Part shown: piece by piece, positions 1 through 64,000 of the stretch
Layout: the number at the start of each line of letters is the position of its first letter
Numbering within the stretch: the first letter of the stretch is position 1
NCBI GenBank assembly: GCA_965116475.1
Contig: OZ220691.1
Span: 672,001 to 736,000, forward strand
DNA from: Gemmatimonadota bacterium
Lineage (GTDB): Bacteria > Gemmatimonadota > Gemmatimonadetes > Palauibacterales > Palauibacteraceae
Direction: 5' to 3'
Length of the DNA stretch: 64,000 nt
Translations under genes and position numbers: made by a program
Notes under the pieces: model-generated
Databases searched by the model: none
Told to the model about the DNA's origin: nothing
What the model saw: the letters and a program-made list of their open reading frames with translations, nothing else

Positions 1-839
1 CCGATCAGGCCGACGTGCAGGCCGGAGATCGCGAGCAGGTGTATGATCCCGGCCCCGACGAACGCCTCTCTCGTCGCGGGGTCCAGGGTGCTGCGGTCGG
101 CGAGCAGCAGCGCCTTGCCGATCGCCCGGTGCTCGGGGGCGAGCCGGGCGTCGAGCCGGGCGAGCAGCCCGGCCCGCCATGCAATGACCCAGCGGCCGAG
201 GCCGCGCAGGCCCACCGCGTCCGCGGGGACATCCAGCGGCTCCAGCGTCGCGCCGCCGATCCAGCCCAGCGTCGCGGGCGGGCGGGGCAGCCGCTTCCGC
301 CCCGCGTCCGGGTCGGTCCCGCCCGCCGTGCGCCATGTGCCCCGGGCCAGCACCGCCGCGCCGGCTTCCCGTCCCGCGCCGGGCCGCACGAAGGCGCGCA
401 CCGCGCCCAGGCGGCAGATCCGCCCCTCCGACACGATGCGGACGTCGCGGATCGACACCCGGACCGGGCCGGCACCCCGGCCCGCCGGCCGCTCCGGCAC
501 CGCGTCGGCGAGCGTGCCGACCGCCGCGACCGGGGCGCCCGCCTCGAGCGTGGCGACACAGGCCCTCAGCGCCGCGGTGCCGCTCGGCAGCCCCGCCAGC
601 AACCCGGCCACGGCGGCGAGCGCCAACGAGGGGCCCACCGTGGCGCGTGGAGGGATCCCGCCGGCCCGGCCGGCGGCGCGGAGCACGGCCCGGCCGACGA
701 TGACGCAGAGGAGCCCCGCCGCGATCGCCGCGGGAGCGTGAAGGGCGACGGCGTCGGCCCGGGCGAGCGCGAGCCCGGCCACATCCCCGGCGGCGAGCGC
801 CAGGGCCGTCAGGAGCAGGGGCGACAGGGAACGGGACGT
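1..839 (-). CDS. comEC: ComEC/Rec2 DNA uptake protein, N-terminal part (runs off the window start)
   Basis: Not in the ORF track. Manual translation gives hydrophobic N-terminal segments, then ...GKALLLADRSTLDPATREAFVGAGIIHLLAISGLHVGLI, the ComEC HLLAISGLHV motif. Start uncertain: in-frame GTG at 782, frame open up to about 842. Confidence 0.88.
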
Positions 840-919
840 CGATCAGCCTCCGGGCGCAGGGTACACCCTACGCTCCGAGCGGGCGTCAACCGTCCATCAA
901 ACCGTTCAGCAAACGTCCA

Positions 920-1249
920 TCAAAGGAGGGGACTCGGCTCCGACCGTTCCGGTGGGCTCGTGGGCTCCGGGGGAGCCGGGAACTCCGACGCGGGCGGCGG
1001 CTCGTACGCGAGCCGCGCCGATGCCGCGCGGTCCGCCAGGCGCCGGGCGCGGCGCTCGGCCCGCCACGCAAGCAGACCCGAGAGGCCCATCCCCCCAAGG
1101 ATGGAGGCGAAGACGACGAGCGAGAGCGGCGCCCGGATGCGGAGGAAGGGCAGCACGACGTTCACGAGCTCGTTCCCGTTCCGCACCGAAAACCAGAACG
1201 CCGCGAGGATGACGACGACGAAGGCGAGGAGCCGCATCACGAAGCGCAT
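920..1249 (-). CDS. LapA-family (DUF1049-like) small membrane protein
   Basis: MRFVMRLLAFVVVILAAFWFSVRNGNELVNV...PLSLVVFASILGG has two TM segments and a charged tail. ATG overlaps the miaB stop. Confidence 0.7.
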   Translation of the reverse strand: MRFVMRLLAFVVVILAAFWFSVRNGNELVNVVLPFLRIRAPLSLVVFASILGGMGLSGLLAWRAERRARRLADRAASARLAYEPPPASEFPAPPEPTSPPERSEPSPLL

Positions 1250-2628
1250 CAGCAGGGCTGCCCCATGAAGGTCGCGCCCGTCGTCCCCGTGAGCCGAACC
1301 TGCGCGTACGTACCGATCCGGCAAGGGTCTCCGGGAAAGGCGACGACCTTGTTCTGCTCCGTCCTGCCCAGCACGTCGCCCGCCGAGCGCGCGGAGCGCT
1401 CGATCAGCACCTCGCGCCGCGAACCCACCTCGGACTCGTTGATGTCGCGCTGGATCGCGCGGTGCTCGCCGATCAGGCGTTCCAGCCGCTCCGAACCCAC
1501 GTCGTCCGGCACAAAATCCGGGGCCGGGAAGCGCGTGGCCGGCGTCCCTTCGCGCAGCGAGTACTTGTACAGATACGCATCGTCGAACCGCACGTGCCGC
1601 ATCAGCTCCAGCGTGGCCTCAAAATCCGCCTCTGCCTCCCCGGGGAAGCCGACGATCACATCCGTGGAGAGCGCGATGCCGGGCACCTCGTGGCGCGCGG
1701 CCTCGACCTTCTCGAGAAACCCCTCGCTCGTGTAGCGTCGGACCATGCGCTTGAGGATGCGATCGGAGCCCGACTGCACGGGCAGGTGGAGCTGGCGGCA
1801 GACGGTCGGCTCCGCCGCCATCACCTCGAGCAGTTCCGGCGTCACATCGTTGGGATGGGGAGAGGTGAAACGGACGCGCCGGATGCCGTCCACGCGGCTC
1901 ACGGCCCGCAGCAGCGCCGCGAAGTTCCAGTCTCCAAACTCGTACGAGTTCACGGTCTGACCGAGCAGTACGACTTCGGTGAACCCCTCTTCCACGGCGC
2001 GCCGGGTCTCGGCGAGGACCGCCTCGGGCGTCCGGTTCTTCTCGGGTCCCCTCACATAGGGGACGATGCAGAAGGTGCAGCGATGATCGCAGCCGCGCTG
2101 GACCGTGATCCAGGCGCTTACGCCTTCTCGCCTCACGCTGTTCACGCCCTCGTAGTTCTCCTCCCCGTCGAGTCCGAGCAGCGTCTGGCCGCGCTCGATC
2201 GCATTCGTCCGGATCGAACCGATGAGTTCCGGGAGGGCGCGGTAGGCATCCGGTCCGGCCACAAGGTCCACGCCCGCCGACTCCTCGATGAGCCGCGGGC
2301 CCAGCCGCTGCGCCATGCACCCCGTCACGCCCAGCACGAGACCGGCATGCCGCTTGCGGTGCCGCTGCAGCTCGCCGATCCGGCCGCGAACGCGCCGTTC
2401 CGCGTGCTCGCGAATCGCGCAGGTGTTCACGAGGATGACATCGGCGCGCTCGGGCGCATCCACGCTCACGAAACCCTCGTCGACGAGCAGCCCCTCCATC
2501 AACTCGGTGTCGTTGATGTTCATCTGACACCCGTAGGTCTCGATGTAGACCCGCCCTCCGAGCGGGCGAGGGTCGCGCGGGCGATCCGCGCCGGGCGTCT
2601 TCAGGGTGACGAGCTTCGTCCTCTCCAT
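1249..2628 (-). CDS. miaB: tRNA-2-methylthio-N6-dimethylallyladenosine synthase
   Basis: YIETYGCQMN UPF0004 domain, radical SAM motif GCDHRCTFC, C-terminal TRAM domain. Confidence 0.97.
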   Translation of the reverse strand: MERTKLVTLKTPGADRPRDPRPLGGRVYIETYGCQMNINDTELMEGLLVDEGFVSVDAPERADVILVNTCAIREHAERRVRGRIGELQRHRKRHAGLVLGVTGCMAQRLGPRLIEESAGVDLVAGPDAYRALPELIGSIRTNAIERGQTLLGLDGEENYEGVNSVRREGVSAWITVQRGCDHRCTFCIVPYVRGPEKNRTPEAVLAETRRAVEEGFTEVVLLGQTVNSYEFGDWNFAALLRAVSRVDGIRRVRFTSPHPNDVTPELLEVMAAEPTVCRQLHLPVQSGSDRILKRMVRRYTSEGFLEKVEAARHEVPGIALSTDVIVGFPGEAEADFEATLELMRHVRFDDAYLYKYSLREGTPATRFPAPDFVPDDVGSERLERLIGEHRAIQRDINESEVGSRREVLIERSARSAGDVLGRTEQNKVVAFPGDPCRIGTYAQVRLTGTTGATFMGQPC

Positions 2629-2634
2629 CGGGGT

Positions 2635-3831
2635 TCACCGCTGCCGAAGGGAGAAGGAGAGGGTGACGCGCCGGAAGCTCTCCGCGAAGCCGGCCGTCGT
2701 GACGTCGCCGCGCGATCCGCTCTCGAAGGCGAGGTCGAAGACGGCCAGTCCCTGCTGGAACTCCCAGCCGAAGCCGCCAGTTAAGGCGGACTCCCTGAGC
2801 GCTTCGGCGCCTCGGCTGAAGGGGAGCCCGGTCGTCCGCCATCCGGCGCGAACCGGCAACCTCCCACCGAGCAGGGAGAGGGCGCCGTATTCGACGCCCC
2901 CGCCCAGCCATGCGACGTCGTGGGAGTGGAATGCGGAGCTGGCTGCGGCGGTGCGCGACCCCACGGCCGACCACCCGGCCCGGCCACCGCCGGCGGTGAC
3001 GAGGAGTTGATCCGTCACGCGCACGCTGCCGCCGACTTCGATCGAGGTCGGCAGATCGAACTCCGCCTCGGGTTCTTCCGCCGCTTCCGGGGTCGCGTAC
3101 AGCGTCCCTCCCGTCCCGAGCGCCACGCCCGCCACGACGCGGTCTCCGAGCCGAATCGACCCGCCCGCCCGGAAGCGCCAGGCTCGCCATGAGAGCTCCC
3201 TCGCCCCCGCGATGCCGCCGAGCGCCGGAGCTCCTCCCACCGGATCGTCGAACTGACGGAAGAACGACTGCCGGAGGGAGCCGGTCAGCCGCTGCGCCGA
3301 GATCCCGAGGCCCAGCGGCCCCAGGCGACGCGCCAGCGACGCGTCGATCGTACTGATCCCGCCGTTGTGTTCCCGCGTCTCCTCGTACGGAACCGAGCCA
3401 TCGTTCAGGCGCAGCGTGTCCTGCAGGATGTTCGACCAGTCCTGATCGAACTCGCCGCCGAAAGCCAGGCTGAAGGCCCAGTCGTTGCTGGGGACGAGCG
3501 CGCGGATCGTCGTGAACCGTCCCCGGCCCGTGTCGAACGACCGGCTGTCGCTCTCCAGGGTCACGCCCTCGCTGGCCAGCGAGACGGAGAAGCCGGGTTC
3601 CGTATGGAGAAGAAGGTCGGCCGGGTTCGTGAGGCTGTAGGACCCGCCGAACAGGCCGGAGCCCGATCCGCCGAGCGCGGCCGACCGGCCATCCACGGGC
3701 GCGACCGGATAGCCGAGCCCGACCGCCGTGAACGGCGTCTGGGCGGAAAGAGCCACCGGCGGAGCCGCCAGCGCGGCGAGGGCGAACCCGGCCCGGACTC
3801 CCTCCCGGAACCTTCGGAAGGGCGCCATCAC
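2635..3831 (-). CDS. Outer-membrane beta-barrel protein (FadL/PorV-like)
   Basis: Signal peptide, then SALGG...NPA N-terminus typical of FadL-like barrels, and alternating beta-strand pattern to the C-terminus. Confidence 0.6.
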   Translation of the reverse strand: MMAPFRRFREGVRAGFALAALAAPPVALSAQTPFTAVGLGYPVAPVDGRSAALGGSGSGLFGGSYSLTNPADLLLHTEPGFSVSLASEGVTLESDSRSFDTGRGRFTTIRALVPSNDWAFSLAFGGEFDQDWSNILQDTLRLNDGSVPYEETREHNGGISTIDASLARRLGPLGLGISAQRLTGSLRQSFFRQFDDPVGGAPALGGIAGARELSWRAWRFRAGGSIRLGDRVVAGVALGTGGTLYATPEAAEEPEAEFDLPTSIEVGGSVRVTDQLLVTAGGGRAGWSAVGSRTAAASSAFHSHDVAWLGGGVEYGALSLLGGRLPVRAGWRTTGLPFSRGAEALRESALTGGFGWEFQQGLAVFDLAFESGSRGDVTTAGFAESFRRVTLSFSLRQR

Positions 3832-5060
3832 GGCACCCTGAAGTCAGGTGGGGAGCTGAACACGATGCGGAGCCGCGGCCGGAGTTCCGGCGGCGATTCG
3901 GCGGAACCGAACTCCCAGTAGCCCAGCGCCTGCGCATCCGGATCCGCCCGAAAGCCCATCCGGATGCGCCTCAGCGAATCCTGGACGGCCCGCGCCATCA
4001 GCAGCGTGATGTCGAGGCGCACCGGCTCACCCTCCCGGAGTCTCGCGGGGTCGAGCGTCGTCGTGGCCGCGTCTCCGCTCCCGATCGGGGTTTTCTCGCC
4101 GATCAGGAACGGGTCGCCGAGCAGGCTCACCTTTCGGGCCTGGATCGTGCGCTCCGCCGCGTACAGATCCGGCGCGGCCAGCGGATACAGGATGACTTCG
4201 GCCTGACTGACCGTAGCCCCCTCGAGCCCTGCTTCCCCGAGGAAACCGGGCGGCACGAACTCGAAGTAGATGCGCGAGGCGGGGAGGCCGCCGACGCGAA
4301 GCTCCGTGCCCGTCGGGGGCTGCGGCGGATCCAGGATGAACGCGCGATCGTCCCACAACTGGGTCTGCGGCACCGGGAGCGTCCGCCCGACGAGGGTCGG
4401 ATCGTACCGGAGGACCATCTGCGTGACCCGGAGCTTCGTTTCGGGGCCGTCCAGCACGATGGCGAAACCGTTGCCCCCGTCCTCCCTCTGCCACGCCTTC
4501 ATCAGCGAGTCCTCCGCCACGGCCGGCGTCATGTGGAGCGTATCCGAGACCGCCTCCAGCACGGCCGACGCGATCTCGACCCCGAGGCTGCCCCCCGGCT
4601 CCGTCCACGGAACCCCGGCGGCTGCCTCCCGCCACGTCGCGACATGAGGCTCGAAACGCTCCCCGAGCTGGACGAGTTTCACGGTGACGGGGAAGTCCGT
4701 GAACTCCGACCGGATCGTGTCGAAGCGGAGCTCGAACTCCACCTCCTCGAATCTTGCCACCGGCAGCGTGTCGACGAAGGTCCGAATCGTGTCGGGGACG
4801 TTGAAGCGCGCGAGCCCCCGACTCGACACATCCGTGCCGGCCGAGGCGTACACGAACGGCGCGGTGGAAGGCCCGGCGAAGCCGGTCAGCGTCGTATCCC
4901 GCCAGGTCGACAGTTCCGAAACGGAGATCGTGAAGTCTCGCGTCTCCACGCCGGCGCCCGGCACCTCCTCGGAGCCCAGGGAGAGCGGGTCCTCCGCGCA
5001 CGCGCCCAGCAGCACCGCGAGGACCGCCGTAACGAGCGCCGCACGTCTCCGCCCGTTCAC
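3828..5060 (-). CDS. Hypothetical lipoprotein
   Basis: GTG at 5060 overlaps the cdd stop. MNGRRRAALVTAVLAVLLGAC lipobox. The track ORF is over-extended upstream. Confidence 0.7.
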   Translation of the reverse strand: MNGRRRAALVTAVLAVLLGACAEDPLSLGSEEVPGAGVETRDFTISVSELSTWRDTTLTGFAGPSTAPFVYASAGTDVSSRGLARFNVPDTIRTFVDTLPVARFEEVEFELRFDTIRSEFTDFPVTVKLVQLGERFEPHVATWREAAAGVPWTEPGGSLGVEIASAVLEAVSDTLHMTPAVAEDSLMKAWQREDGGNGFAIVLDGPETKLRVTQMVLRYDPTLVGRTLPVPQTQLWDDRAFILDPPQPPTGTELRVGGLPASRIYFEFVPPGFLGEAGLEGATVSQAEVILYPLAAPDLYAAERTIQARKVSLLGDPFLIGEKTPIGSGDAATTTLDPARLREGEPVRLDITLLMARAVQDSLRRIRMGFRADPDAQALGYWEFGSAESPPELRPRLRIVFSSPPDFRVP

Positions 5061-5503
5061 GGGGCCGTCTCCGCCGGCGCGGCCATCCGTTCGAGCGAGA
5101 AGCTCGCCGGCAGCAGATCGCGCAGCCGCCAGACGGCCGACTCCCCGTCCGTTCCCATGCTCATGACCTCGAGTTCCCGGCCGAACTCGGCGAGCGCCTG
5201 GCGGCACATGCCGCACGGAGGGGCCGGGACGGCGCCGCTCGTCACGATCGCGATGCGCGAGAAGGCCCGCGCTCCCGAGACCACCGCGTGCCCCAGCGCG
5301 ACGCGTTCCGCGCACGTCCCGACGGGGTACGAGGCGTTCTCCACGTTGCAGCCGGCGAAGACCCGGCCGTCGTCGGCCTCGAGCGCGGCGCCGACCAGGA
5401 AACGGGAATACGGAGCGTATGCACGCTCGCGGGCGGCCCTCGCGCGCGCGGCGAGATCTTCCCACGAGAGCGGGGCTCCGGCTGTCACTCGAGTCTCGGT
5501 CAT
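5057..5503 (-). CDS. cdd: Cytidine deaminase
   Basis: AYAPYSRF, GCNVENASY, CAER and PCGMCRQ zinc motifs. Confidence 0.95.
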   Translation of the reverse strand: MTETRVTAGAPLSWEDLAARARAARERAYAPYSRFLVGAALEADDGRVFAGCNVENASYPVGTCAERVALGHAVVSGARAFSRIAIVTSGAVPAPPCGMCRQALAEFGRELEVMSMGTDGESAVWRLRDLLPASFSLERMAAPAETAP

Positions 5504-6717
5504 CGGCTTCCATCGGCGGCGTCGGCCGGCCCGCCCACGTAGTGTCGGGGCAAACGGCGTCCGATCGCCGTAAGCACCTCGTATTCGATCGTGCCGGCGG
5601 TGTCCGCAAAATCCGCCAGCGCGATCTCCTCCCCTCCGTCACGGCCCAGGAACGTGGCCACGTCCGCAGCTTCGACACCCGGCGCGCCGGAAACGTCTAC
5701 CGACGTGACGTCCATGCAGACGCCGCCCCGGATCGGCACGCGGACTCCGCGGATGAGCGACTGTCCCCGGTTCGACAGGCGCCACGGCAGCCCATCCGCG
5801 TATCCCATCCCCACGGTGGCGAGACGTTCGCCGCGCTTCGTCGTGTAGGTGGCCCCGTAGCTGACGGTCGAGCCCGGCGCCAGGTCACGAACTTCCAGCA
5901 CTCTCGCGCGTACCCGCGCCACACTCTCCGGGTCCGCCAGCGCGCCGGCGGCGCCCGCCCCCCGCCGTCCTCCGTACAGATAGATCCCCGGTCTGACGAG
6001 CCCCAGATGATACTGCGGATCCGCCATCACCGCATCGCTGTTCGCCGCGTGCAGGAAGGGGACCTCGACGCCGGCCTCCTCCAGGATCGATGCGGCTCGC
6101 CGCAAGCGGGTCAACTGAAGGGACGTCGCGGCGGGATCCGTGCCGGCGGAATGGAAATGGGTGTAGACGCTCGCCAGCGTCACGCCGCCCAGCGAGAGGA
6201 TCGACGAGACTTCCGGGGTCCACGCCGCGGCGTCGGCCGCCGGGAGGCCCGCGCGACCCATGCCGGTGTCGACCTCCAGGTGGACGGGGATCCGGGTGGA
6301 CGCCGCCCGCGCGCCGGCTTCGAGCGTCGCGAACGATGCCAGGCTCAGCGCCGCGCTCTCGAGCCGCGCCTCGAGGAGCTGGGAGATCTCGGCGGTGGCC
6401 GAGGGGGCGAAGACGATGATGCGGCGCCCGATCCCGCCCCGTCGGAGTTCGGCGCCTTCCGGCGGCGTCGCGACCCCGAAGGCGTAGGGCTCCAGCCGGT
6501 CCAGGACGCGGGCGACCTCGATCGCGCCGAGCCCGTACGCGTCCGCCTTGACCATGGGGACGAAGCGGGCGGGGGCCGCATGTTTCGCCACGCGCCGGGC
6601 ATTCCGCGACAGCGCGGCCAGATCGACCTCGAGCCACGCTCGGTATGGGGGATCTTCGCGGCTGCGGGTCAAGCGTCGCCGGGGGTTCGGGGGTCGAATG
6701 CAGCGGCGTCCTGCCAC
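5500..6717 (-). CDS. alr: Alanine racemase
   Basis: VKADAYGLG PLP-Lys motif, VDTGMGRAG, GYADG, CMD. The true start is probably slightly downstream of 6717. Confidence 0.95.
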   Translation of the reverse strand: MAGRRCIRPPNPRRRLTRSREDPPYRAWLEVDLAALSRNARRVAKHAAPARFVPMVKADAYGLGAIEVARVLDRLEPYAFGVATPPEGAELRRGGIGRRIIVFAPSATAEISQLLEARLESAALSLASFATLEAGARAASTRIPVHLEVDTGMGRAGLPAADAAAWTPEVSSILSLGGVTLASVYTHFHSAGTDPAATSLQLTRLRRAASILEEAGVEVPFLHAANSDAVMADPQYHLGLVRPGIYLYGGRRGAGAAGALADPESVARVRARVLEVRDLAPGSTVSYGATYTTKRGERLATVGMGYADGLPWRLSNRGQSLIRGVRVPIRGGVCMDVTSVDVSGAPGVEAADVATFLGRDGGEEIALADFADTAGTIEYEVLTAIGRRLPRHYVGGPADAADGSR

Positions 6718-6737
6718 GGGATGATACCTTCGCCGTC

Positions 6738-7586
6738 ATGCAGGAGCCAACCGCCGCCGATCTCGAGACACTCCACGCGGAGGAAGCGCGCGAAGGGGAC
6801 GATGCCCTCGCCCGCGCCCTCGCCCTCGTCCGCTTCCTGCGCCTCCGCTGTCCCTGGGACGCGAAGCAGACGCCGCAGACGCTCCGTCCGTATCTCCTCG
6901 AGGAGGCGCACGAGGTCGCGGACGCGATCCGGGCCGGAGACGACGCCGACCTGCGGGGAGAACTCGGCGACCTGCTCCTGAATGTCGCCTTCCAGATCGT
7001 GCTCGCCGAAGAGCGCGGCGCCTTCGCGGCCGACGACGTCGTCGAAGCGCTGGAGGCGAAGATGGAGGCCCGCCACCCGCACGTGTACGGCGATGCCGAC
7101 GCCCCGCCCGACTGGGAGTCGCTCAAGGCGGCGGAGCGCGAGTCTCCGGACGATCCCTTCCACGGGGTCTCGGCCGGACTCGACCCGCTCAGCCGCTCGG
7201 CGCGCGTGCAGGAGCGGATGGCCGGGTTCGGGTTCGACTGGCCCGATCTCGCCGGACCCGTGGAGAAGGTGCGCGAGGAGACGGCGGAACTCGAGCGCGC
7301 GGCTGCCGAAAGCGCAGCCGGGCCTCCCGAACCGGGGGCGCCGCCCCGGATCGGAGAAGCGAGCCCGGAGGTCGTCGAGGAGGTCGGAGATCTGCTCTTC
7401 GCGGTGGTGAACGCCTCGCGGTGGGCCGGCGTTCACCCGGCCAACGCGCTTCTCGGCGCGGTCGAGAAATTCGAGCGCCGCTGCCGGCGCATGATCGAGG
7501 TGGCGGAGAGCCGCGACATCGAGTGGAAGCACGCGGACCTCGCGACCCTCGACGCCGTGTGGGAGGAAGTGAAAGCCGACGAATAG
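6738..7586 (+). CDS. mazG: MazG nucleoside triphosphate pyrophosphohydrolase
   Basis: CPWDAKQT, LLEEAHEV, ELGDLL, RHPHVYG, GFDWP and a second EVGDLLF motif. Confidence 0.93.
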   Translation: MQEPTAADLETLHAEEAREGDDALARALALVRFLRLRCPWDAKQTPQTLRPYLLEEAHEVADAIRAGDDADLRGELGDLLLNVAFQIVLAEERGAFAADDVVEALEAKMEARHPHVYGDADAPPDWESLKAAERESPDDPFHGVSAGLDPLSRSARVQERMAGFGFDWPDLAGPVEKVREETAELERAAAESAAGPPEPGAPPRIGEASPEVVEEVGDLLFAVVNASRWAGVHPANALLGAVEKFERRCRRMIEVAESRDIEWKHADLATLDAVWEEVKADE

Positions 7587-7631
7587 CGGCCACGGCCTGC
7601 TCCCGCCGGGGCCGCCGCGGCAGGCTGTCGC

Positions 7632-8297
7632 TCAGGCGAGGTCCGTGAGTTCGTAGATGTTGCAGACCCGCCACGCGGTCTCAGTCCCGGCCCCGGTCCC
7701 TGACCGCTTCATCTCGACGGGGGCGAGGATCCTCCGGTAGGCCTCGCCCTCGAAGGCATCGAGCCGGTCCCACGCGTCGGGGAGCGCGAGACTCTCGAAC
7801 ACCTTCACCGCGACCCGGTCGCCGGAATCTCCGGGGACGAACCCGGGATAGCCCTGTCGCGCCGCCCAGCCGCGGTCGTGAAGCGTACCCGCGACCGTTC
7901 CCTCCACCCAGCTCCCGACGAGCGTCGCCACATGATGATGGTTGTTCTCGCCGGGGAGGAGGGACCCGTACGCGGCCAGACGCCGCTCCGGATGGTCGAG
8001 CAGGGCCTCGATCAGCCGTTCGAGGATCGGTTCGAGGTATTCCCGCAACGCCGCGGCGCCGGTGTCCGCGCCCGGCTCGGCCAGCAGCGTCTCGAGTTCC
8101 GCCAGCGCCGCCGCCGCGCCCGGCCGACGGTCCTCGGTCGGCGGAACGGCGGCCAGTTCCTCGAACCCCGACAGCAGGGCGGCGAGGCGGGCGGAACTGC
8201 GTTCGGGGGCGAGCCGCGCTTCGTTGAGGCGGGAGAGCGCGCCCCGCAGGAGCGCCGGGTCGCGGATCGCGTCCGGCGCCGGGCCGTCCGCGGTCAC
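7632..8297 (-). CDS. Gamma-glutamylcyclotransferase (AIG2-like) family protein
   Basis: AYGSLLPGENNHH...GYPG...LDAFEGEAYRR. Confidence 0.75.
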   Translation of the reverse strand: MTADGPAPDAIRDPALLRGALSRLNEARLAPERSSARLAALLSGFEELAAVPPTEDRRPGAAAALAELETLLAEPGADTGAAALREYLEPILERLIEALLDHPERRLAAYGSLLPGENNHHHVATLVGSWVEGTVAGTLHDRGWAARQGYPGFVPGDSGDRVAVKVFESLALPDAWDRLDAFEGEAYRRILAPVEMKRSGTGAGTETAWRVCNIYELTDLA

Positions 8298-9271
8298 GGC
8301 CCGTCCCGCGACCGCTGCTGGAGGAAGGCGTGCACCCCGGGCCAGAACAGCGCCGGCTGCTCGATGAACGGGAAGTGTCCCGAACCGTCGACCCGAATCA
8401 GACGGCTGTCCGGCAGGGCGTCGTTCATCTCCTGCACCATTTCGATGGGGATGGGATCCCGCGCGCCGTGCACGATGAGCACCGGGACCTCGATCTGGCC
8501 GAGACGGTCCCAGAAGTCGAGCCCCTGGAGCGGCGCCATGAGCAGGCTCGCGACGAGCTGGCCCTGGCTCGCCGTCCGCTCGTGCAGGGAGAGGCGAAGC
8601 AGGCTGTCCGCCACGCCGGCGTCCGCGAACGTCCCGCGGAAGACGTGGAAGAAGACCTGGCTGATGGCCTCCGCCTCACGCGCCGCGAACTCCGGCGTCC
8701 CCCGAATCGAGTCGATGGCCGCGAGGTCGGCCGAATCCCGCCTGGCCAGCTGGTCCTCGTCGGTCTGTTCCCGATACCGGCTGCCCGGCTCGACGGGCGC
8801 GACGAGGATGAGCGCCGCCAGCCGCTCGGGGCGCTCCAGGGCGTAGAGGAGGGCCGGAATCGCTCCCCAGGAGTGCGCCAGCAGCGTGATCTTCTCGCGT
8901 TGCGCGACGCGTTCGCGGATTCGGTCGATGTCCGTCAGGTAGCGCTCCATCGAGAGGCTCGCCGCGTTCACGGCGGCCCTGGACGCCCCGAGGCCCCGCT
9001 GATCGTAGAAGACGACCTGGTGCGTCTCGGCCAGCGGTCCGAACCACGGACGAAGGTAGGAGTGGTCGAGGCCCGGGCCGCCGTGGACGACGACGATGGG
9101 CTCGCCGACCCCAACCGTCTGGTAGAAGAGTTCCGCCTCGAAGACGGAGAGGGAGCCCGCTCGGGTCGGCGGCCCCGCGTCGGAGGCGGGAGCATCGCAC
9201 CCCGCCGTGAGAGCCGTGAGAGCCGTGAGAACGGCGAGGCCGGAGGCGGCGCGCGCGCGGGGGCCGGTCAG
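8294..9271 (-). CDS. Alpha/beta hydrolase lipoprotein (proline iminopeptidase-like)
   Basis: The frame extends upstream of the track ORF through LTAGC (lipobox), HGGPG and YDQRG, then AHSWG nucleophile and GHFPF. Probable CTG start at 9271 overlaps the upstream TGA. Confidence 0.85.
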   Translation of the reverse strand: MTGPRARAASGLAVLTALTALTAGCDAPASDAGPPTRAGSLSVFEAELFYQTVGVGEPIVVVHGGPGLDHSYLRPWFGPLAETHQVVFYDQRGLGASRAAVNAASLSMERYLTDIDRIRERVAQREKITLLAHSWGAIPALLYALERPERLAALILVAPVEPGSRYREQTDEDQLARRDSADLAAIDSIRGTPEFAAREAEAISQVFFHVFRGTFADAGVADSLLRLSLHERTASQGQLVASLLMAPLQGLDFWDRLGQIEVPVLIVHGARDPIPIEMVQEMNDALPDSRLIRVDGSGHFPFIEQPALFWPGVHAFLQQRSRDGP

Positions 9272-9738
9272 GATTCCCAGGCCACCGAGTCGCCGAGGGC
9301 GAGGGGGCCGCCCTCGAGGACCATCCCGTACGCGCCGCCGCGCCAGTCGGGCGCCAGCGCCGCCTTGAGCCCGGGCGCCGCATCCTCCATGCGTTCGCAG
9401 GGCAGCGTCTCGCCCCGGATGCGGATGCGGCAGCCCGCGATCCGCAGCACCCGGTTCGCCGTCTCCGAGAAGTCGACGCCCCGCACGAGCAGGTTGGCCC
9501 GGCGGGCGTCGGGGGCCAGGTCGACGCCGACCTCCCGTGTCGCCGTCTCCCAGGCGTCCGCGTCGAGGAGCGTCACCTGCCGGTAGCCGCCGCGGTCGAC
9601 GTTCCCCTCCAGCCCCTTGCCCGCGACGAGGGTGGCTTCCGGGACCGGCTCCATGGGGCCCTTCCGCGCCGACTTGAGCCAGATCGCCTCGAGCCGCGCC
9701 CCTCCGGAGCCCGCCGACCCGGCGGTGGACTCAGCCAT
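9268..9738 (-). CDS. MOSC domain protein
   Basis: GLEGN...RQVTL...RRANL...PCERME...GG. Confidence 0.88.
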   Translation of the reverse strand: MAESTAGSAGSGGARLEAIWLKSARKGPMEPVPEATLVAGKGLEGNVDRGGYRQVTLLDADAWETATREVGVDLAPDARRANLLVRGVDFSETANRVLRIAGCRIRIRGETLPCERMEDAAPGLKAALAPDWRGGAYGMVLEGGPLALGDSVAWES

Positions 9739-10477
9739 CGGTCACCTCCAGCGAGGAAAAGTGCAGGTTGAGGCCATGGTTGACCCTCAGCCCCACGACG
9801 CCGTCGACGTGCTGCCCCGCTCTCGCCGTCCGGAACACCTCCTGCTCGTTCACGCCGAAGATCACGTCCTCCCCTTCGGCCTCTACGAAGAGGACGTTCT
9901 TCGCCGTGGCCGCGTCCTCGCCCCGCGCCGCCCACGTGACGACCGCCTCGTGCTTCGTCCAGTCGAGGAGCGTGGACGTCTCGTCGCCATCGCGGCGCTT
10001 CACGATCACGCTCCCGTCCGCCCGGATGAGGAGGTAGGTGTAGGCCTGGCCGTCCCCCCGGAGGTCCGCGCCGCCGATGAAGACGCCGAACCCTTCGTTC
10101 AGGCCTTCGGGGTCGAACAGGAAGACGGTCGACTCGACGCGAAAGTCGCCGTCGGCCCGGGTCCCGGGATCGTAGAAGATGCCGGCCGGCCCCGTGGTGA
10201 CGTGCCAGCCGGGCGGCATCTCCTGGAGAGCCTCCACCCCGTCTCCCCCGTGGTCGGTGCGGGCGAGCCAGCCCTCGGGCGGGGGCAGCTTGTCTTCCTG
10301 GGCGGCGGCGGCGAGGGGAAGCAGGAACAGACTCGCGATGGCGAGTCGCCACGCGGCGCCCGCGGCGCGCTCCCCGCGGAAGCGCAGGTTCGAGCACGGG
10401 TTCGAGCGCAGGTTCGAATGAGACGGCATGTTCGGCGTCACTCCGGTTTCGGGTCCAAAAGCCCGCGTGGGCGGCAT
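9731..10477 (-). CDS. Secreted hypothetical protein, concanavalin/DUF1080-like fold
   Basis: Signal ending AAAQ, then GWHVTTGPAGIFY...GVVGLRVNH. Start is 10477 or 10429. Confidence 0.6.
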   Translation of the reverse strand: MPPTRAFGPETGVTPNMPSHSNLRSNPCSNLRFRGERAAGAAWRLAIASLFLLPLAAAAQEDKLPPPEGWLARTDHGGDGVEALQEMPPGWHVTTGPAGIFYDPGTRADGDFRVESTVFLFDPEGLNEGFGVFIGGADLRGDGQAYTYLLIRADGSVIVKRRDGDETSTLLDWTKHEAVVTWAARGEDAATAKNVLFVEAEGEDVIFGVNEQEVFRTARAGQHVDGVVGLRVNHGLNLHFSSLEVTDG

Positions 10478-10482
10478 GATAG

Positions 10483-11322
10483 TCACTCCGGCGGCGACTC
10501 GCAGGACTCGCAGCGCGTGAGCCGGAGCGCGACGACTTCGGGCGGCACGAGGAAGCGCACGCCGAGCCGGCTCGTCCCCACGCCGGTCGTCACGAAGAGG
10601 TGCCGTCCGTCCTCCACCACGTGGCCCGCCGCGTACCGGTCGCCGAAACGGGAGGGGGTGATCCGGGGACCCACGAACGGGATGACCACCTGCCCGCCGT
10701 GCGTGTGCCCCGCGAGCGTCAAGGAGGCCCGCGCCGGCACCTCCGGGAAGATGTCCGGGTTGTGCGTGACGACGATCACGGGCTGTCCGGGACGGGCCCC
10801 ATCGAGCGCGTCCTCGATCGACGGATGGCCGGTCCAGAAGTCCGCCACGCCCGCGATCCAGATGTCGTGGCCCCGCACGCGCGCCCGCCGGCCCTCGTTG
10901 TCGAGCACGGCGATGCCCGCGCCGGAGAGCGCCCGTTCCACGCGCTCGGTGGACAGCCAGCGGTCGTGGTTGCCGAGCACCGCGAACACCCCATGGCGGG
11001 CGTCGAGGGCGGCGAGATCCTCGGCGATCTCCTCGGGCGGCACGAAGCGGCCGCCCACGACGTTGTCGATCGTCAGATCGCCGGCGATGAGCACCAGGTC
11101 CGGGAGCGTCTCGTTCACCCGTCGCACGACGCGGCGCAGGTTGTCCCGACCGTTTCGGGGCGAGCCCACGTGCAGGTCGGCGATGAGCACGATGCGGGTC
11201 TCCTCCCCCTCGGGCCACCCCGGCACCTGGAGGTCGGCCCGGCGGAGGACGAGTCGGCCCGGCTCCCACCAGAACGCCCACGCGGCAAGCAGCACCGCGG
11301 TCGCAAGGAGAACGAGAAGCAT
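10483..11322 (-). CDS. Metallophosphoesterase (YkuE-like)
   Basis: DLH, GD, GNHD, HNP and GHTHGGQ motifs with an N-terminal TM segment. Confidence 0.9.
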   Translation of the reverse strand: MLLVLLATAVLLAAWAFWWEPGRLVLRRADLQVPGWPEGEETRIVLIADLHVGSPRNGRDNLRRVVRRVNETLPDLVLIAGDLTIDNVVGGRFVPPEEIAEDLAALDARHGVFAVLGNHDRWLSTERVERALSGAGIAVLDNEGRRARVRGHDIWIAGVADFWTGHPSIEDALDGARPGQPVIVVTHNPDIFPEVPARASLTLAGHTHGGQVVIPFVGPRITPSRFGDRYAAGHVVEDGRHLFVTTGVGTSRLGVRFLVPPEVVALRLTRCESCESPPE

Positions 11323-11357
11323 CCAGCCCGTCCAGCCGGCGCGCGATCGCCGCGCCG

Positions 11358-13151
11358 CTATGACCCGTCGCCTGCGGGCGCGCTCCCGCCGATCCACGCA
11401 TCGACCTGCCCTTCGAGCACGACCATGGGCACGGACCCGCTGCGGAGCACGACATCGTGGAAGCCGCGGAGGTCGAACCCATCGCCGAGCGCATCTTCGG
11501 CCCGGGCCCGCAGCTCGAGCAGCTTTCGCTTCCCCATCTGGTAGGCGAGCGCCTGCCCCGGCAGGTCCGTGGAATAGCGCAGCGACTCCGTCGCGATCTG
11601 GGTCTCCGATTCGAGCGTGTTCTCGCGCATGAACTCCCGCGCCTCCTCTCTCGTCCAGCCGAAATGGTTCATCCCCGGATCCACCACGAGCCGGGTCGCG
11701 AGAAAGCTCTCCAGGATGTAGAAGCCGTACTCGCTGTAAAGATCCTCGTACACACCGGCCTCGAACCCGAGGTAGGACGCGTAGGACCCCCATCCCTCGG
11801 TGTACGCGGTGTACGACGTGTTGCGCCTATAGTCCGGCAGCGTTTCGCTCTCGCGCTGGCCCGCGATCTGGAAGTGGTGGCCGGGAATCAGCTCGTGGAG
11901 CGAGATCGACGCGAGTCCGAGCCAGCTCCGCTGATCCAGGTTCGAGCCGTTGTAGTAGTAGATGCCGGTCGGTTCGGCCGCGGTGGGCGCGGAGTAGTAG
12001 CCGTACGTCATTGCCGGCTCGAGTTCGGGCGCCAGCCGCCTCGCATCCCACGGGGCTTCGGGGACGCCGGGGAAGTAGGCGTCGATGCGCTCGAGCATCC
12101 GGGTCGACGCGGCCAGCAGGCGCTCTCGCACCTCTTCCTGGGACGCCGGGAAGTAACGCGGGTCCGTCTTCAGGTGCTCGTGGAATTGCTCCGCGCTCCC
12201 CTCCCAGCCGAGGCGGGCGCGGATCTCGGCCATGCGCGCGCGAAACTCGGCGAGGAGTTCGTACCCGGCTGCCTGCACCTCCTCCGGCGTGACCTCCATC
12301 GTCGTATGGAGGCGGGTCAGATAGAGGTAGTACTCGCGACCCCCGGGATACTGCGAGAGGCCGACCCCGGCCGGCGCGCGCGCCGCGTACGGCCCTTCGA
12401 GGAAGGCGGCGAGTTCCTCGAGCGCCGGGTTGATGGAATCGCGCACGATCTCACCGATGCGGGCCCTCGCTTCCGCCACGCGGTCGGGGTCCAGCCCGGA
12501 GGCGCGACCCGCGGGGAGCGCGAAGGGGCCGTCCTCCGCCTCCCCCGCCGTCGCCCGCACGAGCTGGACGACGGGCGCCAGGTTCTGGCTCGACACGATG
12601 AAGTCGCGCTCGAACTGCCCCCGCACGTAGTCCTCGAGGTCCCGTACATGGGACGGCACCTGCTCCGCGAGCACCACGAAACGGTCGAGATCCTCGTCAT
12701 CCGCAAGCGGGAGGAGCGGGAAAATCTGGCTGTAGCTGCGCAGGACGCTCGAATACGGGGTGAGGACGCTCCGGAGCCAGAAGTACCGGTGCCCCTCGAC
12801 GGCCATCTCCGCCTGCCAGACGAGGGTCTCCAGCGTGACGCGCTCATCGGCCGAGAGGGCCGCCGCGTCGATGGAGAGGGCGCGCTCGAGCTGCCGCCGG
12901 GAGAACGCCGCCCTCTCCTCCGCGGCTTCGTAGCCGAGCGCCGGGAGCCGCTCCACGTCCAGCCCCTCCCGCAGCCGGATGAAGGGATTGGTCTCCAGAT
13001 CCCGGACCCAGGCCGAGTCCAGCAGCGCCCCCAACTGCGCCGAGGCACCCGCGGACCGGCCCTCTCCCCCTGGCTCGTCGTCGGGGGCACCGCAAGAGGC
13101 CGTCCACGCAACCAGGAGGGCGAAGACAACAGGTGCATGCCGGACCCTCAT
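11358..13151 (-). CDS. DUF885 family lipoprotein (metallopeptidase-like)
   Basis: Lipobox TASC, HELIPGHHFQ, YTEGWG, RLVVD, PGQALAYQMG. Confidence 0.9.
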   Translation of the reverse strand: MRVRHAPVVFALLVAWTASCGAPDDEPGGEGRSAGASAQLGALLDSAWVRDLETNPFIRLREGLDVERLPALGYEAAEERAAFSRRQLERALSIDAAALSADERVTLETLVWQAEMAVEGHRYFWLRSVLTPYSSVLRSYSQIFPLLPLADDEDLDRFVVLAEQVPSHVRDLEDYVRGQFERDFIVSSQNLAPVVQLVRATAGEAEDGPFALPAGRASGLDPDRVAEARARIGEIVRDSINPALEELAAFLEGPYAARAPAGVGLSQYPGGREYYLYLTRLHTTMEVTPEEVQAAGYELLAEFRARMAEIRARLGWEGSAEQFHEHLKTDPRYFPASQEEVRERLLAASTRMLERIDAYFPGVPEAPWDARRLAPELEPAMTYGYYSAPTAAEPTGIYYYNGSNLDQRSWLGLASISLHELIPGHHFQIAGQRESETLPDYRRNTSYTAYTEGWGSYASYLGFEAGVYEDLYSEYGFYILESFLATRLVVDPGMNHFGWTREEAREFMRENTLESETQIATESLRYSTDLPGQALAYQMGKRKLLELRARAEDALGDGFDLRGFHDVVLRSGSVPMVVLEGQVDAWIGGSAPAGDGS

Positions 13152-13864
13152 CGAACCCTATCTTCCCTGATCAGAGCCGCACTGTCGGTCTGACGCGTGC
13201 CGTCCGTCGTCGCCGCCAACTCATCGGCCCGTGCGAAGAACTCCGCCGCGCGCCGAGGTCCCGACACTTCCTCCGGTTCATCCTCGCGGGGGCCGAAGCG
13301 GACGAGCAGGCCGCCCAGGAGCGAGGTGATCAGCCAGACGAAGAGGATCGCGGCGGTGACCTCGTCCGGGAAGAGGACATCCGTGGCGAGCGTGCCGGCC
13401 AGGGTGCCGAGCCATAGAGCGAAGTTCTGGAGCTGGAAGTCGAGTTGGTCTCCGCGCTTCATGCTCTGCACCGCACGTAACACGAGGTATAGCACGGCGC
13501 CGCCGAAACCCAGGAACGCCATCGACTCGGAGAACACCTGGATGAACCCCAACGCGACCCCGACGGCGCCGCCCGAGAGAATGCGCAGGGGCGATGGCGA
13601 ACTCGACTTGCGGGGGCGCGTCCGGGGGACCGCCGGCACCTGGGGCACCGCCGGAGAGCCGGGTGCCGGAGCGGGAGCGGGCAGTTCCTCGGCAATGAAT
13701 TCCGCGATCGCCGTTCGCGTCGCCCGCACGTCGATCCCCGCCTCGGCGGCGATCCGCTCCAGTTCCTCGACGCTGAGCGTGTCTCCGCGGGCATCGATCT
13801 CGGCCGCGCGCTGAAGAATGAGAGAGACCTGGGAAGTGGTGAGCTTCAGCGGTGGGTCGGTCAT
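13148..13864 (-). CDS. Hypothetical membrane protein (paralog A)
   Basis: ILQRAAEID...ELERIAAEAGID N-terminal domain plus about 4 TM segments. Confidence 0.75.
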   Translation of the reverse strand: MTDPPLKLTTSQVSLILQRAAEIDARGDTLSVEELERIAAEAGIDVRATRTAIAEFIAEELPAPAPAPGSPAVPQVPAVPRTRPRKSSSPSPLRILSGGAVGVALGFIQVFSESMAFLGFGGAVLYLVLRAVQSMKRGDQLDFQLQNFALWLGTLAGTLATDVLFPDEVTAAILFVWLITSLLGGLLVRFGPREDEPEEVSGPRRAAEFFARADELAATTDGTRQTDSAALIREDRVR

Positions 13865-13867
13865 GCG

Positions 13868-14527
13868 TCAGCGGCCTCCGGACTCGATCTGTGGGAAGTC
13901 TTCCTCGGGCTCCTCTTCGCGGGGGCCGAAGCGGATGAGGAGGCCGCCGATGGCCGAGGTGAGGATCCAGCAGAGCAGGGTCAACATCAACCCCTCGGGC
14001 CCGAGTCCGGCGGCAATGATCAGCGTCGACACGAACCAGAGGGTGAAGTTCTGGAGTTGAAAGTCGAGCTGGCTGCCCCGCTTCATGGCCTGCACGGCGC
14101 GCAGTATGAGATAGATCGCCGTGGCGCCGGATCCCGCGATGGCGCCCCCGAGCGAGCTCGCGAAGAGGAACCCGAAGGCCACGCCCACCGCCCCACCCGT
14201 GATGATGCGTCCGGGAGCGGGAGAGGCCGGGTTTCCGGCGCGCTTCGCGGGGACCGCCGGAGGTTGCGGGGCGGGAACGGGAACCGGCATCTCCTCCGCG
14301 ACCAGCTCCGCGATCGCCGCTCGCGTCGCGCGCGGGTCGATCCCCGCCTCGCCGGCGATGCGCTCCAGCTCCTCGACGGTCATCGAGTCGCCGCGCGCGT
14401 CGATCTCGGCCGCCCGCTTCAGTATCCGCGAGACCTGGGCGGCGGTGAGCGTCGCGGGCGTGTCGTGGACGGGCGGTTCGCGGGGGGGCGGCTCGCGGGG
14501 GGGCGGCGGCTCGGGCATGTCGCTCAT
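13868..14527 (-). CDS. Hypothetical membrane protein (paralog B)
   Basis: ATG at 14527 overlaps the upstream TGA. Same motifs as 13148..13864. Confidence 0.75.
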   Translation of the reverse strand: MSDMPEPPPPREPPPREPPVHDTPATLTAAQVSRILKRAAEIDARGDSMTVEELERIAGEAGIDPRATRAAIAELVAEEMPVPVPAPQPPAVPAKRAGNPASPAPGRIITGGAVGVAFGFLFASSLGGAIAGSGATAIYLILRAVQAMKRGSQLDFQLQNFTLWFVSTLIIAAGLGPEGLMLTLLCWILTSAIGGLLIRFGPREEEPEEDFPQIESGGR

Positions 14528-15474
14528 GGCGTGTCGCCCGCGAGGATGGTGGCCAGGGTGGACGGATCCAGATTCCCTCCGGACACGATGCAGACAATTC
14601 TGTCCCCCTTCACCGCACCCGACAGGGCGGCCGCGACAGAGGAGGCGCCCGCCCCCTCGGCGACCACGCGGTTGCGGGTGGCGAGCAATCGGATCGCCGC
14701 CGCGGTGTCTTCGAGCGTGATCTCGGCCGAGCCGGCGAGCAGGTTCCGCGCCAACTCCCACATGGCGGGTTCCACGTGCGGCCCCCCGATGCCGTCGACG
14801 AACGAGGGGGTATAGGAGACCGAGACGGCCCGGCCCGCGCGGAGCGACTCGGCGAACGGGGCCTGACCCACGACCTCCGAGGCAAACACCGGAACGCCCG
14901 GCGCCGCGGCGCGCAGGCCGGCCGCGATCCCGCAGGCGAGTCCGCCTCCCCCGAAGGGGACGATGACGGCGTCCACGTCGGGCAGGTCCTCGACCAGTTC
15001 GAGCGCGATCGTGCCGTTCCCCGCCATCACGTCGCGGTCCATGAAGGCGTGGACGAACCGTCCGTCCATGCCGTCGAAGCGCTGCGTGCGGAACACCTCG
15101 AACCAGGAGGCGACGGAGGTCTTCACGGCGGTCGCGCCGAGCCGCGCGATCGCCTCCAGCTTGAGCCCCGGCGCCGTCTCCGGGACGACGACCGAGCACG
15201 GGACGCCGAGACGCCGCGCGTTCCAGGCGACGCCCTGCGCCATGTTCCCCGCGCTCGCCGTCCATACCCCGGCCGCCAGTTCCGCGGGCGGGATCAGGCC
15301 GATCGCGTTCGCGGCCCCCCGGATCTTGAACGAGCCGATCGGCTGCAGGTTCTCGAACTTGAGCCAGATCTCGGGTCCCTCGTCGACGCCGAGGCGGATG
15401 AGCGGCGAGCGGAGGGCCGCCGCGTAGACCCGCTCCCGCGCCGCCTCGATCTCCGGCAGGGCGGGGGGCTTCAC
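14524..15474 (-). CDS. Threonine/serine dehydratase family PLP enzyme
   Basis: KFENLQPIGSFKIRGA, SAGNMAQG, GGGGL, SGGN. GTG at 15474 overlaps the upstream stop. Confidence 0.9.
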   Translation of the reverse strand: MKPPALPEIEAARERVYAAALRSPLIRLGVDEGPEIWLKFENLQPIGSFKIRGAANAIGLIPPAELAAGVWTASAGNMAQGVAWNARRLGVPCSVVVPETAPGLKLEAIARLGATAVKTSVASWFEVFRTQRFDGMDGRFVHAFMDRDVMAGNGTIALELVEDLPDVDAVIVPFGGGGLACGIAAGLRAAAPGVPVFASEVVGQAPFAESLRAGRAVSVSYTPSFVDGIGGPHVEPAMWELARNLLAGSAEITLEDTAAAIRLLATRNRVVAEGAGASSVAAALSGAVKGDRIVCIVSGGNLDPSTLATILAGDTP

Positions 15475-16700
15475 GCGTTGAGGCCCGCGACCCCCGGGAC
15501 GCCCGCGACCGCCCGCGGGAGGCTCGCCAGCGCCCGGTCGAAGTCGGCCGCGAGGTCCTCCGTCGCCTCCAGTCCGGTGGAGAAGCGGATGAGGGCGTCC
15601 CGGATGCCGGCCTTCGCGCGCTCCTCGGCGGACATGCCCGCGTGCACGGCGGCGGCGGGCCGCACGACGAGCGACTCCGGCCCCCCGAGGCTCGCCGCGA
15701 CCATCGGGATCTCCAGCGCGGAGATGAAGGCCTCGGCCGCGTCGACCCCGCCCTCGAGTTCGAACGACATCATCCCGCCGAAACCGTCGAACAGGCGCGC
15801 GGCCCGCTCGTGCTGGGCGTGGCTCGCCAGTCCCGGATAGTGCACGACGGACACGGCGGGGTGCGCTTCGAGCCGCACGGCGAGCTGCCCGGCCGACGCG
15901 TTCTGCTCGCGGACGCGCACGCTCAGCGTCTTCAGCCCCCGCTCGAGCAGGAACGCCGCGTGCGGGTCGAGGGAGCCGCCGAGGTGGTCCTGCATCACCT
16001 TCACGCGGCGCACGAGGTCCGCCGGCCCGGCCACGCTCCCGGCCACGATGTCGCTGTGGCCGTTCATGTACTTCGTGCAGCTCTCGAGCACGAGATCGAA
16101 GCCGATCTCCGCCGGCCGGAAGTTGATCGGGCTCGCGAAGGTGTTGTCGATCAGCGTCACGAGCCCATGCTCGCGCGCGAACGCCACGACGGCCTCCAGG
16201 TCCGCCACCTGCACGAGCGGATTCGTGAGCGTCTCCACGTACATGGCGCGCGTGGTCGGTGTCAGCGCGGCCGCCCAACCCGACGGATCCTGCGGGTCGA
16301 TGACCGTGTGCCCGATGCGGAACCGCGGCAGGTCCTGCTGCAGGAAGGCGGCGGTGCCGCCGTACAGCGTGTCCTGCACGAGCACATGGTCGCCGGCGGA
16401 CAGCAGCGTGAGCAGCGACCCCGAGATCGCCGCCATACCGCTGCCGAGGGCGAGGGCCGCCTCGGTCCCCTCGAGCGCCGCGATGCGCTCCCCGAGCACG
16501 CGATGGTTCGGCGTCGTGCTGAGCCGGATGTACCCGATGTCGTGGTAGTCCTCGCCGCGCAGCTCGTAGTTCGCCGTCTGGTAGATCGGCGTGACGACGG
16601 CCCCCTCGGGCCTCGGCTCCTGTTCGCCCGCATGCACGGCGTCCGTGGACGCCGCCCTTCTCCCATCCCCAAGGTTCTTCATGTCTTTCCCGTCTTTCAT
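15471..16700 (-). CDS. Trans-sulfuration enzyme (cystathionine gamma-lyase/synthase or methionine gamma-lyase family)
   Basis: TPIYQT, SGMAAI, YGGT, DNTFASP, SCTKYMNGHSD, SLGG, RFSTGLE. Confidence 0.92.
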   Translation of the reverse strand: MKDGKDMKNLGDGRRAASTDAVHAGEQEPRPEGAVVTPIYQTANYELRGEDYHDIGYIRLSTTPNHRVLGERIAALEGTEAALALGSGMAAISGSLLTLLSAGDHVLVQDTLYGGTAAFLQQDLPRFRIGHTVIDPQDPSGWAAALTPTTRAMYVETLTNPLVQVADLEAVVAFAREHGLVTLIDNTFASPINFRPAEIGFDLVLESCTKYMNGHSDIVAGSVAGPADLVRRVKVMQDHLGGSLDPHAAFLLERGLKTLSVRVREQNASAGQLAVRLEAHPAVSVVHYPGLASHAQHERAARLFDGFGGMMSFELEGGVDAAEAFISALEIPMVAASLGGPESLVVRPAAAVHAGMSAEERAKAGIRDALIRFSTGLEATEDLAADFDRALASLPRAVAGVPGVAGLNA

Positions 16701-17215
16701 CAGTCCCACATCACGCGGTGGATCCGCCACCCGGTTTCGAGCCGCTTCCACACCTCGAGAAACTTGCCGCCGAGTTCGGTATCATCGGGGCCGCGCACCC
16801 GGTACGTCCCGTTCGCGAACGCCAGGTTCCCGTCCACCTCGATGTCCTCGATCGTGAACCGGGCCGCGCGCAGCGGAGCGGAACCGGCCAGGGCGCGGAC
16901 GATGGCGTCGTGCCCTCGAACCGCCGGCTCTCCGGACGGCAAGCGCACCGCGTCCGGCGTGAACACGTCGGCGACGGCGTCACCCGGCGCTCCCGCGATC
17001 AGCGAAGCTTCCCAACGCCGGGTGACGCGCTCGATCTCGGCTCGCACCGCCTCGACGTCGACCGCCCCTCCGGTCTCTCCCACCCCGGCCTCCCCCGCCT
17101 CCGGCGCCGGGCCCGAGCACGCCGCCGCGACCAGGCCGCCCGCCACCGCCGCGACCAGGCCGCCCGCCGCAAGGATGAGCCGAAACGTTCCGTCTGCGGG
17201 CCGTGTTCTCTTCAT
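16700..17215 (-). CDS. DUF4440/NTF2-like lipoprotein
   Basis: Lipobox AAAC, then GKFLEVWKR...WRIHRVMW. Confidence 0.8.
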   Translation of the reverse strand: MKRTRPADGTFRLILAAGGLVAAVAGGLVAAACSGPAPEAGEAGVGETGGAVDVEAVRAEIERVTRRWEASLIAGAPGDAVADVFTPDAVRLPSGEPAVRGHDAIVRALAGSAPLRAARFTIEDIEVDGNLAFANGTYRVRGPDDTELGGKFLEVWKRLETGWRIHRVMWD

Positions 17216-17378
17216 GGGTCGATATTGTATCGGAGGCCGCGTGCCGCGGCGACGCGCCCCGCTTTCGGGTTCGCGCGCGTCACGGTAGGATGCCCGGCGC
17301 GCCTAACAGGCTGTGTTGAGAATTGTTCCCCGCATCGCCGGCCGGCGATGCCGTGCTTGAACCTGCTTGGAGGTACGA

Positions 17379-18011
17379 ATGAAGAAGATGTTCCGCGCCA
17401 TCCCCTGTCTGGCGATCGCCCTCGGCGTCGCCCTTGCCTTCGCCACGGCTGCGGAGGCCCAGGACCGGCGCATGAGCCCGCGCGGAGAGGCCGCAACCCA
17501 GGTCGGCGGCTCGTTCAACGACGAAGGCGGCTACGAGGGCGGCTCCTGGGTCGTCGTGACGTACGGCCGCCCCATCCTGCGCGGCCGCGATCTGTTCGGC
17601 TCGGGCGATGAGTACGGCCAGCAGTTCCTGCGCGGGGCGCCGCTGTGGCGGGTCGGCGCGGACCAGTCCACGCGCTTCATGACCGAGACCGACCTCATGT
17701 TCGGCGGCGAGCGCCTGCCGGCCGGCGAGTACAGCGTGTTCGCGGAACTCACCGAGGCCGAGTGGACGCTGGTTTTTTCGAACTGGGGCGCGAAGGAGAA
17801 CTTCCGTGAGGAGAATCCCGACGCGCTCTGGGGGTCCTACGGCTACACGCCCGACCGCGACGTGCTGCGCACGACCATGGATGTGGACACGATCATGATG
17901 TCGGCCGACCAGCTCACGATCTCGTTCATGGACATGACGCAGGAGGGCGGCGTGTTCACGATCTGGTGGGACGACCAGGTCGCGACCGTCCCCTTCCAGG
18001 TGGCCCGCTGA
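17379..18011 (+). CDS. DUF2911 domain secreted protein
   Basis: GGAGG RBS, signal peptide, SPRG...YGRP...WRVGAD...LPAGEYS. Confidence 0.88.
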   Translation: MKKMFRAIPCLAIALGVALAFATAAEAQDRRMSPRGEAATQVGGSFNDEGGYEGGSWVVVTYGRPILRGRDLFGSGDEYGQQFLRGAPLWRVGADQSTRFMTETDLMFGGERLPAGEYSVFAELTEAEWTLVFSNWGAKENFREENPDALWGSYGYTPDRDVLRTTMDVDTIMMSADQLTISFMDMTQEGGVFTIWWDDQVATVPFQVAR

Positions 18012-18095
18012 CCCCTCCTTGAGACGCGGAGATTGTCGAATATCGGACGCCGGAAGTTCGATATTCGACAATCTCCGGCTCGAAACGGTCGCCAA

Positions 18096-20195
18096 TCAGG
18101 ACGTGGTGGCGGCGTAGCGGCGGAACCACTCCAGGGTCGACAGCATCTTTCCGATGTGGTGGCTCGGGCGGCGGCGGATGCCGTGCGGCTCGCCGGGGAA
18201 GCGCACGAGCGACGTCTCCACTCCGAGCAGCTTGAGCGCCTTGAAGTACTGCTCGGACTCCGACATCGGCGTGCGCCAGTCCTCCTCGCCCGTCACGATC
18301 CGCGTCGGCGTCGTCACGTTCTCGACCACGCTCAGGAGCGAGCGCGACTCGTAGTGCTCCACGTGGTCCCATGGGAGACCCGGGAACCAGTAGTTGACGC
18401 CGTAGGCGGCCATGTCCGCCGTGAGCACGAAGCTGTACCAGTTGATGACGGGATACCACGACACCGCGGCGCGGAAGCGGTCCGTCCGGCCCACGAGCCA
18501 GGCCGTGAGGACGCCGCCTCCGCTCCCGCCCACGACGTAGAGCTGTTCTTCATCCACATACCCCTGGTCGATGACCGCGTCGACGCCGGACATGAGGTCG
18601 TAGAAGTCGTCGCCGGGGTAGGCGTGGTGGATCAGGTTCCCGAACTCCTCGCCGTAGCTCGTGCTGCCGCGCGGGTTCGTGTAGAGGACGACGTAGCCCT
18701 GCGCCGCCATGAGCTGCTTCTCAAGGTCGAAGCGCGCCCCGTAGTTCGAGAACGGTCCCCCGTGGATCTCCAGGATGAGGGGGTACTCGCGCGACGGGTC
18801 GAAGCCGGGCGGCTTGATGATCCAGCCGTGGATCGGGCGTCCATCGTGCGACGACTCGTACCAGATCTCCTCGACCTCCCCGATCTCGCGCTTGGCCATC
18901 AGGTCGTCGTTGATCCCCGTGAGCACGCGGACATCGCTCCCGGGGCGACCCGTCGCGACCTCGGAGAGCACGGCGGGCGTCGTGTAGTTCATCGCGAAGC
19001 TGCCGTCGTCGGCCACGGAGTACGTCGCTCCGGCGTAGGCGCGGCCGACCCCGCCGACGTTGGCCGTCAGCACGCGGTGGCCGCTCCCGTCGTCGTCGAG
19101 GCGGAACAGGGCGAGCTTCGTCATGCCCTCGTCGTCGTACAGGGCGTAGAGGCCCGAACCATCGGGCGCCCACGTGGCCCCGTAGACCTCGCGGTCGAGT
19201 CCTTCCGAGAGCGAGCGCGGGTCGCTCCCGTCCCGGTTCATCACGTAGAGCCGTGTGAGCTGGTAGCCCTGGAAGCGGTCGTCCATGCCGAAGTAGGCGA
19301 TGTGCCGGCCATCCGGAGAGACGATCGGCCCGTCGTCCGGCCCCCGGCGATCCGTGAGCTGCGTCGCCGCGCCGTCGGCGACCGAGACCTCGAACACCTC
19401 CGTGTCCGCCACGAACACGCTCTCCGTGTCGCCGCCCCGCGGGTCGCGCGACATGACGAGGCCCGCGCCATCGGGCGTCCACGAAAAGTGCGTGCCGCCG
19501 ATCCCGTTCCCCGCCCAGTGGTTGTCTCCGCTGGTGATCTGGCGGGCCGTCCCTCCCTCCGCCGGGACGACGAAGACGTGCACGAAGCCGTGCGGGAGAT
19601 CACCCAACTGGTCGAAGCGATACACGAGCCGCTCGACGACCTGCGCGGGCTCGGCCCACTCCGCGCCCTCCGGCGGGGTCGGCATGCCGCCGATCATCGG
19701 CGCCGGCTTCGGCACCAGCTTTCCGAACGCGATCTGCGACCCATCCGGCGACCATTCGAACGACCGGGGCGGCTCGGTCACGTTGGTGATCGTCGAGGTC
19801 TCCCCGGAGTCCATCCAGCGCACGTGGATCTGCGCGTCGCCGCTCCGGTTCGAGACAAAGGCCAGCCGCGTGCCGTCGGGCGACCAGCGCGGGGAACTGT
19901 CCGAATAGTCCCCCGTGGTGAGCGGCCGGTGCCCCGACCCGTCGGAGCCCACGATCCAGAGGTTCGAGAAGCGGCTGTCCGTCATGATATCGGCCCGCTG
20001 GCGGACGTAGACGATCCAGCGCCCGTCCGGCGAGATCTGCGGATCCCCCGCGATCTCGACCTCGAAGATGTCCTCCATGCGAAGCGGGCCGGACTCGGCC
20101 CCCGCCTGCGCGGCGGCCGGGGCGGCGAGGCACAGGAGGGCTGCGGCAGCAAGAAACGACAGGGAGATTCGGACACTGCTGAGCGGGGCGGTCAT
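18096..20195 (-). CDS. S9 family peptidase (acylaminoacyl-peptidase-like)
   Basis: WSPDG propeller repeats, HGGP, GGSGGG nucleophile, GEEDWRTP, EPHGI. Confidence 0.93.
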   Translation of the reverse strand: MTAPLSSVRISLSFLAAAALLCLAAPAAAQAGAESGPLRMEDIFEVEIAGDPQISPDGRWIVYVRQRADIMTDSRFSNLWIVGSDGSGHRPLTTGDYSDSSPRWSPDGTRLAFVSNRSGDAQIHVRWMDSGETSTITNVTEPPRSFEWSPDGSQIAFGKLVPKPAPMIGGMPTPPEGAEWAEPAQVVERLVYRFDQLGDLPHGFVHVFVVPAEGGTARQITSGDNHWAGNGIGGTHFSWTPDGAGLVMSRDPRGGDTESVFVADTEVFEVSVADGAATQLTDRRGPDDGPIVSPDGRHIAYFGMDDRFQGYQLTRLYVMNRDGSDPRSLSEGLDREVYGATWAPDGSGLYALYDDEGMTKLALFRLDDDGSGHRVLTANVGGVGRAYAGATYSVADDGSFAMNYTTPAVLSEVATGRPGSDVRVLTGINDDLMAKREIGEVEEIWYESSHDGRPIHGWIIKPPGFDPSREYPLILEIHGGPFSNYGARFDLEKQLMAAQGYVVLYTNPRGSTSYGEEFGNLIHHAYPGDDFYDLMSGVDAVIDQGYVDEEQLYVVGGSGGGVLTAWLVGRTDRFRAAVSWYPVINWYSFVLTADMAAYGVNYWFPGLPWDHVEHYESRSLLSVVENVTTPTRIVTGEEDWRTPMSESEQYFKALKLLGVETSLVRFPGEPHGIRRRPSHHIGKMLSTLEWFRRYAATTS

Positions 20196-20412
20196 CTTGC
20201 ACTCTCCGTGGATCGGACCTCGATGAGTTGCCGTCGGCGAAGCAACCTTGCGGATCATAGCCAAAAGCGACGATATCGGAACAGCGTCACCCGACCGTCG
20301 GATGTGACCCGAGGGCGGCATGCGCAGTCTTTGGTTGGAGCCTCGCGCGTGTCGTGAGACCGCCGATACCGCCCGAATAGCGCAAGACCGAACAGCGCGA
20401 AAGGAGAACGCC

Positions 20413-20904
20413 GTGTACGAGATCGCCCGTCAACGCCGGTGCGTCGGCATCATGCTTCTCGGCCTGGTCGCATGCGGTGACGGCGGCGATGGCGTCACGC
20501 AGGTGGACCCGAACCAGCCATCGATTACCGGTACGTGGAACGCGGTACTTCCGTCAGGACGGCTGACGCTCGAGCTGCGCGAGCGGACCGCCGGAGTCGT
20601 GACCGGCAGTTACAGCATGCCGGTCAACATCGGGTTTGCCATATCGGGCGCGATAGAGAGTGGCGATCACCGCCATCCCGACGTGGTCCTCCGCTGGTCG
20701 GCCCAACTTCCGGAGGCTACCGGCGTCGATGTCGTTTCGGACTGCACGATTGAAGGAACCGCGGGAGACAACGGGATCTGGATCAGAGGTCAGATCGTCT
20801 GTACCGAGGCTCAAGGCGTGCTCGAATCGCAACGCGGGCCGGTCACTGTCATCTTCGGGGGCTTCAACGCTCCGATCACGCTCAGCCGCCTTCGAATAGG
20901 CTGA
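20413..20904 (+). CDS. Hypothetical lipoprotein
   Basis: AAGGAG RBS, GTG start, LVAC lipobox, SITGTW beta-rich domain. Confidence 0.65.
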   Translation: MYEIARQRRCVGIMLLGLVACGDGGDGVTQVDPNQPSITGTWNAVLPSGRLTLELRERTAGVVTGSYSMPVNIGFAISGAIESGDHRHPDVVLRWSAQLPEATGVDVVSDCTIEGTAGDNGIWIRGQIVCTEAQGVLESQRGPVTVIFGGFNAPITLSRLRIG

Positions 20905-20917
20905 CGAACAGGCTGAC

Positions 20918-20951
20918 AAAAAAAGGGCCGCCCGTCGCCGGGCGGCCCTTT
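20918..20951 (-). terminator. Intrinsic terminator of the cold-shock gene, likely bidirectional
   Basis: AAAGGGCCGCCCG-TCGC-CGGGCGGCCCTTT hairpin with a 7-T tract on the minus strand, between convergent genes. Confidence 0.85.
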
Positions 20952-20985
20952 GCAACTCACCGTTCGCCTCGTGGCGGTCGGCAAA

Positions 20986-21195
20986 TCACGCGACGCGGGT
21001 CACGTTCTCCGCAGCCGGGCCCTTCGTCCCGTCCGTAACGTCGAACTCGACGGCCTCGCCCTCCTTCAGAGTGCGAAAGCCGTCCGCCTGAATCGCCGTG
21101 TGGTGTACGAAGCAGTCCTTACCGCCCTCTTCCGGGGTAATGAACCCGAAGCCCTTCTGGTCGTTGAACCACTTCACGGTACCTCTCGTACGCAT
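20986..21195 (-). CDS. Cold-shock protein (CspA family)
   Basis: [15 protein letters not shown]...DCFVHH...KGPAAENV. Confidence 0.97.
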
Positions 21196-21416
21196 TTCCT
21201 ACTCCTTCGTTAGTCATGTCGGAGTTCGGGAAACCCGTCGCTGCCGACCGCTGACCTGTTCGACGCGGTCTCCCCCGCGCCAGGGTCGTGGCACTCGCCA
21301 CGCAGAAAACTAAAGAAAAAGGGGCGACCCGTTGTTGAGAGGCCCCCCCGATCCTGCGATCCTGCCTTCTCAGTTCGACCGTACCCGGCGTCGCCGAGCC
21401 CGTCCGAACGCGCGCA

Positions 21417-21445
21417 ATGATCGCCTCCCGGCCCTCAAACGTCAA
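21417..21445 (-). promoter_or_regulatory. Putative sigma70 promoter of the csp gene (long 5' UTR)
   Basis: TTGACG-N17-GATCAT about 220 nt upstream of the ATG. Confidence 0.45.
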
Positions 21446-21459
21446 GGGGCGCACCGACC

Positions 21460-21975
21460 TCAGCCGGTTTCCGTCCCCACGAGAGGGCTTCGCCGTTCGA
21501 GCAGAAGCACGTCGCGCCACCGCCCGCTGAGCCTCCCCAACCGCTCGCGCCGCCCCACGCGGCGGAAGCCGGCCCGCTCGTGGATGCGGAGGCTTGCGAC
21601 GTTCTCCGGGAAGATCCCCGCCTGCAGCGTCCAGAGCCCGGCGCGCTCGGAGGATTCGACGAGCGCGGTCAGGAGTCTGAGGCCGACGCCGCCCCCGCGC
21701 GCGTCCGCGTCGACGTAGACGCTCACCTCCGCGACGCCGCCGTACACGCAGCGTCCCGAGACCGGAGCCAGGGCCGCCCATCCGACGATGCGTCCTCCCC
21801 GCTCCGCCACGAGCCGACAGCTGTCGAGATGGCTCGCGTCCCACGACTCCCAGCCGGGCGCTTCCGTCTCGAACGTCGCATCCCCCGTCTCGATCCCCTC
21901 CTCGTAGATCCTTCGCACCACATCCCAGTCCCCGTCACTGAGCGGACGGATCTCGAGGATGGCCGGGCTCGTCAA
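21460..21975 (-). CDS. GNAT N-acetyltransferase (YncA/phosphinothricin acetyltransferase-like)
   Basis: IYEEGIETGDATFET, EVSVYV, WTLQAGIFPEN, WRDVLLLERR. Confidence 0.9.
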   Translation of the reverse strand: MTSPAILEIRPLSDGDWDVVRRIYEEGIETGDATFETEAPGWESWDASHLDSCRLVAERGGRIVGWAALAPVSGRCVYGGVAEVSVYVDADARGGGVGLRLLTALVESSERAGLWTLQAGIFPENVASLRIHERAGFRRVGRRERLGRLSGRWRDVLLLERRSPLVGTETG

Positions 21976-21990
21976 CGCGCTCTCAACGCG

Positions 21991-22551
21991 CTACTGGGCC
22001 TCCGCGAGGACCCTCTCGACGAGCGCCGTCGTTTCTGGTTCGAAGGGATGGAAGCGGCCGCCCCAGTACGCCCGAATCAAACCCTCCGCGTCCACCAGCA
22101 GGGTGTGCGGCACCCCGGGGTAGAGGTCGAGCGCCTGGGTGAGTCCGGGACCATCGCCGAGGAAGTTCGGATACGTGATGTCGAACTCCTCCAGGAATCC
22201 CTCGACGAGCGCAACGTCGCCTTCGTCGATGGAAATCCCGACCACCTCGAGGGGGTCGGCCGCGTATTTCGCGTGCATCTGCTGCAACTCGGGCATCTCG
22301 TCGCGGCAGGGGATGCACCAAGTCGCCCACAGGTTCAGGACGACCACCTGGCCGCGGAACCGGTCGAGGTCCGCCGGCCGGCCGTCCAGGTGCGTCACCT
22401 CGAGCGGCGGGAGGGCGCGGTACGAGGCGGGCGAGCGCTCGGCCGGCTCCGGGGCCCGCGCGGCGTCTCCCGCGGCTCCCTCGCGCTCACCCCCGCCGCA
22501 CCCGGCCGCGACAGCCGCCAGGGCCAGCGCCCCGAACGCCGCGCGCCTCAC
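21991..22551 (-). CDS. TlpA-family disulfide reductase lipoprotein
   Basis: Lipobox AAGC, NLWATWCIPC. Confidence 0.9.
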   Translation of the reverse strand: MRRAAFGALALAAVAAGCGGGEREGAAGDAARAPEPAERSPASYRALPPLEVTHLDGRPADLDRFRGQVVVLNLWATWCIPCRDEMPELQQMHAKYAADPLEVVGISIDEGDVALVEGFLEEFDITYPNFLGDGPGLTQALDLYPGVPHTLLVDAEGLIRAYWGGRFHPFEPETTALVERVLAEAQ

Positions 22552-22578
22552 CGGTACAACTCCGGATTCTCCATCGCG

Positions 22579-23253
22579 CTATTCATCTCCGTCCTCATCT
22601 CCGTCCTCATCTCCCGTGTTCATCTCCCGTTCAAAACCCAGGTTCGTGGGTGTGGGGAAGACGCCGGGCGGGCGGGCGTACGGCTGGTCCGTGATGACGA
22701 CCTCCGGCTCCGTCGTGAGCGGCACATCTTCGGCGACCGCCTCGAAGGAGAGGTCGTCCACCCACAGTTCTCCATCGCCCGTGAGCATCGCCCCGATGAG
22801 GATCGTAACCCCTTCAGGCGGGATGTCCACCACGATGTCGCGCGTCTCCCAGTCCTGCGTGCCCTCGACGCGCCGGTCCTCGCTGTTGTCCAGCGCGAGC
22901 ATGGCGTACTTCCCCTCGAGGATGCCGTCCACCCGCACCCAGAGGCCGCCGGAATCGACGTCGTCGGCCCGCAGGTATCCGCGGAGGCGCATCCGCTTGC
23001 CGCGGTAGGAGGTGGCGTCGACGAGCTGCACGCTCGCGGCCCACTGGCTGCGGCGCCGGTTGCCCCGCGCCTCGAGCCGCATGCTGGAAGACCCGGAACG
23101 GGCGACTTCGGGGTCGAGCCGGAGGCGATAGTCCTCGGCATCCTGTCCGACGAGGACCCACGCGTCCGGCATCTGCGCCGCAAGTTCGCCGCCGGTCGCC
23201 GGAACCAGGGCGGCGAGCGCGAGGACGGCCCCCGCCGCCGATCTCCGGATCAT
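22579..23253 (-). CDS. Secreted galactose-binding-like domain protein
   Basis: Signal peptide, YRGKRMRLRG...GLWVRVD...GTQDW...GELWVDD...PTNLGFE. ATGA overlap with the upstream gene. Confidence 0.7.
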   Translation of the reverse strand: MIRRSAAGAVLALAALVPATGGELAAQMPDAWVLVGQDAEDYRLRLDPEVARSGSSSMRLEARGNRRRSQWAASVQLVDATSYRGKRMRLRGYLRADDVDSGGLWVRVDGILEGKYAMLALDNSEDRRVEGTQDWETRDIVVDIPPEGVTILIGAMLTGDGELWVDDLSFEAVAEDVPLTTEPEVVITDQPYARPPGVFPTPTNLGFEREMNTGDEDGDEDGDE

Positions 23254-24710
23254 CGCGGGATGAGCCAGAAATCGACCTGACGGCCGTCGATATACCACGT
23301 GCGCTCGCCGTCGAAGAACGCGTCCTCCTCGAGCATGATGCGCACCGCCTGTCCGCCCCATTCCGGGACCGGGACGGCCGCGTTGAGTTCGATCGAGTGC
23401 GCCGTGTTCGGGAAGAGCGGATAATCGCCGCGCCCCGGCACGCCGCCCTGGTTGTCCCAGAGACCGATCGTGGGTCCGGCGCCGTGGCCGTGGAAGCCGA
23501 TCGGGTGGGTGTAGATCGTCGCGTCGATCCCCTCGGCCTTCGCCTGCTGGAGCGCGCCGGCGAGGATCTCGTTCCCCGAACGCCCCGCCGCGAAGTTCTC
23601 CGTGAGGATGTCCTGGAGACGGTTCCCGACCGCGAGCGCGTGGACGAGACCCGCGGGCGCGGCGTCCTCTCCCGGCTTCAGCACGTAGGCGTGCTGCTGC
23701 GTGTCGGTGTTCAGGCGCAGGTACTTGATCCCGAAGTCCACGTGCAGCAGGTCGCCCGGGCGGATCACGTTCTCGTCGGGAGGGGCGGAGAAATCCCCCT
23801 CCCCTTCCCTCGCGCCGCCCGCCTTCTCATGGCGCTGCACGGAGACGCTGGGCTGGAACCAGGTCGCGAGCTTGAGTTCGAGGATCCGTTCGCGGTACCA
23901 CCACACGACATCCTCGGTCGTCGTCACGCCGGGCTGAATCACCTTCGCGCTGAAGCCTTCGGCGATGATCCGGTGCGCGATCCGCACGATCTGGGGATAG
24001 ACCTCCATCTCCTCGGGCGTCCGCGTCTCCAGCCACCCGATCGCGAGGCGTTCGGTCCCGGCCACCCGTTCGCGGTACGTCGCCGGGAGCGCGGCCATCA
24101 GCGCGTCGTACTCCGTGCCGGTGAGCCCGTCCGCGAGCGCGAAGGTCGAGGAACGGTTCACGGCGATGCGCTGCGGGTCGCGCTCGGCGATGACCTCCGC
24201 CACGCGCCCCCACTGGTCCGGCTCGCTGTCCGGGTCCCACGCGCGCGGGAAGGGGCCGATGTCGTACCGGGCCACCGCGAGCCGTTCCAGCGGCTGTCCC
24301 GGCCCCCGGTCGTGGAGGATGAGGACGGTGCGCCGGCGGGCCGCCATGTACGTGGAGGGCAGCATCGTCTCGATCACCGGATCCTCGTTGTATTCGCGGG
24401 CGGCGACGATCCAGAGGTCGACCCCTTCGCGCCGCATGATCTCGGGCGCCACCGTCTCCAGCCGCCCCTCGAGCCAGCGGTCGATGACGGCGGCCCGCTC
24501 GCGCAGCGGGAGGATGACGGGCATCGCGCCATCCGTGCGCTGGGCGTCCGCGAACCCGCCGTCCGGCGGCATGGCCGCTTGCGCCGCCGCCGGCGATGGA
24601 CCGGGCGCCGCGAACAGGACGAGGAGGAGACCGGCGGAGAGGAGACCGGCGGAGAGGAGACGGGCCGGCTGCACCCGTGCGCCCGGGGAGCGTGGTGTCG
24701 AAACGCGCAT
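23250..24710 (-). CDS. M24 family (Xaa-Pro) peptidase
   Basis: GDLLHVDFG, NTDTQ, THPIGFHGHGAG, SIE, LEED. Confidence 0.88.
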   Translation of the reverse strand: MRVSTPRSPGARVQPARLLSAGLLSAGLLLVLFAAPGPSPAAAQAAMPPDGGFADAQRTDGAMPVILPLRERAAVIDRWLEGRLETVAPEIMRREGVDLWIVAAREYNEDPVIETMLPSTYMAARRRTVLILHDRGPGQPLERLAVARYDIGPFPRAWDPDSEPDQWGRVAEVIAERDPQRIAVNRSSTFALADGLTGTEYDALMAALPATYRERVAGTERLAIGWLETRTPEEMEVYPQIVRIAHRIIAEGFSAKVIQPGVTTTEDVVWWYRERILELKLATWFQPSVSVQRHEKAGGAREGEGDFSAPPDENVIRPGDLLHVDFGIKYLRLNTDTQQHAYVLKPGEDAAPAGLVHALAVGNRLQDILTENFAAGRSGNEILAGALQQAKAEGIDATIYTHPIGFHGHGAGPTIGLWDNQGGVPGRGDYPLFPNTAHSIELNAAVPVPEWGGQAVRIMLEEDAFFDGERTWYIDGRQVDFWLIPR

Positions 24711-24850
24711 TTCGAATCTCCGTTGGAATGTCGAGCGGCCTGAACCTATCGAATCCCCCGAATCCCCCGCACCCGGGAGAGGGCTCGGAGAGGGCGGTGG
24801 CGGAAACGGCCCGCAGGCCGCCATCGTAGGATCTTCCAGCCCCGGACCGG

Positions 24851-24892
24851 AGGGATGCCTGATGAGGGATGCCTGATGAGGGACGCCTGATG
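24851..24892. repeat. 3 x 14-bp tandem repeat (AGGGAYGCCTGATG) ending in a start codon
   Basis: Read directly from the sequence. Confidence 0.85.
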
Positions 24893-25159
24893 AAGGACGT
24901 GGATTCGGATCTGCTGCCGGAACTCTACTCCCGGCAGGAAATGGACCAGAAACTGGACAAGGCCCGCCGGCGACACCGGATCGTCGGACGCATCGAGGGG
25001 ATCGCAGCCACCGTCGTCGCGGGCACGATCTTCAGTTTCCTGGGCTGGATTCCGACCGTCCTCGTGCTCGGCGCCGCCGGCTACCTCATCTACCGCTTCG
25101 TCCTCAAGCCCCGGAAGTCATCGAGAGCGTCCGGTGCTGCCAAGGAGGATCTGACGTAG
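24890..25159 (+). CDS. Small hypothetical membrane protein
   Basis: MKDVDSDLL...two hydrophobic segments. The 3' end overlaps the convergent gene. Confidence 0.6.
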   Translation: MKDVDSDLLPELYSRQEMDQKLDKARRRHRIVGRIEGIAATVVAGTIFSFLGWIPTVLVLGAAGYLIYRFVLKPRKSSRASGAAKEDLT

Positions 25160-26496
25160 GTCCGGCCGGGGTCGTTGGGACTCGTGCCGACCTCGCGCAC
25201 GAGTCCTCGTTCGACGAGCCGGGCCAGACGCGTCCGCGTGGACCGGGTGGAGAGGCCGATCGCCTCGGCAATCTCGCGGGTGGCGTAACCCCCGCCGCTT
25301 TCCAGCAGCGTGATGATCGTACTGTCCCGCTCGTCGATCCTCGCTGGCGCCACCTTCTCGGTACGCAGAGTCACGCGCACGGAGAACCCGATCTCTTCCC
25401 ACACCGGGGCCGGAAGACCCGCGTCCCGGCAGGCCCCGATCATCCGCGGCACGCCGCTACCCCACTGTTCGACGAGCCCGAGTTCGTTGAAGACACGCCC
25501 GAGCACCCGGTTGCGGAGCTTCGAGACGCCGAGCGGCAGATCTTCGAGGGTGAGGCCGAACGGCAGCAGTCCCGGATTCTCGATCTCCAGACGATCGTCG
25601 AACATCGCGACGCGGATGGGCGCGCCCCGCTGTGAGTAGTCGGCGTGGACCACCGCGTTGACGAGCGCTTCCCGCACGGCCGCGGGCGGCAGACTCCAAT
25701 GCTCCGTGCGCCGGAGATGGCCGATGGTGGCGCCGTGGAGCAGGTGTTTTTTCACGAACGAGACCGCTTCCTCGACCGCCTGCAGGGGCGGCATGTCGAG
25801 CCGCGTCTGGTCGACGATGACCGCTTTGCTCGCCCCGCCGAAGCGCCCCGCCTGGATCCACGCGTCGGGGAAGAGGTCGAGCCGGTCCCGGCCGAACAGC
25901 AGCATGCCGCCAACCGTTGGCACGAGACGGCCCTGGTGAGAAGCGAGGAGGCGGAGGGTTTCCAGGTCGCGGCGCCTCAGCCTTCGGACCGGCGCGAACG
26001 ACTCTGAAGCGGCTCGGAAGTCCAACGCTTCCGAGTCGGCAGTCGGCAGCGGGCGCTCGTCGTAGGACTCGCCCGTCGCGAAGCGTCCCAGTTCCGCGAT
26101 GAGTGGCGGGTCGGCCCGACGGTTGGTCGAACCCACGCGAACGTAGGTGCCCCCTTCGAGACCCGCCCTGGCGATGAAATGCGGCCGCGCCGGGCTCGGG
26201 TGGATCCGTACGGCCAGGGCCTGCTTGTTCCGGAACCTCAGGATCTCGAGGTCCGGAAGCAGCCGAGGTTGAATCGAGTCGGCGATCAGGTTGGCGGCTC
26301 GTTCCTCCAGGTCGAGCGGCCGCTCGACCCCCGCCACGTGGCCGGTCCGGTCTTCCACGCCGATGAGAACGGTGCCGCCCGCCGTGTTCGCGAACGCCAC
26401 GACCGTGCGCAGGAATCCCGGCGGGGACGAGAGATCCCGTTTGAATTCGAGGGTTTTGCCCTCCGGCCGGAGGAGTAGCTCGCTCAGATCCATCAC
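25090..26496 (-). CDS. AlbA_2 (Schlafen-like) + RecG-C/HATPase_c_4 + HTH protein
   Basis: EGKTLEFK...AFANTAGG...IGVED, then REALVNAVVHADY...ENPG...RNR...WGSG, then a C-terminal HTH. Confidence 0.9.
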   Translation of the reverse strand: MMDLSELLLRPEGKTLEFKRDLSSPPGFLRTVVAFANTAGGTVLIGVEDRTGHVAGVERPLDLEERAANLIADSIQPRLLPDLEILRFRNKQALAVRIHPSPARPHFIARAGLEGGTYVRVGSTNRRADPPLIAELGRFATGESYDERPLPTADSEALDFRAASESFAPVRRLRRRDLETLRLLASHQGRLVPTVGGMLLFGRDRLDLFPDAWIQAGRFGGASKAVIVDQTRLDMPPLQAVEEAVSFVKKHLLHGATIGHLRRTEHWSLPPAAVREALVNAVVHADYSQRGAPIRVAMFDDRLEIENPGLLPFGLTLEDLPLGVSKLRNRVLGRVFNELGLVEQWGSGVPRMIGACRDAGLPAPVWEEIGFSVRVTLRTEKVAPARIDERDSTIITLLESGGGYATREIAEAIGLSTRSTRTRLARLVERGLVREVGTSPNDPGRTYVRSSLAAPDALDDFRGLRTKR

Positions 26497-26586
26497 TCGG
26501 AAATCTACTCTGAAGTAGTATCGCCTGCAAAAGCTTCCGAGTTTCTACTTCCTCCTTCGGATCAACCGACCATCAATCGTCCGCGT

Positions 26587-26991
26587 TCAGGGCCAGACGG
26601 CGAGCACCACCGCCTGTCCGATGAGGGCGACGGCGTTGTAGCCGAGGCTCAGGAAGAAGATTCCGGGCTTGCGGTTCTCGTAGGCCACGCCCTGGTGTCC
26701 GACGTTGAGGACGAACCCGACCGTGACCAGCAGCCCGACATGGACCCCGATCATGGCGCCGGAGCCGCCCATCACGGCGATGAGCTGCGCCAGGACGTAG
26801 GCGGTAACGAGCGAGAGGACGAAGCTCGCCCCGTGCGTCTTCACCGGGTTGAAGTCCTTCTGGATCTCCTCCGCGGTGGTCTCCATGAGCGAGAGCCACT
26901 GCTTGCCGAAGATCGGGCCGTACCACAGGAAGCCGACGACCAGCGGAACGACTCCGGCGACCAGGATGGCGAGCCAGTTGACGTCTTGCAC
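26587..26991 (-). CDS. DUF1761 membrane protein
   Basis: VNWLAILVA...GFLWYGPIFGKQW, 4 TM segments. Confidence 0.85.
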   Translation of the reverse strand: MQDVNWLAILVAGVVPLVVGFLWYGPIFGKQWLSLMETTAEEIQKDFNPVKTHGASFVLSLVTAYVLAQLIAVMGGSGAMIGVHVGLLVTVGFVLNVGHQGVAYENRKPGIFFLSLGYNAVALIGQAVVLAVWP

Positions 26992-26994
26992 GGT

Positions 26995-28995
26995 TTATCT
27001 CCTTTGGAGCGGGAGGTGGATCGCCGACGGGCGGGCGGCGGCGTGATGAATCGTGTTCTCCGCCGGGACCATGCGCGTATGGCGCCCGAGAGGTTCGCCC
27101 GTGTTGGGGTTCACATCGAAGCGAGGGTAGTTGGAACTCGAGATCTCGAGCCGGATGCGGTGGCCGGCCCGGAACAGGTTGGCGGTGGGAAAGAGCCGGA
27201 TCTCCATCTCGTAGACGTCTCCCGGCGTCATCAGCGTCTCGCGCTCGCGGGAATCCCGGTAGCGCGCGCGGAGGATCCCGTCCGTGATGTTGAGGTCGAA
27301 CCCGTCCGGGTAGTCGTCGTTGGGAGGATAGACGTCGACGAGCTTGGCGGTGAAGTCGGTGTCGGGCGCGCTGGACGAGGTCCACAGCGTGACGGAGACC
27401 GGGCCGATGACCTCCAGGTCCTCCGCCAGGGGCGCGGTCTCGAACACGAGCACGTCGGGCCGGTCGGCGGTGCGGCGGCCATCGACCTCGGAGGCGAAGA
27501 AGCCGTTCTCCGATCCACCCTCCAGCGAGCGGAAGGTGCGCTCGCGCTGGTCATAGCCCCCCCGCTTGAGGGCGCCGGAGAAGGCCCCGCCGATCGTCGG
27601 GACCGGGTGCTCCGGATCGTAGGTATAGGCGGTCGATCCCTCACCGCGGTTCGGCGGCTCGCGCGTGAGCCCGCCGCCCGCGCGGAGGTGGAAGGGCGTC
27701 GCTTCGGTGTCTTCGAGCGGCCAGGTCTGCGCGGTGCGCCACTCGCCGCCGTGGAAGAGGCGGCCGTTCTCGTCCCGGCGGCCGTCGCCGCCTCCCATGA
27801 CGAAGATCGTGACCGGGCCGGCGGCCTCGCCCGCCAGCCTGTCGTCGCTCTCGAACAGGTTGTTCGCGCGCTGCCCCCGGAGGTGCCGGTCGAACCAGCG
27901 CAGGTGAAACTCGCGCGAGAAGTCTTCCACCGCGGCCTCGGCCCCGAACTCGACGTCGCCCGCGTGGGAGCGGCTGTTCCCGCCGTGCGTCCACGGGCCC
28001 ATGAGGAGCGTCATGGGCGACGACTTCCGCCGCGAGAGTTCGATGAAGCTCTGGATCGTGCCCGGGGCGTAGGAGTCGTACCAGCCACCGACGTGCAGCA
28101 TCGGGACGTCCGACGTCTCGTCGTAGTACTCGACCCAGTTGCGGCCGATGCCCCGGAAATAGTCATCATAGTCGCCGTGGTTCTGCATCGTGAGGTAGTA
28201 GTCCTCGAAATTCGGCGCGGCGGCGAGCGGATTCTCCCCCTTTCGGAAGGGGGTGTCCGGGAACCAGTCCGATGGCGGCTCCTCGGCGAGGCGGAGGCGG
28301 ATCTCGGGGTCGTCCGCGACCGCCGCGAGCTGGAGGTGGGCCCAGCCGAGCTGCTGGCCGAGTTCGAACGCGCCGTGGTTGCGCACCTTGTGCGTCCACG
28401 CATCGGAGAGACCTCCCATCGTGAGCGCGAGCGTCCCGAGCCCGGGCGGGTTCAGCTTGGCGGCGTCGGCCTGCGTGTGCGCGCCGTAGGAGGTGCCCCA
28501 CATGCCCACGGAGGGTTCCGCGTAGTCGAGCCCCGTGATCCACTCGATGGTGTCGTAGCCGTCTGGCGCGTCGAACTCGTGGTACTTCTGGAAGGTGCCC
28601 TCGGAGGCGTAGAGCCCGCGCGTGTCCTGCAGCACGACGACGTAGCCGTGCGTCGCGAACCAGCGCGCCTGGTCCACGAGCCCGCGCGAGGTCTTGTCGT
28701 ACGGGGTCCGGTGGAGGAGGACGGAAAACGGCCCAGCGACGGGTTCGTACTCGCGGGACGGACGGTAGACGTCGGTCGCGAGGCGGATGCCGTCGCGCAT
28801 CTCCACCATGAGATCCGTCTCGACCTGGAGGGCGTCGTACGGTCCGCGCCCCGCCGCGTCGGCCGCTGCGTCCAGAGCTGCGTCCGTCCCCTCATCGGAG
28901 CGCGTCGCATCGCCGCAGGCCGCGAGCCACAGCGCTCCCAGCAGCATTGCCGGCAGCGTGCCCGGCAGCACCAGGGCGTCGGCGGCGCGCCTCAT
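26995..28995 (-). CDS. CocE/NonD family hydrolase (lipoprotein)
   Basis: MRDGIRLATDVY, RTPY, GTSYG, GGWYD, GPWTHG, SSSNYPRF. Confidence 0.92.
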   Translation of the reverse strand: MRRAADALVLPGTLPAMLLGALWLAACGDATRSDEGTDAALDAAADAAGRGPYDALQVETDLMVEMRDGIRLATDVYRPSREYEPVAGPFSVLLHRTPYDKTSRGLVDQARWFATHGYVVVLQDTRGLYASEGTFQKYHEFDAPDGYDTIEWITGLDYAEPSVGMWGTSYGAHTQADAAKLNPPGLGTLALTMGGLSDAWTHKVRNHGAFELGQQLGWAHLQLAAVADDPEIRLRLAEEPPSDWFPDTPFRKGENPLAAAPNFEDYYLTMQNHGDYDDYFRGIGRNWVEYYDETSDVPMLHVGGWYDSYAPGTIQSFIELSRRKSSPMTLLMGPWTHGGNSRSHAGDVEFGAEAAVEDFSREFHLRWFDRHLRGQRANNLFESDDRLAGEAAGPVTIFVMGGGDGRRDENGRLFHGGEWRTAQTWPLEDTEATPFHLRAGGGLTREPPNRGEGSTAYTYDPEHPVPTIGGAFSGALKRGGYDQRERTFRSLEGGSENGFFASEVDGRRTADRPDVLVFETAPLAEDLEVIGPVSVTLWTSSSAPDTDFTAKLVDVYPPNDDYPDGFDLNITDGILRARYRDSRERETLMTPGDVYEMEIRLFPTANLFRAGHRIRLEISSSNYPRFDVNPNTGEPLGRHTRMVPAENTIHHAAARPSAIHLPLQRR

Positions 28996-30431
28996 GCGGG
29001 GGCGCCTGCGGGGGCGCCTGCGGGGGCGCCTGCCGGGGCGTCCGCCTGGGCCGTCGAGAGGGCGTCCACGAGGTCGTCGATGTGCGCGAGTTCGTCCACG
29101 CGCTCGAGCCGGTCCAGCGCCGCTTCGATCCGCGCGTCGTCCATCACGAGGCTCGCGCAGTCGCGGAACTTGTCGTGCAGTTCGTCCCGGGTGAGGGGCC
29201 GCTCGGGCCCGCCGGGATACGTGTCCGCCTCGGTGTGAAGCTCGGTCCCGTCGCGAAGCCGCACGTCGATTGCGCTCCGCATGCGGTCGTACCCGCGGGC
29301 GTCGATCTCCTCGTCGAACCGGACCGTCACGCGCCCCATCATGTCCGCCGCCTCGTCGGAGAGGACGAAGTCATCGTGGAACTCGCGGATCCCGGCCCGG
29401 CGCCTGAGGACGATACTCGAGAGGACGAAGGGGATGCAGAACTTCGCCTCGAGTTCGTTGTTCGGGCGCGGATACCGGAGGGGGTTCAGGATGTTGTGTC
29501 CGGCGCGGAAGGTGATGTGCGCGACGTCGTCGGGCTGGAGGTCGTGCTCCGTGACGAGTTCGAGCATGGCGGCCATGCTGGGGTGCCCGAGGCTCCCGGA
29601 GGGGAACGGCTTCACGGAGACGCCGGGGTCGAGCAGCGTGTACGGGGAGCCCAGGGCGCCGATCAGCCGCTCGGGTTCGAAGCCGCCGCCGAAGACGCGG
29701 AAAAAGCCCCACGGCGCCTCCAGCGCATCGTGCCCGGCGGTGAAGCCGCGGGCGGCGAGGTCGACCGCCAGGATGCCGTTTTCCGCCGCCCGGCCCGCGT
29801 GCAGCGGCTTCGTCATCGTGCCGAACCCGAGCCGGATGCCCGCCGAGAGGCTGGCCGCGATCCCGAGCGCCATCGCGAGATCGGCCGCCTCCAGCCCGGC
29901 GAGCTTCGCGGCCGTGGCGCAGGCGCCGAGCGTGCCGATCGTCGCCGTCGAGTGGAATCCTTCCATGTAGTGCCGCGGGTCGATCGCCTCGGCGATCTTG
30001 CACTCCACCTCGAACCCGATGAGGAAGGCCTCCAGGAACTCGGCCCCCGTGGCGCCTTCCCTCTCGGCCACCGCGTACCCCGCCGCGAGAGGCGCCACCG
30101 TCGGGTGGGTGAGGAGTCCGAAGATGCGGTCGGGCGCGTTCGAGAGCTGCGTGTCGTCGAAGTCCATCGCGTGGCCCGCCGTTCCGTTGGCGCGCGCCGC
30201 GAGCGATGCGGGGGCGCGCGCGTCCGGCGGACCGATGATCGTCGCCTGCGCGTTGCCGCCCTGAACCGCGATCTGGTCCTGGACGATGCGGGAACAGCCG
30301 TCCGTGGACCCGGCGAGGATCACCCCCGTCCCATCGGTGACGCAGCGCCGTCCCTCGGACAGCAGCCGCGCCGGGAAGTCGTCCATCTTCGTCTCGAGTA
30401 TGAAGTCGATGACCGCACGCGTCGCGCTCAC
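28992..30431 (-). CDS. MmgE/PrpD family protein
   Basis: GTG at 30431. NGTAGHAMDFDD, HP, GFHST, GTMTKPLHAG, KPFPS. Confidence 0.92.
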   Translation of the reverse strand: MSATRAVIDFILETKMDDFPARLLSEGRRCVTDGTGVILAGSTDGCSRIVQDQIAVQGGNAQATIIGPPDARAPASLAARANGTAGHAMDFDDTQLSNAPDRIFGLLTHPTVAPLAAGYAVAEREGATGAEFLEAFLIGFEVECKIAEAIDPRHYMEGFHSTATIGTLGACATAAKLAGLEAADLAMALGIAASLSAGIRLGFGTMTKPLHAGRAAENGILAVDLAARGFTAGHDALEAPWGFFRVFGGGFEPERLIGALGSPYTLLDPGVSVKPFPSGSLGHPSMAAMLELVTEHDLQPDDVAHITFRAGHNILNPLRYPRPNNELEAKFCIPFVLSSIVLRRRAGIREFHDDFVLSDEAADMMGRVTVRFDEEIDARGYDRMRSAIDVRLRDGTELHTEADTYPGGPERPLTRDELHDKFRDCASLVMDDARIEAALDRLERVDELAHIDDLVDALSTAQADAPAGAPAGAPAGAPA

Positions 30432-32002
30432 TCGCGTTCCTCTCGCCGGGGTTCGTTGTCGTGTGTGTGGGGTCCGCCGTGTGTGTCGGGTCCAGGTCCG
30501 GGTTCGGGTCCGGGTTCGGGCGCTCGCGTCCTCCCGGATATCAGGCGGCTGCGTACCGCCGGGGCCGCGAAGCTCACCACCGCCAGCAGGAGCAGCACCA
30601 AACCGATCGGGCTCTCCAGGAAGATCGAGTGCGACCCGGACGACAGGCTCAACGCTCGCCGATAGTTCGTCTCGATCATGGGACCGAGGATGAGGCCGAG
30701 CACCGCCGGCGCCAGCGGGTAGCCGCCTCGCAGCATAGCGAAGCCGACCAGCCCGAAGAAGAGGGCGGCCCACGCATCCGCCGCGTTGCCGCGGAGCGAG
30801 AAGGTGCCCACGAGCGAAATCGCCACGACGAGCGGCATCAGGATCGACGGCCGCAGCCGGACCACCCGGGTCCAGAGGGGGATCCCGAGGCGCCCCACGG
30901 CCAGCATGAGCAGCACCGCCACCACGAATCCCGCGTACAGCGCGTAGACGAGTTCCGAGCGCTCGGTCATGAGCAGCGGTCCGGGCGCCACGCCCTGCAC
31001 CGTGAGGCCCCCGAGGAGGACGGCGGCGCTGGCGGAACCGGGGATCCCGAGCGCGAGGAGCGGGATCATCGCCGCCCCCACGCACGAGTTGTTCGCCGCC
31101 TCCGGCGCCGCGATGCCCGCCGGCACGCCCGTCCCGAACCGCTCGGGCGTCTTCGAGACGCGACGTTCCTCGTTCCACGCGACGATGGAGGCGATCGTCG
31201 CCCCGGCCCCCGGGATGGCCCCGATCAGGCCCCCGATGGCGGATCCCCGCAGAATCGTGCGCCACAATCCGAACAGCTCGCGAGCCCCGGGGAGGGCGCC
31301 GGCGATGCCGCTTCCGGGGGGTGTCGACCTGCGGCGGCCGGTCACCGCCGCCAGCGCCTCCGCGATCGCAAAGAAGCCGATCAGCATCGGGACGAGCCCG
31401 AGACCGTCCATGAGCGCGGTCGTGCCGAACGTGAGGCGCGGGGCCCCTGTGAGCACGTCGAGCCCGACGATGAAGAAGAGGAGCCCGAGGAGCGCGCTCA
31501 CAATCCCCTTGAACGGATCCTTTCCCACCAGGTTCGCGACGATGGAGAGCCCGAACACGCCGAGCCCGAAGTACTCCGCCGGCCCGAAGGCGATCGCCGC
31601 CCGCGAGAGCGGCCCCAGCGCGAGGACGAGGACGATGGTGCCGAGGAGCCCGCCGCTCATGCTGGAAAAGAGGGAGATCCCGAGGGCGCGTCCCGCTTCG
31701 CCGCGCCGGGTCATGGCGTAGCCATCGAAGGTCGTGGCGAGGGCGGGCGAACTCCCCGGCACGCCGATCGCGATCGCGGTGATCGAACCGCCGTACTCCG
31801 CCGCCATGTAGATCGAGACCATCATCAGGAGCGCCGGCGTCGGGTCGAGGGCGAACGTGACGGGGAGGACGAGCGCGAGTCCCACCGTCGAACTCAGCCC
31901 CGGCATCGCACCCGCGAACACGCCGAGGAGGCTCCCGGCGAGGAGCGCCGCGAGGTTCCCCGGCTGGAGCGCCGTCAGCAGGCCGTCGAAGAACGCGGAC
32001 AA
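30428..32002 (-). CDS. tctA: Tripartite tricarboxylate transporter large permease
   Basis: GAMPGL, YGGSITAI, PGAGA, APEAANN, LGIPGS. Confidence 0.93.
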   Translation of the reverse strand: MSAFFDGLLTALQPGNLAALLAGSLLGVFAGAMPGLSSTVGLALVLPVTFALDPTPALLMMVSIYMAAEYGGSITAIAIGVPGSSPALATTFDGYAMTRRGEAGRALGISLFSSMSGGLLGTIVLVLALGPLSRAAIAFGPAEYFGLGVFGLSIVANLVGKDPFKGIVSALLGLLFFIVGLDVLTGAPRLTFGTTALMDGLGLVPMLIGFFAIAEALAAVTGRRRSTPPGSGIAGALPGARELFGLWRTILRGSAIGGLIGAIPGAGATIASIVAWNEERRVSKTPERFGTGVPAGIAAPEAANNSCVGAAMIPLLALGIPGSASAAVLLGGLTVQGVAPGPLLMTERSELVYALYAGFVVAVLLMLAVGRLGIPLWTRVVRLRPSILMPLVVAISLVGTFSLRGNAADAWAALFFGLVGFAMLRGGYPLAPAVLGLILGPMIETNYRRALSLSSGSHSIFLESPIGLVLLLLAVVSFAAPAVRSRLISGRTRAPEPGPEPGPGPDTHGGPHTHDNEPRREERE

Positions 32003-32009
32003 CGGCGGG

Positions 32010-32507
32010 TCAGAACCCGGAGGGGAGCGGCACGCCGAGCGCCACCATGAACACGAGGTAGATGAAGGCGGCGAAGAGGAGCGGCACGGAGATGAGCACG
32101 AGCCGCGAGCGCTCGCCCGTCAGCCACATCAGCCCGGCCACGAGGAGCGGAACCGACACGACGGTCCCAAGCCGGGGCCAGATGAGGAGGAAGACGGCGA
32201 TCCACGCCGCGCCCAGCCCGAGGCGCGCACCGCGGCCGGCTCCCGGGCTCCCGGCGACGTTCCCGCGGGAACGTCCGGCGTCCGACTCGTGCGGCTGTCG
32301 CGCGGCCCGGATCGCGAGCCAGGCCGCGCACACCATGAGCAGCACGGCGAGCAGCCGGGGGAAGAAGGCCGGGCCCGGCGCCCCCTCCGCCAGCGATCCC
32401 GGGTAGGAGCGCGAGTCCAGCAGGACCCCAGCCGCCACGACGGCGAGCAACCCGGCCTCCGCGAGCAGGCGCAGACGCACGGCCCCGCCCGCCGAGGGAC
32501 TACTCAT
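32010..32507 (-). CDS. tctB: Tripartite tricarboxylate transporter small permease
   Basis: GPAFFP...LGVPLP, located between tctC and tctA. Confidence 0.88.
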   Translation of the reverse strand: MSSPSAGGAVRLRLLAEAGLLAVVAAGVLLDSRSYPGSLAEGAPGPAFFPRLLAVLLMVCAAWLAIRAARQPHESDAGRSRGNVAGSPGAGRGARLGLGAAWIAVFLLIWPRLGTVVSVPLLVAGLMWLTGERSRLVLISVPLLFAAFIYLVFMVALGVPLPSGF

Positions 32508-33507
32508 CCAGGATTCCCAGCCGCCGCAGCATGTCCCGGCTCGTCGCCACCTCCTCGGCCATCCAGACGCCGAACGCGTCCGCGTCCGCCATCGTCGCGT
32601 ATTCCAGCGCGGCCCGCTCCATGTATTCGCGGAACCCCGGGTCCTCGATCGCGGCCATCAGCCGCGCCCGCAGCTCCGCGCGGATTTCCGGATCCAGCCC
32701 CGGCGGTCCCACGACTCCGCGCCAGTGGACCGGAGCCAGATCGTACCCCTGCTCCGCGTAGCCCGGCGTGTCCGGGAGCGCCTCGACGGGGAGCGCCACG
32801 CCCAGCACCCGCATCGTCCCCGCCCGCAGGTGCTCGCGCACGATGTTGTAGTTCGTGTGCGCCGCGTCCGTGTGCCCGCCGAGCGCCGCCACCACCGCGT
32901 CGGCCGACCCCTCGTACGCGATCCAGCGCACGTCCGGGTCCCCCGCCGCGGCCCTCAGGCGGGCGAAGCCGAGAAAGTGGGCCGACGCCGCCCCGAACCC
33001 CGACACCGAGACCTCGCCCGGCCGGGCGTGCGCCGCCTCGAACAGGTCGCCCAGCGTGTGGAAGGGGCTGTCGTCCCGCACCGCGATCAGGAAGGGGTCG
33101 ATCTGGATGCGGAGGATGGGGGTGAAGTCCCCGGGAGAGAACGGGATCCGCCCGGTCGCCATGTTCACGGTGCCGCTCGCCGTGAAGACGCCGAGCACGT
33201 GGGGGTCGCCTTCCCGGCCCTGCAGGTACTGCATGCCGGCGGCGCCCGCCCCGCCCTGCCGGGTCATCACGTTGACGCGCCGCCCCTCGAAGTGCGGCGG
33301 CGCGGCGTCGGCGAGGGCCCGCGAGAGGAGGTCCGTCGGTCCGCCCGGCGTCGCCCACGAGACGATCTCGATGGACCGGCTCGGAAACGCCGCCCCCTCC
33401 CCGGAAGGCGAACAACCGGCCGCGGCGACCGACACCACGACCAGACCCGCTGCGGCCGCCGCGAGTCGACGTCCGGATGATGGAGCAGACCATCTTCGGG
33501 CATTCAT
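32500..33507 (-). CDS. tctC: Tripartite tricarboxylate transporter substrate-binding lipoprotein
   Basis: FPSRSIEIV...PGGPTD, GGAGAAG, YEGS...ALGGH. Lipobox AAGC. Confidence 0.9.
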   Translation of the reverse strand: MNARRWSAPSSGRRLAAAAAGLVVVSVAAAGCSPSGEGAAFPSRSIEIVSWATPGGPTDLLSRALADAAPPHFEGRRVNVMTRQGGAGAAGMQYLQGREGDPHVLGVFTASGTVNMATGRIPFSPGDFTPILRIQIDPFLIAVRDDSPFHTLGDLFEAAHARPGEVSVSGFGAASAHFLGFARLRAAAGDPDVRWIAYEGSADAVVAALGGHTDAAHTNYNIVREHLRAGTMRVLGVALPVEALPDTPGYAEQGYDLAPVHWRGVVGPPGLDPEIRAELRARLMAAIEDPGFREYMERAALEYATMADADAFGVWMAEEVATSRDMLRRLGILDE

Positions 33508-33569
33508 GGGAGGAAATGTGACGCCTTCGTCTGAGACAGGCCACCGAGACAGGCCGCAGGGGCCACGGG

Positions 33570-33902
33570 GCGGCCGGAGGGCACGGCATTGCCCGTCGAA
33601 TCGACGGGTTCGATTACATCGCTTCATCGAATCTCCTGGAGGCCGAGCTGCGATCCGCCTGCGCAAGGGAGGGCCGGCCCGTCCCGGAGCACCTTGTATC
33701 GGCCTTCCGCTGGGTACAGCCGACCCGGCCCCTGTCGACCGAACTGCGATCCGTGCTGCGGGCGGGGTACCTGAGAGGCGTGGATCTCTGGCATGTCGCC
33801 TGTGCCCTGTACGTGGTGGGGGAGGCGGAGGATGTGACGTTCATCACGCTTGATCAGCGCCAGACAGAGGTCGTGGCGGCCCTGGGGTTTCGGCTCGACT
33901 AG
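33570..33902 (+). pseudogene. VapC/PIN-domain toxin remnant
   Basis: Not in the ORF track. Reads ARRIDGFDYIASSNLLEAELRSA...LSTELRSVLRAGYLRGVDLWHVACALY...FITLDQRQTEVVAALGFRLD*. No start codon or N-terminal DTS motif; apparent frameshift near 33590. Confidence 0.75.
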
Positions 33903-33970
33903 CCCAGCGCCATCCAGACCGGCGCCGCGCGGGCTGGTGGCGGCGGGCGGGCGTTCGGTAGACTCCCCGC

Positions 33971-34861
33971 ATGAGCGAACCCGGAAGCGAAGCCGCAACG
34001 CCCACTACGGTCCCGATGGCGGTCCCGATGCCGACCGCCAGGACGGGGGCCGGCTGGCGGCGCGACGTGTGGCCGGGGGTCCACTGGATCCAGGAGTGCG
34101 GCGGGCACCGGGCCGGAATCGCGCGCGCGGTGCTGGAGAGCGGCGCGGACTGGTACAGGCCCGGGAACGAGCTTCACATCCCGCAGAACGCGTACCTCCT
34201 GACCGGCGAGCGGACGCTGCTCTGGGACACCCTCTCTCCGGCCTCGGGCCACATCCTTCTCCCGGCGCTCGAGGCACTGCTCGGCGATCGGCCGCTCGAC
34301 TACCTCGCGCTCTCGCATCCCGACGTACCGCACGCGGGGAATACGATGCAGGTGCTGCGGCGCTATCCAGCCTGCCGGCTCGTGGCGCCGGCGACCGGCG
34401 AGACGCACGCGCTGTATCACCTCGACGATGCGATGAAGGTGGGGCCCGCGGCCGAGATCGATCTCGGCGGGCTCCGGGTCCGCTTCCCGGAAGCGACGTT
34501 TCTCGACGCCGCGATCCACACGTGGATGAGCGAGGAGACGACCCGCACGCTCTTCACGGTCGACTGGATGGGATTCCCCCACCAGACCGGCGAGTGCCTG
34601 CGGCGCACGGACGAGATCGACACGGCGGTGGACGTGGGGCGCCTCGAGGAGTTCCACAGCCGGGTCATGTTCTGGTTCCAGTACGTGGTTCCCGAGAAGG
34701 TGACGGCGGCGACGGACGCGCTCGCGGTGCAGTTCGCCGGCTACGGGTTCGCGCCCGCGCACGGACTCCCGATCCCCGGGGAGGACGCGGCCCCGTACTA
34801 CGAGCGCCTGAACGAAGTCGTGCGGCGGGTGGCGGCGGGCGGACGCGGGGGCGTCCTGTGA
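33971..34861 (+). CDS. MBL-fold metallo-hydrolase (flavodiiron/ODP-like domain)
   Basis: NAYLL...DT, SHPDVPHAGN, LFTVDWMG, APAHG. Confidence 0.8.
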   Translation: MSEPGSEAATPTTVPMAVPMPTARTGAGWRRDVWPGVHWIQECGGHRAGIARAVLESGADWYRPGNELHIPQNAYLLTGERTLLWDTLSPASGHILLPALEALLGDRPLDYLALSHPDVPHAGNTMQVLRRYPACRLVAPATGETHALYHLDDAMKVGPAAEIDLGGLRVRFPEATFLDAAIHTWMSEETTRTLFTVDWMGFPHQTGECLRRTDEIDTAVDVGRLEEFHSRVMFWFQYVVPEKVTAATDALAVQFAGYGFAPAHGLPIPGEDAAPYYERLNEVVRRVAAGGRGGVL

Positions 34862-34891
34862 GCCGGAGCATCCTGTGAGCCGGGGCGTCCC

Positions 34892-35632
34892 GTGAGCGCG
34901 ATCACCCTGGGCGGCGGGGTCTCCTGGGTCCACGAGTGCTTCCCGGAAACCGACGGCCACATCCACGTCTCCGTCTACCTGGTCGAGGCGCCGGAAGGGG
35001 CGATCCTCATGGACTCCGGCTCCTTTCACCACCGGCAGCGCCTCTCCGACCGGATCGGCGACGCCACCGCGGGACGGGGCGTCGGCGCCATCATCCTCTC
35101 ACACTCCGACTACCCTCACTCCGGGAACATTCCCGCTTTCCGCGGGGACTGGGGCGACTTCGAGATCGTCGCCTCCTGCGGGGACCCGGATCTCCAGGGC
35201 CTCCCGTACGCGCGCCGCACCAGGATCGGGGATGTGACCGATGTCCTCGGCCGGCGGTTCGTGGTGCTGGATCCCCCGCTCGCCGACCGCAACCACACCA
35301 CGTGGGTGTACGACGAAGCCTCGCGCACCCTGTTCGTGGCGGACGGCTTCGGGACGCTCCACGCCCCCGGCGCGTGCGACATCGACTGGGGCCGAATCCC
35401 GGAGGACGGACGCGCGGAGGGCGTGCATGAATTCCATGCACAGACGCTGCCCTGGCTGCGCTATGCGGACCCGAACCGGGTCATGGACGCGCTGCACGCG
35501 ATGCTGGAGCGGCATCCCCCGGCCTGGATCGCCCCGATCCACGGCCCGCCGATCGCCGAGGTGGACGTGGACCGCTACATGGCCGACCTGAGCGACGCCC
35601 TGACCCGCATCGCCGAACGGCACCACCGTTGA
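34892..35632 (+). CDS. MBL-fold metallo-hydrolase (paralog)
   Basis: VYLV...DSG, SHSDYPHSGN, LFVADGFG, APIHG. Confidence 0.8.
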   Translation: MSAITLGGGVSWVHECFPETDGHIHVSVYLVEAPEGAILMDSGSFHHRQRLSDRIGDATAGRGVGAIILSHSDYPHSGNIPAFRGDWGDFEIVASCGDPDLQGLPYARRTRIGDVTDVLGRRFVVLDPPLADRNHTTWVYDEASRTLFVADGFGTLHAPGACDIDWGRIPEDGRAEGVHEFHAQTLPWLRYADPNRVMDALHAMLERHPPAWIAPIHGPPIAEVDVDRYMADLSDALTRIAERHHR

Positions 35633-35722
35633 CGACGCTCCCCGGACGACCGCGCGGATCCGGGACGCTCCAATCGCTCCTGGAGCTTCTTCCGGCGGGT
35701 CAAGATTCACCCAGACCGCCTC

Positions 35723-36367
35723 TCAGCGGTCGATCAACTTTTCGAGGTCGCCATCGGAGGCGGCGCCGACGTGCCTGGCGCTGCCTGACACGAAGGTCGG
35801 GGTGGCGGTGATCCGCCAGCGGTCGGCGAGCGCGGCGTCGCGGGCGAGGCGCTCGGTCGTCGCGGCCGAGTTCAGGCAGAGGGCGAAGGGCGTTCCCGCG
35901 GGAACGTCCGCCGCCACCGCGACCGACTCCCAGTCCACGTCTCCGGTCTCCCAGTCATCGTTCGTCATCAGGTAGTCGTGCATGCGCGGGAACGTTCCGT
36001 GCTTCTCGGCGCAGATCGCGGCGCGTGCCGCCTGGGCGGAGCGCTCCGAGAGGGGCACGTGTACGAGCACCACGCGGACTTCGCCCGAGGCGACCCACCC
36101 GTTTACTGTCTCGTGCGACGAACGGCAGAAGGGACACAGGTAGTCGCTGAACTCGAAGATCGTCTGCGGGGCAGCCCCGCTGCCGAGCGCACTTCGCCGA
36201 GCCGCGGCGGCCTGTCTCCATTCCTCGCGATACAGCGCGAGCACCTGCCGCTCGGCCTTCCACTCCCGCAGGCGGCCGCCGACGACCCCCGATGGGCGGA
36301 AGGCGATCACCGCCAGGAGGATGCAGCACACGGCGAGACCGATGTCCTGGATCCCGGGGCGCTTCAT
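35723..36367 (-). CDS. DsbA-family thiol-disulfide oxidoreductase
   Basis: N-terminal TM, EFSDYLCPFC, ATPTF. ATGA overlap with the propeller gene. Confidence 0.88.
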   Translation of the reverse strand: MKRPGIQDIGLAVCCILLAVIAFRPSGVVGGRLREWKAERQVLALYREEWRQAAAARRSALGSGAAPQTIFEFSDYLCPFCRSSHETVNGWVASGEVRVVLVHVPLSERSAQAARAAICAEKHGTFPRMHDYLMTNDDWETGDVDWESVAVAADVPAGTPFALCLNSAATTERLARDAALADRWRITATPTFVSGSARHVGAASDGDLEKLIDR

Positions 36368-37668
36368 GTCCCCGGCGCCCTCGCGCCCGCGGGCAGCGGG
36401 ACGATCAGGACGTGTTCGACATCGAATTCGTCCCGTACCACCCCCACCGCCTCCGTGTCGTCGGCCCACAGCAGGTCGAAGCCGCCGGGGAACCCGACGT
36501 TCACGGCGGGGCTTCCCGGCCCGGCGTACACGCTCCAGACCGAGACGTCGTCTTCACCGCGCGCGGCGTCCGGTCGCGGCCGGTAGCCCGTCACCCAGAC
36601 GCGCCCGTCGGCGCCCGCAGTCACGGACCCCAGGGGCGGGAAGGAGTCGGGAAACGCCCACACATCGAGCGTGGCCGCGACACGGTCCCGCATCCCCGGC
36701 GGCAGAAGGCGGTTCATCTCGGCGCGGATGGGGACGAGCGCCATCTCCCGGTCGTCCGCGGTCACGGGCATCGATGGGAGGGAGAACTCGACCGGAGCCA
36801 GCGGGGTGCCGCCGGGCGTCACCCGCTCCGCGCGCGGACGTGCCGTGGACCCGAAGAGGACCACCGAATCGCGCGGCAGTACGAACGGCTGAGGCGAGAA
36901 CGGAATGCGGCCCGAGATGTACGAGTCTCCGGGATAGTTGAAGACCCGGATGCCCGTGGTCTCGGCGATGGGGTCGAAGCCCGTGCCGTCGGCCGATGTC
37001 AGGAAGATGACGATCTGCAGGGGATGAGACTCGCCCATCTCGTCGACGGCCCGGTCGGGCCTCGGCACCGCCCACACCAGCCGACCGTCGTTCAGGGCGC
37101 CCCGCAGCCGCGGGGATTGCAGGGTGTCCCCCGGAGGGATCGCGACCCCGACGCGTCGCACATTTCCGCCGGTGTACGGCCAGATGGACGCGCCTCCCCC
37201 CGCCCCGTCGTATACGAGCACGGAATCGCCGCGGTATTCGAAGAGCGCCGTCAGTTCCCCGAGTTCACGCGGACCGCCGCCCACGCCGCCCCGCGTGTCG
37301 CGCCACGCCCCATCGAGCGTGAACGTGCGCAGCGTGGCGTCGCCGCGGTTCGCCACCACCAGCACACCGGCCGACCGGTCCACGATGACGCCGGCGATGT
37401 CATGGAAATCCGTCTGCCCATCCCCGGACGCCCCGGACGCGCTCCCGAGCCGCAGGCGGGGCGACCCCGCGCGAAGATGCGCGGGGCCCGCTCCGAGGTC
37501 CGTTCCGACATCCGTTCCGACATCCGTTCCGAGGTCCGCTCCCGGTTCCGCCGAAGCGACCGTATCGGTACGGCTGTCCCCCTCCAGGCATGCGGCAGCC
37601 ACCATCGCCGCCGCGAATGTCGTCCAGTGCCGGGGCCGCATGCGGCCCCCCGTCGTCTTGAGCCTCAT
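36364..37668 (-). CDS. 6-bladed beta-propeller lipoprotein
   Basis: Lipobox AAAC, GGVGGGPRE, DSFP...DGRVWV, C-terminal RDEFDVEHV. Confidence 0.75.
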   Translation of the reverse strand: MRLKTTGGRMRPRHWTTFAAAMVAAACLEGDSRTDTVASAEPGADLGTDVGTDVGTDLGAGPAHLRAGSPRLRLGSASGASGDGQTDFHDIAGVIVDRSAGVLVVANRGDATLRTFTLDGAWRDTRGGVGGGPRELGELTALFEYRGDSVLVYDGAGGGASIWPYTGGNVRRVGVAIPPGDTLQSPRLRGALNDGRLVWAVPRPDRAVDEMGESHPLQIVIFLTSADGTGFDPIAETTGIRVFNYPGDSYISGRIPFSPQPFVLPRDSVVLFGSTARPRAERVTPGGTPLAPVEFSLPSMPVTADDREMALVPIRAEMNRLLPPGMRDRVAATLDVWAFPDSFPPLGSVTAGADGRVWVTGYRPRPDAARGEDDVSVWSVYAGPGSPAVNVGFPGGFDLLWADDTEAVGVVRDEFDVEHVLIVPLPAGARAPGT

Positions 37669-37684
37669 GTGATCACCATCACCG

Positions 37685-37957
37685 TTAGGGTAGATCGGGA
37701 TCGGAAGGAGGGCCCCAGATGGGAAAGAGGCATCCCCGCACGCACTCGTTGACCTCGTAGTTGCAGCCCCATTCACCGTCCAGGACGCAGTCCGCCCATC
37801 CCCGATAACAGTCGCTCACGCAGTCGCCACCGCCGCGCGCGGACGCGGCCCGGCCGGGTTGCGCCAGGATGGCCGTGGCCAGCACGAGGTTGAAACCAAG
37901 GAGTACCCAGCGTCCCGCTTTCGTTCCCGCTCTCGGTCCCGCTTTCGTCGTCTTCAT
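37685..37957 (-). CDS. Small secreted Cys-rich peptide 1 (90 aa)
   Basis: Purine-rich RBS and signal peptide. Mature region has Cx3Cx6Cx7Cx6Cx3C. Confidence 0.75.
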   Translation of the reverse strand: MKTTKAGPRAGTKAGRWVLLGFNLVLATAILAQPGRAASARGGGDCVSDCYRGWADCVLDGEWGCNYEVNECVRGCLFPIWGPPSDPDLP

Positions 37958-38238
37958 CGTCCCCTCCCTCTCCCGGGTTGTCGGAAGGCCGGGTCGCGGC
38001 CGCCAAGATCGTCGGCGCGCCCGTCGCGACCCTCCGGGACGGACCCTCCGTCCCATGCCTTCCGAGATTCACCTCCAGAATCCCCCGGGCTATCAACGGG
38101 CTATCAACTCCCGCACGGCCGGCGGGCAACCGGGCGGACGCCGGACAGGCGGGCGCACGCCGGGCGGCACTCGCCTGCCCTTCGCACGCCACGTATCGTC
38201 GGAACCTCACGGAACCTCGGGACGACAGGAGGGCCTGG

Positions 38239-39099
38239 ATGGCGGATGTGCTTTGCATAGGCGGGACGGGGACCGTCGGGAGCCGGGTCGTCGAGGGCCT
38301 GGTGGCCCGCGGCGCATCGGTCCGTTGCCTGACGCGCTCGGCGGACGGCGCGCAGGCGTCGACGGAGGGAGTCGAATTCGTGCGAGGCGACCTGGAGCGG
38401 CCCGACACGCTCGCTCCGGCGCTCGAAGGCGTGTCGCGCCTGCACCTCCTCACCGCGCTCCACCCGCGGGAGGCGCAACTCGGGATCGGGGCGGTCGATG
38501 CGGCCGCGGAGGCCGGCGTCGAGCGGATCGTCTTCCATTCCGCGCACCGCGCGCACGCGGCGCCCCACATCCCCCACTTCGCGAGCAAGATGGAGATCCT
38601 CGCCGCGCTCGAGGCCTCCGGCGTCCCGTGGGCCACCATCGAACCGAACCACTATTTCCAGAACGACCTGTGGCTGCGGCGGTCGCTCGAAGCCGGGGTC
38701 TACCCCGCGCCGCTCGGGGGCGCGGGACTGCACCGGGTCGACGTCCGCGACATCGCCGACGCCACCGTGAACGCGCTCCTCGACGACGGCCACGAGGGGA
38801 TCCGGCATCCGGTGGTGGGACCCGAACTCCTGACGAGCGCGGATGTCGTCGGCACCTGGAGCGAGCACCTCGGCCGCGAGATCGAGTACGTGGGCGACGA
38901 CCTCGACGCGTGGGAGGCGCGCGCCGGTCGGCACCTGCCGGACTGGCTCGTGAGGGACCTGCGCGTCATGTCGGAGTATTTCCTCTCCGACGGGCTCATC
39001 GCGACGGAGGAGGACTTCGCGACGATGAGCCACGTGCTGGGCCACGCGCCGCGCGTGTTCGAGGACTTCGTGCGGGAGACGGTCGCGGCCTGGCGCTGA
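38239..39099 (+). CDS. NmrA-like NAD(P)-binding protein
   Basis: AGGAGG RBS, CIGGTGTVGS Rossmann motif, VDVRDIA. Confidence 0.88.
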   Translation: MADVLCIGGTGTVGSRVVEGLVARGASVRCLTRSADGAQASTEGVEFVRGDLERPDTLAPALEGVSRLHLLTALHPREAQLGIGAVDAAAEAGVERIVFHSAHRAHAAPHIPHFASKMEILAALEASGVPWATIEPNHYFQNDLWLRRSLEAGVYPAPLGGAGLHRVDVRDIADATVNALLDDGHEGIRHPVVGPELLTSADVVGTWSEHLGREIEYVGDDLDAWEARAGRHLPDWLVRDLRVMSEYFLSDGLIATEEDFATMSHVLGHAPRVFEDFVRETVAAWR

Positions 39100-39111
39100 G
39101 GAGATCGACAC

Positions 39112-39705
39112 ATGTTCACGATATACATCTTCAGTCTTCTCGTGGGCGGCGGCTTCCTCGCCCTGTCCGTGTTCGGCGACTTCCTGGACGGCATGGACAT
39201 CAGCATGGATGTCGACGTGGACGTCGATGTGGATATCGACGCGGACCTGGACGCGGGGGGCGCGGCCGACGTGGCGAGACTTCTCTCGCTGCGGACGATC
39301 GTCTACGCCATGTTCGGATTCGGCGCGACCGGCGCCATCCTGCACTGGTTCACGAGTCCCGCGGTCACGGCCGCCATCGCCGGCGTCACGGGACTGGCCT
39401 CCGGGGCGTTCATCGGCGCCGCCTTCCGCTACATCAAGCGCTCGGGCGCCGGCACCGCGCTCGGCGAGCGTTCGCTGGCCGGGTTGACGGGCGAAGTCAC
39501 GATGGAAATAGCGTCGGACGGTGCGGGTACGGTGAAGGTGTCGCGCGGCGAGCGCCGGTTCAGCGTGCGGGCCCGCATGGATGCGACGTGCCCGGACGAC
39601 CTGCCGCTGCGCGCCGGACAGTCGGTCGTCGTCGTGCGCATGACGGACGGCATCGCGGACGTCGTGCCCGTGGATCCCGAAGATATGCAACTGCTCGAGG
39701 AATGA
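39112..39705 (+). CDS. NfeD/YuaF-like membrane protein
   Basis: TM helices, Asp-rich loop, C-terminal OB-like domain, directly upstream of flotillin. Confidence 0.8.
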   Translation: MFTIYIFSLLVGGGFLALSVFGDFLDGMDISMDVDVDVDVDIDADLDAGGAADVARLLSLRTIVYAMFGFGATGAILHWFTSPAVTAAIAGVTGLASGAFIGAAFRYIKRSGAGTALGERSLAGLTGEVTMEIASDGAGTVKVSRGERRFSVRARMDATCPDDLPLRAGQSVVVVRMTDGIADVVPVDPEDMQLLEE

Positions 39706-39712
39706 GGTCGAA

Positions 39713-41038
39713 ATGCAAGACTTTCTGAATCTCCTGGCCGCCCCGGTCGTGATGGCGGGCGTCTTCTTCGTCGTCGTACTCGTGGCGATCATCACCATCA
39801 AGAACCTGATCGTGATCGTTCCCCCCAACCGCGCGGCCGTGATCACGGGCCGGAACCGCATGCTGACCGACGGGCAGGCCGTCGGCTACCGCTCCATCTC
39901 GGGCGGGCGCACGCTCCGGATCCCGATCATCGAGACCGTCCAGCACATGAACCTCGAGACGATCCCCATCGAGGTCTTCGTCAACAACGCCTTCTCGAAG
40001 GGAAACATCCCGCTCAGCGTGGAGGCGATCGCGAACGTGAAGATCGCATCGGAGCCCGAGTGGGTGTTCAACAACTCGGTGGAGCGCCTGCTGGGGAAGA
40101 CGGAGGAGGAGGTGCGGGAGCTGGCGCAGGACACCCTGACCGGGAACCTGCGGGGTGTGCTCGCCACGCTCACGCCGGAAGCCGTGAACGAGGACCGGCT
40201 GGGCTTCGCCAAGGCGCTGGCGGAGGACGCGGGGGAGGACCTCGCGTCGCTGGGCTTCCATCTCGACGTGCTCAAGATCCAGAACGTGAGCGACGAGCGC
40301 GGCTACCTCGACGCGATCGGGCGCGAGAAGTCGGCCGAGGCGATCCGGCAGGCGGAGATCGCCGAGGCGCAGGCGGAGGCCGACACGCGCGAGGCGCAGG
40401 CCGAGGCGAGGCGGCGCGCCGAGGTGCGGGAGGCCGCGGCCTCGATCAAGATCGCCGAGGCCCAGAACGAGTTGCGGGTGCGCAAGGCCGAACTGCACCG
40501 CGAGGGCGACACCGCCGAGAAGATCGCGCGCGTGAAGGCGCAGGAGGCCGAGGTCGAGGCCGAGAAGATCCTCGAGATGAAGCGCGTGGAGCGCGAGGAG
40601 CAGCGGCTGCGGGCGGACGTGATCGAGCCCGCCAAGGCCGAGAAGATGGCCGCGTTCGCGCGGGCCGAGGCCGAGGCGGCCCCGATCCTGGAGCGCGGAA
40701 AGGCCCAGGTCGAGGTCCTGAAGCGGCTCTACGCCGAGGTCCAGACCGGAGGCGAGGCCGCGTTCGCCGTGTTCATGGCCGAGAAGCTCCCCGAACTGCT
40801 CGAGATCGCCGTCGGCGCCGTGGAGGGCGTGGACATCGACCGCGTCGTCGTCATGGACGGTGGCCAGGGCAAGGGCGTATCCAACGCCCTCAACCAGCGC
40901 GTGCGCGGCGCCTACGGGACGATGGAGGGACTGGCGTCGGTGCTGGGCCTCGACATCCAGGAGGTCCTCCAGCGGGCGGTCGGTTCCGGAGACGCGGACG
41001 GCGGCGAGGGATCAGCCCCCGAGCTTCCCCCCGCCTAG
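39713..41038 (+). CDS. Flotillin/SPFH domain protein
   Basis: SPFH domain (ANVKI, GNLRGVLA, IQNVSD) and an AEA coiled coil. Confidence 0.93.
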   Translation: MQDFLNLLAAPVVMAGVFFVVVLVAIITIKNLIVIVPPNRAAVITGRNRMLTDGQAVGYRSISGGRTLRIPIIETVQHMNLETIPIEVFVNNAFSKGNIPLSVEAIANVKIASEPEWVFNNSVERLLGKTEEEVRELAQDTLTGNLRGVLATLTPEAVNEDRLGFAKALAEDAGEDLASLGFHLDVLKIQNVSDERGYLDAIGREKSAEAIRQAEIAEAQAEADTREAQAEARRRAEVREAAASIKIAEAQNELRVRKAELHREGDTAEKIARVKAQEAEVEAEKILEMKRVEREEQRLRADVIEPAKAEKMAAFARAEAEAAPILERGKAQVEVLKRLYAEVQTGGEAAFAVFMAEKLPELLEIAVGAVEGVDIDRVVVMDGGQGKGVSNALNQRVRGAYGTMEGLASVLGLDIQEVLQRAVGSGDADGGEGSAPELPPA

Positions 41039-41084
41039 CCCCGGAATCCTCACGAGGGGCGATCCGTGAGAGATGTCGAGCGCG

Positions 41085-42197
41085 TCAACCTGGCTTCTCC
41101 ACGCGCACGCTGAGCTTTGCGATGCGCCACGGCGGGAAACTGCTGTTCTGGAGAAGATAGAGATGCCTGCCACCCCCCAGGACCCTCGAGTCCTCCGGCA
41201 ACGGCACCTCCTCGTACAGCTTGCGGCCCGTGTGCCGGTCGTAGATGTCGAGGGATGAATGATACTCCCCGAAGGGTCCGCCGGACTCGGGGTAACCAAA
41301 ACGACCATGCACCACGACGAGATGGGAATCCACAACTGCGATGTGCGAGATGGTGCCGCGCCCTCCGAGCAGTTCTGGCATCTGCGTGGGGTATGCGCCC
41401 GGGTTGAAGGCACCCGGCTCGAACACGGGGATCGGATCGAACGTGGAGGGAGGAACGCCGATCTGGCCGATCGAGTCGCCTGCGGCGTTCAGAATCGTCA
41501 CCGGGTAGCGCAGGGAATACGCCATATAGATGGAGTCGCCCGCTACGTCGAATGAGAAGCGCACCAGCGACGCCCAGTACGGTCTCTCCACGGGAATGAA
41601 CGGGAAGGTATAGCCGCTCCACGCTATCTCGTCAGCTGCCAGCCGATGCAGCAGTCGAGGCTGCTGCACGAACCGTGACACACCCTGAGTCGCCTCCGTG
41701 AAGAGCTTGATCCCCACCAGCAGATCGGAACCGATTTGTTCAATCCCTGACGGGATACCGGGGAGTTGTACGATGGTATCCGGCACGAGGTTCGCCGTGA
41801 GGTAGGTGAGGCGCGGCCCGGAGCCCAACACGGCGACCCGCCCCCTTGCGGTCTCGGTCAAGCCGTTGATCCTCCGGAACTCGAACGGGCCGTCGCCGAA
41901 TCGACCAAAAGCCGCCTCGAGCCGCCCCTGTGCGTCGTAGCTGCGGACCCTGGGGAGCTGCCCCTCGCCAAGCAGGAAGCCACCATCGGCCCGCTCCTTA
42001 AAGATCCCCGGAGTCGCGATCGAATCCTGCGGATTCTCGCTGAGCGTGATAATGACTTCGGTCTCGAACGCCTCATCGAGCGCGGCCCGCAGTGGCGGCA
42101 ACGGGTCGGGCGCCCTCCCGCACGCCAGGAGGGGCAAGACGGCCGCGCACGCCATCGTGCGGAGCGCACCGGCTCGTTCGCGGGCGAGCGTAACCAC
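41085..42197 (-). CDS. 6-bladed beta-propeller lipoprotein
   Basis: LLAC lipobox, FGRFGDGPFEF, C-terminal FPPWRIAKL. Confidence 0.78.
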   Translation of the reverse strand: MVTLARERAGALRTMACAAVLPLLACGRAPDPLPPLRAALDEAFETEVIITLSENPQDSIATPGIFKERADGGFLLGEGQLPRVRSYDAQGRLEAAFGRFGDGPFEFRRINGLTETARGRVAVLGSGPRLTYLTANLVPDTIVQLPGIPSGIEQIGSDLLVGIKLFTEATQGVSRFVQQPRLLHRLAADEIAWSGYTFPFIPVERPYWASLVRFSFDVAGDSIYMAYSLRYPVTILNAAGDSIGQIGVPPSTFDPIPVFEPGAFNPGAYPTQMPELLGGRGTISHIAVVDSHLVVVHGRFGYPESGGPFGEYHSSLDIYDRHTGRKLYEEVPLPEDSRVLGGGRHLYLLQNSSFPPWRIAKLSVRVEKPG

Positions 42198-42200
42198 CGG

Positions 42201-42461
42201 CTATCGAACCACGATTTCCGGGATGCAGCACATCTCCAGCGCCGTGTAGCACGACCAGCCTCCGCATTGCCCGTCCCAGGGATCGCGGTGTTCCAGATCC
42301 ACGCACGGGCTGCCGAGTTCGTCCTCCCACTCCTCGACGCACGGATCCGTGCCCTCCTGCCCATCCAGCGCCGCCGGACCGACGGTTGTGGATGCGACGG
42401 CGAGTATGAAGGCCACCGCCAGCGCGGTGGCGATACGTGTGAACAGTGCGAACTTGTCCAT
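42201..42461 (-). CDS. Small secreted Cys-rich acidic peptide 2 (86 aa)
   Basis: AAGGAG RBS and signal peptide. Mature region has Cx11Cx12Cx4Cx6CC. Confidence 0.78.
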   Translation of the reverse strand: MDKFALFTRIATALAVAFILAVASTTVGPAALDGQEGTDPCVEEWEDELGSPCVDLEHRDPWDGQCGGWSCYTALEMCCIPEIVVR

Positions 42462-42473
42462 GTTGTCTGCTCC

Positions 42474-43076
42474 TTACGGATTCGAGGATTGGGTACGTAT
42501 GAGGCCCGTCGTGAGCGTCCCTCGTAGCGCGCCCACTTGGGCTTCGAAGCTCCAGCCGCAGTCCGAGGCGGCGGTCCTGGAATCGGCCAGCACCACGACT
42601 CCGGCACCGTCAACGAGAAGCTTCGTGTTAGGGAGAAGCGGACCGAACACAGCTTCCAGATCTTGTCGCGACGCTAAGGTGAACGTCGTGCCGCGAAGCG
42701 CCCGTCGCGCCTCATCGGGCACGTCATGATCACCGAACACCACGACATGGCGCTTCAGCAAAGGATCGTCCCCAAGAGCATTCCACACGGCGACCCTGGC
42801 ATTCAAGCAGGTCCGGCACCGCGCGAGATCGACGATCCAAAGCAGGTGAGCGTCCGCGGCGTCCGGTCTCTCGAGATCGAATGAAGACAGGGATACCGAG
42901 GTTCCGACCAGACGATCCCGGACGTTCGCCCGCTCGACCAGCGGGGTCGTCAACTGCAGCTTCGCCACAAGCTCGCGGTTGGATGAGGCCACGCTCCAAA
43001 CCAAGACCGCTCCGCCGAGTACCAGCCCGAATACGGCCAAGTCCAAGAGCGGTCTAAGGGACTTTCCTACCACCAC
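42474..43076 (-). CDS. Membrane-anchored thioredoxin-fold protein (CxxC)
   Basis: N-terminal TM, DLARCRTC, LPNTKLLVDGAGVV. Confidence 0.65.
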   Translation of the reverse strand: MVVGKSLRPLLDLAVFGLVLGGAVLVWSVASSNRELVAKLQLTTPLVERANVRDRLVGTSVSLSSFDLERPDAADAHLLWIVDLARCRTCLNARVAVWNALGDDPLLKRHVVVFGDHDVPDEARRALRGTTFTLASRQDLEAVFGPLLPNTKLLVDGAGVVVLADSRTAASDCGWSFEAQVGALRGTLTTGLIRTQSSNP

Positions 43077-43248
43077 TAGCGTCTCCCCCTTGCGACGAAA
43101 CCGGGTTTCTCCTCAGCCCCAGGTTGAGCTTCTCGGCAACTCGGCCACAAGGTCCCCAAATGGATGACATCTGACTGAACGTCATCCGATCAGGCGACAT
43201 CCACCTGCGGCCCCTCGGTCCGGCCTCGGCGCAACCGACGCGGCCTCC

Positions 43249-44460
43249 CTAGCGCACGATTTCGTAGTGCACGACGTAGGGGATGTCGAGCGCGTCCACC
43301 TCCACCACCCAGGCTTCGTTCCGGTTCGCGTAGTCTATGTGCCACGTGGCGGGTAGCCGGAAGCGGCCGATGGAAGCCCCCGACGCATCGAGCACGAGCC
43401 ACTCACGCTCGCCGTCTTCGTCCAGGCCGGCGATCCATGCGGTGCCGTCGCTGCCCACCACGACGTAGGCAACGGGAGGAAGATAGCGAGTTTGATCGAA
43501 GAACTCGCGTACGGCGTTCGTAAACGCACGCCGGCCAGCTACGACTTCAGACGTCTCCGGATAACCGAACATCTTCTCGATCTCGCCATCGTAGTAGCCG
43601 TCCGGGACGGGGCGCGGTGGATAGGCGAGGCGACGGTGGAACAGGGTGTCGCCGTTTGAACCCACCATTGTCACGCCGAACTCGGCGGGGCCTTCGCCTG
43701 CCCACGTCGCGCCGTCGACGACCACTGCGCGCGACCTGTCCGGCGCGAATCGCCATACGTCCCCTGTTTCAATGGGGTGACCCAGGCGCACCGTTCCATC
43801 TTCCACCAACCCGGCCGAAACCTCGACTGAAGTCGGCACCGACAGCAGCGCAAGCGTGTCGAGCAGGGCGCCCGCCGTGTCCAACACCACGATGGGTACG
43901 GTCGTGAGGATCCCTTGCTCGGGAGCCCCTTCGGAGGGCCGCCCGGCGGCCGCTGTGCGTGATCCGGACAGCGCGACGACCGGTACAAGTCGTGCCGTTC
44001 CGTGCGCGTCCGGTGAGTACGCATGGTAGGGGATCGTCCTCACCTCACCGGTGACAACATCATAGAACGTGAAGCGCCGCAGTTCTGCGTCCCCGATCGA
44101 TAGGATCCCCGGTTCGATCCACCCCATCGTCGTCGGGCTTGCCAGTTCGCCGGGGCCCGACCCGCGGCGCCCGAGGTCGCGAACGAACTCGCCGTCACGA
44201 GTGAAGACCCGGATCATACCATCCCGTGCTAAGACGACGTACACATGGTCCTGGTCGGCCAACACCCCGCCGACGGCCCAGAGTCCCTGCACCGGATCAT
44301 CCGAGCTTCCGATGGCGAGACCCCGCCGCAGGGTCCACTCCGGTATCTCGCCGATCCCCTCGTCCGACGCGGGGGCGGCGCAGGCGAGCGCCATGGTCGC
44401 AAGGAAGACACTCCCGGCAAGTCGTCGCGACGCACCCATGCGGGCGGAGGTCTTCGTCAA
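43249..44460 (-). CDS. 6-bladed beta-propeller lipoprotein
   Basis: ALAC lipobox, GRRGSGPGE, DGTAWI, C-terminal DALDIPYV. Confidence 0.8.
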   Translation of the reverse strand: MTKTSARMGASRRLAGSVFLATMALACAAPASDEGIGEIPEWTLRRGLAIGSSDDPVQGLWAVGGVLADQDHVYVVLARDGMIRVFTRDGEFVRDLGRRGSGPGELASPTTMGWIEPGILSIGDAELRRFTFYDVVTGEVRTIPYHAYSPDAHGTARLVPVVALSGSRTAAAGRPSEGAPEQGILTTVPIVVLDTAGALLDTLALLSVPTSVEVSAGLVEDGTVRLGHPIETGDVWRFAPDRSRAVVVDGATWAGEGPAEFGVTMVGSNGDTLFHRRLAYPPRPVPDGYYDGEIEKMFGYPETSEVVAGRRAFTNAVREFFDQTRYLPPVAYVVVGSDGTAWIAGLDEDGEREWLVLDASGASIGRFRLPATWHIDYANRNEAWVVEVDALDIPYVVHYEIVR

Positions 44461-44537
44461 CAGCTCTGCGCGGTCAGCAACCCCGCGCGGAACGCAAGAA
44501 CGAGAACCGTGAGGCCTGGACCGCTACCGTGATTCAC
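44457..44537 (-). pseudogene. Collapsed propeller gene (signal peptide fused to the last codons)
   Basis: VNHGSGPGLTVLVLAFRAGLLTAQSC* matches the 48243 signal peptide GLTVLVSALCTGSLTAQ. SC* matches the family C-terminus. Confidence 0.55.
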
Positions 44538-44571
44538 GAGTGCATGGAAGCTGCAGAGGGCCACCGATGGT

Positions 44572-45621
44572 TCAGCAGCTCCGGCGGGACACGTCGGCGT
44601 CGAGCCGCAGCGTCATCACGTAGTCGATGCCCAGGGGATCGGACGCCACGGCGTGGATGACGCCGGAGGGGCCGACCTCTGTTACCGCCACGGGATAGGG
44701 TACGGAGGCCGAACCGAGATACACGCCGCAGTGGTCCACCAGATCCCAGGTCGACCTATTGGGATCCGCCGCGCGTCTGGCCCAGATCCAGCCTTCGGGC
44801 GAGACATCCAGTTCCGCCGGATCCGGCTGCGGAATCTCGATGGTGCGGAGCGTATCGCCGGCGATGGTCAGTTCATGCAGCAGGGGTTCACCAGGGGGGG
44901 CCAGCCAAACCGTACCCTCCGGTGAAGCCGTCCAGGCGATCTGGGCACGCGTGGGCCTTATCATCGTGAGCGTAATTGTCCCGCGCGTGGACGCGCCCGC
45001 CGTTTCAACCGTGCGCCGCGTGCCGTCCGTGGCCATGGCACGCGCGTCGATTCTCAGTGTGTCGCCAGACAACGCATAGTCCTGCGTGATCCCGCCACGG
45101 GCCACGTAGCTGTACGTTGAGTCCCCGAAGACTCTGTACTGTTGTTCGTATACCCGGCCCTGTCTGTCGACGGCCATCACTACGGTGATCGGCTGAGTGG
45201 GGTTGCGGCGCAGGTCCGGCACCGTCGTGCTTCGCGCATGTTCCACGCCAAGCGAATCCAGGACCGACTGAAACACGCTATCGTCAATCCACAGCCGACC
45301 CCGACCCTCGTCCCAAGTCACGCGAGCGGGAAACTGGCGTCTGTGCCGCCGTTCGCCCGGCCCCTCGCCCTCGGGGGCAAGCCGACGAATGAACTCGCCG
45401 TCGCGGTCGAACAGGCGCACGTCCCTCCAGCCGGGATCGAGTACGTAGATGCGACCGGCTGAATCCACCGCGAGATCGTGGATGTCGCCGAACACATCGG
45501 GTCCCGACCCTTCGGCACGCCCGAGGCGCGACTCCTCGATCAGGTGGAATTCGCGAGTCTGGGCGGCAAGCGAGGACGCCGAAACCAGCAAGGCAAACGT
45601 GATGGCTGTCGCTGACTTCAC
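44572..45621 (-). CDS. Secreted 6-bladed beta-propeller protein
   Basis: GAGGAG RBS and GTG (MKSATA...), LAVDSAGRIYVLD, GEGPGE, DPLGIDYV. Confidence 0.8.
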   Translation of the reverse strand: MKSATAITFALLVSASSLAAQTREFHLIEESRLGRAEGSGPDVFGDIHDLAVDSAGRIYVLDPGWRDVRLFDRDGEFIRRLAPEGEGPGERRHRRQFPARVTWDEGRGRLWIDDSVFQSVLDSLGVEHARSTTVPDLRRNPTQPITVVMAVDRQGRVYEQQYRVFGDSTYSYVARGGITQDYALSGDTLRIDARAMATDGTRRTVETAGASTRGTITLTMIRPTRAQIAWTASPEGTVWLAPPGEPLLHELTIAGDTLRTIEIPQPDPAELDVSPEGWIWARRAADPNRSTWDLVDHCGVYLGSASVPYPVAVTEVGPSGVIHAVASDPLGIDYVMTLRLDADVSRRSC

Positions 45622-45669
45622 CGAACTCCTCTTCGGGGCAGGAATCTCGACCTGGAACGGCACGATAAG

Positions 45670-45700
45670 GTATGGACCCGGCCGACGCTCGGAAGGTCAC
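45670..45700 (-). promoter_or_regulatory. Putative ECF promoter GTGACC-N17-GTCCATAC (copy A)
   Basis: Conserved boxes with a fixed 17-nt spacer, upstream of the 45621 start. Confidence 0.7.
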
Positions 45701-45749
45701 GAGGTTGGCGTGCGGCCAAGGCCGGACCTCTCTCGGCAGCGACGTCAGG

Positions 45750-46769
45750 CTACTTGGTCCAGACGACAACCACGCCGCATCGCGAATCGGACCCGCCGAA
45801 TTCGGCCGGAAGCGACGCCGCCCCCCGGTACACCTCTACTCCGGCCACCTCGATGGGAAGCACCAAAGCGTCGAGGGAGGAACTCCCAACCTGGATGTTG
45901 TCCAGATACACAGCCATGGTGCAACCTGCACGAGCGTTGAACATCCCAGCCCGAACGCTGGGGAGTTCCTCTATCATATTCGAGATTCGCAGCGGTCTCC
46001 GACGCTCGATGTCCGCAGCCGTATAGAAGGTCCCGAGGCCGAGCAACTCTCCCCAGTGTTGCCGCTCGTAGAAGCCCTTGATCTCCAGACGTCGCGACCG
46101 CGTGGTCGACACCACCAGGGGCTCCAGTTCCATCGGCTCCCGCACAAGGCTGATCTCCAACTCCGTCGTGCGTCCGGTGGTCACGTCAACCGCGTGGCGA
46201 AGCGGCGCGTAGCCGAGCCGTCGAACCTGTAGCTCGTGCCGCCCCGCCGGCACGCCGGTCAGCCGGAACAAGCCCTGTCTGTCGCTTGCGACCTCCGTCG
46301 GCCGGCCGACGACGCTCACGGCCGCCGTCTCCACGGGACGCCCGGTCTCCGTGTCGACCAAGCGCCCGATCAGACGTCCCGACCGAACCGAACTCAGGAT
46401 CCGCAGGCGGACCTCTCGCTCCTCCCCGGCTACGATGCCCTCCGGCGCCGCCTGCCCGCTCGAATGATCCCCGAATTCCGCCCACACGACCGCCTGACTC
46501 GCGTCGCGCGGAACGCACAACCGAAGGCGGCCGTTGGCATCCGTCGCCTCTCGCACCGGCATTCGTTCCGCATCGGTCCAGCGAAGAACTACCGTGGCGC
46601 CGGGCAGTACGATACTCCCGGATTCGTCCAGCACGGTGACAAGAAGCGAGGCCGACTGACCGCAAGCCGCCTGCTGGGCCGCGGTCGGGGCCGAGTTGGC
46701 CAGCAAAGCGGCTGAAGCAATAATCCCACATGTACTTAGAGGTCGGCACCTGGACGACCAAAGATTCAT
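45750..46769 (-). CDS. Carboxypeptidase-regulatory-like + TonB-plug domain protein (no barrel)
   Basis: GGGAGG RBS, signal peptide, two CarboxypepD_reg-like domains, GFYER, C-terminal IEVAGVEVYRG...CGVVVVWTK. Confidence 0.8.
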   Translation of the reverse strand: MNLWSSRCRPLSTCGIIASAALLANSAPTAAQQAACGQSASLLVTVLDESGSIVLPGATVVLRWTDAERMPVREATDANGRLRLCVPRDASQAVVWAEFGDHSSGQAAPEGIVAGEEREVRLRILSSVRSGRLIGRLVDTETGRPVETAAVSVVGRPTEVASDRQGLFRLTGVPAGRHELQVRRLGYAPLRHAVDVTTGRTTELEISLVREPMELEPLVVSTTRSRRLEIKGFYERQHWGELLGLGTFYTAADIERRRPLRISNMIEELPSVRAGMFNARAGCTMAVYLDNIQVGSSSLDALVLPIEVAGVEVYRGAASLPAEFGGSDSRCGVVVVWTK

Positions 46770-46825
46770 GTCTTTCCTCCCGTACACCCGGCCAACTCCG
46801 TCTCGATTAGATGCGGCACGACAAC

Positions 46826-46856
46826 GTATGGACGTGGAGAGCGCCCGGCAGGTCAC
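46826..46856 (-). promoter_or_regulatory. Putative ECF promoter (copy B)
   Basis: GTGACC-N17-GTCCATAC. Confidence 0.7.
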
Positions 46857-46949
46857 GAAGCCGAGAGGAAGTGATGGTGTCCTGATGCGGGGGGATCGCG
46901 AGGCCGAGCAACTCTCCCTAGCTGAGCGTGAGCTCGGGCCGACGTCGCG

Positions 46950-47170
46950 CTATCGGGTCCACACTACGATGGCACCGCACCGCGCGTCGGACCCGGCGAA
47001 CTCCCCCGGGAGCGACGCCGCACCCTTGTACACTTCAACGGCGGCGACCTCCCTGAGCGAGATCGGTACGGGCATTCCTCTCAAATCAATCCCGTCGAGG
47101 TAGTACTTCATCGGGCACGGCCGACCGGAGAACCCTGCGCTCAAGCGTCGATTGCGCAGGTTCGAGGTTA
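46950..47170 (-). pseudogene. C-terminal fragment of a plug-only protein
   Basis: RNRRLSAGFSGRPCPMKYYLDG...CGAIVVWTR with no N-terminal part. Confidence 0.75.
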
Positions 47171-47181
47171 ATGCTGCATAG

Positions 47182-48243
47182 CTAGCAGACCTGTCTCACG
47201 ACGTCCGTTTCGAGCCGTAGGCGCAGGATGTACTCGAAGTCCAAGGCCCCCGACGCCACGACATGGATGCGGCCGCCGGCACCCACCTTGGTCAGAGACA
47301 CACGGTGCCGTACTGCTACGAAGCCACGGTACGCGCCGCAGTTGTCCAAGAGATCCCAGGTACTGGTTGCATCGGAGTCCGGCTGGCGCCTGATCCAGAA
47401 CCAACCCTCCGGTGAGACGTCCAGTTCCGCCCACTCGGCGGCGCCCGCTATTCTCCCCGGCAAGATCGTGCGTAGCGTGTCACCCGCAAACGACAGCTGT
47501 TGCAGGCGTCTTTCGTTGATACTTCCCACCCACAACTCACCGCCGGGGGACACCGCCCCGACGGTCTTCGGAGCTTCCGTCCGCGTGACAACCACCGTCA
47601 CTGAACCAGCGCCGGTAGTGCTGGTTCGTGGTACACCCTCACTATCGGCCGTCGCTTCGACCACGAGCATGGCGTCATGTGTGATCGCATACTCCGAATC
47701 GGCCGTACCGCGCGCGGCGTATCGGTACGTCGAATCCCGGTTCGGAGAGGGTCCCCACAGGAACTGGTACAGGCGACCCTGCGGATCCACTCCGACCACC
47801 GTCCCAAGGGGTGCCGTATTGGGCGGGACGAAACTCGGTGCCCGAACCTCGCGCGCATACTCGGTTCCGAGTGAATCGAGCACCAGGCGCTGCAGTCCAT
47901 CATCGATCCACAGCCGATCCCTGTGCGCGTCCCATGTGACCCGAGTCGACCCGATGTTCCAGTATTGCCTTTCTCCGGGTCCCCCACCCTCGGGTGCGAG
48001 CCGTCTGACGAATCGCCCGTCGCGGTCGAAGAGCCGTACCTCCTTCCACCCCACGTCCGCTACGTAGATCCGGCCCTCAGGATCGACCGTGAGGTCATGG
48101 ATGTCGGCAAACACGTCGGGGCCGGATCCTTGGATCCGGCCCAGCCGCAGCTCCTCCGCCAAGTGCATTTCGGCGTTCTGCGCGGTCAGCGACCCCGTGC
48201 AGAGCGCCGAAACGAGAACGGTGAGGCCTGTCGCTGACTTCAC
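47182..48243 (-). CDS. Secreted 6-bladed beta-propeller protein (paralog of 44572..45621)
   Basis: MKSATGL..., GSGPDVF, LTVDPEGRIYV, GGGPGE. Confidence 0.8.
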   Translation of the reverse strand: MKSATGLTVLVSALCTGSLTAQNAEMHLAEELRLGRIQGSGPDVFADIHDLTVDPEGRIYVADVGWKEVRLFDRDGRFVRRLAPEGGGPGERQYWNIGSTRVTWDAHRDRLWIDDGLQRLVLDSLGTEYAREVRAPSFVPPNTAPLGTVVGVDPQGRLYQFLWGPSPNRDSTYRYAARGTADSEYAITHDAMLVVEATADSEGVPRTSTTGAGSVTVVVTRTEAPKTVGAVSPGGELWVGSINERRLQQLSFAGDTLRTILPGRIAGAAEWAELDVSPEGWFWIRRQPDSDATSTWDLLDNCGAYRGFVAVRHRVSLTKVGAGGRIHVVASGALDFEYILRLRLETDVVRQVC

Positions 48244-48295
48244 TGCGCCTCCTGTTCGGGGCGGGGGGTCTCGCCGGGTCTCCCGTGTGGCTCCG

Positions 48296-48930
48296 CTACT
48301 TCGTCCAGATCACCACGGCACCGCAGCGAGCGTCGGAGCCGGCGAACTCGGCGGGGAGGGAGGCCGGTCCGTCATACACTTCGATGCCCGCGATCTCCAC
48401 CGGCAGGACCAGTTCGTCCAGCTGCCCGCTCGGCATTCTGATGCCATCAAGGTACACGTAGAGTTGGCAGCCTCCGGTCGAGAACCCCCCCGCCGACCTC
48501 CTCGTGCTTTCGAGTACGCAGCCACGGATGCCGCTTCCGCTGCAGCGCAGGCGCATTCCGGGGACATCGGCGATCATGCGCGTGATGCGGACGGGACGTC
48601 GGCGCTCGATATCATCGACCGTGAAGAAGGTGCCACCACCGGTCAGTTCGCCCCAGTGCCTGCGTTCGTAGAAGCCTCGGATCTCGAGATTGCGCGGCCT
48701 GATCACCGTCGCCACGATCGGCGGCAGCGCCATGGCGTCCGGCGAGAGGCCGAGTTCGACTTCCGTGGTGAACCCTTGTTGCACGGACACCGCGTGGGCG
48801 AGGGGTGCGTATCCGAGATGCCGCACCGACAGTTCGTGTTCGCCGACCGGGAGCCCGCTGAGGACGAACCGACCCCTCTGGTCCGTCTGTACAACCTGCG
48901 TCCGGCCGGACACGGAAATCGCAGCCGCGA
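48296..48930 (-). pseudogene. 5'-truncated plug-only protein
   Basis: Homology begins at AAISVSGR. Start, signal peptide and first domain are missing, and an inverted fragment lies at 48931-48965. Confidence 0.72.
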
Positions 48931-48974
48931 CCACCGTGCTCCGCTGGACGGACGCGGAGCGACGGCACGATACC

Positions 48975-49005
48975 GTATGGACATCGCGAGCGCTCGGAAG
49001 GTCAC
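48975..49005 (-). promoter_or_regulatory. Putative ECF promoter (copy C)
   Basis: GTGACC-N17-GTCCATAC. Confidence 0.7.
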
Positions 49006-49046
49006 GAAGGCGGCGGAGCGCGATGCCGTCTCGATGCGGTGGATCG

Positions 49047-50186
49047 CTATTTCGTCCAGACGACCACCGCGCCGCACCTTGCGTCGGAGCCGGCAAACTC
49101 GGCTGGGAGCTGCGCGGGGCCCTGGTAGACTTCCACTCCGGCCACTTCAACGGGCAGCACGAATTCGTCCACCGCACCGCCCCGCAGCAGGACGCCATCC
49201 ACGTAAGTGTTCATCGTGCAGCCTCCCGGAGAAAACCCCTGCGAGAATCGCGGATTCACCAGTTGACAGCTGTTGATCCCGCTGCCGCTGCACCGGAGTC
49301 GGATTCCGGGTGCGTCGGCAATCATGTGGCTGATGCGGAGTGGTCGTCGCCGATCAATGTCCTCTACCGTGAAGAACGTGCCACCGCTAACCAACTCGCC
49401 CCAAAACTTGCGCTCGTAGAACCCCACGATCTCCAGCCGTCGCGGTCGGATCACGGTTGCCACGAGCGGCTCCATCTCCAGAGGCTCTGCCGGCAGTGCG
49501 ATCTCGAGTTCCGTGGTGAGTCCTGACGTCACCGACAGCGGATGCAGAAGGCGCGCATACCCTATCCGGCGTATCTCCAAGTGCTGTTGGCCGGCAAGTA
49601 TACCGCTCAAGGCGAAGTGCCCTTGCCGATCGGTCTCGACAGCGGTGGCCCGGCCGACCAGTGACACGGCGACCGCGCTCAGCGGACGATTCGTCTGAGC
49701 GTCCACCACGCGCCCGACTACCCGGCCCGGCTCCACCGTACCAAAGAGCACCCGGAGTTCGACAGCGTGCGCGGCGGCGGGGTCCAACTGGACAACCGCT
49801 TGCTCGCTCGAATTGTCGCCAAGCTCGGCCCAGATCGTGGCGTGTCTGGCGTCCATGGGGACGCAGAGGAAGAGGCCCCCGTCCGCTCCCGCCGCTTCGC
49901 GCACCGGCCTACTTACGCCGTCCGTCCAGAGGAGAACCACGGTGGCCCCGGGTAGAGGGATCACACCGGACTGGTCGGTGACGGTTACCAGCAGGGAGGC
50001 CCGGTCGTCACACGTCTCGGGCTGCTGCGCCTCTGCCGCGACTGCACCGGACGCGAGTTGTACCGCAACCACGACCGCAACAACAATCGCAGGCATCCAT
50101 TCCGGCGGTCCCCAGTGCAGGCGACCGATACGAACGCGCCGATCTCGTCGAGGTCGGGTGTCAGGTGATTGCCGCTTGGAGGTCAC
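49047..50186 (-). CDS. Carboxypeptidase-regulatory-like + TonB-plug domain protein
   Basis: Full-length paralog ending CGAVVVWTK. Start is 50186 or 50096. Confidence 0.8.
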   Translation of the reverse strand: MTSKRQSPDTRPRRDRRVRIGRLHWGPPEWMPAIVVAVVVAVQLASGAVAAEAQQPETCDDRASLLVTVTDQSGVIPLPGATVVLLWTDGVSRPVREAAGADGGLFLCVPMDARHATIWAELGDNSSEQAVVQLDPAAAHAVELRVLFGTVEPGRVVGRVVDAQTNRPLSAVAVSLVGRATAVETDRQGHFALSGILAGQQHLEIRRIGYARLLHPLSVTSGLTTELEIALPAEPLEMEPLVATVIRPRRLEIVGFYERKFWGELVSGGTFFTVEDIDRRRPLRISHMIADAPGIRLRCSGSGINSCQLVNPRFSQGFSPGGCTMNTYVDGVLLRGGAVDEFVLPVEVAGVEVYQGPAQLPAEFAGSDARCGAVVVWTK

Positions 50187-51469
50187 TTCGGATTGTGCCC
50201 CGTTTCACCGGGAGACCGCGGGCCGGCTGCGCCTGCGCCGCGGCGAGAGGGATCGCGGCGGCGCGGTCCGCTTGCTTCGGATAAATCTCTTCGAACAATC
50301 CATCCGGCGGCTTCGGCGTCGGGAGGCCCCGTAAACTCGAGCACCTCTCCGCTCGTGGTAAGCGGAACGGCAACCGGCCAGACGGTAGTCCCGATACCAG
50401 CCTCGACCAGCAGCCGGTGAAGAAGGACCGGTGAGCGGATTTCCCACTTGCGGACGAACCAGCGATCCGCCGCAAGCTGTTCGAAATCAAACCGGCCGCC
50501 GAATTGGGACTCCTTGATCTCGGTTCGGCGAAAACTGATGCGGCGATACCGGGATGACAGTTCCGCCCGCAACGACGGCTCCAAGTGCCGTCGCAGAAAC
50601 GGACGCAAGGAAGTGTACTGGAACTCCAGTTCCTCCGGTCCTCCATCGACTCTGTTGATCCACAGCACGCCCTCGACATCAACAACTCGCCGATTCGGCT
50701 TCGGTTCGAACCCCAGTCCGAGCCTCCGTTCATTCTCGCTCGCGACCGGCCGCAGGCAATGCGTCGCCAAGAAGCCGGGTGACGCCAGCGCGCTTTCGTC
50801 CGGGGCGTAGAACGTCGTCAGAGAATCGCCGATCACTTCCGCGTATCCGTACACCTCAAGGTGATTCGGTGAAGCGTTGTCGAAGTACCGCTCCACGACG
50901 ACAGTTGCCGTGTCCTGGGCGTAGTGGCGTCCGCCGCGCTTCCACACGACGGTTGGCCGTATGGTCCGCATCCGCAGTGACCCAAGATCCGTGGAGGCAA
51001 TCGAGGTGAGGATCGGGAGGATCGACTCGTAGAGCGCGAAGGCCTGGGTCCGTTCTTGACGGGTCGTTGGACAGTCGTTTTGCGCCGACGCCGACAACTC
51101 CGGAAGCGGAATCGGTTTGATCGGGACACGTAGGAGTATCGTTCGTGACTCCGATATCGACGCGATATGGAGGGTATCCGATGCCCAGGACTGATAGCCG
51201 ATGCGCGTTACCCGGACGCGATAAACGCCCGGTGGGGGAACCGGCAGGCTGAACGCCCCCCGTCCGTTCGAGAGCGTCTCGCCTGAGACAGCATCCTCCG
51301 AGTTGATCAATGCGACCACTGCGCCTTCAACTGGCAGGCCCTCGCCCTCCGCGACGAGAAACCCACTCAGGCGCGTACCTGCATCCTGAGCTGCGAGGAA
51401 AGACGCAGCCAGCATGAACCCGGCGCTCGTCGCCAGAACTGCACTCCCGAAGGCGCTTCGACGCCTCAT
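50183..51469 (-). CDS. Carboxypeptidase-regulatory-like domain protein; 3' end fused to an anti-sigma remnant
   Basis: ATGA overlap at 51469, signal peptide, GRGAFSL...RIGYQ, FYAPD...FLATHC...GLGFEP...DVEGVLW. Confidence 0.7.
   Translation of the reverse strand: MRRRSAFGSAVLATSAGFMLAASFLAAQDAGTRLSGFLVAEGEGLPVEGAVVALINSEDAVSGETLSNGRGAFSLPVPPPGVYRVRVTRIGYQSWASDTLHIASISESRTILLRVPIKPIPLPELSASAQNDCPTTRQERTQAFALYESILPILTSIASTDLGSLRMRTIRPTVVWKRGGRHYAQDTATVVVERYFDNASPNHLEVYGYAEVIGDSLTTFYAPDESALASPGFLATHCLRPVASENERRLGLGFEPKPNRRVVDVEGVLWINRVDGGPEELEFQYTSLRPFLRRHLEPSLRAELSSRYRRISFRRTEIKESQFGGRFDFEQLAADRWFVRKWEIRSPVLLHRLLVEAGIGTTVWPVAVPLTTSGEVLEFTGPPDAEAAGWIVRRDLSEASGPRRRDPSRRGAGAAGPRSPGETGHNPK
50223..50323 (-). 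pseudogene. Fragment of a second anti-sigma gene
   Basis: Aligns without gaps to 59283-59383 (PPDGLFEEIYPK in both). Confidence 0.8.
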
Positions 51470-52704
51470 TCGCCCGACCGTTGGACGCGGAACATGCGAA
51501 TCGTCGGCAACCCGAAGGCGTCCCGCGACTCCGCCCACACCAGGTCGCCCCGAACGGCCAGCAGCCGAGCATCGTCGGGGAGGGACACATATGACACATC
51601 CCTTTCCCCCGCGACGACCAGCCAGTCGTTGGTGCGTCCAGACGTATCTGAGACATCGAACCACATCGCGACTCCGGAGTCGATCAGCACACCCCCCTCT
51701 CCGATTCCACGTCCGCGGTTCCGCACCGGCGGATAGTAGTCGGGTTCGTCAAGGGCATCAAGAACCGCGCTGATGCCCGCCGCGCGGCTCGGGAACACCC
51801 CCAACCCTACCATACGCTCCACCGCCCCGAGGTCCGCCGCCCATTTTCGTATCTCCGGTGTCTCAAGAGGGCGTGGCACATACGGGATGCTTATGGAGTC
51901 CGTACTCCGTTGGAGGACGCTGTGGCGTTCCACTACGAAAGAAGCCCGGGACCTGCTCGGCTTCGGCCGTCGAACGACTGCAACTGTTCGGCCGGACGGA
52001 TCGAGCGAAAACATGTCACTGTGCGAGAAAGGGTTGCGAAGTTGCAAGCCGCCGCCACCGGCCGGCACGGCGACCGATAGTGATCGACCAGCAAGATTCA
52101 GCACAGTAACAGTCGTTGCTTCAACATCGGCCTGATGTCCAATCGCATCGTAGGCAAGGACCTCAAGAACCGCCCCCTCCCTTGCCCACCTTAGCGCGAC
52201 GACCCGTCGATCCGCCAGTACCGCGAACGGTTGGAGTCGATTGCCTTCCGCGGTGGCCGCCCCCCATGTCGCCGGACCGATATCCGCGAGGAATGTTCCG
52301 GTAGTAGAATCATACAGATTGATCCGAGGTCGTCCCGCGTCAACGACCCAGAGGGTGTCTTGCCCCAGCAACCCGAGACGCCATGGCGAAAGGAACTCGC
52401 CAGGCCCTTCTCCCCACCGGCCAATCTGTCGACGGAATGTACCATCTGCGTCAAAAGCCAGTATTCCGTCTATCTGTACATCCAGGAGGAATATGGAACC
52501 ATCGGCACCCGGGATCAAGTGTTCAACGTAAGTTAACGGGATGCTGTCCGGGACGGCCAGATTGGACATGTGGACAAGTGTGTCACGCCTATCCTGAGCT
52601 TTGGCCTCCTCCAGTGCGGCGAGGGTCAATACGACAACCGGCAGCACCCCACCGAGAGATCGCAGCTGTCCGGCCCACCAGCCGGGAATCACGGTCTTTT
52701 TCAT
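51466..52704 (-). CDS. Secreted 6-bladed beta-propeller protein
   Basis: GGAGG RBS, IGRWGEGPGEF, DTLWVVD, C-terminal RDAFGLPTI. Confidence 0.8.
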   Translation of the reverse strand: MKKTVIPGWWAGQLRSLGGVLPVVVLTLAALEEAKAQDRRDTLVHMSNLAVPDSIPLTYVEHLIPGADGSIFLLDVQIDGILAFDADGTFRRQIGRWGEGPGEFLSPWRLGLLGQDTLWVVDAGRPRINLYDSTTGTFLADIGPATWGAATAEGNRLQPFAVLADRRVVALRWAREGAVLEVLAYDAIGHQADVEATTVTVLNLAGRSLSVAVPAGGGGLQLRNPFSHSDMFSLDPSGRTVAVVRRPKPSRSRASFVVERHSVLQRSTDSISIPYVPRPLETPEIRKWAADLGAVERMVGLGVFPSRAAGISAVLDALDEPDYYPPVRNRGRGIGEGGVLIDSGVAMWFDVSDTSGRTNDWLVVAGERDVSYVSLPDDARLLAVRGDLVWAESRDAFGLPTIRMFRVQRSGE

Positions 52705-52929
52705 CGTTACCTCCGCCTCGACCCCCGCGCGTTAGCAACCGGAGACCCTCGCCGGGCCTTCCAGGCCTCCGGTCGCCGACGCCTACTGGTCAAGCTAGAT
52801 CGTGTTCGACTCGGTTCTTCGTCGCATGTCGGTACTCTCTTCCGAAGCGTACGATCTCGCTACGATGCGACCTTGGCAATCCCGAACGTACTTTGCGTCC
52901 GGGCCTTGCGCGGCGAACAGGTTAGTCAC

Positions 52930-53096
52930 GCGCGCGCCGGAGACGAGCGCCACCTGCGCCTTCAGCTTGGGCGTGTACCGCCGCCGTGCCATGTCGACCT
53001 CCTTCCGGCCTGCCAGGTTCCACCCTGTGCAGCACCGTGCCCGGAGGTCAAACGTCACAAAGGGGAGGTGTCCAGGATATGGGGGTCATATCCCCA
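52930..53096 (-). mobile_element. IS3-family remnant (left IR and start of orfA)
   Basis: TGGGGATATGACCCCCATATCCTGGACACC resembles an IS3-family end. It is followed by AGGAGG and MARRRYTPKLKAQVAL, then breaks off. Confidence 0.65.
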
Positions 53097-53122
53097 CCTC
53101 ACGGTCCATATCGTTTCTCCCG

Positions 53123-54025
53123 TTACGCCAAGGTACCATCGTTGATTGAGCAGCTCCGTCTCGGAACTGGAGTTTCGCCACCCGCCAAGGCGGAAAATCT
53201 ATCGATGCGGGCGATCGTGTGGTATCCTGCGAGCGCATTCGAACTCCCTGTACTGTACTGGCCGGGCACCAGAGCGCCCTGCTCGAACACGGGCACCGGC
53301 TTGAACGTCCCGGGAGGCGCGCCGAGTTCGCCGACCGAATCGCCCTCGGCGTTGAGGATGGCCATGGGGTATCGGAGAGAAGACGCCAGGTAGATCGAGT
53401 CGCCCGCCACCGCGAACGGGAAGCCGATAATCGACATCCAGTAAGGTCTTTCGACGGGCACGAACGGCAGGGAGTGAGCGCTCCAGACAACGCTCTGTCG
53501 CTTCACGCGATGCAGCAACAGGGGCTGCCGGAAGAAGCGTGATGCGTCTTCGGTCCACTCGGTGAGCAGGTTCATTCGCACGAGCAGATCGTCGCCCAGC
53601 GATTCGACCCGCCGCGGAACGCCGGGAAGCGACACCAGAGTATCCGGCCGCAGGTCGCTCGTGAGGTAGGTCAGTCCGGCTTGACCACCGTCTGCCACGA
53701 CGACGCGTCCTGCGGGCGTTTCGGTGACGCTTCCGATCCGCTGAAACTCGAACGGGCCCCGCCCGAATCGCCCGAACGCCGCTTCAAGTCGACCGTCCTC
53801 GTCATAGCTTCGGATTCTGGGGAGATGACCGTCACTCAGCAGGAAACCGCCACGGCGTCGCTCCTGCCAGATTCCCGGAATGGAAATGGAGTCCCGCGGA
53901 TCCTCACCCAGCGTGATGACGGCTTCGGTCGCGAATACCTCCTCCAGCGTCGCCCGAACCGCGGGTCGACTAGAGGTGGCATCGGACGTACACGCAACAC
54001 CCCGCAAGGCAGGTGAGGACAGCAA
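53123..54025 (-). pseudogene. Degraded paralog of propeller 41085..42197
   Basis: Shares FGRFGxGPFEF and PVERPYW. The terminal FPPWRVAKL sits in a shifted frame after an internal deletion, and the N-terminus looks truncated. Confidence 0.75.
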
Positions 54026-54052
54026 GAACCCGTAACGTTCGCCTGATTACGT

Positions 54053-54365
54053 TCAGCAACTTCGGCGGGACACGTCGGCCTCGAGCCGCAGCGTCATCAC
54101 GTAGTCGATGCCCAGGGGATCGGACGCCACGGCGTGGATGACGCCGGAGGGGCCGACCTCCGTTACCGCCACGGGGTAGGGTACGGAGGCCGAAAGGTCG
54201 AACAGGCGCACGTCCTTCCAGCCGGGGTCGAGTACGTAGATTCGACCGGCTGAATCCACCGCGAGATCGTGGATGTCACCGAACACATCGGGTCCCGACC
54301 CCTCGGCACGCCCGAGGCGTGACTCCTCGACGAGTTGAAACTCGCCGGCCTGGGCGGCAAGCGAA
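54053..54365 (-). pseudogene. Internally deleted duplicate of propeller 44572..45621
   Basis: Near-identical DNA at both ends. The middle is lost (RLFD|LSASVPY), and so are the RBS and start codon. Confidence 0.85.
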
Positions 54366-54377
54366 CGGCACGATAAG

Positions 54378-54408
54378 GTATGGACTCTGCCGACGCTCGG
54401 AAGGTCAC
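54378..54408 (-). promoter_or_regulatory. Putative ECF promoter (copy D)
   Basis: GTGACC-N17-GTCCATAC, a duplicate of copy A. Confidence 0.7.
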
Positions 54409-54457
54409 GAGGTTGGCGTGCGGCCAAGGCCGGACCTCTCTCGGCAGCGACGTCAGG

Positions 54458-55081
54458 CTACTTGGTCCAGACGACAACCACGCCGCATTGCGAATCGGAC
54501 CCGCCGAACTCGGCCGGTAGGGATGCCGCCCCCTTGTAGACCTGTAGCTCGTGCCGCCCCGCCGGCACGCCGGTCAGCCGGAAAAAGCCCTGCCTGTCGC
54601 TTCCGGCCTCCGTCGGCCGGCCGACGACGCTTACAGCCGCCGTCGGCACGGGACGACCGGTCTCCGTGTCGACCACGCGTCCGATCAGACGTCCCGACCG
54701 CACCGAACTCAGGATGCGCAGGCGGACCTCTCGCTCCTCCCCGGCTACGATGCCCTCCGGCGCCGCCTGTCCGCTCGAATGATCCCCGAATTCCGCCCAC
54801 ACGACCGCCTCACTCGCGTCGCGCGGAACGCAAACCCGAAGACGGCCATCTGCATCCGTCGCCTCCCGCACCGGCATGCGTTCCGCATCGGTCCAGCGAA
54901 GAACCACCGTGGCCCCAGGCAACGCGATGCTCCCGTACTCGTCCAGCACGGTGACGAGAAGCGAGGCCCTGTCACCGCAGTCTCCCTCCTGTCCGGCCGC
55001 CGCTTCGAAGCTCACTCCGATCAGCGTGATGAGGGTGACCACCCGCGCCACCCAGTACTGTTTCAGGTCAGGCATGTGCAT
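54458..55081 (-). pseudogene. Internally deleted duplicate of plug-only protein 45750..46769
   Basis: In-frame junction RHELQV|YKGAASLPAEF removes most of the plug domain. Confidence 0.8.
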
Positions 55082-55189
55082 CCTCGGTAGGCGGCATCGT
55101 CGAACGTTGCTCGTGCCGGCTCAAGGTCCCATATCGTTTCTCCCGTTACCGCCGAGCGGCTCCGTCTCGATGGGATGCGACGTGTCAAC

Positions 55190-55220
55190 GTATGGACGCG
55201 GCAAACGACCGGCAGGTCAC
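55190..55220 (-). promoter_or_regulatory. Putative ECF promoter (copy E)
   Basis: GTGACC-N17-GTCCATAC. Confidence 0.7.
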
Positions 55221-55290
55221 GAAAGTCAGCAAGGCGTGATGGCGTCCGGGTCGGGAGATCGCGGCGCACCCATTAGGGCGGAGGTCTTCG

Positions 55291-56589
55291 TCAACTCGGC
55301 AGCCCTCGACATTCGCGACCGGGTGCAGCGGCACCGTCGTTTCGTTCGAAGACGCTCACATAGGATTCGCCAAACGTTCCTACCGACGTGGTGAGAACGG
55401 ACGAGCGGGTTGCGTGCAGGAAGCGATGACCCTCCGGAAGCTCCATCACGCGCGACGTTCCCTCCTGCGGCCGGACTGCGACCCACGACCTCGACCCCTC
55501 CTCGTCCCCGGCTTCCAGTTGCAACCACAGCTCGCCGGGAACCCCGCTCCTGATGCTCCGTACCGGAAGCAGGACATCCCGCGCGGGTACAGCCAGTGCT
55601 CTTTCCCGCAGTGTTTCAGACACCTGCGACAACAGTGGTGTGGTCGACTGCAGATAGTCGTACCGCTCGCTCCTCCTCCGTCGCTCCTTCTCTTCGATCC
55701 CGGCTGGCACCGGTGCGCCCTCCAGACCCAGGTGGATCCGCGTCGCTACCGTCCCATCTCCTCGCATACCGACTACAGATGCCTCAGCTGTGTCGACGAG
55801 ATACAGAAGGTCGTCGTTCACCGTACCCAAGGTCGTCGCGCCGAACAGAACGCGCCCCGGTTGGATGCGGTCGCCGAGGTCCACGGAGTACATCTCGGCA
55901 CCGGGCACGTGGGCAAGAAGCGACCAGTCACCTTGCGGGCTTCGGCGCAGGTACCGAATCGGCCTTCGCCAGATACCTCGGCGCTGGCGGTCCGAGAGCC
56001 GTCCCATTTGGGTCTGCGAAGCAACCACCGACCCGTCCTCCAGGAGCCCCAGGCCCAGCGGGGGTGGCGGATCGAGAGAGTGAAGCGTCCTGCTTTCCAG
56101 AAGCTCACCGCCCGGCGACAGCTCGGACATGCGCTGCAGCAGCACGTCCCACACCCAGATCGTCCCGTCGCCGCGCAAACCCATATGGGTTGCCTGTCGA
56201 AACTCACCGGGCCCTTCGCCATCTCTTCCGACGACTCTGATCTGTCGCCCATCCGGTCCGTAGATCAATAGTTCGGTCCACCCGGACAGCACAGCGAACC
56301 GCCCGGATTCCAGGAGCAGCCCGGCCTGAACGCTTCGCATGGGCTCACCGGTATCGTCATCGAGCCCGCCGACCGTGAGGACATGTGTCACGCCGATCCT
56401 CGGAAGGTTGCTCGCCGGTCGCGGGTCGTTGTACGTCCAGACGCCCTCGGCGTCCACCGAGCACTCACCGGACAGATCCGAGTATTGGTCCGACGCAGGC
56501 GCATCGCTGGAACACGCAGCAGCACCAATCGCCGCACACAGGGTTGGGACCAAAACGGAGGACGAGAAACTCTTCTTGCGCCGTGCCAT
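55291..56589 (-). CDS. 6-bladed beta-propeller lipoprotein
   Basis: AAAC lipobox, VGRDGEGPGEF, GTIWVWD, C-terminal GTFGESYV. Confidence 0.8.
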   Translation of the reverse strand: MARRKKSFSSSVLVPTLCAAIGAAACSSDAPASDQYSDLSGECSVDAEGVWTYNDPRPASNLPRIGVTHVLTVGGLDDDTGEPMRSVQAGLLLESGRFAVLSGWTELLIYGPDGRQIRVVGRDGEGPGEFRQATHMGLRGDGTIWVWDVLLQRMSELSPGGELLESRTLHSLDPPPPLGLGLLEDGSVVASQTQMGRLSDRQRRGIWRRPIRYLRRSPQGDWSLLAHVPGAEMYSVDLGDRIQPGRVLFGATTLGTVNDDLLYLVDTAEASVVGMRGDGTVATRIHLGLEGAPVPAGIEEKERRRRSERYDYLQSTTPLLSQVSETLRERALAVPARDVLLPVRSIRSGVPGELWLQLEAGDEEGSRSWVAVRPQEGTSRVMELPEGHRFLHATRSSVLTTSVGTFGESYVSVFERNDGAAAPGRECRGLPS

Positions 56590-56596
56590 GAGCTGA

Positions 56597-57154
56597 TCAC
56601 CAGGGGTGAGAGGCTGGATCGTTGCGTCGGTGAGCATAGCCTGAACCGATGCGACCCTCCGTGATCCATCCGCCGGCGAACCACGTTCCGTCCGAAGCGC
56701 GCACGAGCGCTCCGGCGATCGGACCGTTCAGCGGGACGGTTTCGGGGTTCACTTCCGCCCCGGCTTCGATCTCCGGCAGGGACAACCGCGTGAGGCGCTG
56801 ATGGATGCCATCGAGGATCCAGACCTCGTCGGGCGATTCCGCAGCCCCGATGACGACCTGCTCCGGATCCTTGAACTCGCCCGGGCCGTCGCCCTGGCGG
56901 CCGTAGGAACCGAGGCGCCCCGGCGTCTCGAGATCGACGACGTGAACCGACGGCTCCAGCAGCGCGTCCAGCGCCACCACGCGGTCCCCAGCCAACGCGA
57001 TCTCAACGATCCAGCCGAGCGAGTCGTCCGCGAAGACGGCGTCCGGCGTCAACTCGGCCGGGCTGCCGGCATCGACCGTGGCCGGTTCCGCCTGACGACA
57101 GGCGCCGACCGCCAGAACCGCGACGGCCGACAGCCCGATCGCTGACCGCCTCAT
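56597..57154 (-). pseudogene. Truncated TolB/BF3164-like propeller lipoprotein
   Basis: VGAC lipobox, YGRQGDGPGEF. Only about 185 aa, with a non-propeller-like tail. Confidence 0.65.
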
Positions 57155-57164
57155 CGCGACTCCA

Positions 57165-57371
57165 CTAGGGCTCAACACAGCGCGGCAGCCGGTTTCGCTC
57201 CTGCATGTCCGGGCAGATGCAGTCCACCTTGGATATGCTGCCGCACCCCTCTTCCGTACACGACGCGGCGGAGAGCCTGAGACCGACGGGGGCATCCGCA
57301 TCTGCGGTGACCGGAACAGCCGCCACGATTACCGCGAACGCTGCCGTGGCCAAGAAACGCTTGAAGCTCAT
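57165..57371 (-). CDS. Small secreted Cys-rich peptide 3 (68 aa)
   Basis: GGAGG RBS, MSFKRFLATAAFAVIVAAVPVTADA signal. Mature region has Cx4Cx7CxCx11C. Confidence 0.78.
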   Translation of the reverse strand: MSFKRFLATAAFAVIVAAVPVTADADAPVGLRLSAASCTEEGCGSISKVDCICPDMQERNRLPRCVEP

Positions 57372-59547
57372 CGTGTCCCTCCAGGTTCGAGTGTTGCCGG
57401 CTATCTGACCGGCGCCGGGAATCCCCCAGCAGAAGTGCAATACGTAGCGCGGGTGCGAGAGCCTCCCCGCGATATCGCAGAGTGCCGCCGCCGTCCACGA
57501 CGAAGAACTGCACCTCCCGCCAGGCGCGCAGGGCTTCCCAGACTTCGGAATGCCTGTCATACAGGAACGGGGGCATCTCCGGAGTGCCGTTCTCGGCGGC
57601 GGTCCGATCCTCGCTCCCGGAATCGGGATTGACGGTGACCAGCAACGCTCGCGCACCCGCGGCCGCCAGTTTCGATTCATTAGCCCTGAGTAGATCCAGA
57701 CTCTCCTCGGGGACGTAGCCCGGTCGAAGGGTCTGGATGATCAGCGTCACGTCGCCGCCGGTCACCTCGTGCAACGTCCTCTCTTCTCCAGAGGCAGTCT
57801 CGAGCCGGGCGCTTCCGTTGACCCACTCATCGAGCAGTGACGATGCCAGGTGCTCTCGCCATGCCGCGCGGGCTACGGCGCGAAGGGCTTCCGTCGGTGC
57901 GGTCGCCCAGTCTTCTCCCTCGGGCACGTAGGGCGCGAGCGGGATGACGGGGTCCGCCTGCGCGAGCGCCAGCAACTGGGCGGCGCGCGTCGATGACCCG
58001 GCCTCCGCGTGGAACCTCGCCAACTCCACGAACAAACGGGGATCCCAACTGAGTTCGCCGGCGCGCTCGAAGGCATCGAGCGCCCCCGCCCGGTCCCCGC
58101 GGTCCACCCGCAGCCGGCCGAGCAGCACGTGCAGGCGGGCCACACTCTCGGCAACCTCCGCCTCGAAGTTGGCTCGCGTGCCCGTCAGCGGCCGATCCGT
58201 GCCCAGCCAGTCCGGCTGCCCACTCAACTGCCGCAGGATCCACTCCTCGGCGATCGCCCCAAGAGCGGGCACCTCGGCCATGCGTTCCGTCACTTCGACA
58301 TCGAGCCGGGAATCTCGAAACACGGGATTCGCGGCGTACCTCTCAAGCCAGATTCCGGTAAGGGCAGGATCGGCCACCTCTTGGGCGAGCTGCAGCCCGA
58401 CCTGGGCCGCCGAGGGCATCGGCGCGAGCCTCCAGCTCCGGTCCAGCGCGTCCAGCTTTTCCGTGTGCGACGTTGACGACAGAAGGATCGACTCCAGCCG
58501 CACCTGCGACGCGTATTCGTGCCGTGGATGTTCGGCGGCGAGTTCGCTCCGCCAATAGGCCTCGATCTCCTCCCGGCCGAGGAGGCGGGCGTAGAGGCTC
58601 AGGGCGTACATTTCGCCCGGTTCGGAGTCTCCCTGCCGCGCCGTCGCGTCCATCCGCTCAAGACGCCGTAGATGCGCGTTCCGCGGGGTCTCTCCCGGGC
58701 CCCCGGGAGCCGCCCCCTCCTCGTACAGGAGGAGAGATGTCCATAGCTCGGGGCGCTCGGGGTACTCCGACAACCCGCGCTCGATCGTCTCAACGACCCG
58801 CCGGGGGTTCAAGCGCGAGGTGGCCAGCACCTGGTACAGGCGGGCGTCGAGCGTCGCTCGGCCCTCCGCGTCCGTCTCGAGGTACTCCCACGACCGGCCG
58901 AAATCGCTGTCAATGTAGTTTCCGTCCAGATCTTCGACGGCCGCGGCCGCGTACACGGTGCCGGGGGGCAGAGCGACCGTTCCGGAGAACACGCCGGGTT
59001 CCTCCCGGGAGAGTTCGACCACGCGGTATCCGGGTTCAGTCTGGGCGAAGCGGAGCGGGTCGGGCACCCAATAACGCAGCCGCGCCCGGAGGCCGGGCTC
59101 CACCGCCAGCGGCGAGACCGTCTCGTACTGGAGCGTGAGTGCGCCCGGTTCCTCACCGTGGAATCGCAGAGTGCTCGCACCGGCCATGGCCCGCTCGGGT
59201 CCAAGCGTCAACACGAGGACTGCCGCGATCCCTGCCACCACGAGGGCCCCTGCCGAGACGGCCAAGGGTCGGGAGGACGCAACCGGCTGCATCTGCGAAA
59301 CCACCAAAGGGATCGTGGCGGTATTGCCCGCTTTCTTCGGGTAAATCTCTTCGAACAATCCATCCGGTGGCTTCAGCGTGGGAACGGCGCGGAGTGCCGC
59401 ACTCAACTCGCGAATGAGCCGGACCTCGCGCCGGCAGACCGCACACGAACGAACGTGTAGCCGCACGGCAGTGGCCGACGGTTCGGGCAGCACCCGGTCC
59501 GCGTAGCGGTTCAGTGTCTGATCGTCGATCTGTGTGCAGGATTCCAT
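57172..59547 (-). CDS. Large zf-HC2 anti-sigma factor with TM, repeat-like and thioredoxin-like domains
   Basis: HVRSCAVC (HxxxCxxC), one TM, TPR-like helices, C-terminal AhpC/TSA-like PFLYD...FFVVDGGGTLRYRG. Directly after the ECF gene. Confidence 0.8.
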   Translation of the reverse strand: MESCTQIDDQTLNRYADRVLPEPSATAVRLHVRSCAVCRREVRLIRELSAALRAVPTLKPPDGLFEEIYPKKAGNTATIPLVVSQMQPVASSRPLAVSAGALVVAGIAAVLVLTLGPERAMAGASTLRFHGEEPGALTLQYETVSPLAVEPGLRARLRYWVPDPLRFAQTEPGYRVVELSREEPGVFSGTVALPPGTVYAAAAVEDLDGNYIDSDFGRSWEYLETDAEGRATLDARLYQVLATSRLNPRRVVETIERGLSEYPERPELWTSLLLYEEGAAPGGPGETPRNAHLRRLERMDATARQGDSEPGEMYALSLYARLLGREEIEAYWRSELAAEHPRHEYASQVRLESILLSSTSHTEKLDALDRSWRLAPMPSAAQVGLQLAQEVADPALTGIWLERYAANPVFRDSRLDVEVTERMAEVPALGAIAEEWILRQLSGQPDWLGTDRPLTGTRANFEAEVAESVARLHVLLGRLRVDRGDRAGALDAFERAGELSWDPRLFVELARFHAEAGSSTRAAQLLALAQADPVIPLAPYVPEGEDWATAPTEALRAVARAAWREHLASSLLDEWVNGSARLETASGEERTLHEVTGGDVTLIIQTLRPGYVPEESLDLLRANESKLAAAGARALLVTVNPDSGSEDRTAAENGTPEMPPFLYDRHSEVWEALRAWREVQFFVVDGGGTLRYRGEALAPALRIALLLGDSRRRSDSRQHSNLEGHDELQAFLGHGSVRGNRGGCSGHRRCGCPRRSQALRRVVYGRGVRQHIQGGLHLPGHAGAKPAAALC

Positions 59548-59558
59548 CGTACAGCTCC

Positions 59559-60092
59559 CTACTGCTCGAACAGCTCGGCGCGAAGCAGCTTCCGCGCCTT
59601 GTGCAACCGCGACTCCGAGGTCGAGCGCGAGATCTGGAGAAGCTCGGCGATCTCCTCGTGCGACCACCCCTCGATCTCCTTGAGAACGACAACGGTCCGC
59701 AGTTCCTCCGTCAGCGAAGACAGCGCTCGCTCCACTGCGATCGAGTTCAAGACGGGGATTTCCGGCGACGTGACGACCTCCCCTCCATCGGGCGCCGCCG
59801 CCATCGCAGTCTCGTCTCGTCGCCGCTCCGACCGGACGTGTCGGAGGGCGACGCGAGCCGTCACGGAACGAAGCCAGGGGCCCAGCGACCGCTTGCCATC
59901 GAAGCGCCGAAGCATCTCGGGAAGGTCGCCAAAGACATCGTGTAGTACATCCCGAGCATCGGCAGACGACTCCGTCAAACGATACGCCACAGCGAACAAC
60001 GGCTTCGCGTACTCCTCGTACAAGGACTGCAACGCACGGCGATCGCCGCGCGCCGCCCTACGCGACAATCGCCTCTCCCGGGCCGCGGTCAT
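59559..60092 (-). CDS. ECF RNA polymerase sigma factor
   Basis: GDRRALQSLY, DARDVLHDVF, WL, region 4 VVVLKEIEGWSHEEIAELL...SRLHKAR. An in-frame extension to about 60254 is possible. Confidence 0.93.
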   Translation of the reverse strand: MTAARERRLSRRAARGDRRALQSLYEEYAKPLFAVAYRLTESSADARDVLHDVFGDLPEMLRRFDGKRSLGPWLRSVTARVALRHVRSERRRDETAMAAAPDGGEVVTSPEIPVLNSIAVERALSSLTEELRTVVVLKEIEGWSHEEIAELLQISRSTSESRLHKARKLLRAELFEQ

Positions 60093-60678
60093 CAAACCGC
60101 GCGACCTCCCGCAACCAGGCGTGCCTTCTTGACTCTCTCCACGGAGAATCTCTTTCTCGTCGTCGGGCCCCTGCGCCGGAGCCGATGCTCCCGGCGTGGA
60201 TCCTCCCTCTACAGTTAATTGCCCGCCCGAGGGCAAAACTTGCATCGCGTCCATCCGGCGTTTTTCGACGAAGATGGCCCTATGCGAAGGTTTTGCAATC
60301 GATAAGTATAGCGATGGCAACACGATAGGAGTGTGGAGGCTTCGGAAACAGTCATCGGAAATTGGACGGCGCTCGCTGCCGTTGGCACCTTGGCGACGCC
60401 GTCCTCGACCCGACGTGTCGGCAGCGTTCACCACCTGCCGGTGGGGCGACACGCGGCGGCCTGCCCCGAGCTACCGGGACAGGCCGTTCGTACGCTTCGA
60501 GTGGCTCCGCAGCGAGCTGTCTTGCGTGCGCGTCTAGCCGAGACGGATCACGCCGCGGCCGGGGTCGGGTCGCATGTTTTTCTCCTTTGAGGCATGTCGT
60601 TCGTCACCGAGAGCGCGCCAGAAAACGGCGCTCCCGATAACACAAACGCCTCCGGATCGAAAAACCTTACATCACGCC

Positions 60679-61716
60679 CTACTTCGTCCAGATCACGATG
60701 GCGCCGCAGCGTGTGTCGGAGCCGCCGAACTCGGCCGGAAGCGATGCCGGGCCCTTGTATACCTCGACTCCCGCGACCTCCACCGGAAGGACGAGAGTGT
60801 GGAGGGCGACGTTGCTCACATCGACGCTGTCGAGGAATGTCTTGATGTTGCAGCCGGCGCCTGAGAACCCGGCCGACAGTCTCGTGCTGTAGAACCTCCC
60901 GTCCCGTCCCAACCGGATTCCCGACATATCGGCGATCATGTGGCTGATGCGCTGCGGCCGCCGACGCTCGATGTCGGCGGCGGTGAAGAACGTGCCTCCG
61001 CTCACGAGTTCGCCCCACAGCTTCCGCTCGTAGAACCCCTTGATCTCCAGGCGGCGGGATCTCGTCACGGTCGCGACGAGCGGCTCCATTTCGACCGGCG
61101 TGGGCACCAGCCCGATCTCCACTTCCGTGGTGAGCCCGCGCGTCACCGTCACGGCGTGGCCAAGCGGGGCGTAGCCGATGTGTCTCACTTCCAGTTCGTG
61201 CTGCCCTTCGGGGACGGCGGACAGAACGAAGGCGCCGCGCCGGTTGCTTTGGGCCTGCCGGCCCCGACCCCGGACGGATACGGCGGCCGTGGCCACGGCA
61301 TCGCCGGTCACGCCATCGTATACCCGGCCGATGATCCGCCCCGCACGGACCGTCCCGATGAGGACCCGGAGTTCCACCTCGCGTACCTCCCCGGGTTCGA
61401 AGACGACGACCGCCTGCTCGCTCGACCCGTCCCCCAACTCGGCCCACAGCGTCGCCTCCTGCGCGTCACGAGGGACGCAGAGGAAGAAGCGGCCCTGGGG
61501 ATCGGCGGCTTCGCGCACTGGCCGCCGCCTCGCCCCGTTCCAGCGGAGCACCACGGTGGCCCCCGGCAGGGCGACCGTCCCGGATTCGTCCAGGACCGCG
61601 ACGCGAAGCGAAGCCCGGTCGCCGCATTCATCCCCGTCCTGCCCGACCGCCGGAGTCACGGCGACCCCCAGCAGCGACACCACCGCGATCGTCATCGTCC
61701 GTATCACTCGCGTCAT
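60679..61716 (-). CDS. Carboxypeptidase-regulatory-like + TonB-plug domain protein
   Basis: Signal peptide and the same architecture, ending CGAIVIWTK. Confidence 0.82.
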   Translation of the reverse strand: MTRVIRTMTIAVVSLLGVAVTPAVGQDGDECGDRASLRVAVLDESGTVALPGATVVLRWNGARRRPVREAADPQGRFFLCVPRDAQEATLWAELGDGSSEQAVVVFEPGEVREVELRVLIGTVRAGRIIGRVYDGVTGDAVATAAVSVRGRGRQAQSNRRGAFVLSAVPEGQHELEVRHIGYAPLGHAVTVTRGLTTEVEIGLVPTPVEMEPLVATVTRSRRLEIKGFYERKLWGELVSGGTFFTAADIERRRPQRISHMIADMSGIRLGRDGRFYSTRLSAGFSGAGCNIKTFLDSVDVSNVALHTLVLPVEVAGVEVYKGPASLPAEFGGSDTRCGAIVIWTK

Positions 61717-61745
61717 CTCCAGTGCATGGGCAAGGCGCTCCCCGT

Positions 61746-62861
61746 CTACTTCGTCCACACCACGACGGCGCCGCAGCGCGCGTCGGACCCGCCGAACTCC
61801 GCCGGGAGCGTGGCCGGCCCCTTGTACACTTCGACGCCGACGATCTCGAACCCCCGCAGGTTCCACCCGTCACGCCACTCGACCCCATCGACGAAAACCT
61901 TCACGCTGCACGTCAGGTTCAAGAAACCCGCGCTCATGCGCCGATTCCTCGGCGACCGCCAGGTGATCCCGGGGACGTTGTTTGCCACAAGGGAGCGGAC
62001 GTCCCTGGGTCGCCACCGCTCGATGTACTCGGGTGAGAAGAAGTAGCCGTTGCCGGTCAGCTCGCCCCAGTACTTCCGTTCGTAGAACCCCTTGATCTCG
62101 AGCCGGCGCAGTCTCGCCACGGTCGCCACGATCGGCTCCATCTCCACGGGCGTCGGCACGAGGCCGATGTCCACCTCCGTCGTGACGCCCGGCGTTACGT
62201 CGATCCGATGGCGGAGCGGGGCGTAGCCGATGCGTCGCACCTCCAGGTGACGCACGCCGGGCCGCACGTCGCTGAGGATGAACCTGCCCTGTCGGTTGCT
62301 CGCAGCTTCCGGCGCGTGACCGGTCACGGATACCGCCGCCGTGGCCACGGGGTTTTCCGTCAGCGCATCGTACACGCGGCCGATGAGGCGCCCCCGGCGA
62401 ACTTCGGACAGGAGCACCCGGAGTTCGACCTCCCGCACCTCTCCGGGCGCGAGGGCCACGGTCGCCTGTTCGCTCGAATCGTCGCCCAGTTCCGCCCACA
62501 GCACCGCTTCTTTCGCCTCCTCAGGGGCGCAGAGCAGGAAGCGCCCCTCCGGCCCGGCCGTTTCTCGCAGCGGCATCTCCTCGACGTCGGACCAGTGGAC
62601 CACGAGCATGGCGCCGGGGATCGGGATGTTGCCCGACTCGTCGACGACCGTCACCTGAAGGGAAGGCCGGTCCCGGCAACCGTCGTCCTGCCCCAGGACC
62701 GGGCCGGTCGACGCCGCGAGGAGGAGGGAGAAGAAGAAGAAGAGGGAGATGATGCGGCAGGTTCGCCGCGGGCGGCGTGGTTCGTAACGGGGAACTCCGG
62801 GTTCGTTGCCCAAGGCCGTTCCTTTCGCTCTGTCCCGCGCGGGTGCGCCCGGGCAGGACAC
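61746..62861 (-). CDS. Carboxypeptidase-regulatory-like + TonB-plug domain protein
   Basis: Same architecture, ending CGAVVVWTK. Confidence 0.82.
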   Translation of the reverse strand: MSCPGAPARDRAKGTALGNEPGVPRYEPRRPRRTCRIISLFFFFSLLLAASTGPVLGQDDGCRDRPSLQVTVVDESGNIPIPGAMLVVHWSDVEEMPLRETAGPEGRFLLCAPEEAKEAVLWAELGDDSSEQATVALAPGEVREVELRVLLSEVRRGRLIGRVYDALTENPVATAAVSVTGHAPEAASNRQGRFILSDVRPGVRHLEVRRIGYAPLRHRIDVTPGVTTEVDIGLVPTPVEMEPIVATVARLRRLEIKGFYERKYWGELTGNGYFFSPEYIERWRPRDVRSLVANNVPGITWRSPRNRRMSAGFLNLTCSVKVFVDGVEWRDGWNLRGFEIVGVEVYKGPATLPAEFGGSDARCGAVVVWTK

Positions 62862-62872
62862 ACGCCTCCAGG

Positions 62873-62902
62873 ATACGACGCCGCCAGTGGGCCCGGCGTC
62901 AC
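62873..62902 (-). promoter_or_regulatory. Variant putative ECF promoter (GTGACG-N17-GTCGTAT)
   Basis: Same spacing, upstream of the 62861 gene. Confidence 0.5.
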
Positions 62903-62903
62903 A

Positions 62904-64000
62904 TCAGTGGTAGAAGACGTTGACCAGGGCGAGGGGGATCGCCGGCACGTACGTCACCAACAGCAGGACGGCGACGAGGACGGCGACGAAGCGGAGGTTG
63001 ACCTTGCTCACCTCCCAGATGTCCGCCTTGGCGACGGAGCAGGCGGTCACGAGCACGCTCGCCACCGGCGGCGTCTGCTGGCCGATGCCGAGGTTGAGGG
63101 TGACGACGAGGCCGAAGTGCACCGGGTCGATCCCCGCCGCGCGCACGAGCGGCATCACGATGGGGACGACGAGGATGATCGCCGCGGCCGAGTGCAGGAA
63201 GAGGCCGATGACGAGGAAGAAGACGTTGAGCAGCGCGAGGATGAGCCACTTGTTCTCGGTGAGCCCCATGATCCCGGCCGCGACCTGCTGTGGGAGCCGC
63301 TGTTCGGTGAGGTAGTCGCCGAGCAGGGCGGAGGTGGCGACGAGGAGCATGACGACGGCCGTCTGCACGCCGCCTTCGAGCATCGCCTCGCGCAGGTGGG
63401 CGAGGTCGAGTTCCCGGTAGATGAGCCCGCCCACGACGAGCGACGCGACGACGGCGAGCCCGGCCCCCTCGGTCGCCGTCACCCAGCCGCTGAAGATCCC
63501 GCCGAGGATGATCGCGGGCAGGAGGAGGGCCCATCCCGCCTCGCGCGCCGTCGTCCACACGCGGCGGAGTTCGAACCGCCCTTCCACGGGGAAGTCGTGG
63601 CGGCGGGCGTAGAGCCACGCGACGAACATGAGCAGCAGTCCGCCGAGCACCCCGGGCACGATGCCGGCGACGAACAGCTCGACGACCGAGGCCTCGGCCA
63701 TGACGCCGTACAGGATCATGGGGATGGACGGGGGGATGATGACGGCGAGCGTGGCCGAAGAGGACGTCACGGCCGCGGCGAACGGCGTCCGGTAGCCGCG
63801 TTTCTTCATGGCGGGGATGAGGATGGAGCCGAGCGCGGCGACATCGGCCACGGCGGAGCCCGAGATCTCCGCGAAGAAGAGCGAGGCGGAGATGCCGACC
63901 ATCGCGAGGCCGCCGCGGATGAACCCGACGAGCGCGGAGGCGAAGGCGATGAGCCGGCGCGAGATCCCGGTCGCGTTCATGATCGCGCCCGCGAGGATGA
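62904..64000 (-). CDS. dctM: TRAP transporter large permease (5' end outside the window)
   Basis: ISGSAVAD, IIPPSIPMI, TATEGA, GIDPVHFG, TPPV. Confidence 0.93.
   Translation of the reverse strand, partial: ILAGAIMNATGISRRLIAFASALVGFIRGGLAMVGISASLFFAEISGSAVADVAALGSILIPAMKKRGYRTPFAAAVTSSSATLAVIIPPSIPMILYGVMAEASVVELFVAGIVPGVLGGLLLMFVAWLYARRHDFPVEGRFELRRVWTTAREAGWALLLPAIILGGIFSGWVTATEGAGLAVVASLVVGGLIYRELDLAHLREAMLEGGVQTAVVMLLVATSALLGDYLTEQRLPQQVAAGIMGLTENKWLILALLNVFFLVIGLFLHSAAAIILVVPIVMPLVRAAGIDPVHFGLVVTLNLGIGQQTPPVASVLVTACSVAKADIWEVSKVNLRFVAVLVAVLLLVTYVPAIPLALVNVFYH

Follow-up and report, generated by a model that had tools for sequence, protein, structure and literature searches.

Gene content of the three cassettes

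The window analysed here (64,000 nucleotides of contig OZ220691.1, from a Gemmatimonadota genome) contains three genes for small, cysteine-rich exported proteins, each placed directly upstream of a propeller lipoprotein gene. All genes of these cassettes and of the adjoining paralogue array lie on the minus strand. Cassette 1 comprises pep37685 (37685..37957; an exported mini-protein of 90 aa with six cysteines, C-x3-C-x6-C-x7-C-x6-C-x3-C), the propeller lipoprotein prop36364 (36364..37668; lipobox VAAAC) and a membrane-anchored DsbA-like thiol oxidase with a CPFC motif (35723..36367; PF13462, 68.7 bits; PF01323, 37.4 bits), whose gene start overlaps the prop36364 stop. Cassette 2 begins with trx42474 (42474..43076), a membrane-anchored TlpA/ResA-like protein with a CRTC motif and a third invariant cysteine, followed by the exported mini-protein pep42201 (42201..42461; 86 aa, six cysteines, C..C..C-x4-C-x6-CC) and the propeller lipoprotein prop41085 (41085..42197). 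Cassette 3 consists of an ECF sigma factor (59559..60092; Sigma70_r2, 45.0 bits; Sigma70_r4_2, 61.3 bits; TIGR02937, 85.4 bits), an anti-sigma factor (57372..59547; NF052375, and zf-HC2 at 24.1 bits against a cut-off of 22.2), the exported mini-protein pep57165 (57165..57371; 68 aa, five cysteines) and a propeller lipoprotein (56597..57154; lipobox VGAC).

The three small ORFs are real genes. Each carries a Shine-Dalgarno sequence 6-9 nt before its ATG (GGAGG for pep37685 and pep57165, AAGGAG for pep42201) and a hydrophobic signal-type N-terminus, and the codon-usage score ranks the annotated frame top among six frames in 3/3 cases. The first-pass annotation had noted no obvious shared sequence or Cys spacing among the three, and pairwise blastp (E<=1e-3) finds no mutual similarity among them. 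Spacers of 3-16 nt separate the peptide stop from the propeller gene in all three cassettes.

None of the three peptide-linked propellers matches a Pfam family. By jackhmmer, prop36364 belongs to the propeller superfamily, which numbers 59 ORFs in this 3.6 Mb genome, and blastp aligns it to other propellers at 24-26% identity over 330-390 aa. The AF2 model of prop41085 (pLDDT 85.9) is a six-bladed NHL-like propeller, for which Foldseek returns 4raa (B. fragilis BF0058) as top match and TRIM2/Brat NHL domains next, with 3s9j and PAL (3fvz) also among the matches. The lipobox cysteine is invariant across 43 sequences of the prop41085 family, and the family alignment holds many invariant polar residues and no invariant His available for a PAL-type zinc site. 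A lipobox propeller follows each peptide, as the first-pass annotation had it, but not all three are intact: the third is cut to residues 1-179 of 352 here (tblastn with the full-length G166 orthologue as query) and is full length in six relatives. A contig of run X2, 7248 nt long, runs colinearly across the truncation junction.

The anti-sigma factor combines the zf-HC2 domain and a transmembrane helix with a TPR region in the periplasm and, at 57427-57837, a C-terminal domain that is thioredoxin-like but Cys-less. As the window stands, its ORF lacks a stop and runs through pep57165 in a different frame. Four additional bases are present at 57418-57420 in contigs of runs X1 and X2; with frames otherwise unchanged, the anti-sigma would then end near 57401, as in relatives, and its natural stop is probably located there.

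Propeller and CarboxypepD_reg/Plug-like paralogues are scrambled together across the region, and at least six genes survive only as remnants. More specifically, the co-directional array (43249..56589; GC lowered to 0.62-0.67) holds propellers at 43249-44460, 44572-45663, 47182-48243, 51466-52704 (prop51466, above the PF17170 cut-off) and 55291-56589, as well as CarboxypepD_reg/Plug-like proteins identified by Pfam at 45750-46856, 49047-50186 and 50183-51664. Pairwise blastp reveals internal deletions and truncations among the array genes and remnants at 46950-47144, 48296-49198, 53123-54025, 54053-54427 and 54458-55081; the remnant at 53123-54025 derives from a second trio, the intact form of which is present in G166. 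Two further CarboxypepD_reg/Plug-like paralogues (Pfam; 60679-61866 and 61746-62861) lie upstream of the sigma gene and share 58% identity by blastp. In agreement with the first-pass annotation, no RiPP-modifying enzyme is visible nearby, the sole radical SAM protein in the window being of MiaB type (1249-2628). Genes for a C39/ABC exporter or for any other outer-membrane export are likewise absent from the window.

Conservation and loss of the peptide-propeller pairs

The conservation survey spanned the phylum with 201 genomes, counting G000, and the genus with seven relatives. All seven carry pep37685 (74-83% identity), six carry pep57165 and two carry pep42201; matches beyond the genus are weak only (E 0.004-0.008). 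Every cysteine is conserved in the peptide alignments, and a hypervariable core is set within this fixed framework behind a conserved signal region. In the 19-member pep42201 family, Met1 and the six cysteines are the only invariant positions, and the alignment shows Sec signal peptides with no conserved Gly-Gly leader. The pN/pS ratio of the peptides, about 0.55, gives no overall sign of positive selection. Among 1.84 billion cluster representatives, pep37685 finds just seven proteins at E<=0.001, and pep57165 matches 59 clusters, all hypothetical proteins of Palauibacter/Gemmatimonadales; three other genera have 3-Cys counterparts of pep57165.

The pairing of peptide and propeller is conserved and occurs far beyond chance. 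When we scored small ORFs with a signal peptide and at least four cysteines, one was located upstream of 5/59 propeller ORFs in this genome versus 3/1896 other ORFs (Fisher p=1.1e-6), and a slightly looser signal-peptide rule gave 6/59. The remaining 52-53 of the 59 propellers have no peptide. Elsewhere in the genome, three further pairs form one CX3C...CX3-4C family, with peptides 31.6-36.4% and propellers 29-41% identical. Since the peptides and the propellers group alike (A with C, B apart), peptide and propeller were duplicated together. No thioredoxin-fold neighbour is detectable for these pairs, the nearest match lying 7.7 kb and 11.7 kb off in two cases and farther in the third. Taken over four peptide families, six independent peptide-to-propeller junctions show spacers of 3-16 nt or overlaps.

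The gene sets of the individual cassettes also co-occur. For cassette 1, DsbA is kept alongside in all seven genus relatives (74-84% identity), and prop36364 has orthologues in five. In the two genomes that lost the propeller (G166 and G100), pep37685 and DsbA stay paired, with pep37685 intact in G166. For cassette 2, we examined 76 Longimicrobiales loci related to prop41085, of which 18 have the order trx-pep-propeller. A trx42474-family match lies directly upstream of the pep42201-family peptide in every locus found, and in 7/8 loci examined the prop41085-like gene adjoins matches to the trx-family profile. The other 58 loci have no trx-pep within 3 kb, some of them being inner members of tandem arrays; such peptide-less propeller arrays are common among the related loci. 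At several loci the propeller is retained beside decayed trx fragments, which implies that it functions without the other two genes. As two genomes keep pep37685 and DsbA without the propeller and most propellers are peptide-less, the propeller, which the first-pass annotation proposed as a possible receptor, immunity protein or display platform, is not an obligate partner in either direction. The four-gene unit of cassette 3 (sigma, anti-sigma, peptide, propeller) is found in 6/7 genus relatives and, among six loci examined, in three further Palauibacteraceae genera (L128, L129, L138). The order anti-sigma, peptide, propeller is constant across the four genera. G100 carries three sigma/anti-sigma copies, two of them with peptide and propeller.

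Thioredoxin-fold neighbours and sigma factor control

Each cassette has a thioredoxin-fold neighbour, as first annotated. Genome-wide, only seven propeller ORFs have a detectable thioredoxin-fold gene within 3 kb, all of them in the array of this window. Another array member follows at 3.4 kb, and outside the window the shortest distance is 6.1 kb. The 52 homologues of trx42474 keep C87, C90 and C173 invariant, and none of the 52 has a Pfam domain. Its fold is TlpA/ResA/DsbE-like (AF2 pLDDT 82.3; Foldseek matches to 3hdc, ResA, TlpA, DsbE and StoA). Characterised TlpA/ResA-type proteins are mostly reductants rather than folding oxidases. The anti-sigma tail matches thioredoxin-family PDB chains by profile (2cvb, E=1.7e-5; 2ywi; 3kcm). 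A dedicated oxidative folding factor for every peptide, as had been suggested, is plausible in the case of DsbA, may or may not apply to trx42474, and is impossible for this tail, which contains no cysteine.

The three cassettes are not a single ECF regulon. Only cassette 3 follows a sigma/anti-sigma pair. Wherever cassette 1 occurs among the relatives, it is an operon of its own that diverges from NmrA. In G152 the sigma factor and cassette 2 are on different contigs, and a sigma or anti-sigma match is absent from all 76 propeller loci. Furthermore, a candidate promoter element upstream of the sigma gene (60230..60242), found by aligning the upstream regions of relatives, occurs once in the window: its only close match is itself, with one mismatch, and the other match, with three mismatches, is at chance level. 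The first-pass view of the region as one ECF-controlled family is not supported, and its reading as a whole is partly supported.

Possible function and relation to known systems

We favour, with about even confidence, the view that these are three parallel, non-homologous envelope operons. Each would encode a Sec-exported, fast-evolving mini-protein with fixed cysteines, translationally coupled to a six-bladed propeller lipoprotein of NHL type, together with a thioredoxin-fold protein. The latter may set or edit the peptide disulfides; this would be the work of a DsbA-type oxidase in cassette 1 and, in cassette 2, of a membrane-anchored CxxC protein resembling TlpA/ResA. The folded peptide may then bind the propeller lipoprotein as ligand or small subunit, in the periplasm or at the outer membrane. 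Cassette 3, with its ECF sigma and anti-sigma factors, odd-Cys peptide and propeller, would be the signalling version: the periplasmic end of the anti-sigma is predicted to be a catalytically dead thioredoxin-like domain, and this pseudo-thioredoxin domain could read the peptide, with the propeller, as sensory input.

We regard it as unlikely that the peptides are secreted, antagonistic, bacteriocin-like toxins matured by the thioredoxin-fold protein, with propellers as immunity proteins and peptide-less propellers as orphan immunity genes against the peptides of neighbours in a crowded sponge community. The hypervariable core within a fixed cysteine framework behind a conserved signal region would suit such a role, as would trx-pep-prop-prop-prop arrays with a single head peptide (L044, L067) and the repeated decay of trx and peptide while the propeller stays. 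Bacteroidetocin activity is reported to require a dedicated thiol oxidoreductase (PMC6671954). However, the signal peptides are of Sec type, no exporter gene lies in the window, and the pN/pS ratio does not point to positive selection. An essential immunity gene should also forbid an intact pep37685 without its propeller, as in G166, and the invariant polar residues of the prop41085 family fit a conserved activity better than a diversifying binder.

Quite unlikely, in our estimate, is a functional unit of peptide and thiol-disulfide oxidoreductase (or anti-sigma) only, beside which the propeller often stands without a functional tie, as a member of a hugely expanded, eukaryote-like NHL family of a sponge-associated lineage. 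The size of the propeller superfamily, its peptide-less tandem arrays, the persistence of pep37685 and DsbA without propeller and the fact that pep42201 is never seen without trx all agree with this, and sponge-symbiont papers are reported to list NHL repeats among eukaryotic-like proteins. Against it stand the tight junctions in four peptide families, the enrichment over other ORFs, the gene order held across four genera and, in the CX3C family, co-duplication of peptide and propeller without any thioredoxin-fold gene. Finally, we give little chance to a RiPP-like pathway in which the propeller is a peptide-modifying enzyme, comparable to the NHL-fold lyase PAL with its action on peptide C-termini, and the thioredoxin-fold protein holds the cysteines in the state that this modification needs: PAL among the prop41085 matches, the conserved N-terminal region ahead of a variable core and the invariant polar residues favour it, but that N-terminal region is an ordinary Sec signal peptide, an invariant His for the zinc site is lacking, the surroundings offer no further modifying enzyme, protease or exporter, and the majority of propellers have no peptide.

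Our literature search returned no description of cassettes of this kind. Several known systems are partial counterparts. ECF sigma/anti-sigma operons with periplasmic modulators include RseA-RseB and CnrY-CnrX, which cassette 3 resembles in having extra exported-protein genes directly downstream. It differs in the Cys-less thioredoxin-like end of its anti-sigma and in encoding a Cys-rich mini-protein and an NHL propeller lipoprotein; we know of no characterised ECF group with this gene set.

Methylamine dehydrogenase (MADH) is, to our knowledge, the one established case of a Cys-rich mini-protein as propeller subunit. In its mauA/mauB/mauD/mauE gene set, the small subunit is rich in disulfides, the large one is a beta-propeller, and a thioredoxin-like protein anchored in the membrane serves as accessory factor. 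The MADH heavy chain has seven blades, MauG makes the Trp-derived quinone of the light chain, and MauE is also required. The propeller of the cassettes has six blades and an NHL-like fold, and Pfam found no MauG- or MauE-like gene in the region.

The Bacteroidales cassettes of NVEALA (PF14055) with DUF5128/DUF4221 propellers, to which the first-pass annotation had drawn an analogy, share the layout, in that the gene for a small exported protein immediately precedes that of a six-bladed propeller lipoprotein. Structurally, prop41085 comes nearest to B. fragilis BF0058 (4raa), and 3s9j (DUF4221) follows closely. The analogy holds for architecture but not for the peptides, none of which matches PF14055 in Pfam/profile searches; the peptide-linked propellers lack a Pfam family as well, and the lineage is Gemmatimonadota. 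NVEALA, DUF5128 and DUF4221 are uncharacterised Pfam families, for which, as for PF17170, we found no literature mention; BF3164 appears once, in a 2007 paper.

NHLRC2, present in animals and some bacteria, fuses a TlpA/DipZ-like thioredoxin domain with a six-bladed NHL propeller, and its description reports no conserved operon in 7 bacterial genomes (PMC6107167). SOQ1 of the plant thylakoid lumen acts on a protein substrate via thiol chemistry (bioRxiv 10.1101/2024.11.01.621559). Both share with the cassettes a TlpA/DipZ-like thioredoxin domain and a six-bladed NHL propeller on a non-cytoplasmic side, but each is one fused polypeptide that has a further C-terminal domain and lacks a small peptide partner. 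In the cassettes the genes are separate, with a Cys-rich peptide gene between them.

Bacteroidetocins, class IIf bacteriocins of Bacteroidales, are small Cys-containing exported peptides encoded beside a dedicated thiol oxidoreductase needed for activity, and in this, as in their diderm host, they resemble the cassettes. Their peptides carry a Gly-Gly leader, and their clusters include a C39-peptidase ABC exporter and a 5-TM protein but lack a propeller (PMC6671954). The cassettes instead have Sec signal peptides and no exporter, and their peptide appears translationally coupled to an NHL propeller lipoprotein.

Three peptide genes and the propeller genes behind them

All three small exported Cys-rich genes of the window (pep37685, pep42201 and pep57165, each named by its start coordinate) carry strong Shine-Dalgarno sites and signal-type N-termini. 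Under gene calling by GC3 and a codon log-likelihood trained on the genome itself, the coding frame of each has the top codon score among its six frames. The three are mutually unrelated, and each is single-copy in the genome. A search of 201 phylum genomes, the window's own included, recovered pep37685 from all seven other genus genomes (74-83% identity), pep57165 from six of the seven (44-87%) and pep42201 from two (42-47%), with the Cys positions invariant in the peptide alignments. Together, these features bear out the first-pass annotation, which had called three real signal-peptide Cys ORFs. Uncorrected pN/pS values of 0.58 (pep37685) and 0.54 (pep57165) indicate that the sequence is coding and under relaxed purifying selection.

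Among the 201 genomes, no credible peptide match was found outside the genus except for a pep42201 relative in a genome of another family (G159), where it lies beside matches to the thioredoxin-fold and propeller genes of its cassette. Other extra-genus matches (E 0.004-0.008, some with stops) were taken as chance. The unpublished genome G097 underlies none of the claims made here. Pfam and NCBIfam gave no match for the three peptides, for the propellers prop36364 and prop41085, or for trx42474, the thioredoxin-fold protein of cassette 2. For pep57165, 59 database clusters were found, in Candidatus Palauibacter or Gemmatimonadales records, and the named ones are all "hypothetical protein". A pep37685 profile run against 1.84 billion cluster representatives retrieved seven proteins at E<=0.001; the six short ones among the seven have the signal region in common and unlike Cys-rich cores. 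The ESM Atlas gave no usable match for pep42201, and its leads for pep37685 were all below 0.9.

The signal-peptide part of pep37685 (37858-37957) is near-invariant DNA across seven genomes, with a pS of 0.065 against 0.36 in the mature part, and the divergent NmrA promoter region may act as an extra constraint on this 5' part. A duplication of about eight codons in the n-region occurs in the window's genome alone.

The distance from peptide stop to propeller start is 16 nt for pep37685, 3 nt for pep42201 and 10 nt for pep57165. Furthermore, trx42474 stops 12 nt ahead of pep42201, and the DsbA start of cassette 1 overlaps the stop of prop36364. A jackhmmer search started from the window's propellers found 59 propeller ORFs in the 3.62 Mb genome. 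A small signal-peptide ORF with at least four Cys lies just 5' of 5 of these 59, compared with 3 of 1896 other well-scoring ORFs (Fisher p=1.1e-6), and none of the three control small ORFs resembles a secreted mini-protein. The peptide-before-propeller layout proposed earlier thus goes beyond chance in this genome, and the observation of peptide-propeller-thioredoxin cassettes is real and statistically solid. A sixth pair appears under a slightly looser rule. The peptides of the three pairs outside the window (genome coordinates 1565175-1565441, 2108713-2108967 and 2960813-2961085) form one CX3C...CX3-4C family. Their propellers are more similar to one another than to any other paralogue and rank by similarity just as the peptides do, so that peptide and propeller were duplicated as a unit. 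Elsewhere on contig C1 of the genome, a 116-aa signal-peptide ORF with 2 Cys (1009912-1010262; coding score 0.26) stands directly 5' of propeller 1008749-1009936, and the two may be a seventh pair with another kind of small protein.

The model of prop41085 (41085-42197), built from an alignment of 43 relatives, reached a pLDDT of 85.9 and a pTM of 0.85; the lipobox Cys is invariant. Its structure matches were, in order, the B. fragilis exported protein BF0058 (4raa), NHL domains and DUF4221 (3s9j), with PAL further down. The predicted six-bladed fold matches solved NHL domains, namely those of TRIM2, Thin, TRIM71 and Brat (E 1e-10 to 5e-10, target TM 0.66-0.69). A Pfam NHL repeat above cut-off was found in prop47182 only (22.9 bits against 20). 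PF17170 (DUF5128) matched prop51466 at 39.2 bits (cut-off 22.9) and prop43249, prop44572 and prop47182 just under it (21.4-21.8 bits), with no match in the three peptide-linked propellers or in any of the 43 prop41085 relatives.

Thioredoxin-fold partners of cassettes 1 and 2

Cassette 1 (pep37685, prop36364 and DsbA) forms its own operon, divergent from an NmrA-NfeD-SPFH operon. The gene at 35723-36367 encodes a DsbA-family protein, with PF13462 at 68.7 bits (cut-off 23.2), PF01323 at 37.4 bits (cut-off 25.6) and the motif CPFC; since the genome has two other Thioredoxin_4-type genes, it is an extra copy. Synteny of prop36364 and DsbA is retained in five of the seven genus relatives. In G166, the peptide gene is followed at once by DsbA, without a propeller, and in G100 only a 47-residue propeller remnant is left, together with copies of the peptide gene, of which one contains a stop. 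This loss of the propeller in both relatives argues for a tighter link between peptide and DsbA than between peptide and propeller. In a sponge metatranscriptome (X4), contigs of a relative lie over NmrA-NfeD-SPFH, about 37679-37691 and 37939-38273, in a library in which DNA may be present. Next to nothing covers cassettes 2 and 3, and contigs alone cannot show transcription.

In cassette 2, trx42474 (42474-43076) precedes pep42201 and prop41085. None of its 52 homologues has a Pfam domain, and C87xxC90 and C173 are invariant, the CxxC being counted over 25 sequences. Its model (pLDDT 82.3) has a long N-terminal helix at residues 7-56, and Foldseek matched it with probability 1.00 to 3hdc, ResA, TlpA, DsbE and StoA (TM 0.37-0.62); DsbF is also among its matches. 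In its thioredoxin fold, in the CxxC that comes after the first strand and in the membrane anchor at its N-terminus, trx42474 is a TlpA/ResA/DsbE-like protein.

A scan with the prop41085 alignment over one genome per species returned 76 loci, nearly all from Longimicrobiales or Palauibacter MAGs. At 18 of the 76, a trx gene and then a pep42201-type peptide gene stand directly upstream of the propeller (the trx of L045 comes as two separate matches); a further six carry either trx fragments or a trx gene for which no peptide was detected. Tandem propeller arrays make up many of the loci, and wherever the start of the array can be seen (L044, L046 and L067) the trio occupies it; none of the 76 has a sigma/anti-sigma match. 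Every genuine pep42201-type peptide found is preceded by a trx match, and in the 19-member pep42201 alignment the invariant positions are Met1 and six Cys only. The trx profile was found in 9 of the 201 phylum genomes and adjoins a prop41085-like gene in seven of eight loci examined, at times as a mere fragment. In the window, one trio is intact and another survives only as a remnant (53123-54025); G166 has this second trio in intact form.

Transfer to Gammaproteobacteria was considered for prop41085 relatives on contigs titled as such (L055, L060, L066 and L075) and rejected, the contigs sitting on very short branches inside Palauibacter/Longimicrobiales clades; mis-binning is the more likely explanation. 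A sponge metagenome contig (X3) joins 42450 to 42970, with sides of 209 and 239 letters. In this related strain, most of trx42474 is removed and its N-terminal anchor is in frame with pep42201. Contig joints with short sides (43371 to 56645, 41039 to 55314 and others) were left out of interpretation.

The ECF-linked cassette and the paralogue field

Cassette 3 opens with an ECF sigma gene (59559-60092, minus strand; Sigma70 r2 45.0 bits, r4_2 61.3 bits, TIGR02937 85.4 bits), followed on the same strand by an anti-sigma gene (up to 59547). The latter encodes an N-terminal zf-HC2 domain (24.1 bits, cut-off 22.2) and one TM helix, so that the two form an ECF sigma/zf-HC2 anti-sigma pair; NF052375 matched at E=1.5e-7, under its cut-off. 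A nine-sequence profile of the anti-sigma tail (57427-57837) found thioredoxin-family chains in the PDB (2cvb at E=1.7e-5, 2ywi, 3kcm, YkuV and 3hdc). The tail has zero cysteines, and aligned against the trx42474 family by hhalign it reached a probability of 1.4%, which places the two in different subfamilies.

Seven propeller ORFs, all in the window, lie within 3 kb of a match to Redoxin, Thioredoxin_8, Thioredoxin_4, trx42474 or the anti-sigma tail, a set that divergent thioredoxin folds would escape; the nearest propeller outside the window is 6.1 kb from a thioredoxin-type match. The thioredoxin-fold neighbours claimed earlier for each cassette are, within the genome, specific to the three cassettes, but the role of folding factor falls away for the Cys-less tail, which cannot be a folding catalyst. 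Two Redoxin/Thioredoxin_8 domains also occur on contig C1, at 274318-274659 and 276606-276953, each as part of a very long open frame (of 813 and 796 aa); these frames may encode additional proteins of an anti-sigma-like or fused thioredoxin kind.

The unit of sigma, anti-sigma, peptide and propeller is present in six of the seven genus relatives, although for G177 the stretch examined does not reach the sigma gene. In G100, the sigma/anti-sigma pair stands in three tandem copies (L026, G100:C3:100000-119999): peptide and propeller come after two of these, and the first is trailed only by a CarboxypepD_reg-like remnant. Six anti-sigma-tail loci were examined outside the genus. At three of them (L128, L129 and L138), which represent three further genera of this family, a homologue of the anti-sigma factor with 28-34% identity is followed by a signal-peptide protein of 69-76 aa with 3 Cys and then by a prop56597-like gene.

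In the window's genome, the cassette 3 propeller (56597-57154) is cut after residue 179 of 352, and an X2 contig is colinear across the junction. The anti-sigma ORF overruns the pep57165 ORF in another frame of the window sequence. At 57418-57420, the contigs of X1 and X2 at the site all carry 4 bases more than the window (1 + 3), a shift that, read on the window's unchanged frames, brings a stop near 57401, as in the relatives. A slip in the assembly or a strain variant is thus the probable source of this overlap.

ECF control of all three cassettes, as first proposed, is not upheld, since cassette 3 alone is physically tied to the sigma gene and the block that relatives conserve 5' of the sigma gene has no second copy in the window. 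A 13-mer search of the window, with a weak promoter definition, returned only the sigma site and one chance-level match. The suggested unified ECF-controlled polymorphic peptide system is borne out only in part.

From 60092 down to 41085, the minus strand is used throughout. After the sigma and anti-sigma genes, pep57165 and the propeller fragment come a propeller (55291-56589), three gene remnants (54458-55081, 54053-54427 and 53123-54025), a propeller (51466-52704), three CarboxypepD_reg/Plug-like genes, the third 5'-truncated (48296-49198), a propeller (47182-48243), a gene fragment (46950-47144), a further CarboxypepD_reg/Plug-like gene (45750-46856), two propellers (44572-45663 and 43249-44460) and, ending the co-directional run, trx42474, pep42201 and prop41085 in that order. 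G+C ranges over 62-74% across the window and is lower at 42-62 kb (0.62-0.67) than in the remainder (0.69-0.735). The stretch 43249-57154 is a lower-GC (0.62-0.67) paralogue field scrambled by recombination, in which at least six genes are truncated or have internal deletions and whose content is very different from one genus relative to the next. The genes for pep37685 and pep57165 are 4.7 kb apart in G082, 11.5 kb apart in G177, 19.5 kb apart in the window and 30 kb apart in G058.

The CarboxypepD_reg/Plug-like family consists of exported proteins of about 370 aa without a beta-barrel (45750-46856, 49047-50186, 60679-61866 and 61746-62861), with remnants at 46950-47144, 48296-49198 and 54458-55081. 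Its members have an N-terminal Cys-containing domain, CarboxypepD_reg and a weak Plug-like C-terminus with the end ...SDARCGAVVVWTK. About ten more near-full-length copies lie elsewhere in the genome (tblastn, 42-60% identity), and several genes stand immediately 5' of propeller genes (45750 before 44572, 48296 before 47182, 54458 before 54053).

Possible roles of the module and known systems

The reading we favour, at roughly even confidence, is that the peptide, matured by redox chemistry, would serve the propeller as a ligand or small subunit. Complex prediction for prop41085 (residues 27-370, with its family alignment) and mature pep42201 (residues 36-86, likewise) gave scores of 0.12, 0.47 and 0.12, which, without controls, speak neither for nor against binding. 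A toxin/immunity system, the strongest of the other readings, we consider unlikely. Somewhat less probable still is a propeller functionally independent of both the peptide and the thioredoxin-type partner, and a RiPP-like pathway is the reading to which we give least credence, a very improbable one. On a quick-method tree of 71 propellers (5 of the 76 loci were left out, with a translated match below 280 aa), trio-bearing members are scattered over both deep clades, a scatter that fits an old trio from which trx and peptide would have been lost repeatedly.

Extending the ligand reading, we tentatively suggest a widespread, undescribed class of envelope modules, a doubtful but possible generalization, in which an NHL propeller lipoprotein would have a hypervariable disulfide mini-protein as its cognate ligand, with the redox state of that ligand set by a thioredoxin-fold protein dedicated to it; in the ECF version, peptide and propeller would feed into an anti-sigma factor with a catalytically dead thioredoxin domain. 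If true, sponge symbionts would possess a sensing system that works through peptides and responds to redox state, kin or host. Three versions of the module, not homologous to one another, stand within 25 kb. In one of them, a pseudo-thioredoxin domain of the anti-sigma factor makes the connection to an ECF sigma factor, and this arrangement is shared by four genera. Few protein families of sponge symbionts are as expanded as the NHL propellers (here 59 ORFs in 3.6 Mb), and a peptide partner would open them to experiment for the first time, and possibly also the Trx-NHL fusion proteins NHLRC2 and SOQ1. The parts of the module are all small and expressible in a laboratory host.

No prior study describing the three-way module with an NHL propeller lipoprotein was found. 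In a literature text search, no paper mentioned NVEALA, DUF5128, DUF4221 or PF17170, and BF3164 appeared once, in a 2007 phylogeny paper; in the paper describing Palauibacterales, the words NHL, propeller, thioredoxin and bacteriocin are all absent. The NVEALA domain of Bacteroidota cassettes (PF14055) matched none of the three window peptides at E<=0.01 and one of 19 pep42201 family members at E=0.45, which is chance level. At the fold level, the best match of prop41085 is BF0058 (4raa).

In methylamine dehydrogenase (mau) clusters, MauD is a dedicated thiol-disulfide oxidoreductase for a single Cys-rich exported client. The heavy subunit there is seven-bladed, whereas prop41085 models as six-bladed and NHL-like, and the di-haem enzyme MauG and the membrane protein MauE belong to those clusters, whereas the region here has no cytochrome, MauG or MauE family.

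Bacteroidetocin clusters likewise pair a dedicated thiol-disulfide oxidoreductase with a single Cys-rich exported client (PMC6671954), as DsbA (35723-36367) and the TlpA-like protein (42474-43076) stand by peptide genes here. They have a Gly-Gly leader, a C39-peptidase ABC exporter and a 5-TM protein; in the pep42201 alignment a GG before the core is not conserved, and a Pfam scan of 51 window ORFs (30 at 35.7-64 kb and 21 at 1-35.7 kb) found no ABC/C39 family.

The bacteroidetocin clusters, NHLRC2/SOQ1 and the mau genes are the closest studied systems and are analogies only. NHLRC2 and SOQ1 join thioredoxin-like, NHL and C-terminal domains in one polypeptide, whereas among the window's genes the counterparts are separate (42474-43076 and 41085-42197), with the peptide gene between them.

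Follow-up and report, generated by a model that had tools for sequence, protein, structure and literature searches.

We found that a sponge-associated Gemmatimonadota bacterium with a genome of 3.62 Mb carries a four-gene envelope-signalling cassette, in which the gene for an ECF sigma factor is followed, all on the minus strand, by the genes for its anti-sigma factor, a 68-aa peptide, and a propeller lipoprotein. The partner of the sigma factor is a single-pass class I (zf-HC2) anti-sigma factor of 716 aa whose extracytoplasmic part is free of cysteine. We consider it an evenly balanced question whether the cassette is a dedicated, probably autoregulated ECF/anti-sigma operon for envelope signalling in which a dead thioredoxin domain, probably together with a TPR region, senses the peptide or the peptide-propeller complex. 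ECF/anti-sigma pairs are a major bacterial signalling route, but the signal that they sense has been identified for only a minority of groups. The features of the locus are listed below, with positions in the window, i.e., the whole stretch of 64,000 nt that was analysed.

60645..60671, minus strand: candidate ECF-type autoregulatory promoter, TGTAAGGTTT-N13-GCGTT, its function predicted from a pattern scan
60534..60575, minus strand: conserved 13-codon micro-ORF (MRPDPGRGVIRLG) with a strong Shine-Dalgarno site in a structured leader
59559..60092, minus strand: ECF sigma factor of 177 aa (Sigma70_r2, Sigma70_r4_2, TIGR02937)
57401..59547, minus strand: anti-sigma factor, 716 aa with 4 nt of the read-derived contigs counted
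57172-59547, minus strand: anti-sigma ORF as printed in the window, 791 aa
59368..59547, minus strand: cytoplasmic anti-sigma domain, zf-HC2 / HxxxCxxC, about residues 1-60 (Pfam, alignment)
59200..59265, minus strand: single transmembrane helix, about residues 95-116 (Kyte-Doolittle, one segment >1.6)
58864..59196, minus strand: extracytoplasmic beta-sandwich, about residues 118-228 (AF2 model)
57958..58851, minus strand: TPR superhelix, about residues 233-530 (AF2 model, Foldseek)
57415..57882, minus strand: TlpA/AhpC-TSA-like thioredoxin-fold domain without CxxC or cis-Pro, about residues 556-711
57418..57420, no strand: site where the assembly is 4 nt short compared with both read-derived contig sets
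57165..57371, minus strand: exported peptide of 68 aa, a Sec-type signal peptide plus about 43 residues (alignment, dN/dS, GC3)
56597..57154, minus strand: lipoprotein, probably of the TolB-like six-blade propeller family, truncated to about 185 aa (match to L003)
55291..56589, minus strand: second propeller-like lipoprotein paralogue, downstream (ORF, lipoprotein-like N-terminus)

The four-gene cassette and its upstream region

The ECF protein was matched by the Pfam models Sigma70_r2 (46.5 bits) and Sigma70_r4_2 (61.2 bits) and by NCBIfam TIGR02937 (87.5 bits, cut-off 42.9), which bears out an earlier interpretation of this locus made without database searches (the sequence-only reading), namely that an ECF gene is present. 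With sigma-2 and sigma-4 regions only and a length of 177 aa, the protein has the make-up of an ECF (group 4) sigma factor. Its gene is separated from the anti-sigma gene by 11 nt in the window and was located directly upstream of it in 25 of 25 related copies.

A genome-wide search for the strict pattern TGTAAGGTTT-N13-GCGTT gave one match in 3.62 Mb and none in the reversed-genome control. The same motif was found upstream of the ECF gene and on the same strand in 18 of 30 related loci. Of 80 metagenome loci, 23 contained its -35-like 10-mer, in every case at a distance of 52-394 nt ahead of the ECF start, and one additional copy occurred in these loci on the minus strand. The regions upstream of the peptide genes in inverted loci contained no promoter motif, and a scan for sigma-70 promoters and terminators yielded nothing above shuffled controls. 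The genome-unique, promoter-like upstream motif fits an autoregulation of the cassette. The leader (60380-60660) showed a folding z of -3.4 and no match to any Rfam family; its micro-ORF occurs once in the genome and at 13 places (12 unique) in related loci totalling 861,672 nt, without exception on the strand of the cassette.

As had been stated in the sequence-only reading, the peptide gene (57165-57371) and then the propeller genes follow directly after the anti-sigma gene. The peptide has five cysteines that were invariant in a 30-sequence alignment (C38, C43, C51, C53, and C65), and over 28 pairs the median dN/dS of the entire gene was 0.22, falling to 0.15 when the mature part was taken by itself. 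The gene was called in 18 protein clusters. Judged by these comparisons, the peptide gene is genuine and subject to purifying selection. It had no match in Pfam or NCBIfam, its ESM Atlas scores were all 0.79 or less, and tblastn revealed no second copy in the window. Several paralogous cassettes with diverged peptides are present per genome. The first propeller of the window corresponds to residues 1-237 of the 410-codon ORF of the related locus L003 with 88% identity and then stops, and read contigs match the window across this truncated region. Propeller relatives comprise about 350-430 codons and matched PF15869 with 53.1 bits (L003) and 54.5 bits (L025) at a cut-off of 29.2; in the Pfam search the truncated window propeller had no PF15869 match and the second propeller-like paralogue no match at all.

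Among 14 ORFs around the cassette that were scanned with Pfam and NCBIfam, no exporter, leader peptidase, or maturase was found; the neighbours were propellers and CarboxypepD_reg proteins. The G+C content of the island is 0.62-0.67 versus about 0.70. An anti-sigma remnant is located at about 50200-50340 and a propeller copy with an internal deletion at 54053-54427. A 200-aa protein is encoded at 42477-43076, for which the ESM Atlas gave a lead, a cluster named thioredoxin-domain protein (0.92). BLASTP of the anti-sigma factor against this protein was not significant, hhalign of A4 against it gave a probability of 0.47%, and a phmmer search of it against the PDB returned no relevant match.

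Length and domains of the anti-sigma factor

Compared with relatives, the window is 4 nt short just past the thioredoxin-like domain. Logan contigs of two public runs, X1 (depth 4.45) and X2 (depth 50.8), contain four extra letters at 57418/57420 and are otherwise identical to the window over 56600-60700. With the 4 nt restored, the stop codon is a TAG at 57401-57403, 29 nt ahead of the peptide ATG. Homologues are mostly 700-735 aa long, and the codon-position GC signal (GC3) moves to the peptide frame near 57400. What looks like a frameshift in the anti-sigma gene stems from an assembly error, and the length of about 790 aa given in the sequence-only reading is an artefact of it; the contigs give 716 aa, in line with the homologue lengths. 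The protein had also been described as unusually long for a zf-HC2 anti-sigma factor, a statement that depended on the 790 aa; with 716 aa it is still long for this class. The 75-aa tail (residues 717-791 of the printed ORF) was considered as a true extension overlapping the peptide gene and was rejected on the GC frame, the relatives, and the contigs.

The cytoplasmic domain matched zf-HC2 with 24.1 bits (Pfam cut-off 22.2). The sequence HVRSCAVC, from which this domain had been recognized originally, corresponds to H31-x3-C35-x2-C38, and H31, C35, and C38 were invariant in 18 of 18 aligned sequences. In a PDB profile search the domain matched ChrR (E 1.4e-3), DdvA (2.9e-3), and RsiW (0.013) (2q1z, 8rlz, and 5wuq). 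The Kyte-Doolittle plot contains exactly one hydrophobic segment, in accordance with the one transmembrane helix assumed before. The region behind it, formerly described as long and helical or TPR-like, was confidently modelled by AF2 (pLDDT 88.9) as a beta-sandwich and a subsequent TPR superhelix with 16 helices over segment residues 116-413. Foldseek matched the superhelix to consensus TPR (CTPR), APC/C, and OGT TPR proteins, and the Pfam score for TPR_14 was 20.4 bits, under the cut-off of 23.5. Within the family, conservation is highest in the beta-sandwich, which also showed the lowest dN/dS among the domains (0.17); its conserved stretches RARLRYWVP and LPPGTVYA were used as search patterns.

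The sequence-only reading depended on a thioredoxin-like C-terminus, for which it had proposed a Cys-less AhpC/TSA-like domain, and structure prediction together with Foldseek indeed revealed a thioredoxin fold. The AF2 model of this domain had a pLDDT of 87.6, and the best Foldseek matches were TlpA (4txo and 1jfu, the top matches, with TM ~0.6), peroxiredoxins, and CcmG, at E ~1e-6 and probability 1.00. The family profile matched PDB 2cvb, a thioredoxin, with E 5.7e-4. The window protein gave no match to a Pfam thioredoxin family at E <= 0.01. Full-length homologues scored 57.8 (P0104), 48.9 (P0126), and 36.8 bits (P0134) against Pfam AhpC-TSA/Redoxin (cut-off 26), and family members had weak NCBIfam matches to ResA, StoA, and TlpA. 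These profile and fold matches indicate that the domain is homologous to real redoxins.

Past residue 38 the anti-sigma factor contains no cysteine; the position of the CxxC motif reads LRPGYVPEE, and that of the cis-Pro is Q680, which is invariant in the near family. At the cis-Pro loop, which precedes strand beta-3, GTPxYFVLD is retained in many distant members. The wider family, defined as 369 clusters at E<=1e-30, includes CxxC, single-Cys, and Cys-less active sites. In a 76-row alignment, 45 rows were Cys-less, 24 had one Cys, and 7 matched C..C (6 of them canonical), and some distant full-length members carry CAPC, CPPC, or CVSC. All 14 of the 14 rows in the starred clade that includes the window (100* support) were Cys-less. 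Judged by these rows, the loss of cysteine is old and stable in this clade, and the median dN/dS of 0.33 (21 pairs) indicates that purifying selection continues to act on the domain without its cysteines. Selenocysteine at the active site was also considered and rejected; the TGA flags were terminal stops, and 10 copies that were checked had no internal stop.

Conserved linkage, proposed mechanism, and alternatives

Seven proteins of the window served as tblastn queries for annotating related loci. The genes stand in the order ECF, anti-sigma, peptide, propeller in 19 of 25 near copies, the other six being without an intact peptide-propeller pair, and in 6 of 9 distant genome regions with about 27-33% anti-sigma identity. 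Anti-sigma homologues without linked peptide genes would have spoken against the sequence-only reading, and these counts are in its favour. The linkage was also seen in several metagenome loci and persists in those where the peptide-propeller pair is inverted (L087, L098, and L108). Among the metagenome loci, a propeller match was found for 10 of 11 Cys-less, 3 of 5 CxxC, and 2 of 46 single-Cys forms, and a selD-like gene was located downstream in 20 of the 46 single-Cys loci. Most of the wider family, that is, the single-Cys subfamily, lacks the propeller, and the sensor can therefore function in the absence of the peptide-propeller pair.

Distance matrices between genes of 15 cassettes formed two blocks. 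The ECF sigma factor and the cytoplasmic anti-sigma domain, a known contact, correlated with r 0.90. Propeller distances correlated with those of the TPR region (r 0.87), the beta-sandwich (0.80), and the thioredoxin-like domain (0.77), and mature peptide distances with those of the TPR region (0.64), the propeller (0.64), and the thioredoxin-like domain (0.60), as against 0.46 with the ECF sigma factor. This pattern, which is confounded by physical linkage, is only weakly suggestive of a contact of the extracytoplasmic part with the peptide or propeller; recombination breakpoints within the anti-sigma gene would produce it just as well, since the TPR and thioredoxin-like domains adjoin the peptide and propeller genes.

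In the mechanism that we propose, the dead thioredoxin domain, probably with the TPR groove, would serve as a binding module and not as an enzyme, and would monitor the co-encoded peptide or a peptide-propeller complex in the periplasm. Whether this partner is bound or missing would govern the stability of the anti-sigma factor via regulated proteolysis, as for other single-pass anti-sigma factors, and the freed sigma factor would drive transcription of the operon that encodes it, starting at the one TGTAAGGTTT-N13-GCGTT promoter. The outcome would be a periplasmic feedback loop on the production or folding of the peptide and propeller. In the CxxC and single-Cys relatives the same contact might be covalent, as a mixed disulfide. 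Several findings argue against this mechanism: six of 25 near copies are without an intact pair, most of the wider family has no propeller, the propeller of the window's own cassette is truncated, the inverted loci showed no promoter motif ahead of the peptide gene, and, outside the cytoplasm, conservation and constraint are strongest in the beta-sandwich and not in the thioredoxin-like domain.

The last finding (dN/dS 0.17) would rather be expected if the peptide and propeller were outputs (the regulon) only and an unrelated envelope or host-derived signal were sensed via the beta-sandwich and TPR region, the thioredoxin-like domain being a structural cap or a docking site for another partner. 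We regard this as possible but somewhat unlikely. Neighbours conserved beside ECF genes are commonly regulon members according to ECF classification, which counts for an output role, as do the absence of the propeller from most of the wider family and the six near copies without the pair. The persistence of the pair through deep divergence and inversion speaks against it, as does the purifying selection on a thioredoxin-like domain that has no catalytic residues; propeller and peptide distances also follow the distal periplasmic domains more than the ECF sigma factor, subject to the confounding by linkage. The same correlations, with the propeller agreeing best with the TPR region (r 0.87), could mean that the anti-sigma factor has the propeller lipoprotein as its partner instead of the peptide, the propeller being a co-sensor like RseB or CseA with the peptide as its small subunit or cargo. 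Peptide and propeller always travel together, and the listed propeller ORFs have no cysteine beyond the lipobox, so that the peptide cysteines are not needed for tethering the propeller. Given that the correlations are confounded by linkage and that the window propeller is truncated while the anti-sigma factor and peptide are intact, we think this quite unlikely.

The truncated propeller also raises the question of whether the cassette is decaying in this genome, as a relic in a recombining island that has lost signalling. The anti-sigma remnant, the internally deleted propeller, and the lower G+C content of the island are in agreement with decay, but the anti-sigma frameshift was introduced by the assembly, the sigma, anti-sigma, and peptide genes are intact with orthologues under purifying selection, and a second propeller paralogue directly follows; decay appears quite improbable to us. 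The sequence-only reading had suggested that the extracytoplasmic part could bind the secreted peptide or respond to its folding state in an autoinduction-like loop. As a released autoinducer, the peptide would pass out of the cell and act on the anti-sigma factor as a quorum-type signal. The peptide is small, exported, conserved, and encoded in the operon of the putative sensor, and the several paralogous cassettes per genome with diverged peptides would suit such a loop. However, the peptide has a lipoprotein as its obligate partner, pointing to a complex in the periplasm or at the outer membrane, and we know of no ECF system that runs on a released autoinducer peptide. Autoinduction through a released peptide looks less likely than periplasmic feedback, because no outer-membrane exporter, peptidase, or maturase was found among the 14 ORFs scanned, and we rate it as highly improbable.

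An extension of the proposed periplasmic feedback to the whole family would be quality control for a single client, with the TlpA-derived domain capturing the fifth cysteine of the peptide or the unfolded peptide, itself the small subunit of a propeller complex. Capture would be covalent in the CxxC and single-Cys forms and non-covalent in the Cys-less Palauibacter clade, and sigma release would report the amount of unassembled peptide. We put this forward tentatively and consider it rather unlikely.

Relation to known systems and significance

In the sigma-E/RseA/RseB system of Escherichia coli, a single-pass anti-sigma factor, a periplasmic partner encoded in the operon, and autoregulation are combined with release by regulated proteolysis. 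The cassette resembles it in that it pairs an ECF sigma factor with a single-pass anti-sigma factor and encodes a candidate periplasmic partner in the operon, but RseA has a short periplasmic domain and no zf-HC2, TPR, or thioredoxin fold. In place of RseB, the candidate partner is a five-Cys peptide and/or a propeller lipoprotein, and proteolysis is a proposal in our case. With the ZAS/class I proteins ChrR, RsrA, RsiW, and DdvA the protein shares the N-terminal anti-sigma domain with HxxxCxxC, whereas their C-terminal parts are cupin, short, or other, and none of those matched has a beta-sandwich-TPR-redoxin ectodomain. RsrA senses redox state via its cytoplasmic zinc site and not via a periplasmic thioredoxin fold. 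TlpA, ResA, CcmG, StoA, and the AhpC-TSA proteins have the same fold as the C-terminal domain, which differs from them by the lack of CxxC and cis-Pro and by its fusion to an anti-sigma factor. The b' domain of protein disulfide isomerase is a Cys-less thioredoxin fold that binds peptides and unfolded proteins non-covalently; it is our working analogy for the sensor, the likeness being at the fold level and binding in our case being proposed. In methylamine dehydrogenase (MauD-MauA-MauB), a membrane-anchored TlpA-like protein, a small Cys-rich exported subunit, and a beta-propeller are encoded together, and maturation of the small subunit depends on the thioredoxin-like MauD. Here, by contrast, a catalytically dead thioredoxin-like part is joined to an anti-sigma factor in one protein, with no quinone-cofactor context, and the peptide and propellers had no Pfam match to Mau families at E <= 0.01.

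Full-text literature searches returned no account of an anti-sigma factor with a thioredoxin/TlpA-like ectodomain and no function for the PF15869 propeller; the matched passages of PMC10469786 and PMC7406223 contain nothing on either subject. We found no published description of the pairing of a Cys-less thioredoxin anti-sigma factor with a five-Cys peptide and a propeller lipoprotein, and we read the cassette as a variant of ECF signalling that appears new. Its sensor domain has a recognisable enzymatic ancestry (TlpA/AhpC-type redoxin) with a natural gradient that leads from CxxC via single-Cys forms to forms lacking Cys, genes for two small and conserved candidate partners adjoin that of the sensor, and the promoter motif is apparently private to the operon. 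This provides a compact, testable model for a periplasmic thiol enzyme turned into a ligand-sensing pseudo-enzyme, and the private sigma/promoter pair might serve as an orthogonal expression part. It also provides a first context for an unannotated family of five-Cys peptides and for a family of TolB-like propeller lipoproteins, both of which are abundant in sponge-associated and marine Gemmatimonadota. If the quality-control view is true, the signal of this ECF system would be the folding state of a product of the operon itself, and the family would represent a natural series from enzyme to pseudo-enzyme sensor.

The sigma and anti-sigma genes and the true end of the anti-sigma protein

The genes of the cassette are closely spaced on the minus strand of the window:

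59559-60092, minus strand: ECF sigma factor, 177 aa (Pfam Sigma70_r2 and r4_2; NCBIfam TIGR02937)
57418-57420, no strand: 4 nt missing from the assembly, present in the Logan contigs of X1 and X2
57165-57371, minus strand: exported peptide, 68 aa, an ORF with a Sec-type signal peptide
56597-57154, minus strand: propeller lipoprotein, cassette copy, with a lipoprotein signal at its start, directly after the peptide gene

The sigma factor scored 87.5 bits with NCBIfam TIGR02937 (cut-off, 42.9). The anti-sigma ORF starts at 59547, 11 nt past the ECF gene, and encodes an N-terminal zf-HC2 domain (Pfam, 24.1 bits versus 22.2), whose motif HVRSCAVC (H31-x3-C35-x2-C38) was invariant in 18/18 aligned homologues. 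A hydropathy scan revealed a single membrane segment at about residues 95 to 116. These scores and the scan bear out the ECF factor, the zf-HC2 domain, and the one transmembrane segment recognized in the sequence-only reading. Up to residue 711 the protein has just three cysteines, C4, C35, and C38, and the extracytoplasmic part is therefore entirely Cys-free.

The length of about 790 aa previously assigned to the anti-sigma protein is an artefact of the sequence as printed in the window. Homologues are mostly 700 to 735 aa long, the codon-position GC signal quits the anti-sigma frame near 57400 and then tracks the peptide frame, and when six orthologous loci are aligned to it at the DNA level, the window has a 4-nt gap directly after the conserved ...LLGD, which puts the ancestral anti-sigma stop out of frame. 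Logan contigs of two public sequencing runs, X1 (depth 4.45; perhaps the assembly's own source run) and X2 (depth 50.8; belonging to a second study), both contain four extra letters at 57418/57420 and match the window everywhere else across 56600-60700. With the 4 nt restored, the protein comprises 716 aa and ends with TAG at 57401-57403, 29 nt ahead of the peptide start codon. Further indels of this kind are possible elsewhere in the single-contig genome and could yield false long ORFs or frameshifts.

The peptide (peptide 3 of the sequence-only reading) and propeller genes were present directly after the anti-sigma gene, as that reading had placed them. By inspection, the peptide signal is of the Sec type, with KR, a hydrophobic run, and then TADA. 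C38, C43, C51, C53, and C65 as well as P20, D50, and P63 were invariant in 30 aligned sequences, and the median dN/dS over 28 pairs was 0.22 across the complete gene and 0.15 when only the mature part was compared. The peptide had no match in Pfam, NCBIfam, or Atlas; 18 clusters contain it under the annotation hypothetical protein, often on contigs shared with anti-sigma homologues. The cassette propeller of relatives has about 350 to 430 codons and matches PF15869 (TolB-like six-blade propeller) at 53 to 54 bits. That of the window aligns to the first 237 residues of the ORF at the related locus L003 and then ends; judged by this alignment, the cassette's own propeller is truncated in the window genome. 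A second propeller-like lipoprotein gene lies directly downstream of it.

Fold and active site of the ectodomain

Two ectodomain pieces, residues 118-560 and 556-725, were modelled with alignments of 65 sequences each. The first was predicted to start with a beta-sandwich and continue with 16 helices (pLDDT 88.9), and it matched consensus TPR proteins, APC/C TPR subunits, and the TPR domain of OGT in Foldseek, in agreement with the long helical/TPR-like extracytoplasmic region proposed earlier. The second (pLDDT 87.6) led to Bradyrhizobium TlpA (4txo, 4txv, 1jfu), many peroxiredoxins, and CcmG, with a probability of 1.00, E of about 1e-6, and TM of about 0.6. From sequence alone, the family profile matched the Thermus thioredoxin-like protein 2cvb (E 5.7e-4). 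In the Pfam scan the window anti-sigma itself reached no redoxin model; distant full-length homologues did, P0104 scoring 57.8 bits with AhpC-TSA (cut-off, 26). Because of the Foldseek matches, the 2cvb profile match, and the Pfam redoxin scores of homologues, the description of the C-terminus as AhpC/TSA-like without a CxxC motif was correct. TlpA, ResA, and CcmG are the nearest known systems for this fold. In the window anti-sigma its cis-proline is lost as well (Q680). In near orthologues, the median dN/dS of the thioredoxin-like domain was 0.33 over 21 pairs, compared to 0.17 for the beta-sandwich, 0.26 for the TPR part, and 0.40 for the cytoplasmic domain. The thioredoxin-like domain is thus constrained and not decaying.

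At E<=1e-30, an exhaustive profile search yielded 369 representative clusters, most of them with full-length proteins (700 to 750 aa). With two candidates scored per genome, 26 of 401 genomes sampled across the phylum matched at E<=1e-20, as did 20 of 29 genomes of the window's family, its own genome excluded. Among 76 aligned rows, the active site had no Cys in 45, one Cys in 24 (typically FWSRYCxPS or FWSRxCGPA), and C..C in 7, six of these being canonical (CAPC twice; CPPC, CVSC, CNRC, and CVTC once each). A tree calculated without the thioredoxin-like domain required at least 14 changes of active-site state, the order of which is not given by this unrooted tree, and the starred clade that includes the window (14 rows) was Cys-less throughout. 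From the origin of the fold, rather than from the tree, we infer that the enzyme form is ancestral. The active site could be aligned in 62 of 80 metagenome loci.

Gene context of the active-site forms in metagenome loci
Cys-less form: 11 loci; propeller match in 10; downstream selD-like gene in 0
CxxC form: 5 loci; propeller match in 3; downstream selD-like gene in 0
Single-Cys form: 46 loci; propeller match in 2; downstream selD-like gene in 20

Gene context follows the active-site type, with absences being weak evidence since many metagenome loci are short. The selD-like gene (ACKLGPAEL...DFFTPIVDD) directly follows the anti-sigma gene in 20 of the 46 loci of the single-Cys subfamily (FWSRxCGPS), namely L037-L040, L045, L053-L055, L057, L059-L062, L065, L068-L072, and L080; the genome locus L030 is also selD-linked. 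A selenocysteine codon was not seen at the active site of this selD-linked subfamily.

Conservation, putative promoter, and surroundings of the cassette

A near-copy scan with one genome per species identified 25 copies in 21 loci, all from Candidatus Palauibacter or other Gemmatimonadota; a single contig had as many as three copies in tandem. The ECF/anti-sigma/peptide order proved to be widely kept: the ECF gene preceded the anti-sigma gene in 25/25 near copies, and an intact peptide and propeller followed in 19/25. As exceptions, L018 retains only the signal-peptide part, after which come an unrelated ORF and the end of the locus; L021 retains only the C-terminal part of the propeller; L016 copy 1 and L020 copy A have a CarboxypepD_reg fragment downstream and then the next cassette; and at L007 and L019 the anti-sigma gene is followed by other genes. 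In nine regions taken from less closely related genomes within the phylum (anti-sigma identity, 27-33%), the ECF factor, anti-sigma, a small signal-peptide ORF, and the propeller occurred together in six. Four of these six peptides have a three-Cys core; that of L025 adds a fourth Cys to this core, and that of L028 contains five Cys. Region L030 carries the selD-like gene in place of the peptide-propeller pair, and of the remaining regions one is interrupted by a contig end and one is a weak match.

Upstream of the ECF gene and at a second site, the following elements were found:

60645-60671, minus strand: candidate promoter TGTAAGGTTT-N13-GCGTT, the single strict match in the 3.62-Mb genome
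60534-60575, minus strand: micro-ORF of 13 codons, MRPDPGRGVIRLG, with a strong Shine-Dalgarno sequence AAGGAG, between candidate promoter and ECF gene
60380-60660, minus strand: structured leader around the micro-ORF (folding z = -3.4)
about 50200-50340, minus strand: anti-sigma remnant ...PTPKPPDGLFEEIYPK..., profile positions 53-96, sigma gene absent

The strict pattern TGTAAGGTTT-N13-GCGTT had no match in the reversed genome used as control. In 18 of 30 related loci the motif lies 76 to 819 nt upstream of the ECF gene on the same strand, and 23 of 80 metagenome loci contain its -35-like 10-mer, in every case 52 to 394 nt upstream of the ECF start, with one additional minus-strand copy. With its AAC-like -35 and CGT-like -10 elements, the motif resembles an ECF promoter. 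This putative promoter suggests autoregulation and a regulon limited to the operon. The genome has a single copy of the micro-ORF, and related loci have it at 13 places (12 unique), in some cases downstream of a cassette. Micro-ORF and leader, the latter without an Rfam family match, may represent a leader peptide or attenuator.

Besides one full cassette copy, the window genome contains the 45-residue anti-sigma remnant, probably a recombination scar, which is located where a CarboxypepD_reg protein gene ends. The island at 42-62 kb has a G+C content of 0.62 to 0.67, below the rest of the window, and many duplicated or truncated propeller genes. This part of the window also includes:

41088-43076, minus strand: three-gene module without sigma factor (membrane-anchored protein, Cys peptide, propeller-like protein)
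42204-42473, minus strand: small exported six-Cys peptide of this module
54053-54427, minus strand: 124-aa ORF combining N-terminal and C-terminal sequence of the 363-aa propeller paralogue at 44572-45663 (minus strand)
45750-46856, 48296-49198, 49047-50186, 54458-55081, 60679-61866, 61746-62861, minus strand: tandem paralogues

The membrane-anchored protein of the module (200 aa) has a CRTC motif and an Atlas thioredoxin-domain lead (0.92); as a thioredoxin it was unsupported by Pfam, hhalign, and PDB. The propeller-like protein has 370 aa. A triad of thioredoxin-like protein, Cys peptide, and propeller may be a recurring unit. As the 124-aa ORF joins both ends of the 363-aa paralogue, it represents a copy with an internal deletion. 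The tandem paralogues have about 300 to 395 aa, one being a 207-aa fragment. Those scanned with Pfam matched CarboxypepD_reg, with an additional sub-threshold TonB Plug-like part in the two full-length ones among them; all the paralogues end in ...GGSD(A/S)RCG(A/V)VV(V/I)WTK and have no barrel. In many relatives (L001-L003, L011, L012, L015, L018), the cassette has such paralogues upstream.

A putative periplasmic feedback

The architecture, dead active site, purifying selection, and linkage are observations. Beyond them, we infer that the thioredoxin-like domain, together with the TPR groove, would act as a module that binds the co-encoded peptide or a peptide-propeller complex. How stable the anti-sigma factor is would depend on the occupancy of this module, resulting in a periplasmic feedback. 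For an anti-sigma factor whose operon also encodes a periplasmic partner, the nearest working model is sigma-E/RseA/RseB; for the cytoplasmic domain, it is the ZAS anti-sigma factors. The b' domain of PDI, a Cys-less thioredoxin-fold binder, offers an analogy for the sensor, and in MauD-MauA-MauB a thioredoxin-like protein is combined with a small subunit rich in Cys and with a propeller; a Pfam match to any Mau family was not obtained at E <= 0.01. The parts of the full-text literature covered by our search contained no description of the anti-sigma architecture or of the function of the propeller family.

The sole quantitative hint on the mechanism came from a comparison of distance matrices over 15 cassettes. 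The ECF factor and the cytoplasmic anti-sigma domain, a known contact serving as positive control, gave an r of 0.90. The propeller gave 0.87 with the TPR part and 0.77 with the thioredoxin-like domain, and the mature peptide 0.60 to 0.64 with the TPR part, propeller, and thioredoxin-like domain versus 0.46 with the ECF factor, a pattern that is weak evidence because recombination inside the anti-sigma gene would look alike. Counting against the proposed binding module and feedback are that the beta-sandwich is the best-conserved part of the ectodomain, that the propeller is absent from most of the wider family, and that it is truncated in the window genome itself.

The propeller gene is convergent with the anti-sigma gene in L063, L075, L076, L082, L087, L098, and L108, and at the three of these loci that extend far enough (L087, L098, L108) the propeller is again preceded by a signal-peptide ORF with five Cys; at L052 the peptide was not seen. 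Because the linkage persists through deep divergence and inversion, this arrangement of genes argues for a functional tie of the sensor system to the peptide-propeller pair.
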